Shown here piece after piece: positions 1-64,000 of a stretch of 64,000 nucleotides of DNA. The position numbers and the translations under genes are program-made. The DNA is from Oculina patagonica (lineage: Eukaryota): contig NC_135768.1 in assembly GCF_052425735.1 (NCBI RefSeq), positions 16,120,001 to 16,184,000 on the forward strand, written 5' to 3'. The first letter of the stretch is position 1. Every line of letters starts with the position of its first letter. The notes beneath the pieces were generated by a model, which saw only the letters and a list, made by a program, of their open reading frames with translations, was not told the origin of the DNA and did no database searches.

Positions 1-2893
1 TTTTGAATCTTTTAAATCTTTTTCTATTTACTTTGCTTTTAGTGATGTTTGCGTTTTTCTCTTTTAATTTCAAGCTAATAAACCAAGTTCTAAGCCAGGC
101 TCCCGGCCGAAGTTATGAAAACATGATATATTAGCGGGGACACTGTCCATTCCTTTTGAATACTTTGTTGCTGAGAAAGTAACGCCAGCTTATAAAGCGT
201 TTTATTTTTTAGAGACTTTCAACAATATTTCCACATTGATACATTTCTTAGTCGGCCGCGAAAACAATGAAATGAACAAATTCTGCGTAGTCTGGAGAAC
301 TGAACTACGACGGTGAATTTTTCATGTTTCTCGTTTGAAGTTAATACTGCGCTTATAATTTAGCAAGAGGTGAGTTCTGACAGCAATGAACGCCCTGAAT
401 AAATAAGGATAATTGAGAGATTCTTAAGTAAAATGAATAAATTCTTTTTCCAGTAGACCTTGTCGTCAGTGTCGCCGTCGTGGTTTCGTAAGGTAAGGTC
501 CCTAATGTCTCCGTACAGGGCCATACGTAAATTCGGTTGAGCGTTGGAGACTGAGACAGAACTTTGATAGCTTTTCATAGACGGGAATCCTTGTTACAAT
601 AGTTGCCTCGTTATTAAGCACAAGAACTTCAATTTCTGATCGAGCTACAATTATATCAATTATGACTATTGAAAGAACATGGCACCATTAACTTTCGTTA
701 TAAACTTGAGCCTGATATACGTTTTCTGTAATACGGGTTTGAAAACTCAAAATCATACAAAGAATGTATGGACCTATTATAGCCTTTGCCAGCCCAAAAT
801 TTCCCAGTGTTTGAAAACTACTATTCAGTTCCTTCAATGTTACACGCAAAGAGCTAAAACTTTTTTTAAGAGGGTTTAAATAAGGGATTGGAGAAAGAAA
901 ACAATTTTGAAACACCACCAGTCAGTTGACCCCCACGCAAGAGCACTCCAGGTTGTCAGGGGGACTGTCTGGTGTCCGTCTACCAATTTTAAATTTAAAA
1001 GATTCTAACTTTTAAATCACATTAAATCTCCAATATTTCTAATTTCGTTAAATTTTACTTATCCTTTTAGAAAAAAACTATCTTCTTCCAACATCCCCCA
1101 AAATCACCCAAAAATTTACAAAACACCGTTTAACATAGATTTATAGGATAATGAAAGCATTTGTAAATTCCTTTAAAAGGAAACGAGATATTTCCGTAAG
1201 ACCCATGTTTAGCGGTGAAAATAAAACTATCGGGTATAATCCCCCCTTAAGTTTCAGAAGCTCTCTAAACATCTGGAGTCAGTTCGTACATAACACGATG
1301 CCTTATCTACGCAATGACGTGCGATAGTCAATAGGAGAAAATCGTACTGTTTTGCAACCAATCAGAAGAACTGAAAGGTCGTGACTTGGCGCAGGCATGT
1401 TTTCCCGAGCTCAGCGACAGACGAATACATGTTTTTGCTTGGAGTAATTATAAGTTTACGAGAATCATCACTTGCTCAAGTTGTATGCGAAAAATAAAAA
1501 ATCTGAAGTAATTATTATGTTATTTATTGGAGCAATGTCACAAATGGCTTCTTGAAAAAAATGACCAATTTTTCCAAGTCTGTATTTTCGTTATCCCTCT
1601 GTACCTTTCTCAAACGTTACTATCAATGTTTACTTTACGATTTATTGTTGCTTGTTAGGGCGTTTTCAGCCTTAAAAAACTATTATTTTGAGGTATTTCA
1701 CTTATGAATTTGAAAATAATTTGTGTTGCCGTACATAAAGAAAATGAACTACAATTTTGTGGCATAGATTTTATTTTTTAAAAAATTATGCATTCAATGA
1801 ATCAAGCTAATTGATTCGATAATTTAGCTAGGTATTTAATCGTGGTTGTCGTTTAATACTGTCTCTTGAGTGGGAAATAATACCATTATTAATAGCGACT
1901 GTGACACGGCTGAGTTGAGTTTATTTTTTTAAGTTTTGCCAAATACTCGCAGGGAAACTACTCCTATGGATCCAAATGAGAAAACCATAGCTTTATTGCA
2001 ACCGAATGTGTCTCCCGGGCGTTCTAATTTAAAGTTACAATTCAAGCAAACGAGACTCATTTTTAAAACTGTTCAGCCCAACAATTTTTCAAAAGACCCA
2101 TATTGCAATCCGTTTCAATCTTCCTCACCTTTGGCCATCCGTACCTTCTTTTGTATATGCTGTGTTATTGAAATGTTCCTTCACTGTTTCAAGCGGGTAT
2201 TTTTATGTTTCACCGAATTTGATGGTCATTTCCTATGCCTAAATTTGGCTAAAATCCACGACAAAGTCTCTTTAACAATTGTCGTGAATTGCAAAGTAGT
2301 ATAATATTAAATTTTGCTCACATTCGGCAAAATAATGCTAAACGTGCTCCAAGAAAAACTAATAATCACTCAAGATCTTCCTGACGAAACAGTATTTACT
2401 TTTGCGGCATAAATGACCGAAAAACACTTCCGACAAGGCTTTGCATGGCTGCCATTTTTTTCAAATAGCACATTTGTTAATAAACTCAGTGACATCTTCT
2501 TGTTTGAATGAAGCACTCAGCTTGAAAAATAGCACTCACGTTTCGCTTTGATATCCAGCAATGACTGAAATTATACATGAAATTTGTCTTGCAAAACCTG
2601 ATTCGAAAAAATCTTAAAATACAGAAGGCCCGTATTTTTAGGAAAAAATGCTAGAAGGATAAATAGATGATATATTCTAGTGTATTATAAAGCATTGTAA
2701 ATATTTCACTATCATTCGCAATATTTTGAAAGCTAGTATATATTAATTTTATGAGGAAATTTGTTAACGGTTTTTTGACTTTAACACTTAGAAATTTATC
2801 CTCTATTCATTTTTGTTTTTACTGTCAAAACGTATATCTGGAACACCATTTTTGGATCGCGCTTAAGCAGAAGGATTTGCTTCAAACGTTTAC

Positions 2894-3972
2894 TCTTGTC
2901 CGTTGAATTAAATTTACAAAATGTCAAAATAAACATTGTATTGACTGATGTTGATTCATGAGACACTGACGTTTGTGCAATGTCATCTTGAATACAAGGA
3001 ACCTGCCAGTTTCTACTCACTTGAATATTGAACATTTTAATTAAAATATCTATAACTCTTAGCGCTTGGAAACTCTCCAATTTTCAGTTTGCGAACTAGC
3101 GAATTTTCAGCATATTATTTTAACTTCATCGCGAAGTCATAAAAAACTGTATTCACCCGTCGTTTTATAAGCTATCCAAGAGCAAAACATCAAATAACTA
3201 AAATGAAAAACTTACATAACACACGCGCGTGAAGAAAATAAATAATAAATAAACAATATCTCTAACATTTTTTTCCCGTTATTTTTTTCTTTCCAAGCGC
3301 AAAGACGAAAAGAAAAAGATTGAGTTAAATTAACTTCTGAAAGAATTATACCAAGATATTTATCTGGCGGTTTAAACGTTTTCCGTTGATACAAAAAAGC
3401 GTGCCTTGATCGCAACCGTAATATAACTGTAGCTGTTTGGTGGAAAAACTATTATCTATAATTAATGACTTGAAAAGCAATGTTACGTAGTCAAGGGTAA
3501 TTTTCCGAATTTAAAATTCGAGCGAAAATTTCAATACCGATTTTTAAGTTAAACACAAAATTGTACAAAATTGCTTTTACTAAAACGTTTCACGTTAAAA
3601 TACAAAAAGGAAGCCTAATTTCGATGAGATGATAAATTATTCAGCCAGGAGCTTAGTTTTTACCAAGTTAATGACTTCGTTTATAAAACTAATGTTACTC
3701 TCGAGAATTTCTGTATCACTTATTGATCTACCGGCCCCTTCCCCAAGGAAAATAACTGGCTACTTACCAGCAATAAAAAGCGACTCGGTCGAACAAAACA
3801 CAGCGAAGAAAAACGCTGCAAAGATCTGTTGAGAAAAAAACGCAAATTAAACCAACTCAGCGTATTACTGTAAGTAAACAAATTCGCTTTGAATTTAGCG
3901 AGTATCTTGCAAAAACGACGGCAAAATAAAACATTCCCGTAAAATTACCAGATGTGAAATTTTCTTGAGCAT
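2894..3972 (-). CDS. Candidate 5' exons of a secreted or membrane protein gene (or pseudogene): 3972-3949, 3825-3768, possibly 3019-2894
   Basis: Splices to MLKKISHL|IFAAFFFAVFCSTESLFIA|VSRNWQVPCIQ..., signal-peptide-like, with canonical donors and matching phases; no recognisable domain. Confidence 0.45.
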
Positions 3973-6900
3973 GTTTGAGATGAAGTTGCCTTCGTCATTC
4001 CAGAAAAAAACGGCGTTCATAAATGTTATATTTATTTAAACTGTCTCTCTTTCCCCCCAGCAGGTGACATCATAGAAATGAGCCCTTTAACATTTCTGTT
4101 GGATGAGTGTTGAGTTTCGTTTCTAACGTCACATTTTCCTCCAGGGCAGTTTACTCGGCCGCTTTCCTTTCCTTGGACAAAAACGTTGAGTTCACCAACT
4201 ATAAAGAAAGCCGGATTCGTGTAACACATTTACTTGATGAAGCCATTAAGAGCCGCACAATCATTCATCAAAGAAGTCGGTTTAGTAAAATTATGACAGC
4301 TATATGCAGATGAGTTTTTAAAATTAGAATACTATTGAGTAACTCAAATAGCGGGCCTACTAAGGTGCCGTCTATGCAATGAAAGGAAGTCCTACACGAC
4401 AAATGAAATTAAAGTTCTTTTTTGTCCAAATTTCATACACGTTAAGGTATTGACGAATTAAGATTCAACTAACTTAGCTAGGCTGAAAAATAACATCTGC
4501 TCAAGGACCCACTGGGTTATAACAAAGGTTGTTGACTTTGTAGAATAAATATTACCCCGGCCGGAATTCTAAGCAACTAACACTTCCCGTCCATGCTCAA
4601 TGTTTTCACATCGAGTCATTACTTTTTTTAGTTAATATTTAGCACTTCGCCTTCGCCAGTTATTAAACCTTTCATTTCAAAAAGGCTGCATTAAAATATC
4701 GAAATTTTTATCTGACATTGCTTGTAAATGGGGTTTACGAGCGGTCGTTAAGACTTTATAAAAGGAAGGCATTTTGCACGCAAGCGAATTCGAACTGTAA
4801 TTATTTTACGAAGTAGTGGCAATTTTGTGTGAACATCGGGCGCTCTATTTTAAGAAATGATTTGAAGAGCATAATGTATGGAACTTATTTAGGCCTTTCT
4901 TCGGATACGAATACAAAACGAATTAATTAAAAAAGTTTACTTGCTTTAGGCAATTATTGTATGTTGTGCTTGCATATTTAACATTTGCATGAATTTTATT
5001 TTGAAAAGCAATGATGTTGTTTTTGAGTGCTTATTTACAAAATAGCATAAACTGTGTTTTACATAAAAAACAGGGACACTGTCACGGGGATTTTTATGAT
5101 TTTTTGTAATTACAAAGTATCAAAATTGGCGAATAGGTCTTCTCGTACATGAAATGCACCTAGTACATCAAGATGGAGATATAAAGTAAAAAATTGTTGT
5201 TGAAGGAAGAAAGGAGCCACAATAATTTTAGGTGTTCAGTTTCCAGTCCACAAGGACGAAAATTCAGCCTAACAAAAGTAAGCCTCACCTTTTCAAGTTA
5301 AGATCTAGAGTTCTTGATGGCATCACAATAATATCACTTGTTTATCGCTTCAGTACACTTGCATGTTGATTTTTTCAAAATTGGACCACTATTCGTAGTT
5401 TACATATGTCTTTAGACTTTTGAGGTTTTTGAAGTGAGACTTGTGACAGTGTCCCTTTAACTGGTAGAAAGTTAACCACAAAATATTCATCATAAGTTAG
5501 ATACTTGCCATATTAGAGGAAGGAAGATTTGCTCATATGATGTGTTCTGCGGTTAATGTATCCTTAAAGGGGAAAAATTCACATTGTGCCTATCACATTT
5601 TCTCGCGAACTTCGTCAGTGATTGGCCATCGAGGCCGGAAGTTCTAATATTATCCAAGTTATTTTGACGTTCATTGATGTTAATATTTAAAATATATTTC
5701 CGTTAAGGAAGTTAATTAACTGTTTAAATCATCTCAGCATGAAATGATATATGGTAGGATATCAGAATAAATGTAAAATAGATTCTATATTTTCATTGAA
5801 ATTGATTTTGGCCAGCTTTTTGTATTTGTGCGATAGAAATAGCCGTAAAGTGCTTTCAATTTTTCCATAGCCAATTTCACAAGTAAAAAACAATGCATTC
5901 TGGCCCACTTTTGTAGAATCAATACAGCTCTTAAGAGCTAACTAACTCAGCTTAATAAAAGTTCGTCGCACTTTTTCTATGAGTGAAATTAAACCACGGT
6001 AGTCTCTGTTTAGTTTCATTATTGACTACCGCACCATATCTGAAAAGAATAAAGCTACATTAATTATGCAATCAGTTCTTTGCTTTTAGACAATTAGAGG
6101 TGTTGAATGGTTTATTCGACACTTTGCGAGTCGCGGCGAAACTGATATCTCTTCTGCGAGCTCGAGGCCTTTTTAGCCTTGTAGACTGGAGAAATTAAGG
6201 GCGCTTCCCATTTGTCGGTATATTCTTGAGCAAAATTCTGTTGTTAGTCAGATGTTTTGAAGAAATATACTGAGCATGATAAATCAAATTCCATCTGGAA
6301 CTCGGAATTTTTTTTTCCGAGTTTTTCAGTTAATGCAGTTTTATCATCATATTAGTCAGACTTGTCCTGCCAAATCAGTCAATACGTAAATATTATACAT
6401 TGTTATGGTGGATTTGTAGGAAAAATCTCGTGGAAAAGGCCCATTTTACATTCAAAACTACCGTCCCGGCCGGCCAATTCGGTCAAATGGAGGGCGCTCT
6501 AAGTATCCGAGAAGGCCTATACAGGATAAAATTCGAGATGGACAATGAAGACCACTCAAATTTGGCTAAAATTCTACGAAAACCTTCAATTAACTTCGTT
6601 TCATACTCGCTCTTTAAACTTGTTTGAAAGGAGCTATGATTCGATTTAATTCATTTTTCTGACAGCTTACAAAATTGCTTTCAAATTAAACAAAACCTCA
6701 ACATTTCTAAGGAAATTTTCCTCAAGCGGGGATAACTAACCAAAAATAAAAAGGGATAGTTTCCACTGAGGAAAATGCAGGGAGATTACGAACAAAAAAT
6801 TGAAAAACGAAGTATTATACTGCAGCCAAGTGTGTGGCAAGACAATTTAATGTGCTATCGCTTTTAAAATGAACGTTGTAAGTTGTTAGGTAGTTAATGA

Positions 6901-7233
6901 ACTTATTTGAAGTTGAAACTAAATCCGACGAATGCTTCTTTAATTTTTAATACTGCTTAGGCTTTAGCTGCTTGATCGAAAAACAGGAAGCAAATCGAAA
7001 GCACAAAGTCCTAGAGAAAGGCGTATTAAAAAAAATGTGAAACGCAATGAAAATAATGAGCAAAACGTTTTGGTAAATTCGGTCGAGAGGCTCGTTATAG
7101 AAAACGGTTAATAAATGTTGCTAACTGTTAGACCCTGTTATATTATTAGGATGTACAGAATTTGGTTGGCTGGCCTCATTAAGGCTTTTCTTGTTCTTTC
7201 GAGAAGAACCGTTATAAGCTGATTTGGCTGTAA

Positions 7234-7441
7234 GGGACGGACCATTATTTTTTTGGAGGGGGGGGATGAAAAATATTGAAAAAAATTTGAGGGCCTGGAA
7301 AGACAAAATAAATTGTTTGCAAACACGATATGTATAACAAAAAATAGTAAGAATGAAAAAAATGTTTGCAGAGGTGCGTAAACAAAAAAAAAGTGCAGAG
7401 GAAGATTCATCCCCCCTCCCAAGAAAATAATGGTCCGTCCC
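7234..7441. mobile_element. Harbinger-type MITE (TAA TSD); related copies at ~7681-7890, 32220-32415, 62047-62230
   Basis: taa|gggacggaccattatttt ... aaaataatggtccgtccc|taa. Confidence 0.85.
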
Positions 7442-8665
7442 TAAGAAGCTGAATATTACGTGTATATTGCAGCGGGAAGAGAAGGGGGGACCAGACCCAG
7501 AGGGGGGCCGCCCGAAAATCCGGCCCTGGCCTCATTGTTCCACAGTTAGGGGGACCCGACCCCCCGGGTCCCTCCTCTAGATCCGCCACTGTGTTGATCA
7601 ACCATTTCATCAGAAAACTATTCTGCTAATTGGAAAAGTATTCTGTTTGGGGGACTGGAAGCATATCAACCATTCAAAGAGACGGACCATTATTTTTTTT
7701 TGGAGAGGGGATCAAATATCCTGAAAAACTTGTTTGCAAAAGCAAGAAAGCCCAGAGAAATTATTTAATTATAGACAACTGAAGGACGATGCAACCGGAA
7801 AAATTGTTTGCGCCGGCAGACAACGACATGTACATAAAAAAAAAAATTTTTTTCTTGAAAAAAATTTGATCCCCCCTAATGGTCCGTTCCCAATCTTGTT
7901 AGATGCTTTTGCAGATCAGTGGCCACTTTAACTTTGAGGATAGAATATTTCTCCAAAATTATGCTCTTAAATTGAAAGTTTCAAGCTAACACGCTTTTTT
8001 TTTATAATAACTTCACTAAGTTTTGTTTTGTAGCTTTTTGCTTCACATCAAAATGCAGTTGTTAGCTAAAGAATTCAGAGAAGAATTTGTTTATCAATAA
8101 TATCATTTAAATTTTTTGTGATAGCGACCTTTCGTAGTTGCATGAACACAATATTGTTATAAACTTCCCGCTAGCATTTTCCGTTTTCGGAAGATTCGAC
8201 AATATTTCATTACCAGTGCTAAGTTATTTTTTGTTTTGTAGATTTTTGCTTTACATTAAAATGCAGTTGTTATTAACTGAAGAATTTAAAGATGGTTGTT
8301 TATCAAGATCAATATCATAATTTTTGTGACACCCACTTCGTTAAGTTGCAAGACAATGCATTTGAACTTCCCGTTAGCATTTTCCGTGTTCGGAAGGTTC
8401 GAGAAAATTCCATTACTACTGGTTATTAATTTGGACAAAATTTACAATTGAAGGGACCATGTCAAGGATTTTAACAGATTTTTTAACAGCCCAAATTTAA
8501 ATTTGTGTCGTAGGAAACCAAGAAAATCTATTTTTTTAATAACAATTGCTATTTTTGACCACTAAAGCCGTTTAAAAGTGCGTTTGGCGGCGGATGGCTC
8601 AGATGGAAATGGATTGCAATTCGAAAAATATTTCTATCCCCAAATAAAGGTTGTATATCTTCCGT

Positions 8666-8768
8666 CATCCTCGGAGGCCCAGGGGCAGTTAGTGGGGGCG
8701 GGGAAAAGTATAGAAGTATAGAAGACTTTTCCCCGCCCACACTAACTGCCCCTGGGTCTCCGAGGATG
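8666..8768. mobile_element. Short palindromic MITE with 9-bp TSD atcttccgt, nested in a TTAA-type MITE
   Basis: catcctcggaggcccaggggcagttagt ... actaactgcccctgggtctccgaggatg. Confidence 0.88.
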
Positions 8769-11689
8769 ATCTTCCGTTAAATGTTCAAAGACAATGTTTT
8801 TCATTGGTAAAGTTGTCTACCACTTATTTCAGAACAGTTTTGACCATAACATTTGCGAAAATCCAGGGGCATAGTCCATTTAAAAGGAGGAAAAAGAAAC
8901 CCAAAATATCTCGTGACTGCTTTCAACCGCAAACATCTTTCTTCAAAACACAGACCGAAGTTTATTAAAATCTCCTTTCAACCATGACGAAAATATATGG
9001 CTGCCACAGTTTAAGATTTTTCTGCCCGAAATAAATCATATTCTTTCTATTTCATTTAAAACTGAATAATATAATCATGGGGGGAATATATTGAGGACTG
9101 TTTTATGAACTAACCTATATTTACACCTGTTTTTATATTTAATGGTTGGCAGAGAACTGACATCAAAAATTTTAATTATTTTTTTCAAGAACATCAAACT
9201 TTGGCACACGAATTCATCGGTCCGTTTAGTTACAGTAGTTTTTGCACTGCTTTTTAGATTAAGCTGAAAGTGAAGTTGAAATGTGCCCAAAAAACTTCAC
9301 AGTTTCTAATGGGCAGTTAATATTTTCCACATTCCGGTTGCCATGGCAACTATCATTACCCGACGAAGTTTCAGCTATGAGCGATAAGGTCTTAAAATTG
9401 TTTTTATCTAAAGTATTCCGTTTAGTATTCGTCAATTCAAAAGTGTTCTCAAGTGTGGAGTTTTGCAGCTCAATTGGGTCCATTTAAAAATGAACGACTG
9501 TTGATACCATTGAATAGCGTAACAGCATGGGATGCTTATCCATAGTAAAAAATTCACAGACAATTAAAGGACTGTCATTTCTAACTCCGTTGTGTTAAAG
9601 TTGTCCCCAATACTCCAGACACTATTTCAAAACATGTTTGATCTTGGTTGAGATGCTTTCAGCTGGTTAAGCTTATCGCAACTTTAATTTCATGTAAAAT
9701 TATGCTGCCCTATTTTTGTCTTATGTGCATGTCAAAATCTTCGGAAATTTCTAGATGCGAGAAAGCGTATTAACCGTCCCTTGCCGAAAACTTCCTGTTA
9801 CAGAATTCCTGGTTAGATAATTAAAGGCTGTCACTGTATTGTATTGTCACTGTATTGTATTTTAACAACCATGTTGTCTTGTATTTTTAGAAGTATTGTT
9901 ACCGATCTCTAGTTTTTTTTTCTTTATTATTTCTCATTGTGTGTACTGAAATGAATGAATAAAAAAAAAAAAATAATAATAATAATTAAAGGCTTCTTTT
10001 AGAAATTACAGTGAGTCTTTCTCTAAAATATCTCTCGGAAGACCAAAAATGATCGATTTGCACCTCAGTACGAACGTTATAAATTTCTGTTAACTGCTCA
10101 AAGATGTATTCTGTGGACTTACCTTCACACAACGCGATGAATGAAAAATTACCATGTCTGCATAATTACACTTTCCCTTAACTTTCTGTTCAACAGCAAT
10201 TGCTGTGTATCCGTTTCCACGGGCGCAGGTAATTTGCAGATTTCATCAGTGAAAATAGCTGAATTTTTGGATCTTCCACAGACTTTGCGAAAAACTTCCC
10301 CTTTGATGTGACCGGAATATATAAAAAGCCTCAATTCCAGTATTTTTCCCAAAATACCTGCCAATTGAGTGATGGATGCGACTTTAGCGACAATTAAAGG
10401 AACAGGTGGTCTGAAGTTGACAAAAATTATTTAAAAAGGCATGCCGAGTTGTTGACATGCTAACTTTACTAAGTTTTCGTAGTTCCTGTAAAACGTCTTA
10501 AGTACCTCATGTTTGAAAGCATGGAGTTAAAAATGGCATCTAAGCGTTTATAAAATAAAAAAACCTGCCATATTTTGTTATCAATATCTCTACTTACTGC
10601 GCTACTCAATTGGGCTTTTAGCTTCTGTCAATCATATTGAGGACGTCATTGAGGACAGACATTTGATTGGGAGTTAACACGTGGGTGACGGGAGCGTGTT
10701 CAATGTCACTTGTTTTGGCAATATTCGTTTGCAAAAGCCGGTTGATTGCGTGCGAAATTCTCATCTCGCGTAAAAGAACGGTTCAAGGAAAAAGCTCAAT
10801 TCGGCCTTTTTAAGAATTTATTTATTTATTTGTTTATTTAACAATTCTTTATACACGGTAAAAACATCAGGTAATAAAAATTAGAAGGGTTGTAAATGGC
10901 GCGAAATACGGCGCTCTCTTTAACACAGATTTTAAATGATTTCCATTAAAGTTTCTCCACTAAAAATTTAGCCAGAATCTGTAAATTTATTACGTAAGAT
11001 ATCTGGCGAAGGATGAAACTGCGCCACGAGTCGGCAGTCGTGTCTTTTGAGTAAAAATAAATATAAATTATTATTGACTCTTCCCCAATGGGGCTTTTCA
11101 GAGCCAATGTAAACACTGAACGAGATAGTTCAAATGTAGCTAAATGTGTTTAAGAGTCCCATCTTGCAGGAAACGTAACAGATGGAAATGGAAAAAAACA
11201 ATGAGGCAATGAGACTATAAACTTGGAATGGACTTTACTACGGGACGACCGGATTTCAAGTGTAGTGCTCCAATCACTTTGCCAGCCACACTGCCGTCCA
11301 AGAACTCCTTTTACCTCTAAATAATGACTTTTTGTGATGTCTACTCATAAGGTGGTATACGTAATCATTAGTGCATCGGAGTTTGAATTGGAGAGTTCAA
11401 GCGAGTTCGGTGAAGCACCTGAACTACAATGCAGGTCAAAAGCAGCTGGGAGCCTTATAAAAGTCTCAAAACGGCAAAATAATCATTGCGTATAATTACA
11501 GTTGGTGCATGGAGTTAGTTTACTTGTGTAACGCATATGGTAAGCGAGGATAATACCTCAAAACAACAAGGACGGTTTCGATTGGGGACGATAAAGACGG
11601 ACGAACGAACGGATCTCGCCATCCTCGACGCAGCCCCATTATGCAAACAACATGTTTAAACTTGTGTAATAAAATAGTAAGGATGGTAA

Positions 11690-11930
11690 AATTTACCATC
11701 TTTATTATTTATTACATACTTGATGCTTTCGACATTGCTGATCCCGCAGTATGCAGGACGCGTGTCACATATCAACCTAGTAAAATGGCTCAGCCCACTA
11801 CGAGTCTCTCGTAGCTCAATAGTTAGAGCGCTCAACCCGTATCTGGGAGGCCATGGGTTTGATTACCGTCGGGTAAACAGTTTTGCTTTGTCCCACGCTC
11901 GTGACAAAATGAGCATTTCATCTTTATCAT
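11690..11930 (+). mobile_element. tRNA-derived interspersed repeat (SINE-like); second copy on the minus strand at ~60575-60960
   Basis: A-box gtagctca..ggttagagc and B-box ggttcgattcc (clearer in the 60.6-kb copy); shared ~100-bp upstream sequence. Confidence 0.7.
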
Positions 11931-13224
11931 GTTTAAACTTTAATTTAATTCTCCTGGTCCTAGTAGTGTAGCACTTCCTATTGTTTTGAGGGCTAGGGGC
12001 ATTGTTCTTGTTGTTTGTTCTATTGTCGTTAGAGTTGAACACACTGGCCTTATCTGTGACTTTTATTAGTTTATGCAGGATGGTGAAATTTCATGTTATT
12101 TGTATGTTGAGAATCGAATGTATGCAAATTGATCGCGATTAATTGTTGCCACCGGTTGAAACTGATACATGATAACGGAAAGAATAGCAAACTAATCTGG
12201 TTCTTTAAAATGGTTGTGGTTGACAACAACATTAACGTCTAAATGTATAACGATAATATGCGTTTCTGAATATGGAAAAAACAAACAAACAAACAAACAA
12301 ACAAACAAACAAACAAACAAATCAACGTGACTAACCTAGATACGCAGAGCGGGAGTTTCTCTGTTACTTTAAAAAGACATTTAATGTTTCCAATTAAAAA
12401 CGACATGACTTACTTTTTAAAAACGTGACTCTGAACTAAGTACAGGGAGCAGAAGTTTCTCGTGCATTTTGAAAGAGCCGTTAAAATTAAAATTAAAATT
12501 AATTTAATTTTTTTTAATACACATGAGCAGGAGTTTCTTGGGTATTTCATTAAACAAGTTTAGACTGTTTTAATTCTTGACCGATTAAAATTTGGATTAC
12601 GCAGTGAATTATAACGAAGTGAATGTATGCAATCGACAATCGGGGGGGGGGGGGGCAGTTGCCCCCGCCAGGAAAACTAAAAAACTAAGAAACCTAAAGA
12701 AAAAAGAAAAGCTTAACTTTTTTTAAAAAAAACAACAGTTGCCCCCCGCCAGGAAAACTTGCCCCCGCATACAAAAAAACCTAGGTACGGCCCTGATCGA
12801 ACTGCATTTTCGCAAATAAAAAACTGTTTGTTAATTGCTGTATATAGTACTGTGCAAAACGAAATAACCGGATATTTCCAAAAAAATGAAAATATCAAAA
12901 TTACACTCACTCACTACTCATGCGCGAAATGCGACATGATAATTATATGCGTGCGTGCTCCTGAAATGGCGAAAGAATTGAATTGTAAATTCTGATAAAA
13001 TATTTATTCATTGCCTTCTAACATTCACCGTCAACATTGCGGAAGACACAAGATCAAAATCTGACGTGTTCTTGGTGATTTATATAGAACTTTATCCTTC
13101 AAGTGGTTGAGATACGTTCCTGTGAAGACGTTTTATGCTCAAACTGTCGCTTAGAAATGATTTTTGGTCGAGCGTCTAGAGGAACCACCGGCTACAAGAA
13201 CAATTGGTTCCGTGGGAGATTCTC

Positions 13225-13704
13225 CGCAGTAAAAATAGTGTGGTGTAACGTAAACTCAATTCATTTTTATACCGTATAAAAAAAAGAGTGTGGTCTAATG
13301 GGAACTCATTTAAGTTTTTATACCCTAGTAAAAAGACCTTGGTGTAAAGGGAAGTCATTTCGGTTTTTATATCTTAATAAAAAGAGTGAAGTAAAAAGGG
13401 AACTCATTTGGTCTTTTTATCTTAGTAAAAAGAGTGATGTAAAAAGGGAACTCATTTGGGTTTTATATCTTAGTAAAAAGAGTGAAGTAAAAAGGGAACT
13501 CGTTGCGGTTTTATATCTTAGTAAAAAGAGTGAAGTAAAAAGGGAACTCATTTGGGTTTTATATCTTAATAAAAAGAATGAAGTAAAAAGGGAACTCATT
13601 TGGGTTTTATATCTTAGTAAAACGAGTGAAGTAAAAAGGGAACTCATTTGGGTTTTATATCTTAGTAAAAAGAGTGAAGTAAAAAGGGAACTCATTGCGG
13701 TTTT
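13225..13704. repeat. 48-bp minisatellite (7 well-conserved units plus ~3 degenerate)
   Basis: Unit atatcttagtaaaaagagtgaagtaaaaagggaactcatttgggtttt. Confidence 0.92.
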
Positions 13705-16372
13705 CCACCCCGACGGGATCATCACCTTGTAGTGGTGGGGTGGCTTCAGTGCCTCTATGACCCCTAGAGCTATGCTGGCGGAAGTTCTAAACTCCTGGTA
13801 GGGCCACCCATGCCGGACAGGTCAAAGGGTAAAGGCCACACAAAGAGTGATCCCCTGGCCCTCCTGGTTGGGGGTTGGGCGTAGGGCTAGCAACCCTACC
13901 CTGCAAAAAAGTCATATGCTACAGAAACCGAAACCAGTTTAGCAGATGTGGATCGAAGTGGGGCAGGCCGTCCTTCGAGGACAAGAATGAAGCCTTTGGG
14001 TCAAACCCAACTAGGCACCCAAAGGCCGATCAACCTGCTCCAACTGAGGTCCAAAACGAGGATTGGCTGTTGGAATGTTAGGACTCTTTTTCAGGCAAGC
14101 AAACTCGCCCAGCTGGCAAGCGAACTAAGGAGATACGGAATAGCTGTTCTTGGCGTAGCAGAGGTGAGGTGCAATACCTTTGGAGAAATTAGCACAACAA
14201 CAGGAGAAACATTTCTATACTCTGGCAAGGAAAATGAGGAGAATGTACATGAAAATGGAGTAGGCCTTCTAATTGCAAAGGAGGCAGCAAGACGTTTTAT
14301 GGAGTGGGAGCCTATATCCGAACGAATTATTACAGCTCGATTTGCATCCAAGGGACGTACTATTACCATCATACAGTGCTATGCACCAACTAATTTGGCA
14401 GGGTTAGAGGATAAAGAGCAATTCTATGAGCAGTTGCAAGGAGCCATTGGAAAGGTTCAGAAAAGACATGTTAATACTAATGGGCGATGTCAATGCATAA
14501 GTGGGAGTAGATGACAGCGGCAGAGAGGACATAATGGGAAAAGAAGCATTAGGAGAGATCAATGAAAATGGTGACATGTTCATTGACTTCTGCGCCTTCA
14601 GTGATTTGTGCATTGGAGGCTCCTTCTTCCAACACAGGAAAATACACAAGGCAACATGGTCCTCCCCTGACCTTCGCACGCACAATCAAATTGATCATAT
14701 TACAGTCTCAAAAAGTGGAAAAAGACGCTTCTTGATGTTAAAGTCATGAGAGGAGCGGATATTGACTCTGATCATCACCTTGTGATTGGAACGTTTAGGA
14801 TGAAACTTGCTGCAAAGAGGAAAGTAGGAGTTAGCGGTCGGAAAAGATTTAATACAGCTAAATTGAGGGATATGGGTGTGCGAGAAGAGGTCACTGTGAC
14901 ACTAAGGAACAAGTTTGAAGTTCTTGCTGATGTTGATGAAGATGATCAGGATGTTGATAGAATGTGGCAGCACTGCAAGAACATCTTTGCGGACACCTGC
15001 AAAGATCTAGAAGTGCTTGGATACAGGGAGACAACAAGAAAGGAATGGATCAGTGAGAATACATGGAAGGGGATTGAAGCCAGGAGGGAAGCAAAGCAAA
15101 AGTTGAATAGAGAAACATGCATGGAAAAGAAAAGAGAGTTACAGAGGGTCTACAAGGGTAAAACGAGAGAGGTGAGACAGAAAGTAAAGAAGGATAAGAA
15201 GAAGTGGATGGATGATCTGGGACAACAAGCTGAGGAAGCTTCTGCAACACACAACACCAGAGAGTTGTACAACCTAACTAAAACAATGGCCGGAAAGAAG
15301 AATAAAAGCAACTCAATACCAGTGCAGGATAATGATGGTAAACTGTTGTCAAAAGAAGAAGAGCAAATGAAAAGGTGGAAAGAGCATTTTCAAGAGGTGC
15401 TGAATAGACCCATTCCAGAGATAGGTCCAGAACTTGCTGATAACGATGAGGAAATCAGTATTAACTGTGGTAGAATATCTAAGAATGAGATTAATAATGC
15501 GGTTAAGAAGCTTAAAAATGGGAAGGCACCAGGAGGAGATAATATCCCTCCTGAGATTTTGAAAGCTGATCCGAGTACCCCAGCAGATATCTTGTATGAC
15601 CTTTTGAATGTGATTTGGGAGATGGAAGTTATACCTGATGAGTGGAAGCAAGGCCTTTTGATCAAGGTACCTAAAAAGGGTAACCTTAGCCATTGTGGAA
15701 ATTGGAGAGGTATCATGCTACTATCTGTCCCAAGTAAGATACTGACTCGGATCATATTAGAAAGGCTGAAGACTGCACTGGATGTAAAGTTGAGAAACGA
15801 GCAAGCTGGCTTTAGATCTGGGAGGTCTTGTGTAGACCAAATAGCAACCCTGAGGATAATTTTGGAGCAATCGATCAAATGGCAAAGCATGTTGATAGTG
15901 TTGATAGGGAGGGGCTTTGGAGACTTCTGCGGCATTATGGAGTACCAACCTGTTGTAAATGTTATCAAAGGGACATACCACAACTTTCGAGCACAAGTTG
16001 TACACAACAACAAGCTGTCTGATCCATTTGAAATTCGAACTGGAGTACGGCAAGGATGTTTATTATCTCCACTGCTTTCTTTGGTGGTAATTGATTGGAT
16101 AACACGAGAAGCTGTGAGGAATGAAAGAACTGGGATTCAGTGGACCCTTACTGAACAACTCGAGATTTAGATTTTGCTGATGATGTGTGTTTAATATCTG
16201 CAACGCACATCCAAATGCAAAGGAAAACAGAAAAGTTCAGTGTAAATGCGAATGAATTGGAAATGAGTGCCCAAAGACCAAAGTATTAAAGGTAAATGGT
16301 AAAGTGAACAGTCCTGTCTCGCTCGGAGGTGAAGATATTGATCAGTAGATGAGTTTTGTTATCTGGGCAGAT
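13705..16372 (+). mobile_element. RTE-clade non-LTR retrotransposon, degenerate, 5'-complete and 3'-truncated
   Basis: RTE-type 5' UTR; APE endonuclease (GCWNVRTL, QCYAPT, NQIDH, DSDHHLV); RT (NWRGIMLL, QAGFR, GVRQGCLLSP, frameshifted DFADD); in-frame stop at ~14499 and several frameshifts. Confidence 0.93.
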
Positions 16373-16627
16373 ATTCAGGAATTAAGTTCGACAAAAGCAC
16401 GGCGTCTGAATCAAACTTTTGAATTGAGTTCGGCAAAGCAATTTAGTTCGACACGCCATGCCGTGCTACACGACTCTGGTACGGCAGCGGTTCAAACATC
16501 GTGCTTTTGGACCTTTTGCCGCACCAAACCAAATTCAGAAATTATATTAATGTATTTTGGCGGGATTACGTTCCCGCGAGGAAATACGAGGTACCCGAGA
16601 ATAATTCTCCTTTACGGAGTATGCGCA

Positions 16628-16701
16628 CAACCTCGTCCCCAGGGTCTTCTCCGTTTTCAGCCGCCATTTTGAAAACGGAGAAGACCTTGGGGACGAGGTT
16701 A
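16628..16701. mobile_element. Tiny palindromic MITE with 10-bp flanking duplication (agtatgcgca)
   Basis: caacctcgtccccagggtcttctccgttttc ... gaaaacggagaagaccttggggacgaggtta. Confidence 0.85.
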
Positions 16702-17019
16702 AGTATGCGCATTGAATTTTATTCTTGCCAGACTGCAAAAAACATGGCGGCCAGCCAAAGGAATACAAATGAAATTTTCTCTGCTAAAAAGCACGGCGAG
16801 GATGTTTTATTCAACGAAGAAGATGACACTACTGACAGGGGGCAGGGTGAAGAAGAAGCTAGCGGGGCTGAATCTGAAATAAGCAAGTTTTTTGAAAACA
16901 AGTCGGGCAAAGTAACAAACATTTGCCGTACTTGCAAAAGGAAATTTTTTTTTGTTGCTTTTCTTTGCGTCTTTTTCTTGAGTCTTGCAATGATTTTAAA
17001 AGTAGGAGTTTTTGCTGCA

Positions 17020-17206
17020 ATTCGCTGTTTTCACCGTTCCCATAATACATCTTGTTTACCCCCAAAATTTTTGCATAAGCATTGTTTTCAATATCTCTTG
17101 GGATTTACAGTGACGTACAATCGTCCCAAGAGAAATTAAAAACAATGCTTATGCAAAATTTTTGGGGGTAAACAAGATGTAATATGTGAACGGTGAAAAA
17201 CCGAAT
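17020..17206. mobile_element. Fold-back (palindromic) MITE
   Basis: ~80-bp arms ttttcaccgttc..catcttgtttacccccaaaatttttgcataagcattg and its reverse complement. Confidence 0.8.
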
Positions 17207-17678
17207 TTGGAAAACGGCGCCATTTTTGTTGGATTACCGCTCACTAATTAATACGTAGCTTCAGTAAATCCTGAATTTGGTACGACTCTGGCACGACGTC
17301 TGAATCAGAGTCGTGCCAAACCGGTGAGGGTAAAAGGCGGAATGAGTTTGCGGAATGGCATGTGACATGAGTTGCGGAATGGCATAATTATGCGGAATGT
17401 AATTTACGCGGAATGATTAATTGACATAAATTATACTAAAAAGCGCGCCAAATTTTAAAAGAGAAGCCGCCTTGTTTAATACTGCTGGCTCAAACAATCA
17501 AGGACTGAGCAGTATGGACGAGGAAACTTCCATAGAACATCGTTGTAAAGATCATTTCACCGTTCAAATCACCGATTTACGCCGAACAGAAGCAGAGAAA
17601 TTATTTTCGCTATTTGCCGTGACGCTTCCGAGGACTTGAATTATCGACTAGCTGGCGTTGGCTCCCGGGCGTTGGCTG

Positions 17679-17891
17679 TGTAGTGTTTGTTCCTATTTTA
17701 GATAAATACCTTAGCTATGAGATAATCTGTAATCATTGGTTAGCACACCTTAACCGCAGTCACGTGATTATACCATTATATCATTGTACATAGATTAGTT
17801 GATTTAGTTTTAATAAAGCAGTTGTGTAAGCACCTTGGCCTGTTTTCACTGCGTACTCTAAAGTAGTACCTCGAACCCTTAATACACAACA
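17679..17891 (+). repeat. 5' LTR
   Basis: tgtagtg...cacaaca, identical by eye to 22030-22242; contains aataaa. Confidence 0.96.
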
Positions 17892-17904
17892 ACTGGCGAC
17901 GAGG

Positions 17905-20900
17905 ATGGCCACTCTTGGAACGGTAGAGTCGTTCAATCCCGGTTCAGAAGACTGGAACGCGTACTGCGAACGTTTCGACCAGTACGTGATCGCAAATGAT
18001 ATCAAAGATGAAAAAAAGATCGTGGCTACATTTCTGACTTCGATAGGAAGCAAGACATACAACGTCTTGAGAGATCTGCTAGCCCCAGCGAAGCCGTCCG
18101 AAGTCAAATATGAAGATTTGGTGAAAACCTTACGAGATCACTACGAGCCAAAGCCTATCGTGATCGCCGAACGTTTCCACTTCCACAAGCGTGAACAACA
18201 CGAGGGGGAAGGTGTGGCGGCATACAGTGCAGCCCTGAAGAAATGTTCTGAACATTGTGCTTTCGGCACATTCTTACAAGAAGCCCTAAGAGACCGATTC
18301 GTCTGTGGTCTAAGGAGCAAACAAATTCAGAAAAGGCTTTTGTCAGAGAAAAAGCTCACGTGGAAAGAAGCAGTAGAAATTGCGTTGGCAATGGAAGTTG
18401 CTGATAAACAAGCAAACAACTTCAGGAATTCGCCCGCAGAAGGCAACGTACATTATGTGAAACCACCGCATCCGCCCAAGATGCCCAAGCCAAGAAAGCC
18501 GTGTTTCCGTTGTGGCGAGAACCACGTCCCGCAAAAATGCCGATTTAAAGATGAGTTCTGTCGGAAGTGCAAATCAAAGGGGCACATCGCCAAAGTGTGC
18601 AAGAAGGATCCACCTGGGTCGTCAGGCAGTTACGCCCATGGATCACGTCCAGATCGGAGAAGCCGATCAGTTCGGTACGTGGAAGACGACGCCGCTCTGA
18701 AAGAACCGAATGACGAGTTCAAATTATTTCAGATCCACCAGGAAAAGCCTGAACCATCCATCAAAGTTCCCGTAAAAGTGAATGGTGAACAATTTTCAAT
18801 GGAATTGGACACTGGTGCTTCCGTTTCAATCATGTCCGAGGAGGCCTGGAAAAAGCATTTCCCGAAAGTTCCACTGGAGGAATCTAAAATGAAGTTGAGG
18901 ACTTACACAGGAGAAGCCCTCGAAATCCTTGGACAAGCACGAGTCGAAGTTACCTATCAAGACCAGACCGCCAATTTACCGCTCCATGTCATAAAAGGAC
19001 AAGGACCAAGCCTGTTTGGAAGGAACTGGCTAAGGAACATTAAGTTGAACTGGGGGTCAATTAAGAAGATAAGTAGTGACCTAGATAATGTGTTAACTAG
19101 ACATCAATCAGTATTTAAGGATGAATTAGGTACTATGCAAGGCGTTAAGGCTAAATTATTCGTCAAGTCCGAATCAAAACCGAAGTTTTTCAAACCGCGC
19201 CCAGTACCGTATGCTTTAAAGGGAGCCATTGAGCAAGAATTAGATCGCTTAGAAAGTATGGGAGTGGTTGAAAAGGTGCGCTACTCAGAGTGGGCGGCAC
19301 CGATAGTTCCTGTGGTTAAACCTGATAATTCAATTAGAGTTTGTGGGGATTATAAAGTTACCGTCAATTCCGTTTTGGAAGTTGACCAGCACCCGTTGCC
19401 AAACCCCGAAGAATTGTTTGTAATATTAAGTGGGGGTGAGAAATACAGTAAGCTAGATTTGTCTAGAGCTTATCAACAAATTCTTTTAGATGACGATTCT
19501 AGAGAATATGTAACCATAAATACTCATAAGGGTTTGTATAGGCCTACTCGTTTACCTTTTGGGGTATCCTCCGCATCAGCTATTTTTCAATCAAAAATTG
19601 AGCAAGTACTCCAGGGTATACCAATGGTTGTGTGTAGAGTAGACGACATTTTAATATCGGGGAAAAATGACCAAGATCATTTAGATCATCTTAATGAGGT
19701 TCTAGAGAGGCTGGAAAGCGCTGGCTTGAGGTTGAAGCTTAGCAAATGCAAATTCATGCAGCCTACCGTTGAATATCTGGGTTATCGAATCGATGCACAA
19801 GGAATACACGCGATCGAGAAGAAAGTCGAAGCCATTAGAGAAGCGCCCGCACCCGAAAACCAGCATCAACTGAGGTCATTTCTCGGAATGATCAATTATT
19901 ATTCGAAATTCATCAGTAATTATTCGACCATCACTCATCCGTTAAATGAGTTACTGAAGGACGGGGTCGAATGGAAATGGTCTGAGGATCAGCAAAGGTC
20001 GTTCAATCAACTTAAGGACAAATTGTCCAACGCGCCCGTTTTAACGCACTTCAGCGAAACGTTGCCGTTAAAGCTCGACACAGATGCCTCGCAGTATGGC
20101 ATCGGCGCAGTCATCTCGCACGTGTTACCCTCTGGAGAAGAGCGACCAATTGCTTATGCTTCGCGCACATTATCAAAAAGCGAGCGTAATTACGCGCAGA
20201 TCGAAAAAGAAGCGCTCAGCTTAATTTTCGGGGTGAAGAATTTTCACCAATACTTGTACGGAAGAAAATTTCTTTTAGTCACGGATCACAAACCGTTGAC
20301 TACGTTGCTGGGACCGAAAAGTGGAATCCCGACTCTGGCAGCCGCACGACTACAAAGATGGGCGTTATTGCTCGCCGCGTATCAATATGATATCGAGTAT
20401 CGTTCGACAGAAAAGCACGCAAACGCCGATTGTTTATCCCGTTTGCCGATACACTGCGACAAGTCGTATGAAGAAGTCGATGAAGTCAGGCTCATCAACT
20501 TGTTGCAGATCGAATCTCTTCCAATGAATGTCGATCAAGTTCGCAAAGCGACGCGAACAGATCCGATCCTGTCAAGAGTGCTACAGTTCGTGATGACAGG
20601 TTGGCCAGATAAGCAAATCGCACCGGAAATCACGCCATATTTCCACAAACGTCACGAAATTACAGTCGAAGATGGTTGTTTACTGTGGGGAATTCGAGTA
20701 ATAATTCCCGGCCATCTTCGCGAACGTGTGTTATACGAGTTGCACGCAGGACATCCCGGAATAGTCCGTATGAAGTCACTCGCGCGACTTCACGTTTGGT
20801 GGCCTAATCTCGACAAAGATATAGCCACAGTCGTACAGAAGTGTGACAATTGCCAAAAGTCACGCAACAAACCCCAACAAGCACCCTTACACCCGTGGGA

Positions 20901-21633
20901 TTGGCCAAAGATGCCTTGGCAGCGAGTACACATCGACTTTGCAGGTCCATTCATGGGAAAGATGTTCCTGATCGTCGTCGATAGTCACTCAAAATGGTTT
21001 GAAGTAGAAATAATGCCTAGCATTACCAGTGCAGCGACAATCGAGAAACTTCGCGACATGTTTTCTCGGTATGGCATTCCACAGCAACTCGTGAGTGACA
21101 ACGGTGCGCAGTTCACTTCAGAAGAGTTTCGTAAATTCACGCAAGCGAATGGCATCAAACATACGCTTGTTGCTCCCTATCACCCGCGATCTAACGGCCA
21201 AGCAGAGCGTTTTGTTCAAACGTTTAAGCAATTTTTTAAGGCTGAGGGGAGCAAATCGATTAAGCAAAGTTTAGCGCGATTTCTGTTCAGTTATCGAACA
21301 ACCCCAAACAGCACAACAGGTCAAACACCAGCCGAGTTATTCTTTAATCGTCGATTGAGGACGAGGTTAGATTTAATGCGTCCTGATCTCGGTCGTAAAG
21401 TCTTTGACAGGCAAACCGATCAGAAAGCCAGACACGACAAGGTCAGCAAAGAGAGAGAATTTACACTCGGGGAACAAGTTCTGGTGCAGAACTTCCGTGG
21501 AGAGCCGAAATGGCTTGGTGGTGTCATAACGGAGCAGACTGGTCCTGTCTCCTATAAAGTTTTAGTCGGAGATCAACTTAAGGACAAATTGTCCAACGCG
21601 CCCGTTTTCTGCTCCGTTATGGTGGTGTCATAA
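17905..21633 (+). CDS. Gag-Pol polyprotein (Zn knuckles, protease, RT, RNase H, integrase), C-terminally truncated by a 104-bp insertion; native frame resumes and ends at 21986
   Basis: CFRC..H..C and CRKC..GH..C; LDTGA; RVDD; DAS..GIGA; H..H..C..C; HIDFAG/SDNG/QAER; Gypsy domain order. Confidence 0.95.
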   Translation: MATLGTVESFNPGSEDWNAYCERFDQYVIANDIKDEKKIVATFLTSIGSKTYNVLRDLLAPAKPSEVKYEDLVKTLRDHYEPKPIVIAERFHFHKREQHEGEGVAAYSAALKKCSEHCAFGTFLQEALRDRFVCGLRSKQIQKRLLSEKKLTWKEAVEIALAMEVADKQANNFRNSPAEGNVHYVKPPHPPKMPKPRKPCFRCGENHVPQKCRFKDEFCRKCKSKGHIAKVCKKDPPGSSGSYAHGSRPDRRSRSVRYVEDDAALKEPNDEFKLFQIHQEKPEPSIKVPVKVNGEQFSMELDTGASVSIMSEEAWKKHFPKVPLEESKMKLRTYTGEALEILGQARVEVTYQDQTANLPLHVIKGQGPSLFGRNWLRNIKLNWGSIKKISSDLDNVLTRHQSVFKDELGTMQGVKAKLFVKSESKPKFFKPRPVPYALKGAIEQELDRLESMGVVEKVRYSEWAAPIVPVVKPDNSIRVCGDYKVTVNSVLEVDQHPLPNPEELFVILSGGEKYSKLDLSRAYQQILLDDDSREYVTINTHKGLYRPTRLPFGVSSASAIFQSKIEQVLQGIPMVVCRVDDILISGKNDQDHLDHLNEVLERLESAGLRLKLSKCKFMQPTVEYLGYRIDAQGIHAIEKKVEAIREAPAPENQHQLRSFLGMINYYSKFISNYSTITHPLNELLKDGVEWKWSEDQQRSFNQLKDKLSNAPVLTHFSETLPLKLDTDASQYGIGAVISHVLPSGEERPIAYASRTLSKSERNYAQIEKEALSLIFGVKNFHQYLYGRKFLLVTDHKPLTTLLGPKSGIPTLAAARLQRWALLLAAYQYDIEYRSTEKHANADCLSRLPIHCDKSYEEVDEVRLINLLQIESLPMNVDQVRKATRTDPILSRVLQFVMTGWPDKQIAPEITPYFHKRHEITVEDGCLLWGIRVIIPGHLRERVLYELHAGHPGIVRMKSLARLHVWWPNLDKDIATVVQKCDNCQKSRNKPQQAPLHPWDWPKMPWQRVHIDFAGPFMGKMFLIVVDSHSKWFEVEIMPSITSAATIEKLRDMFSRYGIPQQLVSDNGAQFTSEEFRKFTQANGIKHTLVAPYHPRSNGQAERFVQTFKQFFKAEGSKSIKQSLARFLFSYRTTPNSTTGQTPAELFFNRRLRTRLDLMRPDLGRKVFDRQTDQKARHDKVSKEREFTLGEQVLVQNFRGEPKWLGGVITEQTGPVSYKVLVGDQLKDKLSNAPVFCSVMVVS

Positions 21634-22029
21634 CGGAGCAGACTGGTCCTGTCTCCTATAAAGTTTTAGTCGGAGATCAACTTTGGAAACGCCACGTTGA
21701 CCAGATGCACCAAAAACGTGAAGACAGCCTAAATGGCACTACAGAAGTTAGCGTGACACCTTCAAATGATGCAATCGCTCAGGATGTCGTTGACATCCAA
21801 CCGGTAACGCCTCCGCAAATAGAAACCGCGGAAAACGCCACGCCAGAGCCAAGCGAAATTATAAGTAGCGAAAGTAGCAGCAATGCGGCAACGCACGCAA
21901 CCGCGATGGCGCAATCTCAACCTCAACCACGCTATCCAACTCGACAGCGCAAAGCTCCGCAACGCTTAGGATTTGATACAAAATGATTAAATTAGTTAAT
22001 TACACACCTTTAGAATAAGTGTGGGGGAA

Positions 22030-22242
22030 TGTAGTGTTTGTTCCTATTTTAGATAAATACCTTAGCTATGAGATAATCTGTAATCATTGGTTAGCACACC
22101 TTAACCGCAGTCACGTGATTATACCATTATATCATTGTACATAGATTAGTTGATTTAGTTTTAATAAAGCAGTTGTGTAAGCACCTTGGCCTGTTTTCAC
22201 TGCGTACTCTAAAGTAGTACCTCGAACCCTTAATACACAACA
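22030..22242 (+). repeat. 3' LTR
   Basis: Identical by eye to 17679-17891. Confidence 0.96.
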
Positions 22243-25200
22243 ACTTGGGGAACAAGTTGGGCTGAGTACAGTTTTGTTAACATGAATGAAAACTCTCGTC
22301 TATTTGCCTCAAAATACAGAACGATATTCGTTGTAAAGCTACGTACTTCAAGGCAAGACACACAACTGTCAAGCTCAACCCATTTGAAGAGAAGTTTTAA
22401 AAAAGACAACGCATTTAAATAAATGAAAGCAAGTGACGTGTTATTAGTCGCCCGTGAAATAATATGTGACCGTGTCACTGCCTTGTTCCAGGAATCGTTT
22501 CCTTCTAAATCAAAACTTGCTAGGGGTGGGAAAAAGCTAGTGGTTTCATTGAAGACAACTACTTTTGGTATATTTCTAGCTTTTTATTACAGCCATGAAA
22601 AGATCGTGACACGGCTTCTCCGCTGGTGTGACACTAGTTCACACTAGTTACACCGCAATGGATTTTATCGATGTGCGTCTCGTGATCTTTGCGGTAAAAT
22701 AAAATGTATGTTTAGCGAATGATTTTCTTTTCCTAAGAGAAAGCCAAGTATTCACAACAAGTAGGCAGTGATAATTACTCGCCGGATTCCTTATCTGCCT
22801 TATCGGTAAATCTGCAATGAGCTAGATTTGAAATACGATAGCTTGTTTTTACCGCGTGCAGTGACTATAGTCACTATATGAAAGTTTCGCTCTACTCGAT
22901 CGGCGGTCGGTTGCCGCTTTTTTAAGTTAATGTTCAAGTCTTCCACTGAGTTTGTATAGTCTTCATAATGAGAGGCGAAAAGCAAGTCTCCATCGCAGCC
23001 CGGCACTCGAGCCGAACCGGGAGCGTTGCGTCATTTCAGCCCGAGCGGCTGCGAAGGAGACTAACGAAAAGCAAGGCTAGTAGACTTCTAATGAAACAAA
23101 TACGCCGTAGCTATAGTGTTCGTAATCTCTCTGCTTTGTACCCTCTACTTACTGAAGCTGAGATGACATCCGCCAAAACTGGACTTTCTGTCTCGATGTT
23201 TTGTTTAACTTATACAGTATTAATAACCGCTACATGAATATTAATACAAAGATGTATCCGAGGCATTTTTCGGTTCGTATAAAGATCTACGGTCGGTTGC
23301 TTTTCCGTCGCTGTTTTTATCTTTTGACTAAAAGCGATAAACCCTCCACAGAATGGGAAATCCTTAGCATTGGGGAAACACTGGCCGCCGCAATATTTTT
23401 CGTAGAATCCGTGAAGAACATCATACGACTCTAGCTATGCTATCTTCAATCGATTGTCATCATTAAGCCCGCAGTATTTAATAAGGCGGCTGCTCTTTAA
23501 AAATTGGCGCGCTCTTCAGTAAAATTTATGTCAATAAGTCATTCCGCGTAAATTACATTCCGCATAATTATGCCATTCCGCAAGTCATGCCACATGCCAT
23601 TCCGCAAACTCATTCCGCCTTTTACCCTCACCGGTGCCAAACCCAATTGCAATTTAGTTCGGCACGGCGGAAGCACGACGTCTGAACTAGGCCTAAAAAG
23701 CCCAACGATTCAGATCATACGTTCTGAAAATAAAACCCTCTGAATGCTTTCTTCAACCTTTACAATTCATTATCTGTAATTTGAAAACTATACTCTCCCA
23801 AAAATAAACAGGGTCGAAAGTGGTTAAAACACACCGGCAAAAAGAAACGCTGGGGTTGCAGCAAGAAAAATAACTTTGTATTGTTGCTGTTAGTTATTTC
23901 CATAACAAAACATTAAAACATATTTGCAAACGAATGCCGGCAAGCATGTAGAGCCGTGTCGCTTTGTGATATGTTTGCCAGTCATTGGTCCAATCTAATT
24001 TTCCATATTCATGACCACGTAGATCCGAGGTGATTGTTTGTCAGTCAGAAAATTTCGCCGACGGGGTAAGATGTGAAGCGCTGCCTTCTTCACAAGAAGA
24101 AACTTTGGAGAAGAAATGATGGCGCCGCTTGGAGGAACACAGTACCACACTGTTCATATCCATGGTAAGCTGCCATTTCTTGAAATTTTACTTCAATTTA
24201 ATGCGAAGTATATATTTTACGCCGGTAAACGTTGCTCCATGTTTCAACACGTGTTCACCTTGAAACGTGCTCGGTTTACGTTTCATGTCGAATATCTTGT
24301 AAAAATGCTTCCAAACTTAAATGAATACTACAACTTGCAATCGAAGCTTTAAATCTCAAACCCTTTTTCGCCGAAAGTTTACTTTCTCTTACAAATTTTA
24401 TTTCTTTATCAAACTTTGTTCAGGCCTCTTGCATCTATAGCGCTGTACTAAGGACTTGTGTTCATTTCTTAAAATTTGATTGTTCTTAATATATTTTTTG
24501 CCTTTACTTTTAGAACCGGCAAGTCTTAAAGAAAGCCATATCTGCAAAAACGACGAGTGGAAGGATTCAAAGAGGGAAAAGTCCGAAGCTGCGGTGAATA
24601 ACACAAAGCTAAGAATGTAATTTGAAAGTTCAGTAACACCGAAACCTCTCCGAAGAAGCATGGCAGTTTCTTGTGCTAGAATTAGGCCAGAGATATCAAA
24701 AAGTACATGCCATTTGAAGATATGCTTTTTTGCGGTTGAAATAATAATTGCATTCGAAAGACATTCAAGTGCGGATAAAAACATGAGTAATAAATTTAAC
24801 TCTGCCATGTTCACTATCGGAAAGGTTATATGAAGATGCTTCGTCTGCACATGTTTTCAGGGCCTTTATATTTGAGTGATCAACCTAGCAAATTTACAAA
24901 ACCCGTGGAGGAAAAATTGACAGTCAAATTTGTCTCATTAGCCTTATTTTCTGGTATCTTTTTCACGGGTTAAAACAATTAAAACTTTCTTGATGGAATA
25001 AATACTTTAACAGAATTTCTTTACCAACTTGCCGAATTTTAATCATATTTGTTTGTTTTCATTTTCACTGAGGTCTGCAGTATTCATAAGCTCTGAAAAC
25101 ATGCGATAAGACAGTAACAAATATTATGCAGAGTATCTTAAGGTGGCACTGCATTTTAAAATCAAAACGTCGTAGCTCTTTGAAACTATTGGTTACGTGA

Positions 25201-26705
25201 CCATGTTAATGAAAACAAATTATGTTAGGATGTAATTGACTTGGAAATCTGAATTAAATGAAGTCAGCATTGGACAATCCATTCTTGCTCTCAAAAAAAC
25301 GACTTAAGAAAGAATACATTTTCTAACAGCAAATTTTGAATTAATGAGATATATGATAAATTATATTTGTTGGAAAGCATTTTCCTCGCTTAAAATCAAT
25401 TAAAAATATGTTCGTGTGGAATTTGTTGCAACTACTAAACATATTATTATACAATTACATAACGAGCAAAATTGATAGCAATTTTGAAACATTACAAACG
25501 AGGAAACAAATAAAGGTATTATCATGTTAGATTTCCAATACATTTTGTTTGCAAAATTCTTCAAGGAATTTTTCATTTCAACTTATTTCTTTGGTTAACT
25601 TCATATTTGGAACAATTATTAATTGACATGATTCGTTATATCAAAATTCTCTTTTTGTCTGCTACATATAAAATACATTGGCGTACGCCTATACATTCGA
25701 CATGCAGAGCCATCTTAAAATAACGTTAAGAGAGAATTGGGTTTATGAAATGATTGACATATACTAAATAAAAATGTAAAGACAGAATATTCTATTATTT
25801 TTTTCCGAGAAGTTTTCGGAAAGTTTCGGCTGACGGTCGTCGTGTGGGAGGGAAAATTTGAACTGTCAATCACAAACCCAATCTGTTCTCTTGTAATTTT
25901 TAGCGAGGCTGTATCGAATTATGTCTGGTCTCAGTTTGAAAAATACGACAAACTACAAATATAGTTAATCTCTCGATCTATTGATTTTTCTTTTTAACTC
26001 GAAGCGCACTTTACTAGCCCGGCCCCCCCTCCACGTGCAAAAGGTAAATGCAAATTAGATGCTGTTGACTGTATGAGGGTCAAATCCTTTTTGTTAGTGT
26101 TTCGTGTTTAAATATTTCATTTTTTCTTCATTTATCTAAAATGCTCGCATTAGTTCGTTATCGAGAAATATTTTTATCCAAAAGAAGTTACGGACGATAT
26201 TGTAAAGCAATACGTTTTGAAGTGCTTTTTGATAACCAGACATGAATCTTTAGAGCCTCTCTGAATATATCTGAGCTATTGTCAAAACCAGTTTCTGAAT
26301 GCCACACAGGACGGAAATTTAACTAACAACGCGCAAAGGTTTCAAAAAAGATTATTTGAATTAAATTATTTGATAAAATATACTCGAAAACATTTGGGTT
26401 TTTTGTGAAATTGCTTGCGCTAAATTAAAGTTGCGTCTAAAATTTTCTCCAGATTTTGCGATAATATTTTTGCTCCGTCTTTCCTGTTCTGTGTAGCAAA
26501 CCGAAACAAGTAATCTTGACATGGCTCGGTTTTATTTCTTGAAGGAAAAATGGCAAGCCATAGACGCAGTTCAAATCGGCTAAGAATTATTCGCAAATGT
26601 TTTTGTTTTGTCACTTAAAAGTGTACGGTGGTTACGGAATTTACTCGCGTTTTAGATTAACACATACGCGGGCTTTTCCTTTCGTAATCCTTATGGCTTG
26701 CCATT

Positions 26706-27104
26706 GATATCTTCTTGAAATATAGTGTATGATGATATCCCGTTAAATAGCAATGCCTTAAACGACTGATAGCTAGAAATATATTTACAGAAATGAGAAG
26801 AACAGGTTAAAATTGATACAAATGCGAAGTTTCTGCACTCTTATTTGGACATTGAGGAGGTGGGGACATTTTTGGAATCACTTTAGTCAAGAGAGTTTGT
26901 ATAGCTGGGTCTCAAGTCTCCCGGCTGTATAAACATTCTTAAATATTTCGATTTAAAAGTGTTTTCACCCTCTCAATGATGTGCAGAAACGTTGCAGTTG
27001 TACAAATTTTAACTTGCTGGTCTCATTTCTGTAAATATATTTCTAACTGCTCGTCGTTTTAGGGCTGCCTATTAAACAAGATATCATCATAAAATACATC
27101 ATCT
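26706..27104. repeat. Degenerate fold-back element
   Basis: atgatgatatc..tagaaatatatttacagaaatgaga pairs with tctcatttctgtaaatatatttcta..gatatcatcat. Confidence 0.7.
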
Positions 27105-30100
27105 TGCACACAGACATGTTTCTTGCAAAAACCGTTTATTCGGAAACAAAAACCTTTTTCTTTGCGCTTATGTGCAAGATGGTGTATATTGTTATTTTTA
27201 GCGGGAAAAATTCAAAGGGGTACCCCTTTAAAATTTTTGTCAACAAAATTGTCAGGGGATATGCTGTGCAAAATTTTCCAAATTTTCCCGCCAAAAGACT
27301 TAATATATATAGAAGGATTTTTTTCTTCACACCTTTGTAATTAATTTAATTGAATTTCAATAAACTAATTAAAGTTTATTCGTGAACAATTGCTTTTATA
27401 TTATTAGATAATTAATTATTATTGAGATCAATAAAAGAGACAATAAAGAAGACTTCAAAACACCTTTGAATGATGTTTATTTTATTGTGCAAATATTAAA
27501 TAATACTTCAATTATTTAAGTTACAAATACATAGCACTTTGATATTTGAAAAGAAAAGGCGCATGCGTATTTTGGGCGCCCATATTTTTCTAAGTCTTTT
27601 GGTGGGAAAATAAAAAACTACAGTGTAAATTTACTGAAAGTGACACAGAAGAAGTCAAAAATAAAAAACGGCGCATGCGTATTTTAAGCGCCCGTATTTT
27701 TTCTAAGTTTTTTGGCGGGAAAATTTAAAATTTTGACATAGGTTACCTTGTAAGCGAAGTTTGGTAATCAAGACAATTTTTTCCAAAACATAATTAAATA
27801 AAGAAAACAGTTTTAAATTTTGTACAAGATTAACAACAAAATTAAGCATATGAAGAAATTTTGGCTTTTCAAGACAATATTTACAAAACATTTTTGCAGA
27901 TGAGAAAATTCTAACTTGTTGTAGTAAATAAGCTTGTTTTCCAAACAACTTCATTTTTTTACTGACTTTGAAGCATTAATTTTTGCCATGAAAAAAAAAT
28001 TGAGTTGCAAATTTGGCAAACAGACAGTGAAGAAAAAAAATATAGCTTGTGATAAACGTGGAGGCTGACTAAAACTTGGGCTTGTTAGAGAAACATAAAG
28101 TTAGTTTGGGATACAAATTGAAATATATGATCAGGACACGCGCGACTTTGAAGAAAAAACTGTTTTGCATTACACTATCAGCCACTGAGAATATACTCAA
28201 GTTCTAAATAAAAGTTTTTGCGGCATTTCAATTTTAAATCCAGTAAATCAAGAATAACTAGAATATGACCCCTATACTTCTGATATTCTGCCATCTTTCT
28301 CGACTTATTAAACTGTAGTTGAAATAAGAACAAATTGTCGCGCACAAGTTTGAATGATTAACGTACAATGTAACACAACACCGCTAATTCTTAAGAGTCA
28401 CGCACGCCTCGATCATATTGTGACAGAAATGGATTAAATCGAAAAAAAAATTCGTCAAGATTTTTTCACAGAAGCCCAAATTCTAGTCTGCTCCGCCAAT
28501 TGCGATAAAAATTTGCTCACCAAACGTGTCACCGTAAAAAAGGTACTGATACCTAACAATAACTCAAAGTATTCAATGAGATGCAAAAGCATAAGAAAGT
28601 TCAGAGAATTTGTCGAAGTAAATAGCGATGTCTCCTTTCAAATTTAAAGCCAAATTGATTGGTTTTGCATCTCATAAAAGGTTGAACCTCATAAATAAGT
28701 TGAATCACGTGTTAGATATATAGTGTCTGTAATAAAGATACATACAGTTGGTTGAATTCAATTCTTAAAATCTGCTTTAATATGCTGGCTGTTTTGTGTT
28801 CCCCTCAGTATTTCGCTTGTCTTGTCTTATCCTTGTCTTGTCCTTGTCTTTTTCCTTGTCTTGATCTTTATTTCAGAAATCCTGAAATAAATACAAATAT
28901 TCAATTTAACACAAATAGTGCATCCTCAAACATTGATCTCTCAAGGGACTGTTCCACCGTAAGTTACGTTTTTTGACCGAACACTCGCTATGAAGCTTAC
29001 CTTTTGGAAAGAAATTACTTCTTTGAATTAAAATGACCAAACCACAGCTTAATTGCTACCAAATTTGTTTCCTGGGAATTATAATATAAAAATCACAAGC
29101 AAACAAGATTAACTTTGAAACCAGTTCAGCCCAACAACCTTTCAATAACCCATATCGCAATTAGTTTCAACCTTCGTTCGTTTTAGCCATTTTCTGTATT
29201 TGCTGTGTTATTTAACTGTTCCTTCAATGTTGCAAGAAGTAATTTTGATATTTCGCCGAATGTGATGCTCATTTCCCATTCCTAAATTTGACTTTAAAAT
29301 CCGTGACACACTCCCTTAAAGTATTCTTGCTCCTTTCCAAAGCTATTACTTGTCCTCATTGATGGTTGTTTGGGTAACTCTACATCCCCAGAGTGGAACA
29401 TTACCCAGTTAACGAGTTTCAACACCAGTTTGCTTAATTGACAATTAGACGTTGATTACTATTGGAAATTGCAGTACTGAAAAGAAACAGATATGCCCGT
29501 CAAAAAAGGAATCAGTTTGCAAAAATCTTGAATTAAATTTAACCATGAGCTAAGTATCGATTTAGCAATTAAAATTAAAAATCTTGCTTTCTTTAAACGA
29601 ATTGAAGTATATTTGTCATTATTCAGTTGAAAGTGAGGATGTTAAAATCGAAACACGAGTGTGAAATGTTGTTATGACGTGGAGATCGAAACATTGTCAG
29701 TTAAATTTTAAGTTATCTTTCAGTTTGCAGATGTTGAGTTCAAAACATGTTTTTTTAGTTAAAATATCAAGCTATCTGTCAATTGTCAGTAAGAATGTTG
29801 AGATTAAAGCATGATTCGTTAGTTAAGACAGTGTTCGTACTTTTTTGAAATTTAATGACTTTCCATGACCTTTCCATGTCCTCAATTTGCCCAATTTGCT
29901 TTTCTTATTGATTTTATGTACGTTTTTTGTCCTTCTCTTTACCAAAAAATAACCTGCCAAATTTATTTTGTACAATCAATATCATTTTCCATGACTTTCC
30001 ATGACCCACACTCAAAAATTTCATGACTTTCCAAACCTGGAAAATAAAAATTGTAAGATTTCAAGACTTTCCAGGTTTTCCGTAACCCCTACGAACCCTG

Positions 30101-32219
30101 TTTAAATACAAGCTAGGGCACCTGTCAATTTCAAAAAACTTGAAACAACAGTCAAAATTTTTAGCCAGTTAGGATTCTGAAATTCTTTGTCAATTAAAAA
30201 TCAAGCAATCTGTTAGTTTTTAGTTAAGATGTGAGTATTGGATGCATAGATCAAAACATAAATTCCCTCATTTAAAAATTGAAAGGTGAAATTCATTCCA
30301 AAATTGCACTTTTTTCTTCTTCTCCTTTACGCGATCTGTCTGCATGACTTGTCAATGGGAATTTAAGGTATCTTTCAGTTGTGCAGTAAGGAAGTTGGGA
30401 TTTAAGCAGGATTGTTAGATAAAATTGCAAACCATATTTTAGTTGTCAGAAAAGACATTCTGATCGACACATGATTTGACAGTTGAAATTTTAAACAATC
30501 TGTCTGTCGTTGTTTAATTAGGACGTGAGATGAAAACACGATTTGCAAGTTAAAATTTGTAGTCATTTGTTAGTTATCAGTAAGGATGTTGAGATTTAAA
30601 TTTAAAACCATCTGATGTTGAGAGCAAAAAACAATTTTCAGAAAATATTCAGTCGTCTGTCAATTTTCAGGAAGGATCAGTAAGATCGGAAATGATTGTC
30701 ATAATTTGTTCCATCTCCTTTCGGTCTTTCGATAATTCAGCGAGGAAAAAGTGGTAAAACAAAGAAATCAAATCGTTTTTAAGCGTTTCAAGTTAGTTTT
30801 CAAATCATCAAACAGTTATCAGCTATTAAAACGCTGTAAGTTTCACATATAAATGTTTTCAAAGTTTTTGCCTGTAAAAAGTGTGTAAAAAGTGTAAGTG
30901 TAAATGAAATTGTTTTGCCCTGTTTGCTTTTTTAATTATTAAAAATGATCGAAAATTGAATTATTACTTATACTATCAAGGCATTGAAAAACAGACGAGT
31001 GATCTTACGTGACGAGTGTGTCTAAATTCTAAAAAAATTACCCGAAAAAAACATATTGAAATCACTGGGGAGAATTCAAAGCTCGATGGGGGGGGGGGTT
31101 AAAGTCGAAAACCTGGCAATTTTGTTACTGTGAGGTTGTTTGGTATACATTGGCTTAGCCTAAACATTCAATAGCCAAACTCTGTACGTTTTAGAAATTT
31201 TCGTAAACATATCCGAAGTTTTTCCGATTCTTTTGTCCAATCAGAAATTAAACGAGCATTACCGAATAGTTGCTACTGACGTCATCTGTTTATTTTTATG
31301 ACAATACTTTGTTACTAAGCTGGCAACAACTTGGCAACCGTGGCGTACTGGGCATACAGTGTAAAATTCCCATTAAAATAAGAGAAAATTAAACTAACCT
31401 GTCAGAGATGTCTTTTGCTCCATTACTGTTCGTTTGATGTTGCAATGTCATAATGCATGTCTTCCTTCAGAGACTGAAATGTAAAAAATGATTTGATGAG
31501 CATATTGCTAGAAAATTACTTCTGGTTATTTTGGAATCATGTAAACAGGCCCTAAGAACCTACATAAACTGAATCAGGTTCTTACATGGATGATTATCGC
31601 TACAAATGTAGGCTATTTAAGTTCTCAATAAGTTCTTTTTTTCTAAAAGAAAAACCATTTTTGTGAATGGACTTTTTGGTGACCAGTATGCAGTCTTTTC
31701 CTTATATGAAATTTGCATATTATTTTATTTAAATCTTTTTGGATTGTATCAATATGATTTTCAACAATGGCATTTACATTGCAACTGGAGTGATAAGGCC
31801 TTCTGGGAGTCTTAAAAGAGGATCCAGAATGTCGACTTATCTTATTTCCTTTAAAGTAAACATTTTTTAAAACGCCATTTTGGAAAATAAAAACCTATTT
31901 CCAAATAAAAGTTTTTATGGGAGTCTTACTGGCAAATTTTAGCCTAATAGGTTCTTAAAAATTAGGTACACATTTGTACTGAATTCCTTTCAATATAACG
32001 GTATAAAACATTAACTAACCTTCCATAGATGAACTTGGCCCCTGCAATGGTCCTTTGTACAATGTTCCGAGTTGTTATCGTCTGCCTGATGAGAAATACA
32101 AAACCGTAATTTGTGAGCGAATGATTACTTGTCATTGTTTTGTTTTGTAACGTAACGTAACGCTCTCTAGGACAAGGTGCAAAGGATCATCATCATCTCA
32201 TCATCATCATCATTTGTTA

Positions 32220-32415
32220 GGGACGGACAATTATTTTTTTGGAGGGGGGGGGGGTATGAAAAATATTGAAAAAATGTTTGAAGGGCCTACAAAGGCAAAA
32301 TAGATTGTTTGCAAACACAATATGTATGACAAAAAAGTTTGAATTTCGAAAAGAATGTTTGCAGAGAGTTAAATAAAAAAAGTTTGGTTTTCCCAAGAAA
32401 ATAATTGTCCGTCCC
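32220..32415. mobile_element. Harbinger-type MITE (TTA TSD)
   Basis: tta|gggacggacaattatttt ... aaaataattgtccgtccc|tta. Confidence 0.85.
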
Positions 32416-34342
32416 TTAGCCACTTTAGATTACAGCAATCATTACGGTAAGGCAAGGAGATCACCACACTTATAGGGGAGGCCACCTTGGTTAGCGATAT
32501 GTTAGTAATTTAGTTGTGGATGTGCGGCTAAGTCAATTCAGACTCAATTCATTAAAAAATTCAATCATTTTTTTCTTAAAAGTAGAAGGTCTAGTCGAAC
32601 CAGTGATCGATGTTAGGAGAGAATTCCAAGAATAGGGATTCCAGAGCTATTAAAGAATACCGGGCCATTCATCAACTATCTCTGAACGCGTTGTAGAACG
32701 AAGAATATAGAAAAAAATGAGCCATTCAAATTCAATTCTTAATAACTGATCCGGGTTTAACAGGCCGTTCCAGTTTTCCGTATGTGACCAGAAATGCAAT
32801 GCGATAAGTGACATTTGAGGATAAACAATTTCTCGTGATCTGAAAGAGCCTAAAACCCTAAACATAAAACTGCCTGTTAAAATATTCAATACATTTACAG
32901 TTATAGATTTCTGAATTAACGCTACCGAAAGTGTTCTAGAAATAAATAATTCCAGACATTGCAATATTCCGGTCCAAGAATGTCGCCGTTATAAAATAAT
33001 GCATGTTGCAAACTCTTAATTCAATGAAAAAGAGCCGTTGTACGAAATAAGATAAAATAATTGAACCGAAAACACGTCTTAAAGTAAACAAATTATTTCA
33101 TCTTTAGATTAACTAAAGTAAGTAATAAAACGTAACGTTTGAATGACATACCGTGAACACGTCAAGAAAACTCTCATGTCTTTACTTCAGTTCTTCTACT
33201 CGCTGGCTGTTTCTGGCTTTCAAGCCGTCTCATGCAATCGAATTTCGCTCTAAAAATGTTTCTCCAATAGAATTTTCAGTCTGGAACATGCTTGGCAAAG
33301 ATTCCTCTAACATGGAAACGGTATACGGCGAATTTTAAAGCAAGAAGTTCAAGGAGCCGAATTTCTAAACACCGCGTGTAAAATTGTTGAAGAACATGAA
33401 TAGTCAATGAGGGTAAAAATATTTGAAATGCAAATTCAAGTTGAGCTTTCACTGACGATGAAGGAGATTGGGACCAATAATAGGGGTCACCAATAAGGTT
33501 GTCTCAAAGATGATCGCAATTTCCCAAAAAGTTGCTCGAACGTTGCGCTAAAATATCCAGAACGTTGCTTTTAAGGAGGAAATTTCTTCAGATATATATG
33601 TAAATTTATAATTGATGTAAATAGTTTTAGTATATCTCTTTTTATTTATTTTTTTCTTGTTGTTTTTGTTTATATTCGGAGAAATTATCATTTTATTGCT
33701 ACTCTGGAAATCCGAATTGAAATAAATTTTATTGATTATATTGATATGCTGAATGACGCATCTTCAGAAATTACTCGTGAATTTTTGGCAAAAAAAATTA
33801 TCAGATCTAAAAGAGGTGTGGCTTTGACACTTGCACACATAAGTCATGTGATGGCACTTGTTCTTGTGCGAAGGTCACACCTGTTTTAGATCGGCAGATC
33901 GGCTAATATTCACATCTAAATTCCTCAGCATTAAAACAGTAGGAGTCAACAACCAAAAAGGCCATTTTGCGAGGTAGATTCCTATTGTCCAAATGTTAAG
34001 ATATTCAAATGACAATATCAGCCGAACTACAAATAGGTGTGACTTTGACATTTACCCACCATAACTGTCTATTACTTGCAGCTGCCAAAGTCATAATGTA
34101 ATTATTTTGCTAGTAAAAAGAAAAAATCATACGACAAGTGAATGATCAAAATGACTGTTTTATTCATTAACAGTTTCAGTTTTTTTGTAACACACTTTTT
34201 ATAATTAGGTATACGTACAAACAATCTTAGAACGCTATAGTGTATTAGTACATACTAAAACAGTAAATACGCAAACTACGGATATCCTTTGCTATTCACC
34301 TCCGAGCAACTCGCGAAAATTGCAATCTTTGACAGGAATAAT

Positions 34343-34620
34343 GGCCGTTTTCACACTAGAAGACGGACAAATTGTCTAGACGGACAAGTCGTCTGACGAC
34401 TTGTTCGTCTAGTGTGAATTTAAGACGGTTTATGGACGACTTGTCCGTCTAGACGACCAAGTCGTCCTCGAAAAATCGTCTTCCTAGACGGCCAAATCGA
34501 CGGACAAATTCCAACGATTCAAAATCGTGTCCGTCCCGTTTTCACACTAAGACGATTTGTCCGTCTCAGACCGGATTTCTCCGTCTCGACGATTTGTCCG
34601 TCTTTAGTGTGAAAACGGCC
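34343..34620. mobile_element. Harbinger-type MITE (3-bp TSD aat)
   Basis: aat|ggccgttttcacacta ... tagtgtgaaaacggcc|aat; internal gacggacaa repeats. Confidence 0.88.
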
Positions 34621-35117
34621 AATGAGTAAAAAATAATCATTTGTGGGTTATTTTATCTCACCGTTTTAGTACATGCTAAAATAACTATTCACCTCAGTGT
34701 TAGTGGCCAATGGTGGATATTTACCTCGCACTAGCCACCGACACTGAGGTGAATAGTTGCTAACTATACTTTAAGTTTTAAGAGTGTTTTCTATAAAAAT
34801 ACAAACATTTTTTACAAGATGTAGAGTAAGCTGAAACTCGTCGCTTTTCTTAATGTAATGGTACGTATTCACATTTGGTAAGAATGGAATGATTTGCTGC
34901 GGACCATTGTTGAGTACATCCTTGTGTAGACCAGTCCCTGAACTCCCTCTTCTGAACTTCCTCCCTTATAGGGGTTGAACCCAGGCGCGAGAAGAGAGAG
35001 TCCAGAATAACTTGCATGTACATGCGCTAGTTTTCCCCCCGAAATCGGGGGAAAAACATATTTGGCAGCACTTTTGAAGACGCCCGCGCACAGACTTCTT
35101 ACTGACCACGTACTTAA

Positions 35118-35469
35118 AGGGACTATATCACAGATTTTACCAGATGTTTGAACCGCCAAAATTTATATTTGTGTCGCATGAAAACTAAAAAATTATAGTC
35201 CATTTTTATTAAAAATTGCTTTATTAGAGCACTAAAACTGTTAACTAGCATCTTTGGCTGCAGATGGCTCGGATTGAAACGCATTGCAATTTGAAAACGT
35301 CAGGCAAACGTTTTCAAATTGTTACCGCGAGTCTTTAAAAAATCGATATTTATAGCCGTACCTTGACTTTAGATGTTCAAAGATAATGTTTTTTATGGGT
35401 TAAGTTGCCTTCCACTAATTTCAGAACAGTAAGACTAAAAATCTGCGAAATCTCCGTGACATTGTCCCT
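35118..35469. mobile_element. TTAA-flanked MITE (Kolobok/piggyBac-type); family copies at ~8452-8880 and ~63384-63750
   Basis: ttaa|agggactatatcac ... gtgacattgtccct|ttaa; internal similarity to the other copies. Confidence 0.8.
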
Positions 35470-36435
35470 TTAAGCGGGATCACCAGGAAAAACTTTAAGA
35501 AGAGCCTAGTTTGCCATAGTATATACAGAAAAAGATAACGACCAAAATACAATCGCTTTCCGTGAACTATGCGCGCGGAAGAGAGAGTTCAGGGACTGGA
35601 CTTATCGTTGTGGTATTATTTGTTGTTGTTGTTGTGGTGGTGGTGGTAGTGAACGTTATACGTTCCTTTTGTGACCATTCCAATGAATTTTTCAGCAGTA
35701 CATTACTGCGGCACTGTTCATTATTCTTTACAAAACGGTTGGTGGTTTCGTCTTTTAACATTTTACTATTTATTTGAAATTTAAGTACTACAAAATTCCG
35801 GTGGTAAGCCTTCGGCTAAGAAGAAACAATTTAACCTCTCACAATAAATAAATTGAAAGAAAACCACTCCGATTACTCGCAGTAATCGCATCACTGCGGT
35901 TGGGTTTGTTATGGTTAATGTGGTAACTGAAGTCAAGCAAAAAATAAATGGCTAAGTTTTTAAAAGTGAACGCAAGCGCGTGTATGGTTTAAAGCCTCTT
36001 TTTCTTAATACAAGGCCATTCAGGAAGAATAACAGTTTTTTGGAAACCATGAATGGAAACTTTCACTGCTGGAAGTATGATGTATTACAAAAAATTGCAT
36101 TAATGTGTTGAAACATTGGATACAATAAGCAGTCATTTTGGATTTTGAAATCCCGCGTACCGCCATTTGGAATCGTATGACGTCATATGGTTACCAAGCA
36201 AAAACCCACATTAAATATGCCATGTTAAATAGACACACATAAGGAAATGCAATTTTGTCCTTTTATTTTCAGACAATGTGACAGGTCTGAGCTGATTCTA
36301 ATTTTGCCTTGTTATAATTATGTACACGGATAGGGGTAACATTATGACGTCATCAGTTCGAAGATGGTGCTGCGCGGGAGTTTCGTAACTCCAAATGACT
36401 TACACTCCTGTCTCATTTTCTATAAACACTTATTA

Positions 36436-36931
36436 CTGTATTTTCTCAATTGAACACCCCCGGCGTTTATTTCAAACTTAGACTGGTGGACCCGGCGTTT
36501 ATTTGAAGCCGGCGTTTATTAACGAAGTGAAACTTTCTGTTATTTTTCATGTTGATTTATTATCACCCATCCCCCGATACCTAGGGCCAGTTTTTCAAAG
36601 CGGGACAATTTTTCCCTTTGTCCCGCCCGGACAAACTGTACCTGGGTCTCCGAAGATGATTACTACCAAGGGTTACAGTGCTGCATACGGCACGTTGCAA
36701 TCAAGATTTGTGACAAACAGAACCGAAACACTATATGAACAACATGGGAACAAATAAATGTTATGGACATAAAGTTTTAAGTCCATAAACGGCAACGCCT
36801 GGACCTCGAATAAACGCCGGGACCTCGATCAAACGCCCCCGGCGTTTATTTAAAAAATTAGCAGTTTTAAACCGGCTTTTTAACGAGGCCGGCGTTTAAA
36901 CGGGGTCCGGCGTTTAATCGAGAAAATACGG
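36436..36931. mobile_element. Tc1/mariner-type MITE (TA TSD) just 3' of the channel stop codon
   Basis: ta|ctgtattttctc ... gagaaaatacgg|ta; repeated ccggcgttta motifs. Confidence 0.78.
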
Positions 36932-36979
36932 TACATGTAATTTCCCGTAATTAAGAGCCGGGAATGTGAATTGAAAGAA

Positions 36980-37239
36980 CTAGCATTTAGTACTTTTGAG
37001 ATGTAAATCTTCTAAAGCTATCACTGATATATCATCATCATCTCTTGAGTGTAAGGTGGTCGAGCCTGACATCGTAGACAATCGCTTCTTGGTTCTTTTT
37101 GGCTCAAGCTTCGCGTAGTTCAGTATTTCCTTCTTGTGTTTCTTTCTCAGCCTAGCTAGAGTTTTTATCGAGTGTTGAAAGAAATCTTCCACGATTAATC
37201 TCATTTCTTCAATCATTTTGTCCTTGTGTACTGACAGAG
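36980..37239 (-). CDS. Terminal exon, cytoplasmic helical tail
   Basis: cag acceptor, phase 1 matches the preceding donor; ...MIEEMRLIVEDFF...HLKSTKC-stop. Confidence 0.8.
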
Positions 37240-39174
37240 CTGTGTAGAATATAAAAACAGACTTTAAGTTTAAAGTTGTTATATTTTAAGTTCAGGTTTT
37301 CTTAACCTTATTGAGCCTGGGCATTTTCTTTATTCGTGAGCTTGGGAGATACCCATGTATCGCAAAAGCATCCACATTATAGTAATCAATTTTAAAAGGC
37401 TTGTTAAGCATTCAGAATTTTTTTTAAGTGATAGTTATGTGCCAAAAATAAACCTCATATTACGCCAAAGTAACATATTTCATTCTAAAGTCCCCATCTT
37501 GGATTTTGAAACTTTTTACTATGTCACGGGAAAATCACCAAAACTCAATCTCACATTAAGGAAAAATGGGCCGTTGAAAAACTCAACATTTCGGTAAAAC
37601 ACCCTCTGAGAACATGGTTGCCATAATAAAATTAAATGACGTATTAATTAATAAAACTAACAATTGACACACCAAAATGAACCCCGCTTCAGGTTAAATA
37701 GGGTTAATGAAAAACGGCACGATATCTGTCACTTAAGAATGACATATACCAAGGACTTTCTGACCATATTTTGGCATGGTGTCAGTTGGTCAAATAATAA
37801 CACGCGATAAAGCATGTTTAATTTTTTTGGAGGGTGTGGGCTGGGGGATAGGGTGAAATGTTGGACGAGGTTGAACATGGTACTGTGATTTGTCAGTGGT
37901 GAGCAGATCAATAATTTGTTGAAGCGGAAAGGTTAGGCATAAAATTTATACGATATTTTGCGATAACCGACTTCAATAACTGCTTTATTATTCGATTTTT
38001 GAGTTCGATTTTGGTGTAGCAGACATTTCAAATCGCTTAGCGGCCATTCACCGACAATTCTTGTAAACGAACTGCCATTTTTCACAGAAGTGGACACAAC
38101 TACGCATGGTAGAATATTACTTGCAGCAAAATTACTATTTGAAGATAATGAGCATGAGCAGACCATCATTTTTAGCTATTTTTAGGCAGTTATTTGAAGA
38201 TCATGTGACGGGAGCTCGGCCAATTAAAAGGGAGAAAAATTTGCATCGAATCATAAATTAAATTACTGAATGGATTGAAGAAATTAAGACGGATTCCGCT
38301 AAAAGTTCGAGCAATGAGTGCAAAAATTAAGTACCAAAAACCTATTCATTGTACCGTAACATATAATATACTATTTGAATCTTCTCACTGAAATTTATTT
38401 GTCTTAATGACCCCGTGATTGAACTCTAAAGCATTCTCGAGAATATTAAAGTCAAACCTCGTAAAAATGTTTAAAACGCGCGCCATTTTGTTTTTAACTG
38501 GCGTGAAACGTCCGTTCTAATTGAAAAGTAGGTATTTTCAAATCCATTTTTCTCTCGCGGGGTCAGCTTGAGAGCTAAAGTTTTGATAGGTTTTTGTTAG
38601 CTGTACTCAAACTGTTACCATGCTATGAGATCTTTGTGGTAACTTTATTTTTGCCTGTATTGCTCGAATGTTCGGCGGGAACCATCTTAACTGTCAATCA
38701 GCCTAACATAAATTAGCATGATTTACAACTTACTGATGTCTTGTTGAACTTTTTGTCGTCCTCGTATTCTTCTCACTGCTTCATATAAGAGTCCCAAGAT
38801 AACACCTGTTGCTGCCAGTGCGCTTGTAATGAGGAGTGTATTGTGGAAAAGATCAGCATCACTATCAAACAAACCAGTCGAGATGTCCTGGACGACTTCT
38901 TCATCGGACAGCCCCGAACCCTGCGACATTGAAGATAAACGGGGGTGTAACCCAAGTGGAAGACTCTGTATGTAATTTTGTGCACAAAACTGAAAAACTT
39001 TTAACCTTAGCTATTAACCAAAAACATTGCATTCTCAATGGGCCCTTTGTAGCTAATGATCACATGGTAAAAAGTTAAACCTCGCTGGAGGGAAAGAAGC
39101 GCACTGGGACATTCAACACAAAGCGACTTTAATCAGTCATGCTTGGCTTTCCTTTGTTTTGATATTCCAGAGTG

Positions 39175-39208
<34 letters not shown>

Positions 39209-40091
39209 TGTGATCTTAAACTGCAAAGGGCCCACTGTATCCTTAAACCAAAATAATTGATATTTGATTTTTAACGGCTTTTCCGGCACGCATTTGGGTA
39301 CCATTTTATCGTTCACACTTCAAACTACGACTAATTTATTGCACAAGTTGCCATTGGAAATTGTAGCTTAACCACACCAGTGGTTTTTATTTCCTTCTCA
39401 GCTGTTATGTTGACGCATTGTGTCATGCAAACACTACTATCCAACAAGTAGAGGAGTCACGCAACAACTCAAATGAGCCGTTATCTGGGTCTTCACGTGT
39501 AACGCCACCCCGAGTGACAAGAGAATTGCGTGACGACCCAAAACAACATAATGAGAAAGGACTTCAGTTAGCTTAAAGCAGTTCTATGTGCAAATTTACA
39601 AACATTAAGAGTAACTGCTTGCTAAAACGTACCTTTATTGGCTCCACGAGCTCATCAACCCATTTAAAAATTTCCGCTTGATGGGAGCGCATGTAACCAT
39701 AGAAACAATGTCGAAGACGCATCGAGTCTCCACCAATAACAACTCCATAAGCTGTTTGATAATCAATGATCTGGGCCACTCGTATTGAGGGCTTGGAGAA
39801 AAGGTCTTTTTGCGTTCCTCCGGCGTAGGTGTCTATTAAAATCCCGTCTACCTCCCTGTTGACAAGAGCCTCGGAGAGCTCCTCCAAGGTGTGATAGTCT
39901 TTGTCTAAGTAGGAAAAGAAACACGGCTTTTAAAAATTGCATTGGGCCTTCGAGAGTGCAATTATTTCAGTGTTTAGTTTGTTTAAATCCCGTATAATTC
40001 GACTCCATTCAATAAAATAACGATGAAGCTCTTCCTAGCAGTTTGACTGTGATGGCAATGTGTCCTCCTCCTCATCCTTCTCCTCCTCCTT

Positions 40092-40141
<50 letters not shown>

Positions 40142-43100
40142 TAGAAGGATGGTTTTCGGACTTTGCGACTTTTTCTTAAAACACTTCTCTAAAAGCCAAA
40201 TTTTAATCTTTTTAAATTCTAACTGCGTGGCTGTTAACGTGAATATGAAGACTATCTTATGTACAAATATGACAAGAAATGAATAAAACCGCTCTTCATT
40301 AAGCCGTTTCAAAAGTCGATGGGGTCGCTTTGTCAACAAAAGTTGTGGTAAGCACTAAAATTAAGTGGTAAACTATGATTTTGACAAATTATGTGAGTTA
40401 TCTAGATACCATTTAACCTTTCGGGAGATCATCAGTTACCACAAACCTTTTTTAGTCACGTTTTTCTTCGATCTTGGCAAACGGGACGAAATGTGTTACA
40501 TCGGACGATCAATGCGAAGTAAAAATTTTCGGACGAATTTGAAAAGAGCGTTTTCGAAGTCAAATGAAAATAAGGAACAGTATATTGCTCCGTTTTCCTT
40601 CAAATTTTTACCAGAGATAAAGGTAAGTGATATCTAACTGTCTGCAAAATTAGAACTGATAACACTTTTGTTTTATATTTTTTTCGAAGCTTCAACGAAC
40701 GGGACCCTCCTGTATGTACCGGTCACAAAGTCCACTTAATGTGCGGAGGTCGAAAAATGGAAATATTTGGAATAGATTTTAATAAGAATAACTAAGATTT
40801 TAATGGCATACACGCTACTCCAAAGCGGTCTTTAAGCTATTGTTTGGTGCCATTCTGTCAAAACCATTAGCCACAGAGATACATTTTAGGAGTTGCGAGG
40901 TCGTATCTTCCACACGACAACTCCTTTAGATGTGCGGAAGTCGAAAAAAAAGGAAATATCTGAAATAGCTTTAAACAAGAATAACTAAGATTTTAACGGC
41001 ATAAACTCTATTTCAAAGCGGTCTTTCAGCTATTATTTGGTGCCGGTTTACCAAAACCATCAGCTACAGAGATGCATTTTAGGAGTTATGAGGTCGTATA
41101 TTCCACATGAGTCTCCGTCAGATTTGCAAAAAAATAAAGTCCAAATTTCAACTCCAAGCATAAAATTGTGTCATACAATACGTTGCTGAACGATTAAAAG
41201 AATGACGCACCAAACGTTTACTCATTTGCCCTACCCAAGTTTTCGACCCGTTACAACGCCATTTCGGAGCGTCCGAATCGCAGTTAATACTGCTTTGTGT
41301 CAGATCGAGATGCTTATAATAATCAAGAATTGGGGAAAAGATATCTCGCCATATAAGCAGATCAGTGTTTAACGCTATTTCGTTTTTTCCTTCCTACCCT
41401 CTACCCCCTTTGTGAAGTATGAAGCATAACGTCCAAGAATAACACAAAAGTCAAGTGAGATACTAGTATTTTTTTCGATGCATTCCGCACTTATCGTCAG
41501 CTTTTTATTACGCTCACATCTTAAACTATACCATGTTAAGAGAACAAACGAGCTTCTGCTATTTTCAAATATTTTCACACAATTGAAATCCTAAAATGTT
41601 GCATCTTTTATTAAAAAAATCTAGATGCGTCCGTTCTTGGGTCTTTATCCACAGTCGATCACGGAAAAGATTCCAATCTCAGTCATCTCCTTACTTTCCC
41701 ACGCACGTTAGTCGCTTCTCGACTTGCAGGCTAAAACGTATTCTAAAGTGGGGTTTTCGAATGACCTCAAAGTTGTAAAGTTTGCGAGAAAATTGAAAAA
41801 AAAAAAATCCCACCCTCGCGTACTATGACGTTTACCCATGGTTCTTTGAGGTGGTTGCTTCGCATGTGCTCGACCCGCTCGGCAGTTGTCTTGGAAGTCT
41901 TGGAAGGTAAGTCTTCTTCGTTTGTCATCTTAATACCCTTACTTTCCTTTATATGCAGTCATTCGTTATGGTACAGGTGCGGAGTAGCTAGAGAATTCGA
42001 AGAAACGCACCTGTGAAAAGTACAGAGTTGAATTCTTATCGATCTGTTTTCAAATAATTCGCTTAAGCTTATATAAACAGAATTTTGACATGTTGACACA
42101 CGGCCGGTTAAAACTGAAAGTAAATCTGGAAATTTCTCCTAGCTGCTGACTTTGTAGCTCGGTCACCTTATTACTGAGCAATGAATCCGAACAGCAGATA
42201 TGAAGAGGCAAATATCCTGCTCGAACTGAAACAGGCCCGTGTGAATCTTCGACAAGCTTCCGATGAAGGACATCAAGTCAAGAAATCTCAGGTTAGTGAA
42301 CATAAAGCGCTCGCATATACTATTGTCTTATACTTATGAAAGCAATACAAATACTTGATTGGGCTTTAATTAAAAATTATCTGTTTAAATAGGCCTCATT
42401 CCATTTGTAGTCGTTTATGATAAATACCGAGTTCAATCGAAAGAGACGAACCGTAAATTGCCATGTTGAAATATAGTGATTTAATTCTATGCCAAATACA
42501 AAACTTAAAATTCATCGCATGTGTTTACAGATACAAAAAAATTAGAAACGAAGCGAAATCACGAAGAACCCAGCCTCTCATCACGGGTACATTTCTGAAT
42601 GTGAAAAGCTTCGGAAGAGCGATGTGTAAATATCCCAATGTTGTTTATGAGTGAAATTACATCGTGTGCGGTTAATTGCCTGGGTTAAGCTGGATAAATA
42701 GTGAAAAAATATTGCTTTGTGAAATGTCATTTTCAGGTAATCAGTTACACTGTAATAATGCAAACTTTGGAAACAGTTTTGAGAAATTGAACCTAAATTG
42801 TAAATTCGGTAAACGAAAAAAATTTTTGGTCATAAAATGAATTCGAGGAAAAATAGACAAAAAGTAAACTTATTCAACAAAATAGTAAGCCGTTTTTGAG
42901 AGGAAAATTCAAATATTCTTAATAATTTTATTTTTGTATTCTTTGGTAAGGAATCGAAGGGGAAAAAATATTACCTTGAGAGTTCTGGATATGGCCAACA
43001 TAGTGGACCATACTCGACTTGGGTGAAGGGGGGGGGGGGTAGGTTGCTATGAGAAACAGGGCTTGCTACAGAGCAGTGGGGCTGGTAAGAGACAGGGTTA

Positions 43101-46100
43101 AGTAAAGAGTAGTGGGCTTGTATGAGATCTGCGACTTACTTAAGTAGGGTTGTTATAACAGGCAGGGCTTACTAGTAAGTATGGGGTTGGTATGAGAGGT
43201 GTGGCTTTCTATGGTGAGGTTGCAATAAGAGACAGGGCTTACTACAGGGTGGGTGTTGGTATGAGAGGTGTGGCTTTCTATGGTGGGGTTGTAATTAGAG
43301 ACAGGGTTTACTACAGGGTGGGTGTTGGTATGAGAGGTGTGGCTTTCTATGGTGGGGTTGTAATAAGAGACAGGGCTTACTACAGGGTGGGTGTTGGTAT
43401 GAGAGGTGTGGCTTTCTATGGTGGGGTTGTAATTAGAGACAGGGTTTACTACAGGGTGGGTGTTGGTATGAGAGGTGTGGCTTACTATGGTGGGGTTGCA
43501 ATAAGAGACAGGGCTTACTACAGGGTGGGTGTTGGTATGAGAGGTCTGGCTTACTATGGTGGGGTTGTAATTAGAGACAGTGTTTACTACAGGGTGGGTG
43601 TTGATGTGAGAGGTATTACTTACTAGGGTGGGGTTGGTATAAGAACAGGTCTATAGATTTTTTTGGGGTGGTATGAAAAGTGTTGCATTGGTATATCAAT
43701 TACTGCTGCAGACTATAGTTGTTTATGGTTTATTAAACCACATCTTCAAATTAAAGGCAGAATGCAATTTATTATTCTGGCAGAGAATACACTGCCAACC
43801 TCTCTTACTCAAAATGTCCGACCCAGATGTACTTTTGGCTCGTCACATACATAATCTTTTATCAATAAAGATATTGAAAGACGAAGCAAAGGAACAGCTA
43901 ACTCTGATTTAACCTCTTGCTCCCAAATAAGTCATAAAGAGCAGTACATCAATGATTTAGGTCTTTTTTCCAGTGCTTGGCTTCCTTTTCCTTATCTTAC
44001 ATCGAAGGCAGACCTCTGATCTTAAATTATTTTTTAAAAAAAATTACATGGGCATTTGGTCATTCTTTTTCATACTCGAGTATAATAAGCTAGCATATCT
44101 GGGAAAATAATATGAAGACATATTGAATGTTTTCAACAACTGTTCAAATCGATTTCTAAAGGTCATTTGGTGGATATTTAGTTTTACTTTTGCTTTACAG
44201 GTCATTATAGCAATATTTCTCAAGGGGTTGTTTTTGTCAAAATGTTGTTATCTTGTGTTGAGAAAAGCCCATACGAGATCTGTTGAAAACTGTCATAAGC
44301 TGTTGTGCCACACAACACTGTAAATCCAAGAAGAATATTAACTTATTATATATATTTTTTAAGTTTCATATTAACTTCCCTTAATTTTAACTTATTATAT
44401 ATTTTTTTAAGTTTCATATTAACTTCCCTTAATTTTGTCATTATCACGTCTCATTTCAAAATAGTTTTTAAACAATATTTTAATGAGGTACTATTATAAA
44501 ACTAATTGCCGCAATTTGTTTTAGGCTGAAAGACACATCTGGGCCCTAAAGGGGCTATTCAAATCTGTAACAAAAAGAGATCCTCCTGCAACAGAAAGTG
44601 ACAGTTCCTTGACTGAAATGGAAAATGAAACAGAAGAAAGTAATGTAGAGGCAGCAAGAGTATTTACGAAGAAGACTAAAGAAAAAGTGCGCGGGAAGAA
44701 AGTCAAGATAGTCTTGTCAAACAAAAGAAAAGCAACATCTACTAAATGCTATTCAAAAGAAGCAAAAGTAAAAAAAGTTGTTGGCCAAAGTGAGAAAGAA
44801 GACCAGTCCTGTAGTGCTGAGTCAGATTCCGAAAGTGGTGAGGACGAACATGAAGAGGAAGATAGCAGTCCCTCAGAATCTGGAAGTGGTGAGGATAAAG
44901 TTCAAGTTGTCAAAGAGATAAAGTCACAAGTGAGAAACAAGTTTGAATGCCCTCTTCGTTGTGGTGCAAAAGTGTATCAGCTCCCACGACATTTGAGAAG
45001 CGTCCATGGATGGAAAGCAGAACGTGCTAGAAATGCTGTTAACCGCTTTGACATGCGTCACGATCAGAGAAATTCCAAAAAACCCAAAGCCGTACGTGAA
45101 AAGCGGAAGCAGAAATACTGCAATGAATGTGGGCGCAAACAACGGTATCTCTCCAAACACTTACAGAAACAACACGGTTTAATGAAAGGGACCAAACAGT
45201 ACCGGAGGGCATTAAAGGAATCTAGACCTGTTTATCTCTGGAAAGATTCGCTCAAATCGCAGGTTGTAGACGTTGAGAGTGACACTGTAAGTGAGTTTGA
45301 TGAGACCGCTGTTAAGACAACTAACACGAAAGGTAAAGAGAAGAAGAGGCAAAACAGCACATCTCTTAAGACAAGCTTAGCTGGTTGGCAAGGGATCGAA
45401 ATAGCAAGCATTTCCTCGGCTGAAGATGACAAAAACTCCACAATGGAAGATGTTCAAGAGTTAGAAGGAACCGAGGCTGAAGATGCAGAATATCTCGACT
45501 ATGATGAAGATGAAAGTGGTGGAGCAGAGTTCAACACGACAGCTTTTGAATTGAACCAGGACAGTAGAGTAATGTTGGACAAGTTTGAGAAGTGGATTCT
45601 AAGTCCTGACGGAGGTGAAAAGGATCCCAAGCCAGCTTCACTGGTAGTACGACAAGTGCAGAAAGTACTTATCATGCTAGGAACAGAGAACATTGAAAGT
45701 CTGTTTGACAAGGCGCTAATTCGCGACAAGTTCTATCCAGAATCGAGAGCTACTGTCAAGGCTGGAACCACAATCAGTTACTTGCATTCGTTGAGGAAGT
45801 TTTATACTTTCGCCATGACTGAAGATGACGTGGGTATTTCTCAAGAATGTCGAAAAGTGGCAGATGCCCTGTACAAGAAATGTGGCGAGTGGTGCAAAAG
45901 TTTAAGCAAAGATGTGAAACGAAGATTCTGGGAAAAACAAGAGGAAGATCTCGCTCGCCTCATAACACCAGAAAAAATTCAAGAGTTCACTAAAACAGAG
46001 TTTGCAAGGAATCAAGTAAAAACGTTAGGTCAGTTGATTGACAACAGGGAGAAGCCCCCAGCACTGGGCCAACAGGAGTACTGTGATTTAAGAAACTTTC

Positions 46101-48363
46101 TGTTTATTCACATCTTAAGCCAGAATGGGCACAGAAGTGGTGTTTTAACAAACAGTACCCTTGCAGAGTACGAGAAAATGACCCGTGTAGATGGCACCTA
46201 TATGGTTGCAGTCAAAGATCACAAGACCTTTTCACACCATGGTCAAGCCAACCTTTGTTTTGACGAAAGTCTAAAAGCATGGGTGGACATTTATGTGAAA
46301 TGTGCAAGAAATCAAGTTGACGCAGGCGAAGAAAGCGATGCTCTGTTTTTAAATTGGAAAGGAGGGAAGATGTCAAGCAGTGATCTTTCACCAGCATTAA
46401 CCAGTGCATGGAGAAAGTCTGGTATGATTGGGAACGACACACGCATATCTGGGACTCTTATGAGGAAGTCCTGCACAACTGCCGTTCGTAACCACAATAA
46501 AGAGGTCAAGGGGAGTGTTGCCGCTCACATGGCACACAGTGAGCGTACGGCAGACAAGCATTATCATCTACTTCAGAAGCGTACCAACTCTGCCTTTGCA
46601 GCCAGGCAGTTAACTACCATTATGCATGGCAGTTCGTCTCCTGCTGTATCATCACATGAAAGAAAAGGTGATCCTGAGTCTATTGATGAGCAAGACCTAA
46701 CACCTACGCCACTTGCACGGCAGAGCTGGACAGAAGAAGAAGAAAAAGCAGTCCAGGAAGTTTTTGCAGACCAGATAAGCCGCCAGTCAATTACTATGCG
46801 AGAAGTATTGGCACTTAAGGAGACCCATCCACTGCTCAAAAATTCCGAAAACAAAAGACTGCTTGATAAAATAAGAGGATTATATCGGTACAAGAAAACT
46901 GATGGTGAATGTCTGGAAGACAAGCAGAGAAGTGATGATGCTGTTCAGGATAGCGATGGCAACTCAATAATAGGTCCGTCTACAAATCAAAGTAAAACAA
47001 GAGTTTTTGAAGAGGAAGAGGTCACCTTGTTCAAAGAATTTTTTAAGGACATGATTCAGAGGGGTGAGAAGATAGAGCAAAAGGTTGTGGTACAGCGATT
47101 GAAAGAGAATGGCCACGGACACATTTATGAAAAATACACCAAGCAAAAAGTGACCGATAAAATTAGAGGTCTACGTTTGACAAACATCAGGCAATGGAGA
47201 CAGTAATCATCAAGCATTGAGAAACATTCGAACAAAGACATTTATTTTTATTTATTGTTGAATAATCACTTGATACGTTGATATTATAGTTAGTTGCGGT
47301 GGCGCGGAAACCGTGAGGTGTTTGACATTGAGGCCACTTTGACGTTCTTAAGGACCTGTTCATTTCTTTCTTGACTAGTGTATTCGATGCTTTTTTTTAG
47401 GATTTCTATGCGATAGAAAAATAAGTTAAAGATGAATTTTGTTTCTAAATTCTCAAGGTACTGATTTTGTAAAGTAACATTAGTACTAAGTAAATTGTCC
47501 GTAGAAAAAATTGTGAAAAGTACAGAACCGGAAAGTAACTAATACCAGTTAGTTTGACACTTATTTAGGCAGGGAAGTAGTTGTCGCCACATGGAACTCT
47601 GGGAAGCAGTTGAACCAAAAGGTTAAGTTTGCATTATTGTAGATCAGTCAATTACTTGATATATCGTGTTAATATTACAGTTACGTGCGGCCACGTTTAT
47701 TAAGGCCATATTAGGCTATTTTTCCAGGAACGCTTTTCCTGATGATAAAAAGGCTACGTTCAGTTAATTCTGTTGCTCAAACAAATCTGAACAAGTAACA
47801 GGCATTATCATTAACTCTACATATTAGCCTTGTTTTGAAATGTTTTTTCCCTAGATATTGTTGTTATGAAATAAAAACAAAAAAATACTATGCCGAGTTT
47901 ATTTCTATATATACAACTTTTATCTAAAAGTATTGCATCAAACTTTGTCTTGAATAATTCATCGATAGAGAGCTGCAACTGCAAAGAAAGGTTGACAGAG
48001 TTCAAACATGAAAACTATTCAGGATTTGACACGGGATCTGTACGCTAAAACTAAATGCTTCAAAATCACTTTCTTAGTTGTCTTAACATCACAAAGGACA
48101 AATCTAGAGCAAACGCAGGGAATAGTTTGGTCTCCAAATCCGCAAGTCGTGAAGCCCACACAAAAGTCGTTTAGCCCACACAAAAAGTCGCTCAGTCCAC
48201 ATAAGGGTCGTTAAGTCAACTTGGCTGAGTCGCTCAGTCCACACAAGGGTCGTTAAGTCAACTTGGCCAAGTCGCTTAGTCAACAGAAGGTTGTTAAGTC
48301 CACATTTTTTAGTCGTCAAGTCCACAAACAAAGGCGCAAAATCCACAATCCATATAATCATCA

Positions 48364-48416
<53 letters not shown>

Positions 48417-51400
48417 ATCAATCTTTTGAGCGCTAGGCGACGCATAGGGCCTCCAAAATATTCCGCCACTTGGTCCGGTCATGTACCGCATTTCGGGCCC
48501 CACCCAATGTTAGATGAACTGACGCCAGCTCTTTTTGTCTTCCAAGCGTCGTACTTCCCATCATTTATTGGATAGAAGTTTATACGACAATAAGAAAGTT
48601 AGTTTACCACTTTTAAAAAATAACTTTATAGGGAAAACACAAAAACGACCTACCCTTGCTCATGAGCGCATTCCTCCTAACTCCGAGATTGTATTCTGGT
48701 GAGCCATGAATCGCTCCTATCTGAAAAATTATAAGTTACAGGAAGGTGAAAATATAAGAAAATGCTGCTGGCTTTTGCGAGAATAAGAATTTTGAAGTGG
48801 ACAGGTTGAACCTTGGTAGAAAAAGTTTCAAGTTTCAGAATTGGCGTAGTATAAAAACCACTTTAATTTTAAAATAATTTCACTTATCAGGTCACATGTA
48901 CCTTCGATCCATATATGGTGGTTTCACTGTCTGAAGTAATAGTCGTTAATGCGGTCGTCAAAGCTCCCATGGTCACTGAGATGATGACCAGTCCTGTTAG
49001 TACCCAGCCTACAGCAAAAATGCGACCAAGGTGGCTCATGGGAGTGCGATCACCATAGCTAGAAGAAGAAGGAGTTTGGTCATTTGATGGTCAAAAATGG
49101 CGGAAAGATCATAGCCCCCGTCTCTATTCATTTTTGACCGTCTGTTGTCACGTGATTAAACAATTTGCATTCACGCAACAACGTGAGCTCACTTTAATCG
49201 CTGATGAAGACTGTGCGAGACAGTCGAAAGCTAAGAACCTTTGTCAGTAACTTAGGAAATTTCCTTGATATTAGAAAAAAGAACGCTTTTTTGGGTTGAA
49301 TAGGGGACGAATTAAACTAAGTCGGCCTTTTCATAAAAGTTTCCTATAACCTAAGGCAGTAGAACGCAAAAGTTAACGGGCCAAAACAATGCACCTAACA
49401 CCCAAAAAGTCAATATAATTACACTTGTTGGCAAGTTACTATACATGTATTAGGTATTGGGTATAAGATATCTTTTTGAAGAGCTTACCCGACAGTCGTC
49501 ATGGAAACAAAAGACCACCAAACTCCTTCCCATGTTCCGTGGATAAATGACGTCGGGAAGTGTTGGCTGTTCGAGTTTGCGTCCTGAAAGCAAAAAACAC
49601 AGAGAGAGAGTGTATTGTTACTAAAAATATATATAAAAGACATTCTTCAATTTTTAAGCACAGCGCAAAAAACCTGCTGAAAAGATCAAAGAAGAAAATA
49701 GAAAAAAACTAAAAACGAAGGAAAGCAATTATTTTGGTTCGTCTCTTTTTCATCTTCTTCACATCAGTAGTTCTTTCTCTTTTCTGTATTAATGTACAAT
49801 CAAAACATTTGTACGAGCACGGCCAAAGTTGTCGCGCCGTTGAAACAACACCATGCAAGCACTTCCCACAACGCAACCTTAGATATCTAAACAACCGTAG
49901 CCAAAAAAGGTGGAACGCTTACCCAAAAACGACACAATTACAGATACTTTACTCGAAAACTTTAACACGATAACATACAGATGTGTTTTTAGAGGTCCCC
50001 TTCCGCGTCTCAATGTTGAACCCCTTCAGGGTAAGAATCGTTTGTGAAATAAGTTTGGTAGATCAACATTGAGACGTTCAGGGGCGAGGAAAGGAAGAAA
50101 ATAAGTAACTGTGTCAACACTTTTGATGAGGATTGTAGCTCCTTTAAAACTAAAATTTTACCTTGTAGTTAAGAGCCCAGAGACCATGACATAACTCTTG
50201 TAAAATTTGTTTGTTCACAACCAAAGAAGGAAAAAAACTTACCAGAATCCACACTGTTACACCCGCTATGTAAGCCATCACCAAAGGTATCACTATAACA
50301 GGCCAGCACGCCAGGAGGGCATCAAACATGGCGTCCTTTACACCGGAAGTGTCCGAGTACACTATGAACGCGACGCCGGCGGATTCCACAAATGGCGCGT
50401 AACCCAGTCCTCCCTTGTAACTATCCTGCAACTTGTACCCGATGACTGGGAACGAGAAATCCGTCTGACCATTTATATTTTGTAAAAGGTCCTCGGATCG
50501 GTTTTGTTGCGCCGTGCCGTTATTTCCATTCCGCGTGAAGTCTAATGTGGATTGTCCGTGATCGAGACAGTCTCCACAGCAATGGTCAATTACCCCGGTC
50601 AATAATTTAGGTATGATTATACCAGGGGTGCGCAAGGAAGTCAGATTGACGTAGGGAGGGTAATTTATCCAGTTGGTTGTTAAGTTGGGACGGCAACGGC
50701 AAGTTTCTGTGAACAGAAAATAAATGTTTTTTAAGGAAAGTTATTCCCAAAACCGGCCCAGTTACAGGGGTTTTCTGTTATTTCAATAACCGTGCAAGGC
50801 CTAGGACGGTGTGGCGGGCATGTGCTTTTGGTGACGTCAACGCTCGCGATAGAGTCCAGACTTCTTTGAACCAAGAAGACTATATTGAACAGGAAGAAAA
50901 TGCAATTGCCGGAAAAATAGGGAATATTTAAATGCAAGGCTTTAGGTTTGCAGACCAATTTGTTCTGCACTATTGAGTGCGGGAGATCGCTGCCCTAAAG
51001 ACTTTTGTGTTTTATTGTTTCCTACTTTGGTGTAGTAATCCTCTCTACCAACTGGTCTACTACCATCAGTAACTTTAACCTGCGAGAGATCTCAGTGCAA
51101 GCACCTAAGAAACGACAGATCATGAACAGGAAATGAACATGGATTGGCCATACGATTAGAAGACCAACTGACTGCATTGCCCTGCAACCCTTCTGTTTCA
51201 ATCCGCAGTGTAATAGACAGATAGGGAAGACCGCGTAACAGCTGGAGGAGGGATACAGAACGCACTATTCAGTCTAATTTTAGCTATAGCAAAATTCAAG
51301 TTTAAATAAAGTTTAAGTATGTATATGTATGTATGTCAAAGGGCTACTCCTGGAAACAGATGGAACGCCTGGCCAGGGACAGAGGGGAGTGGAGGAGCTT

Positions 51401-54400
51401 TGTTAGTAGCCTATGCTTCGAAATGGAGTAGACAGGCTTCAGATCGGATGAGACCAGACCTTGAGGTAGTCTGGTGCATTGTGTAATCGACCTTAAAGTG
51501 ACCACTCTCCGAAACTTCCCTTCCATGACTGGTGGTATATCAAGAGAATGGCCCCTTTTTGGTTGATATAGTTTAATCCCATGTCCTTCCTATCGATAAA
51601 GAAATAAATCATTTCATACTTACTTAAAGGAGTTTATAACGTCCTATTATTTCATTACCGTGCTATACTAGGATTAATCTCAGCAGAAGTCCAAAAAGAA
51701 AGTTTTGACTGCCAAAAATTGCTATTTTACAATAACTTTAAGAATTTACAAGATTAATCTACATTCACTATTTGTAACTGACCTCCAAAGGTAACGCCCT
51801 GCGGCCCAGGCCCTTTGTTTGAGATGGCAGCGACGGTTATCCTGTAGATCACAAGCGGTTCAAGATTTTGCAATGTCATAAAAGTAGCTGCATGTCCAAC
51901 ATCTTGGCTAATCACGGGCTCAAATTCCACCGGCAAGTCACCAATGGCAACAGCTTGGTGCGTCACTCGATACCCCACGAGGCGACCGTGTGTAAATTCT
52001 TGAGGAATTGGGTCCCAGAAAATGGGTATGCTTGTCAAACTTGTCCGGTTATAAGATCTGACGTTTGATGGCGGTTTACTGGGTACTAGGAAAAGAAAAG
52101 AAAAAGAAACATGCGTTTTTGGTTCGTAAATGATGTCTCACTCACTTAACCCGCATAGTCTGCATCGTTCACCATTCTACTTCAAACATTTGACAATTTT
52201 AAACGAAGCACTTACTGTGTTTTTCCTGAAAACTGCTATAAATAAGGATTTTTTTCCAACAATTTGCCGGTAGTCATTTTTACTCCTGGGTGGAGAGAAG
52301 CACTGTGAGAGTAAAGTGTCTTTCACATGACCCCGGCCAGCGCTGGAACACAGAACTCTCGATTAAAAGTCTCAATTAAAAGTCCAGTGCACTGAGGTCC
52401 CACGTTTCCTTATTGAATGAGGTTTATTTAATTGAAGGTTACTTTAAAATTTACACAGCCTGGTAGAGCTCCCACTAATTTTGAAGTCTGAAATATGGTA
52501 AGCTTTTGAAGTAAGCCAGAAGGGAGAAGAAGACCGGGTCGACCAAAAACAACATGGAGGAGGATGGTTGAAGATGAAAGGCATACAGCTGGGTGGCAGG
52601 CATGGGCGAATGTCAGAGCCCTAGCAGCAAATCGTAGTGGGTAAAAAGAGAAGGTCAAAGCCTTATGTGTCTTATGGGATTGAGAGATATAGGTATATGT
52701 ACAGGTATATAACAACACTGTATTATATGCTTGCTCCAAATTTACTATGCAAATATAATTACAATCAAACTTTACGTAACTTACCATCTTCACCCGTCCA
52801 TGTGGTATATGAAGCAGAAATCCCTTCTCCAGCGTTGTTGAATGCCCACACTTCAACCGTGTACTCTGTTGCTTTCCGTAAATGCGTCAAAACCACAGAG
52901 AAATCTCTCTGTGTTATTACTGGGCTGGTACCATTGCTCGCGCCCCAATACCGGTAACGGTAGCCCCTGATGATACCGTTACGGTGCTCCGGGGGGACGT
53001 CCACCCAGTAGACCAGCAGGCTTTGCGAATCAAGTGCAGCAACACCGAAACGGGAGGGAGGGGCTGACGGGGCTGTAATTTGAATTCAAGAAGCGACTTT
53101 GCTCAGCAAAAGCGGTAGCAAACAATTAAACAGACAAACAAACACACAGACAGACACACACATAGACGGACAGGCAGATGGACGGTCAGACCGACGGTCA
53201 GACAGACAGGCACAGACGGGCCGACAGACAGATATACAGACAGACAGGCAGACAGACAGATAGAGAGACAGAATTAACAGACACAGCAGAAACAGACATA
53301 ACAGACAGAAAGAACAAAAACAAACGTAGACTGTCAAGAAATGAGTTGATAGGGGCGAGGTGCATGATGACGGTCCCCCGACCTCCGCCCCAGCAGATGT
53401 TTTGTTTTCGACCTTTCTTTATTAATTAAATAAGTTAGTGTTCGATTTGCAATTTTTGTTTATTTGATTACAGCGTCCACATTTAGCACAGCAGTGATAA
53501 ATACATTGACAAGTAAAGTGGTTAACTGATTTTTCATCTTTCTAAGACGTCAACAACAACAGTCCTTAAAAACGCATTATACAAACTTCTTCACCTTAAC
53601 TGTTTGATTTCAGAGCTGTGAAGACCACTTACTCACACATCAAAAAAAAAAAAAAAAAAAAATCAAAAATACTCCAGCATTTTCTGTATTGTAGTGTGTA
53701 ACCTTTGTTTTTATTTTAACCCTCGCCCCCGCCTCGATTAGTTGTCTTTACTAGTAGCGGAAGCGAACAGTCTTGTAACCATTCATGAAAAAACAAAGTT
53801 CAATAAAATTTAAAGTTCATGTTCAAGTTGTAATGAAGATAGCAGACGAAAAACTGAACTACGGTATCTATTGTTATTATTTTACTTAATAATACTCTCC
53901 TCTTACCTGCCTCCCATGTTTGCGCATATACAGGGGTGGTGTAGTTGCCGTCTTCTGTACTAAAAGCTGCAATTTGCACACCATACAAAGTGAACGGCCT
54001 GAGGCCAGTAATAGTCGCTTCAATGTCGTTCCTGCCCGCTGTAATATCCATTAGGTGATGCGTATTAGAAACAGGAAAGTACAAAACTCGATATCCGTGA
54101 AGACTCCGTGCATCCACCACGGAAATTGGGCTCCAGGTCACGTGTATTGTAGACGACCCTGTGGCAGAAGCTGTAGCGTTCATGGGGGTTTGTTCAGGAG
54201 CTGGGGAGAGTAAAAATAGAAAACCATTGTCAAGATTGAACTTCAAAAGATGTCACGATTACGATTGACACTTTTACTCGTACATATAGCTGATTTGCGC
54301 AACTCAACTTTTGACTTTTGTTTTATGTACCGCAAAAGTTGACAGGGGGCGGGGTGGGGGAGTACTCATTGGAGGATTGGAGGTGACAATAAAAAGTAAT

Positions 54401-57400
54401 TTTGTGCTTTAAAGGGTACTAAGTTACGTCGTTTCCTTGTTTATGGATTGCCATGATCTACCATCTAGGATAGGGGAAGGGCTTAATAAAATAAGGAATA
54501 AGGAACTTCTTAAAAATGAGCTTACAGAGGGAGTCTGATTAAAAAGAAGGGAGGGGTGGGGGGTTAGAGCGTGCTATTATGGTAAATTTGCAACCAAATC
54601 TTCTGGGATTATTATTGCAGGCGAGAGAAAGAGCTACTGTGAGAGTAAAGTTTTCTTGCCCGAGAATATAACACAATGGTATAATAAACCCGTCCGAACG
54701 CTTGATATCGATGGAAACCAATGCGCTAACAATTAGAACACCGCGCCACCTAATGACTATTTCGCAAATTATTGTAACATTCACGGCGCTCCGCGTCTTA
54801 CCTGGAGCACCAGTAGAAACCTTAACAAATGCACTCCACGGACCAAATCCCTTCCGAGTAAAGGCTCGCGCTTGTAGACTGTAGTTAGAATAAACGTTCA
54901 ATGCCCCGAAAGACGCAGAAAGGCTGGAGCTCTGTGCGGTTGTAACGTTTAAAGGGATTCCATGATCATCGGCAATTGTTACTTGATATCCCCGGATGAT
55001 GCCTTTGCGAAGTTCTTTTGTCACCGGAAGCCAAGATAGTGTAACGCTAGTGGTGCTGGTAGCACTTCCGGTCAAGTTGTTTGGAGGACCCTCGGGAACT
55101 GGAGAAGAGAAAGAAACAAGTTGNNNNNNNNNNNNNNNNNNNNNNNNNNNNNNNNNNNNNNNNNNNNNNNNNNNNNNNNNNNNNNNNNNNNNNNNNNNNN
55201 NNNNNNNNNNNNNNNNNNNNNNNNNNNNNNNNNNNNNNNNNNNNNNNNNNNNNNNNNNNNNNNNNNNNNNNNNNNNNNNNNNNNNNNNNNNNNNNNNNNN
55301 NNNTCAGTCCGTCCGTACGTCATTCAGTCAGTCAACCTGTTAAACCGTCCTGCATAAGTCCATTCATCCGTCAGTCAGTCAGTCAGTCAGTCAGTCAGTC
55401 AGTCAGTCAGTAAGGTGAATTACCATAACATGCAGTGCGCCTGACTTCAAATATGATCTCTTACTACAACTACGATAAGAGTTACATAACCTCTGACCCT
55501 ACTTGCAAGAGCTCTCACCTCCTTCATCTGTCCAACTCTGTGTTTCACTAAAGTTTCCAGTCCCCACTCGTGTATACCCCGCTACAGACACGTTGTACAG
55601 TGTGTAAGTCTCAAGATTTGTTATGTTTCTGCTCGTGCTCAAGTCGTGTTCTAGTTCTCTGAAGTTTGATGCGTTGGTATCTTCAGCTTTGATAATGCGC
55701 AATACATAACCTAATAGTATCCCAGGTACACTTGAGGACGTTATCTGCTGCCACGTGACCAGGATGCTGGAGGAACTAGAATTGGTTGCGCTTACTTGCA
55801 GAGGAGGAGCTCTGGGGACTAGAAAAATATGGCAATAATTGAAACGGCAATCAAAAACTGATAAGTTTGTCACTGCCGCAGATTTTTTACTATATGCGTA
55901 ACAGTTTGCGCAATAGTTATCTGTCATGCTTATCAGATAGTCTAAATAAGACAATTTCTTTGTTATGTTAGTCCGGATTTTCCAATGCCACAATTGGTGC
56001 TTCGTTTTTGTTAGTAATAAAACGGTCAGACCGGTACAATTTTTTGGGCCCGAATATCATGCATTCTCTTGAACCCGGGGTCTCCGGATTACAAGTTAAG
56101 GGCCCTAACCACAAAGCATCCGCCTTCTAAATAAAACATGTGTTAAGAAACCGCTGGTAATATTAGAACAATCATTTTAAGATCTTTGTTTAATTAGACT
56201 AAGAGCTGGCGTAAGCTCTGCATAGATTCGGGTAGTGTCTCTGATTGGCTGTCTCTCAGTTTTGAATTTTCGCGCGTAAGTAACAACCAACCAGAGACAC
56301 TACACGGATAACTGTAGACCTACGTCATCGGTACGAAATTTTCCGGTGAAATTTCAGACGTCTTTCGAGCGGGGAAAACATTTAAGACGAATTCCACTGA
56401 AAGTTCGAGCAAAAAGTGCAAAAAAATAATTGCCAAAAATCAACTTATAGCACAGTAACATTTTTATACCATTTGAAACATCTCACTGTAATTTATTTCT
56501 CCAGTTGATCCCGCTAACAATTTGTTAAGTATTCTCGAGAAAGTTAATGTCAAATCTCGTAAGAAAATCGTAAAACGCGTGCTGTTCTGTTTTAAACTGA
56601 CGTGAAACGTCCATTTTAACTAAAATTTGGATAACTTCAAATTCGTTTTTTTCTTGCGGGGTCAGCTTGAGAGCTAAAATTTTGATAAGCTCTTCTGAAC
56701 TGTATTAAAACTGTGACCATGCTATGAGGTCTTTTTGATAACTTGAAATTTGCCTTTTTTGCTCGAATGTTCAGCGGAAACTGTCTCAACTCGTAAAGAG
56801 GGCCGTTTGATTACTGAGGTTATTAATGTTTGTAGTGCAAGAACACTTTACGCGTCATCAAGAAATGTTTATTTTCTTTACTTTATGCTTTCTGAGTGAA
56901 TCTTACCTCCTTCGTCAGTATAAACATAAATAACGGGACTCTTGGGCCCAGCCGCGACTGTAAAAAAGAACGCTTCTATGGAGTAATTTGCGTATTCATC
57001 CAGCCTTGTCAATGTTTTCTTGATAACATTATTGTTCGAGACTGCTCTTCGTCTTCTGTTGTGCTGTATAGTAAAGGTGTGAGTATAAACAGTAGAATTA
57101 ACCACATCAACTCTGAACACCCTGAAGATGTATTTGCGGATAATCCCGTTAAGCTGTTCTGGCGAGTAGGCCTGGAACTCAACTGTAATTGATGTGGAGC
57201 TTGCGTTGTACCCGGTCAAGTTTGCAGGCGGTAGGTCTGGAGCTGAGTATTAAAGAACGCAAATATATAAACGTTTTGTTTTTGGATCTAATAATATTTA
57301 TGTTATTTCACTCGAGTCAAATAACGAACGTCCATAGAGCAGACATGGACTATTAGCGACTTTTCATGTCCACTTCGTCATATTTCTCACCGAAAAAATA

Positions 57401-60400
57401 ATTTGGTCAACATACTACCATTTGCGTTCATCCATGAAGCGTGAACAATTTAACGCGTAGTTTTACTCTTAAAACCCCAACGGTTTTGTCTGTTACGTGT
57501 CACTTTTGACCAATGAAACGTTTGCGGTCAGGTCGCGAAATTGACAACGGTTTGGCGAAATACAATCATGTTTTCTTCACGAGCTATCAATAAATTTTTC
57601 AAGATTTGCCCGCTTACTTCGATGAAAGTCTGCTCAGAAAATATTTAAATAGAGGATAATACATGGTTGCGCGGAGATATGAAATTTATCTTCGAGTGTT
57701 CAAATCGATAGCTCACGAGTGAGCGCAGCGAACGAGTGAGATATCGGATTTGAACACGAGAAGATAAATTTCATATCTCCAAGCAACCATGTATTATTCT
57801 GTTTATTATATAAACCTACTAATTACGATGTTTTTGACGATTTTCCGAAGGTTTCCGACCATTTTCCGAAGATTTCCGAAAATTTTCAAAATGTTGTCCG
57901 AAGGTTGTACGAATGATTCCGAAAATTTCCGAAAATTTCCGAAGTTTTCCGAAGATTTCCGAAGATTGCCGAGGAAGATCCGAAGATGTTTCGACTTAAT
58001 ATCGATTTACTTTGGCTCATTGAGCATTGCAACATGGCAAACTCTGCGAGATGATTGGTCAAAAATGATATCACACATGTGTGGATATCATTTTTATCCA
58101 CACATGTGTGATACCATTTTTCTCGATTTGCTACCACTCGCTAAAACACTGCAGTTTATATAATAAATAACAATGGAGAGGAGAGAATTCGAAGTTGACA
58201 AGTTTGGAAAGAATTATCGTCCAGGAGTCGTTTTAGAACAAGATTTTCAATGCTTGATTCATTTCTCGGAAGTGTCACGTTTTCAGATAAAACCGTTAAC
58301 GTTTTAAAAGTAAAACTACGCGCTGAATTGTTCACGCTTCATGGATGAACGCAAATGGTAGTAGTTTGACTGGGTATTTTCTATAACCATTAATTAAAAC
58401 AAGGAGCCCAAAAGTATGACCACTTTTAGTTTATTCCTCGGCTCCTGATTAGATAATGACTACACGAAAGAATGTGAAATGGTCACACTTATGGGCTCCT
58501 TGCTGTAAGATAAAAATCGAAATTCTTGTCTTTAATTTTCCCAAGTTCTAATGCCATGTTCTTGAAGCGTCTGTAGTTGTCGTTGTTTTACCTTTATAAC
58601 GAAAATCCTAGCAATAACTAGAAACAAGAATTTAAGGACTAAATAGAGAAGAATCGTGATGATTTTGAGAAGAAAGGAAAGCTACCAAGTCTGCAAATAA
58701 TTACGCACCATCCCCTTCTCGCTCAAAAATGTAAAGATCCATCTTTAACCCTCAATTTTTAACCCTTTATCAATTATAGAGGAGAGAGAAGAGCTTATGA
58801 GAATTAATGAAATGATCACCAAAGAGAAATTGTCTTGACCTTTTAACAAATTTTTCCAACAATGCTATAAGAAATGTATGGAGATCAGCCAGGAGAAATT
58901 GTATGTGGATATTGGGGCTTAAAGTGTTAACACTCACCATCTTCATCAGTGCGACACGTGATTACATTCGTGAAATTTGATTGGCCCTTGCTGTTGGCGG
59001 CGGCTCCTTTGATGCTGTACTCTTGGTATTTTGACAAGTTTCTAACTTCGCCATTCAGACTTGCTCCATCGAATGTTACCGTAATAAGATCGCCTGTTAA
59101 TACGTCAGTAAAGTTGAATATATACATGGTGATTATTCCGAGACGCAACGGTTCGGGGACTGGACTCCAAGTGATGTTTATACTTGTGGAACTTGTGGCG
59201 TTAGCTGAGATGATCACAGGCCCACCAAGTGGAGCTACAACATAACAATGAAAATGGTTATTGGTATCTAGCCTTAAGCCGTGGCTAACGAGCGAACGAG
59301 GAAACGAAGCAATGAGCGATGGAAGGAGTAAATGAGCGAACGAACCAAAGAACGAAAAAAGAACGAGCGAACGAGCGAATGATAGAACGAGCGAAGGAAC
59401 GAGCAAAAGAGCTAAGGAGCGAGCGAGTAAACGAACGAACGAGCAAACGAGCGAATGAATTGAACGAGTGAGCTAATGAGCGAGCGAACGAACGAACAAA
59501 CAAAAGAATGAGCGAACTAACGAGTGAGCGAACGAAGAAATGAGCAAACGCGCGAACGAGTAAATGAGCGAACTAGTAAACGAATGAAAAATCGAGTGAA
59601 TTATGAAAAAAAAGAAAAACGGCGAATCTACAATAGCTACTTTTTGGCCACAGTAGGCGTTGGTACCCGAGTTGGTAAAACAGCGTTTAGTTCAGGACCT
59701 CGTAGGCGTAGTATTAAAGTAGATTATACTGAATATCTACTCGAATCTACTTGCATTGTTGATTATTGCTACAAAAAAAAAAGGCCATCCCCTTTTATTT
59801 TCTTTTATCGTCGTATGTGTTTTCTGATTTTGGGTCGGTCGGTCGGAATAAATAAACAAACAAACAAACAAACAGAAAAGTGGATAAGGAGTCTGGAACT
59901 AGGAGGCCCGGTACCTCAGCATAATATCCGTGGAGCCTGGAAACAAGAAGACATGGTTACAAAGTCAACATGGCGGCAATGGAGGTAAAAAAAATCGACG
60001 TCGTGGTTAAACTCAAACGAGAACAGCGTAAAAGGGATGAATTTGTCATTGCCTTCATTACCTTCTGCATAACATTTTTTTTAAACGCGAAAATCTGGGT
60101 CGGTCGGACGACGCTAAACAGAGAAAAAAAGGAATGGCCAAATTAAAAAAAAAAGAAAATAAAAAAGGCATAAATTAATAATAAACCAAACAAATCCAGC
60201 AACTTTCCACTCACTGTCTTCATCTGTGAAACATGTTACGGCCTCGCTGAAATTTCCAGGTCCTTGCTCGTTGAAGGCAGACACCATAATTTCGTATTCG
60301 GTGAATTTTTCCAGGTGTTTTAAGGTTACATTTAAAGTTTTGTTACAGGTAATCGTGGTGTCCCACTGCCGAGATGCATTTTGATGAGGTCTGAACAACA

Positions 60401-62717
60401 CTTCGTAACCAGTCAGCTTGATGTCTGGAATAGCGGGTGGCTGCCACTGTACCACGATACTGGACGAGCTGGTATTGTAGGCTCTAACATTTGCTGGTGT
60501 TTCGGTAATTGCTAGGCAAACAAAAATAAGTGCTTGTCATTCACATCAGAAGGTGAAACAAGAAAAATAGAAAGGATAACATTTTTATTCTGAGTCCCCG
60601 AAGGGAATCGAACCCATGGCCTCCCAGATACCGGTTGGGCGCTCTAACCAACTGAGCTACGAGAGACTCGTGGTGAGCTTGGCCATTTACTAGGTTGATA
60701 TGTGACACGCGTCCTGCATACTGCTAGCATCAGCAATGTTGAATTCATCAAGTGTGTAGTAAATAATAACGATGGTAAATTTTAAGTTCGGTGATTAAAA
60801 ATGAAGACGAATTTTTCAACAATGACACGAGCATGGGACAAACAAAAATTTATTTTGCTCGTGTCATTGTGGAAAAATTCATCTTCATTATTTATCACCG
60901 AGCTTAAAATTTAAAATTTTTCTTTGTCCCATGCTCGTGTCATTGCTGAAAAATTAATGTTCATTGGTTGTCGAGATAGGTACCATAACATATAACCATA
61001 ACCATAACAAATAGCCAATCTCGCCGGTCCCTCTTAACCAGTCCGGTCATTAGCTATTGTTTTATCTGGAGAACTCATTGATCAGACAGTGTGGGAGCCG
61101 TGCGTGACATCGTGATATTGCGAGATCGCGAGATAGATCCGATATTACACATAGGCAGGATCACGGACGACCATTAAATTAAAAGCATTGTAAAAATAGC
61201 CCACATTTTCAGGTGGTACATCAAAAATGGCCACCAATTAAATGCAAGCCTAGCACTTCAGCAAAGGACACTNNNNNNNNNNNNNNNNNNNNNNNNNNNN
61301 NNNNNNNNNNNNNNNNNNNNNNNNNNNNNNNNNNNNNNNNNNNNNNNNNNNNNNNNNNNNNNNNNNNNNNNNNNNNNNNNNNNNNNNNNNNNNNNNNNNN
61401 NNNNNNNNNNNNTAAAAACGGGCAAACAAGCGGCCCTCGGATTACAAATTACAACTAAATTAATATATACATTTTACAAAGTGCCATTTCATGCAGTGCC
61501 AGCCTTGCATTTAATTGGTTTTCCTAGACGTTACAGTGACGTCTGTAATAAGCATGTCTACAAAAAGAGATCCCGCAATAAGAAGTTCTGGGTTTTACTC
61601 TGCGGTATTTGGTTCCCTGCATTCAGAGTTTCATATATTGGCCACCAATGGTGTTAGGTGCACAAAGCATAATGACTAAGAGGGACCCTTTGACCAATGT
61701 TTAACTACATACGTTGTCCGGGCGTGGTGAAGAGTTGAACGCTGCTTTTATTCCCAAAGTTTGGGCTGGCCAGAGCACGTTGTACACAGTACTTGTATGT
61801 ACTGGACTCTTGAAGATCGCAAATCTCTACTTGATTTATCGAGGAGCCTACCATCTTCGTTTTTGATAACGAAGATTGGTCACTGAAGTCATAGTACACT
61901 ACATATCCTGCAAAAAGTGCAGACTTCTCTGGTGGTACACCATTCCACTGGATTGTAACGCACGAAGACGTTACACTTACTACTGATATGTTCTCAGGAG
62001 GTGCAACTGGGAGAGAAAGACACGGACACAATTAGTCACGTCATAAGGGAAGGACAATTATTTTTTTGGAGGAGGGGGGATCAAAATTGTTTCAAGACAA
62101 CTTTTCCGGCTGCATCTTCCTGCAGACGAAGTTTTTTGATGTCTGCAAACAATTTATTTGGGCTTTTTGCTTTTGCAAACAAATTTTATCAGGATTTTTG
62201 ATCCCCCCTCAAAAAATAATGGTCCATCCCTAATTAAAGGCCATTTGCTCACATGTAAAACCTTTTTCACATTACAAGCTCAAAGGTAAAGTGAGCTCTG
62301 AAGTGAACATTGCCTATTTTGCTCAAAAAAGTAATACAAATTTACCCCCTACCAAAAAAGGGATATCTTAAATTCTTTTAATGATCCTCTCAGATCTGCA
62401 ACACACGTTGGCAGCATTTATAAGCCCCTTGTAAAATTCATTAATAATTCATGAGGGTGCAAACCAATCCCAGCACAGTATTCAGATCACATGTACACAG
62501 CTGTAAACCCCCATACAAATCAATCAATAGAATTAACTTTTGATACAAACTCCTGCTCAGCTAATTAGTATTTATTAACTTTTGATACAGATCTCTACTG
62601 ATTCGCATAATAATACTTTGCATTCAATTTATTGTTTTCATTTCACAAGTAGAATAAAATATTCGCGTCCGATCTGTATGGGCGTTTACAATGGCGAGCC
62701 GATAGGCTCGCCATTGT

Positions 62718-62760
<43 letters not shown>

Positions 62761-63328
62761 AAAGGAGAAGTTCACTCCAGAATGGCCATTTATTTTCTTT
62801 ACGCCAATAAAATATTTATACAAAGATATGTTATTCACCAAAATTTCAGCTTCCAACGAGCGCCAAAACCCCATAAAATCTTCAGCTGAGCGCCGCCATC
62901 TTGTAGCTGGTAATGTATGCGTGACGTCAAAGAGCTCAGCCAGAAATTTTGCGGGAAAATATAAATACTCGAAACGCCTTGTTTCTTTGTAGTGGCTTTT
63001 GTTTGTCAAAATGCCTGTTTTTGCGACTTACCAAAAGTCGTGGTGACAGCAATGATCTCACTCTGCTTTCCCGCTCCAGCCATAGTATAGGCAGCTACGG
63101 ATATGTTGTACGTAACCCATGGTTCTAATCCTGGTAAAGTGACGGAGTTCACGTGTTCGTTGATGATGGTAACATTGACTAGTTCGCTTCCTGCTTGTTC
63201 GATGTAAACCTCAAATCCCTGAAAAATGTCCCAAATTTCCAGAGGGAGGCTAGGATCGTCCCATGCGATAACTATGCTTGTATCACTGACAGTTGTTGTG
63301 CGAACATTGGTCGGAGCTTCGTTTGGAA
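36980..63328 (-). CDS. Multi-exon gene (5'-partial): FN3-repeat array fused to iGluR-topology channel with K+ selectivity filter (GluR0/AvGluR1-like core)
   Basis: 17 AG/GT-bounded exons splice in frame to ~1500 aa ending at TAG 36982-36980. Order: 10 phase-1/1 FN3 exons, S1+M1, pore (WWSFVSMTTVG|YGD), M3, S2, M4, cytoplasmic tail. No ATG or signal peptide in the window. Confidence 0.88.
38288..38686. mobile_element. TTAA-flanked MITE; second copy at ~56386-56786
   Basis: ttaa|gacggattccgctaaaagttcgagcaa ... ttgctcgaatgttcggcgggaaccatc|ttaa. Confidence 0.78.
38734..38920 (-). CDS. M4 helix exon (alternative in-frame acceptor would start at 38965)
   Basis: cag/gtaagt, phase 0-1; TLLITSALAATGVILGLLYEAV followed by basic RRIRGRQK. 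Confidence 0.82.
39633..39904 (-). CDS. S2 lobe exon
   Basis: tag/gtacgt, phase 1-0; YHTLEELSEALVNREVDGILID...YGVVIGG. Confidence 0.88.
40739..41110. repeat. ~180-bp imperfect tandem duplication inside the YR element
   Basis: 40739-40917 and 40930-41110 both run atgtgcgga.gtcgaaaa...gaggtcgtat.ttccaca. Confidence 0.85.
42181..42291 (+). CDS. Candidate first coding exon of the YR gene
   Basis: ATG..cag|gttagt, 37 codons, phase 0, joins in frame to the acceptor at 44525; no homology support. Confidence 0.3.
43192..43626. repeat. 69-bp G-rich minisatellite (~6 units; dimer of 35+34 bp subunits) inside the YR element
   Basis: Unit atgagaggtgtggctttctatggtggggttgtaattagagacagggtttactacagggtgggtgttggt; degenerate monomers upstream from ~43040. 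Confidence 0.92.
44525..47206 (+). CDS. C2H2 zinc finger / tyrosine recombinase / tandem Myb-like repeat protein
   Basis: Open frame from acceptor ttag|44525 (first ATG 44618). Zn fingers CPLRC..HLRSVH and CNEC..HLQKQH; YR motifs GHRSG, KDHKT, TLMRK, HMAH, KHY; two C-terminal helical repeats (WTEEEEKAV..DKIRG, FEEEEVTLF..DKIRG). Confidence 0.85.
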   Translation, partial: AERHIWALKGLFKSVTKRDPPATESDSSLTEMENETEESNVEAARVFTKKTKEKVRGKKVKIVLSNKRKATSTKCYSKEAKVKKVVGQSEKEDQSCSAESDSESGEDEHEEEDSSPSESGSGEDKVQVVKEIKSQVRNKFECPLRCGAKVYQLPRHLRSVHGWKAERARNAVNRFDMRHDQRNSKKPKAVREKRKQKYCNECGRKQRYLSKHLQKQHGLMKGTKQYRRALKESRPVYLWKDSLKSQVVDVESDTVSEFDETAVKTTNTKGKEKKRQNSTSLKTSLAGWQGIEIASISSAEDDKNSTMEDVQELEGTEAEDAEYLDYDEDESGGAEFNTTAFELNQDSRVMLDKFEKWILSPDGGEKDPKPASLVVRQVQKVLIMLGTENIESLFDKALIRDKFYPESRATVKAGTTISYLHSLRKFYTFAMTEDDVGISQECRKVADALYKKCGEWCKSLSKDVKRRFWEKQEEDLARLITPEKIQEFTKTEFARNQVKTLGQLIDNREKPPALGQQEYCDLRNFLFIHILSQNGHRSGVLTNSTLAEYEKMTRVDGTYMVAVKDHKTFSHHGQANLCFDESLKAWVDIYVKCARNQVDAGEESDALFLNWKGGKMSSSDLSPALTSAWRKSGMIGNDTRISGTLMRKSCTTAVRNHNKEVKGSVAAHMAHSERTADKHYHLLQKRTNSAFAARQLTTIMHGSSSPAVSSHERKGDPESIDEQDLTPTPLARQSWTEEEEKAVQEVFADQISRQSITMREVLALKETHPLLKNSENKRLLDKIRGLYRYKKTDGECLEDKQRSDDAVQDSDGNSIIGPSTNQSKTRVFEEEEVTLFKEFFKDMIQRGEKIEQKVVVQRLKENGHGHIYEKYTKQKVTDKIRGLRLTNIRQWRQ
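48145..48326. repeat. Subterminal ~20-bp repeat array (gtcgyYhagtcMac) at right end of the YR element
   Basis: About 9 spaced copies, e.g. gtcgctcagtccac, gtcgttaagtcaac, gtcgtcaagtccac. Confidence 0.8.
48358..48552 (-). mobile_element. RTE-type LINE 3' fragment with (GAT/GAC)n tail
   Basis: Minus strand encodes DRTKWRNILEALC, an RTE-like C-terminus, followed by a gatgacgatgac tail that continues at 40062-40140 beyond the YR element. Confidence 0.7.
48654..48720 (-). CDS. S2 start exon
   Basis: cag/gtaggt, phase 0-1; IGAIHGSPEYNLGVRRNALMSK. Confidence 0.85.
48902..49058 (-). CDS. Filter end and M3 helix exon
   Basis: tag/gtacat, phase 2-0; YGDRTPMSHLGRIFAVGWVLTGLVIISVTMGALTTALTTITSDSETTIYGSK. 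Confidence 0.92.
49489..49583 (-). CDS. Pore-helix exon
   Basis: cag/gtaagc, phase 0-2; DANSNSQHFPTSFIHGTWEGVWWSFVSMTTVG (too short for the ORF track). Confidence 0.92.
50243..50706 (-). CDS. Exon encoding S1 (periplasmic-binding-protein-like lobe) and M1 helix
   Basis: cag/gtaagt, phase 1-0; NYPPYV...DFSFPV...PFVESAGVAFIV followed by hydrophobic WPVIVIPLVMAYIAGVTVWIL. Confidence 0.88.
51100..51440 (+). mobile_element. RTE-type LINE 3' fragment
   Basis: WIGHTIRR, GRPRNSWRR, LARDRGEWRSFVSSLC. Confidence 0.75.
51783..52085 (-). CDS. FN3 exon 10
   Basis: tag/gtcagt, 303 bp; IFWDPI...NLEPLVIYRITVAA. Confidence 0.9.
52265..52400 (-). mobile_element. tRNA-headed SINE fragment; another at ~54620-54750
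   Basis: Shared gagag..gc.actgtgagagtaaagt.tctt core. Confidence 0.6.
52512..52695 (+). mobile_element. RTE-type LINE 3' fragment
   Basis: PEGRRRPGRPKTTWRRMVE...LAANRSG*KEKVKALC. Confidence 0.75.
52785..53072 (-). CDS. FN3 exon 9
   Basis: cag/gtaagt, 288 bp; NGIIRGY...HLRKATEYTVEVWAFN. Confidence 0.9.
53125..53330. repeat. Degenerate (GACA)n microsatellite
   Basis: cagacagacaga repeats. Confidence 0.85.
53907..54200 (-). CDS. FN3 exon 8
   Basis: cag/gtaaga, 294 bp; VTWSPI...GLRPFTLYGVQIAAF. Confidence 0.9.
54802..55098 (-). CDS. FN3 exon 7
   Basis: cag/gtaaga, 297 bp; LSWLPV...ALNVYSNYSLQARAFT. Confidence 0.9.
55124..55303. other. Assembly gap (N run)
   Basis: N characters; could hide additional FN3 exons. 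Confidence 0.99.
55519..55818 (-). CDS. FN3 exon 6
   Basis: tag/gtgaga, 300 bp; VTWQQ...NLETYTLYNVSVAGYT. Confidence 0.9.
56907..57242 (-). CDS. FN3 exon 5 (with RRRR insert)
   Basis: cag/gtaaga, 336 bp; ...HNRRRRAVS...RLDEYANYSI. Confidence 0.9.
57415..58361. mobile_element. TA-flanked TIR element (~65-bp TIRs) with a nested hairpin-headed repeat
   Basis: ta|ctaccatttgcgttcatccatgaagcgtgaacaatt ... aattgttcacgcttcatggatgaacgcaaatggtag|ta. Confidence 0.85.
58938..59234 (-). CDS. FN3 exon 4
   Basis: tag/gtgagt, 297 bp; ITWSPV...NLSKYQEYSI. Confidence 0.9.
59285..59595. repeat. Degenerate (GAAC/GAGC)n microsatellite
   Basis: gaacgagcgaacg repeats. Confidence 0.85.
60215..60511 (-). CDS. FN3 exon 3
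   Basis: tag/gtgagt, 297 bp; VQWQPP...HLEKFTEYEIMVSAFN. Confidence 0.9.
61273..61411. other. Assembly gap (N run)
   Basis: N characters. Confidence 0.99.
61713..62006 (-). CDS. FN3 exon 2
   Basis: cag/gtatgt, 294 bp; APPENISV...QW...DLQESSTY. Confidence 0.85.
62047..62230. mobile_element. Harbinger-type MITE (TAA TSD)
   Basis: taa|gggaaggacaattatttt ... aaaataatggtccatccc|taa. Confidence 0.8.
63032..63328 (-). CDS. FN3 exon 1 (in window)
   Basis: cag/gtaagt, 297 bp, phase 1-1; VPNEAPTNV...W...LPGLEPWVTYNISVAAYT. Confidence 0.9.
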
Positions 63329-64000
63329 CTGAAAGACAGAAATATTTATGTTGAATTTGGGCACTGTTCATCTGAAAGTTTAAAGGGGCTTTGTCACGGA
63401 TTTTAACAGATTTTTGAACAGCCAGAATTTTATCGTAGAAAACCTAAAAATAATGGTCCATTGTTATTAAATTGTTATGTTAGAGCACTGAAAGTGTTAA
63501 CAAGCGACTTTGGCTGCAGATGGCAAGGATGGAAATGGATTGCAGGCTAAACTTTTCAAGTCGTCACCGCGCGTCTTTTAAAAAATCGATATTAATTAAT
63601 AGCCGTAGTTTGATTTCTATCTGCAAATTAAAAGGTTATACCTTCCTTTAGATATTCAAAAGGTTAAAGTTTTGATGGGTTTATTTGCCTACCACTTATT
63701 TCCAAACAGTTTAGACCAAAAATTTGCGAAATCCCCGTGACGTAGCTCCTTTTAAAAAAACTTTCAATCTCTAGCTCAAAACATTAATTCTCCTTGTAAA
63801 ATTCATTAACTATTCATGAGGGTGCAAACCAATCCCAGCATTGTATTCAGATCACATGTACACAACTATAAACCCCAATACAAATCAAACAATAGAATTA
63901 ACTTTTGATACAGACTCCTGCTCAGCTAATTAGTATTCATTAACTTTTGATACAGATCTCTACTGATTCGCATAACAAAACTTTGCATTCAATTTATTGT

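Follow-up and report, generated by a model that had tools for sequence, protein, structure and literature searches.

Closest described systems

The bacterial channels of the GluR0 type, such as Synechocystis Slr1257 and Nostoc GluR0, combine the SBP_bac_3 and Ion_trans_2 domains in an S1-M1-P-M3-S2 layout, in which a type-II periplasmic-binding-protein clamshell is split into S1 and S2 by a pore with an inverted TxVGYGD filter. They contain two membrane helices and a pore loop, no added N-terminal domains, and a ligand triad formed by Arg and Thr in S1 and Asp or Glu in S2. Here, we describe a gene in a 64-kb stretch of coral DNA (referred to as the window), whose product shares the layout, filter and split clamshell of these channels. 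Unlike them, it is an animal protein encoded by an intron-bearing gene, with an extra M4 helix and, after it, a cytoplasmic helix of considerable length; S1 is preceded by at least ten FN3 domains and, in orthologues, by a giant mosaic of domains. In addition, the ligand arginine is lost while the S2 Asp is kept, and four invariant cysteines were gained at the start of S1.

Ionotropic glutamate receptors (iGluRs; AMPA, kainate, NMDA, delta, epsilon and lambda types, and plant GLRs) are superposable on the coral core over the whole LBD-TMD unit, and their succession of M1, re-entrant loop, M3 and M4 recurs in it (Foldseek, VIA). However, the coral protein has neither an N-terminal domain of the LIVBP/ANF type nor the SYTANLAAF motif, and a full K+ filter replaces the Q/R/N-site pore loop. 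AvGluR1 (2011), as described in PMC12332018, is a eukaryotic subunit of the iGluR superfamily that combines a TXVGYG K+-channel signature and an M4 with the standard eukaryotic iGluR architecture. The coral protein shares the signature and M4, but differs from AvGluR1 as described there in its FN3/adhesion outer part and in lacking the amino-acid-binding arginine.

Long tandem FN3 arrays on a type-I membrane protein, as predicted here, are also found in sidekick, PTPRQ and contactin. Sidekick and contactin carry an Ig array in addition to FN3 and have a short tail, whereas the window gene has no Ig array and ends in a channel module; PTPRQ joins FN3 to a phosphatase, which the window gene lacks. 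No Ig or phosphatase domain was found in the window gene or in relatives named after sidekick, PTPRQ or contactin, and the C-termini of these proteins are the channel module.

Gene structure and transcripts

Splice reconstruction placed 17 exons on the minus strand between 63328 and 36980 (Table 1), with GT-AG borders at all 16 introns. Once spliced, the exons can be read through 1500 codons to a stop codon at 36982-36980, which confirms the uninterrupted frame from FN3 to tail proposed in the initial annotation. It encodes, in order, ten FN3 domains, S1, M1, the pore helix and filter WWSFVSMTTVGYGD, M3, S2, M4 and a cytoplasmic tail; the filter string spans the joint of exons 12 and 13, and the M3 string SVTMGALTTALT likewise reads as originally quoted. 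The earlier manual splice missed one 67-nt exon. Exon 13 ends in phase 0 and the following S2 exon starts in phase 1, so that a small exon is needed between them, and the segment 48720-48654 (IGAIHGSPEYNLGVRRNALMSK) restores the frame. This exon 14 is the only AG...GT candidate that leads from phase 0 to 1 and resembles an S2 strand, and the core spliced with it aligns nearly gap-free with the Nematostella orthologue P0003 over 455 columns. Upstream, the gene extends past the edge of the window.

Table 1. Exons of the FN3-channel gene and assembly gaps within its span (window coordinates).
Feature	Position	Strand	Evidence
Exon 1, FN3 domain 1	63032..63328	-	fn3 1.9e-15; AG acceptor 63328, GT donor 63032; P0003 residues 2567-2687
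Exon 2, FN3 domain 2	61713..62006	-	fn3 2.9e-8; GT-AG, phase 1-1
Assembly gap, E2/E3 intron	61273..61412	.	N run between donor 61713 and acceptor 60511
Exon 3, FN3 domain 3	60215..60511	-	fn3 1e-16; GT-AG
Exon 4, FN3 domain 4	58938..59234	-	fn3 2.7e-4, 21.5 bits; GT-AG; collinear with orthologue
Exon 5, FN3 domain 5	56907..57242	-	fn3 1.3e-4, 22.6 bits; tblastn P0003 2988-3100, E 4.9e-14
Exon 6, FN3 domain 6	55519..55818	-	fn3 1.4e-11; tblastn P0003 3102-3200
Assembly gap, E6/E7 intron	55124..55303	.	N run; E6 and E7 on adjoining P0003 domains 3102-3200 and 3205-3313
Exon 7, FN3 domain 7	54802..55098	-	fn3 1.4e-11; donor CCAGgtaaga at 54802
Exon 8, FN3 domain 8	53907..54200	-	fn3 2.9e-10; RNA joint 53907/53072 in X1, X2, X5
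Exon 9, FN3 domain 9	52785..53072	-	fn3 3.8e-10; RNA joints 53907/53072, 52785/52085
Exon 10, FN3 domain 10, last before channel	51783..52085	-	fn3 6.6e-8; RNA joint 51783/50706 in X2, X4, X5
Exon 11, ETCRC...CCGDC cysteine motif, S1 lobe and M1	50243..50706	-	hhalign to bacterial GluR0-like S1; RNA joints on both sides
Exon 12, M1-P linker, pore helix and first filter half (WWSFVSMTTVG)	49489..49583	-	Ion_trans_2; RNA joints 50242/49582, 49489/49058
Exon 13, filter YGD and M3 (IFAVGWVLTGLVIISVTMGALTTALT)	48902..49058	-	Ion_trans_2 3.5e-6, 27.3 bits
Exon 14, first S2 strand IGAIHGSPEYNLGVRRNALMSK	48654..48720	-	Phase 0 to 1; core alignment with P0003
Exon 15, remainder of S2 lobe	39633..39904	-	tblastn P0003 3858-3952, E 2.5e-22; S2 profile matches
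Exon 16, S2-M4 linker and M4 (LLITSALAATGVILGLLYEAV)	38734..38920	-	Hydrophobic helix; model helix overlays iGluR M4
Exon 17, cytoplasmic helical tail with conserved KH..E motif, and stop	36980..37239	-	Translation, family alignment

Both assembly gaps in the gene span are intronic and were left unfilled in the gene model; the acceptor of exon 7 with its pyrimidine tract (55099-55123) is readable beside the second one. All FN3 exons are of phase 1-1, so the length of either gap has no bearing on the frame. The 1500-aa product forms a single collinear blastp alignment with residues 2597-4051 of Nematostella LOC5501224 (1449 versus 1455 residues) and is also collinear with residues 2644-4057 of the Actinia orthologue. 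From this collinearity, no FN3 exon has apparently been lost in either gap, and no hidden domain appears to lie there.

Contigs from the coral RNA runs X2 (2510 nt), X5 (1730 nt), X4 and X1 splice out the introns exactly, with zero intron depth. Their joints, six in all (among them 53907/53072, 52785/52085, 51783/50706, 50242/49582 and 49489/49058), cross FN3-FN3, FN3-S1, S1-P and P-M3 junctions; read coverage extends over 5.5 kb of the gene, with joints from exon 8 to exon 13. Three of the runs yielded contigs that by themselves span the FN3-to-channel joint 51783/50706, and the shorter arm of these measures 64-255 nt. The RNA contigs share about 89-97% identity with the window and would therefore originate from another, related coral or from a closely similar paralogue rather than the window allele; at that identity, they support the earlier proposal that one gene and one mRNA carry both the FN3 array and the channel. 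Between window and contigs, 27 differences are synonymous and nine non-synonymous (10 and two, respectively, in the pore and M3 exons).

Channel core

Comparison by hhalign of 28 family cores with 17 bacterial SBP_bac_3 + Ion_trans_2 proteins gave a probability of 100% (E 2.5e-38) over 291 columns spanning S1-M1-P-M3-S2, which supports homology with GluR0-type channels, in line with the layout noted initially. In profile searches, bacterial GluR0-like proteins scored 100-123 bits and plain K+ channels about 60. The S2 profile matches bacterial amino-acid-binding proteins and the GluR0 core, including 1IIT and 2PYY by sequence; the S1 profile alone matched nothing in the PDB by sequence. Exon 11 has 376 representative matches at E<=1e-3, and its language-model features match Lig_chan-Glu_bd at 0.93. 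Among the Pfam domains expected by the initial annotation (fn3, Ion_trans_2/Lig_chan, PBP2), fn3 and Ion_trans_2 were detected, the latter on the pore exons and with 27.3 bits for exon 13 by itself (cutoff 22.5), but the window's own S1 and S2 exons matched neither SBP nor Lig_chan-Glu_bd, and Lig_chan reached 13.2 bits on exon 13 against a gathering score of 30.8. Lig_chan matches many family members, covering M1-M3 only; the relatives P0219 (39.1), P0035 (34.3) and P0126 (33.1) exceed the gathering score, and others fall below it.

The pore resembles those of K+ channels, not iGluRs, by sequence: a TTVGYGD filter lies between M1 and M3, and the family profile matches the K+ channels LmK, KvAP, Kv1.x and KcsA at 1e-15 to 1e-11. 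A K+ filter signature alone does not guarantee K+ selectivity. All 28 cores, which range from Hydra to corals, share G188 and D191, and conservation reaches 90% or more at T186, Y189 and G190. M3 of the window gene reads SVTMGALTTALT (family consensus G..TTSLT) and, as noted earlier, lacks SYTANLAAF. One annotated relative, Montipora XP_068752747, has no filter, which indicates that pore-dead members may exist.

An AF2 model of the Nematostella orthologue core (pLDDT 85.4) has as its top Foldseek matches the LBD-TMD units of AMPA, NMDA and kainate receptors (about 450 columns, E about 1e-12). In VIA structure alignments, the best matches are the GluR0 ligand-binding cores 2PYY (Z 19.6) and 1II5 (Z 19.3), with an rmsd of 2.5-2.9 A over model range 3..351, bridging the membrane insert. 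NMDA and AMPA LBD-TMD units follow at Z about 17.5 over model residues 4..405, in which the helix from residue 373 overlays iGluR M4, in agreement with the M4 originally assigned.

Ligand site

In the family, the position of the bacterial ligand arginine R120 is occupied by a conserved Tyr, with no Arg at the site and, in most members, a Gln three residues upstream. The S1 ligand Thr is likewise replaced; the S2 NS-x-EY strand and the Asp of GAL-x-D are kept at 90% or more. As this arginine holds the alpha-carboxylate of amino-acid ligands, its loss suggests that the agonist is probably something other than a free amino acid in the usual pose.

Outer region

Pfam fn3 was found in all ten upstream exons and reached the gathering score of 25 bits in eight; exons 4 (21.5) and 5 (22.6) fall slightly below. 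Neither the window exons nor the relatives scanned gave a match to a LIVBP-like/ANF_receptor domain; FN3, CUB, Ig or mosaic domains take its place. The FN3 rod and the absence of a LIVBP-type domain in the window part of the gene thus stand as initially annotated, but the rod is probably only part of the outer region. In Nematostella, LOC5501224 (4084 aa), with which the window gene groups, opens with ~2600 residues that contain pentraxin, laminin-G, fibrinogen-C, TLDc, discoidin, MAM and SEA domains, and by this comparison about 2600 further residues of lectin- or adhesion-type domains are probably encoded beyond the window. The FN3 rod is preceded by the SEA domains, and a G-S-V-I-A cleavage-type motif occurs in one paralogue. 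Four invariant cysteines (ETCxC, CCxxC) are located exactly at the joint between FN3 and S1. The N-termini of Nematostella and Hydra proteins are hydrophobic and, by eye, signal-peptide-like, so the outer part and S1 would face the cell exterior.

Family distribution

In this analysis, only Cnidaria yielded members of the family, namely corals, sea anemones and Hydra, and Nematostella alone has 15 loci or more. The outer parts vary from none, as in Actinia P0219 and Pocillopora P0220, through a single FN3, longer FN3 arrays and CUB+Ig to giant mosaics, with modules such as pentraxin, LamG, fibrinogen-C, discoidin, MAM, TSP1, CUB and Ig. The same fusion has been annotated independently in Nematostella, Actinia, Oculina, Pocillopora, Stylophora, Dendronephthya, Acropora and Porites. 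The window core belongs to a clade with Nematostella LOC5501224, Actinia, Acropora and Montipora (support 100/97), and the CUB+Ig members of Hydra and Nematostella form another (96/90).

In databases, relatives are labelled "uncharacterized", "sidekick-1", "PTPRQ" or contactin-3-like; as a channel, with its three membrane helices and pore loop, takes up the C-terminal third of the window gene's product, the protein names are misnomers. Our literature search found no paper on the family, no functional description and no mention of it in the metazoan iGluR phylogenies consulted. To our knowledge, the architecture is uncharacterised, as first supposed, but it belongs to a Cnidaria-wide multigene family rather than being a one-off.

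Proposed mechanism and alternative readings

Taken together, these results are best explained, with a probability of about 0.7 for the reading as a whole, by the window holding the 3' 26 kb of a real, spliced and selectively constrained coral gene for a type-I membrane protein, in which an adhesion-type outer part precedes some 500 C-terminal residues that form a GluR0-type channel module followed by an iGluR-like M4 and a long cytoplasmic helix, and which would act as an inhibitory receptor. Four subunits would form a K+-selective pore, with the inverted two-helix pore inside the S1/S2 clamshell and its filter facing the cytoplasm. Motion of the clamshell would pull on the M3 and M1 linkers and open the gate, as in GluR0 and iGluRs; the resulting K+ efflux would hyperpolarise the cell, which is why we infer an inhibitory role for this receptor channel. 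Specificity would come from the variable outer part, which meets S1 at the invariant cysteines and could place or anchor the channel at matrix or cell contacts, or act on the clamshell itself.

As to the stimulus, it is possible, though somewhat doubtful, that the clamshell binds a diffusible, non-canonical ligand (not an alpha-amino acid) and that gating is chemical rather than mechanical, with the outer part merely positioning, clustering or assembling the channel like the iGluR N-terminal domain. The conserved S2 strand and Asp, the superposition of the predicted clamshell on glutamate-bound GluR0 cores and the core-only members, in which the core should gate alone, all point this way, but the S1 ligand Arg and Thr are replaced and S1 is too diverged for a PDB sequence match. 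The initial annotation instead raised the idea of gating by adhesion or force. In this reading, tension in the FN3 rod, or the attachment of the outer part to a macromolecule, an adjacent cell or the matrix, would be passed through the cysteine-stapled FN3-S1 joint to open or close the pore. The four cysteines, the matrix- and glycan-binding outer modules, the SEA domains, the cleavage-type motif of one paralogue and the lost amino-acid ligand arginine are consistent with this idea, yet it is a purely architectural deduction, core-only and one-FN3 members exist, and the outer part attaches to the upper lobe, which in iGluRs is not the lobe that pulls the gate; we consider it unlikely.

An adhesion receptor with a vestigial or constitutive pore, serving as a leak, an assembly scaffold or a non-conducting remnant, is quite improbable: the pipeline names of relatives and the Montipora protein without GYG would fit, but at least 28 diverged cores, Hydra included, show little or no variation in GYGD, the WW of the pore helix and the M1/M3 pattern, and differences in the window's pore and M3 exons are mostly synonymous, which is more conservation than a vestige should show. 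A split of the FN3 and channel exons between two adjacent genes, or a pseudogene, is hardly credible and already contradicted. The transcript evidence does not stem from this very allele, and two gaps interrupt the span; against this, single contigs cross the critical joint, exon phases agree along the open frame, synonymous differences are in excess and the fusion recurs in eight genera. Overall, the initial interpretation is partly supported. The family to which the gene belongs is large and unstudied, and public protein sets already list its members, without a name or under a wrong one; it may represent a new route by which contact or ligands outside an animal cell are converted into electrical inhibition.

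Gene model and assembly gaps

In a six-frame reading of 36.5-64 kb, successive open segments appeared on the minus strand. Pfam fn3 is matched by ten of these (E 1e-16 to 2.7e-4), of which eight reach the 25-bit gathering score while two (exons E4 and E5) fall slightly under it, in agreement with the at least ten FN3 domains of the initial annotation. Two short segments match Ion_trans_2. Of the Pfam matches anticipated earlier, fn3 and Ion_trans_2 were thus found, but the S1/S2 clamshell, like M4, went unrecognised when Pfam was run on single exons of the gene.

A splice-site scan showed that all introns are GT-AG and that all FN3 exon boundaries are in phase 1-1. One extra channel exon is needed to join E13, with its phase 0 end, to the S2 exon, which starts in phase 1, and a sole candidate, coding IGAIHGSPEYNLGVRRNALMSK, closes the mismatch. 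The splice first proposed lacked this exon. The resulting 17-exon model encodes 1500 residues without a stop, in the single uninterrupted frame that had been claimed, and its product consists of ten FN3 domains, ETCRC...CCGDC and S1, M1, the pore WWSFVSMTTVGYGD, M3 (SVTMGALTTALT), S2, M4 and a helical tail.

Two assembly gaps interrupt the FN3 region and were left unfilled in the model. Whatever the unread gap lengths, the frame is kept, because the FN3 exons are all phase 1-1. Loss of an FN3 exon in the gaps was rejected because of collinearity with the orthologues: single blastp HSPs join model residues 5-1453 to 2597-4051 of Nematostella LOC5501224 and 5-1416 to 2644-4057 of the Actinia orthologue, with aligned lengths agreeing to within 6 residues, and tblastn places E6 and E7 on adjoining orthologue domains. 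No domain therefore seems to be hidden there.

Coordinates of the channel gene and of other features in the window
Feature	Position	Strand	Details
Channel gene, 17 exons	63328 to 36980	−	
Exon joints skipped exactly by RNA contigs	53907/53072, 52785/52085, 51783/50706, 50242/49582, 49489/49058	−	
Added channel exon	48720-48654	−	between E13 and S2
Assembly gap	61273-61412		between E2 donor 61713 and E3 acceptor 60511
Assembly gap	55124-55303		between E6 donor 55519 and E7 acceptor 55098
Contig depth peak	52112-52479		intron E9/E10; word depth 1200-6600 in all four runs; many loose contig ends at 52285 and 52322
Intron	48653-39905	−	8.7 kb
Intact ORF, 865 aa	44609-47206	+	inside the 8.7-kb intron, antisense to the channel gene
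Microsatellite (TCATCG)n	48358-48420		beside the 865-aa ORF
Microsatellite (ATC)n	40092-40141		other side of the 865-aa ORF
Minisatellite, 69 bp	43147-43649		7.3 copies, 91% identity; open frame on both strands
Ty3/Gypsy-like LTR retrotransposon	17905-21633	+	open pol-type ORF, 1242 aa: protease, RT, RNase H, integrase zinc-binding domain, integrase core
Non-LTR (LINE-like) element	13948-16170	+	two adjoining ORFs; second (14746-16170) with RVT_1
Minisatellite	~13298-13732		ahead of the LINE-like element

Apart from the channel gene, the window contains several repeats and mobile elements (see table). The depth peak in intron E9/E10 probably reflects a dispersed repeat with high expression, not a part of the channel gene. 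The intronic 865-aa ORF matches tyrosine recombinases (Phage_integrase) weakly and also a ROS/MucR-type zinc finger, and is therefore a Crypton-like element.

Transcripts

Querying with the S1 exon identified coral RNA runs (a 3.2 kb query gave weak matches, 0.07), and their Logan contigs were aligned to 48800-54300. The contigs skip the listed joints exactly, and contig depth is zero in several introns. A 2510-nt contig from run X2 and a 1730-nt contig from run X5 each join FN3 exons to S1-M1, the pore and M3, and extend a further 700-790 nt 3'. Given these single contigs and the exact joints, FN3 and channel exons lie on one mRNA; separate genes, the objection raised in the initial annotation, are contradicted by single contigs spanning joint 51783/50706. 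Per exon, 3-11% of positions differ between the contigs and the window, which points to a related coral or a close paralogue as their source. Among the differences listed, 27 of 36 are synonymous and 9 non-synonymous, an excess as expected under purifying selection.

Homology and fold of the channel core

Comparison of 28 cores showed that in the filter TTVGYGD, G188 and D191 are invariant and T186, Y189 and G190 are conserved in at least 90%; the beginning of S1 likewise has four invariant cysteines. One Montipora capricornis protein (XP_068752747) reads WW------SSGNWDG at the filter, versus WWAFVTMTTVGYGD in the family, and has either a mis-called exon or the dead pore of a paralogue.

The family profile matches PDB K+ channels in the pore only (1e-15 to 1e-11). 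Against a large protein set, the next-best group after cnidarians comprises bacterial SBP_bac_3+Lig_chan+Ion_trans_2 proteins (100-123 bits), with plain K+ channels well below at ~60 bits. In hhalign, 17 bacterial SBP_bac_3+Ion_trans_2 proteins align over 291 columns from S1 to S2 (probability 100%, E 2.5e-38). The S2 profile alone matches bacterial amino-acid-binding proteins and GluR0 cores, and no animal iGluR. Sequence searches of the PDB returned no more than a chance match (E 1.4) for the S1 exon and nothing for the S2 exon, and the S1 family profile had no matches, so S1 homology rests on the profile-profile and structure comparisons.

AF2 modelled the orthologue core confidently (pLDDT 85.4). 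Foldseek ranks LBD-TMD chains of AMPA, NMDA and kainate receptors highest (~450 columns, E ~1e-12), and VIA the ligand-binding cores of GluR0 (2PYY, Z 19.6; 1II5, Z 19.3; rmsd 2.5-2.9 Å). VIA also aligns model residues 4..405, M4 included, to NMDA and AMPA receptors (Z ~17.5), and in an ESM-Atlas shape search two cnidarian clusters came first, followed by bacterial GluR0-likes and, after these, plant GLRs. Both the GluR0-type S1-M1-P-M3-S2 layout and the M4 read from the sequence initially are supported by the hhalign and VIA results. With GluR0, the core shares a K+ filter and a GluR0-like clamshell; with eukaryotic iGluRs, the family shares M4, but their usual N-terminal domain is swapped for interchangeable adhesion modules. 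By eye, the N-termini of the Nematostella and Hydra proteins are hydrophobic and signal-peptide-like, which would place the outer part and S1/S2 outside, the pore loop entering from the cytoplasm and the tail inside, as in GluR0/iGluR topology (PMC13099474).

At the ligand site, R120 of a bacterial GluR0-like reference protein, an arginine near-invariant in the bacterial group, aligns to a conserved tyrosine, with a glutamine three residues upstream in most members; no arginine occurs at this site among the family members aligned. S2 retains NS-x-EY and the Asp of GAL-x-D. Loss of the ligand arginine while the S2 motifs are kept suggests a clamshell that is intact in fold but not a canonical amino-acid site.

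Two proteins of unnamed origin, P0241 (919 aa, JGI metagenome) and P0226 (545 aa, ENA), pair Lig_chan with Ion_trans_2 pores, one of them with N-terminal EF-hands, and may represent further non-bacterial GluR0-like architectures.

A cnidarian family with variable outer parts

Searched exhaustively with HMMER, the S1-M1 exon yielded 376 cluster representatives at E<=1e-3. The long representatives are annotated cnidarian proteins from Nematostella, Montipora, Actinia, Oculina, Pocillopora, Stylophora, Dendronephthya, Acropora, Porites and Hydra, and Nematostella has at least 15 family loci. Databases call the long relatives "uncharacterized" or name them from their FN3 repeats (sidekick-1, PTPRQ, contactin-3-like). 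The spliced core of the window gene aligns end to end with the C-termini of these relatives (52% identity to LOC5501224). Outer parts range from none, through one or two FN3 domains or CUB+Ig, to mosaics of up to ~4500 residues with pentraxin, LamG, fibrinogen-C, TLDc, discoidin, MAM, TSP1, SEA and FN3 domains.

In a maximum-likelihood tree of family cores, the window core forms a clade (100/97) with LOC5501224, an Actinia giant and two acroporid proteins. CUB+Ig members of Hydra and Nematostella form a supported clade in the same tree, so the family is older than the Anthozoa/Medusozoa split. Orthology to LOC5501224 suggests that ~2600 further residues of the window gene are probably encoded upstream of the window. 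The proposed replacement of the N-terminal domain by an FN3 rod stands in that ten FN3 domains precede S1, but the rod is probably not the whole outer part.

SEA domains lie upstream of the FN3 rod in Nematostella LOC116604538 (P0035, ~838-850), with FRHGSVIATF, a G-S-V-type SEA self-cleavage motif, and in LOC5501224 (P0003, 2493-2552), without the GS. PF28033, precomputed on many relatives, was rejected as a named clamshell model: it is missing from core-only members and P0003 and present on FN3-rich ones, and is most likely another FN3-type model.

Gating and implications

The protein is predicted to form a tetramer with a K+-selective pore, gated by clamshell movement, and would then be an inhibitory receptor channel; the variable outer part may confer placement or specificity. 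A vestigial pore is unlikely given the conserved filter, and an artefact of the gene model is excluded by the spliced contigs of the related coral or close paralogue.

The stimulus can be read in different ways. Core-only members argue that the module can gate by itself, which makes a small molecule at the clamshell a tentative possibility; evidence against an amino acid in this role, and for another stimulus, comes from the loss of the arginine, the invariance of the cysteines and the outer parts of matrix and lectin type. The same features speak for macromolecular or mechanical input via the cysteine-rich FN3-S1 joint, a more doubtful reading against which the core-only members again count. 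With a probability of roughly one in five, we propose a receptor channel class of the cnidarians' own, with an adhesion-/lectin-type outer part, a cysteine-stapled clamshell and an inverted K+ pore, in which contact with matrix, cell, prey or microbe, or tension on the FN3 rod, would directly open an inhibitory K+ conductance.

FN3 domains, the GluR0/iGluR module and the K+ pore are each already known. Consistent with the initial annotation, which knew of no characterised channel with this architecture, literature searched by concept, accession and locus name, with incomplete coverage so that an earlier description is possible, contained no description of the combination or the family, which is also absent from the broad iGluR phylogenies consulted. 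Surveys of iGluRs and K+ channels that work from domains overlooked the family because the clamshell escapes Pfam and pipelines name its members after FN3 repeats.

To our knowledge, the history of the ancestral module is witnessed by bacterial GluR0 and by one rotifer receptor. The cnidarian genes described here form a whole animal family, with members from Hydra to reef corals, that combines a K+ filter, a GluR0-like clamshell and a eukaryotic M4; experiments on it can directly address how M4 and outer domains joined the ancestral module. If these proteins are adhesion- or tether-gated iGluR-type K+ channels, they would show a gating mode described for no channel family and would form a living link from bacterial GluR0 to the iGluRs of animals, with M4 gained. 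For animals that lack a centralised nervous system, the family predicts a ligand- or contact-gated form of inhibitory signalling based on K+.
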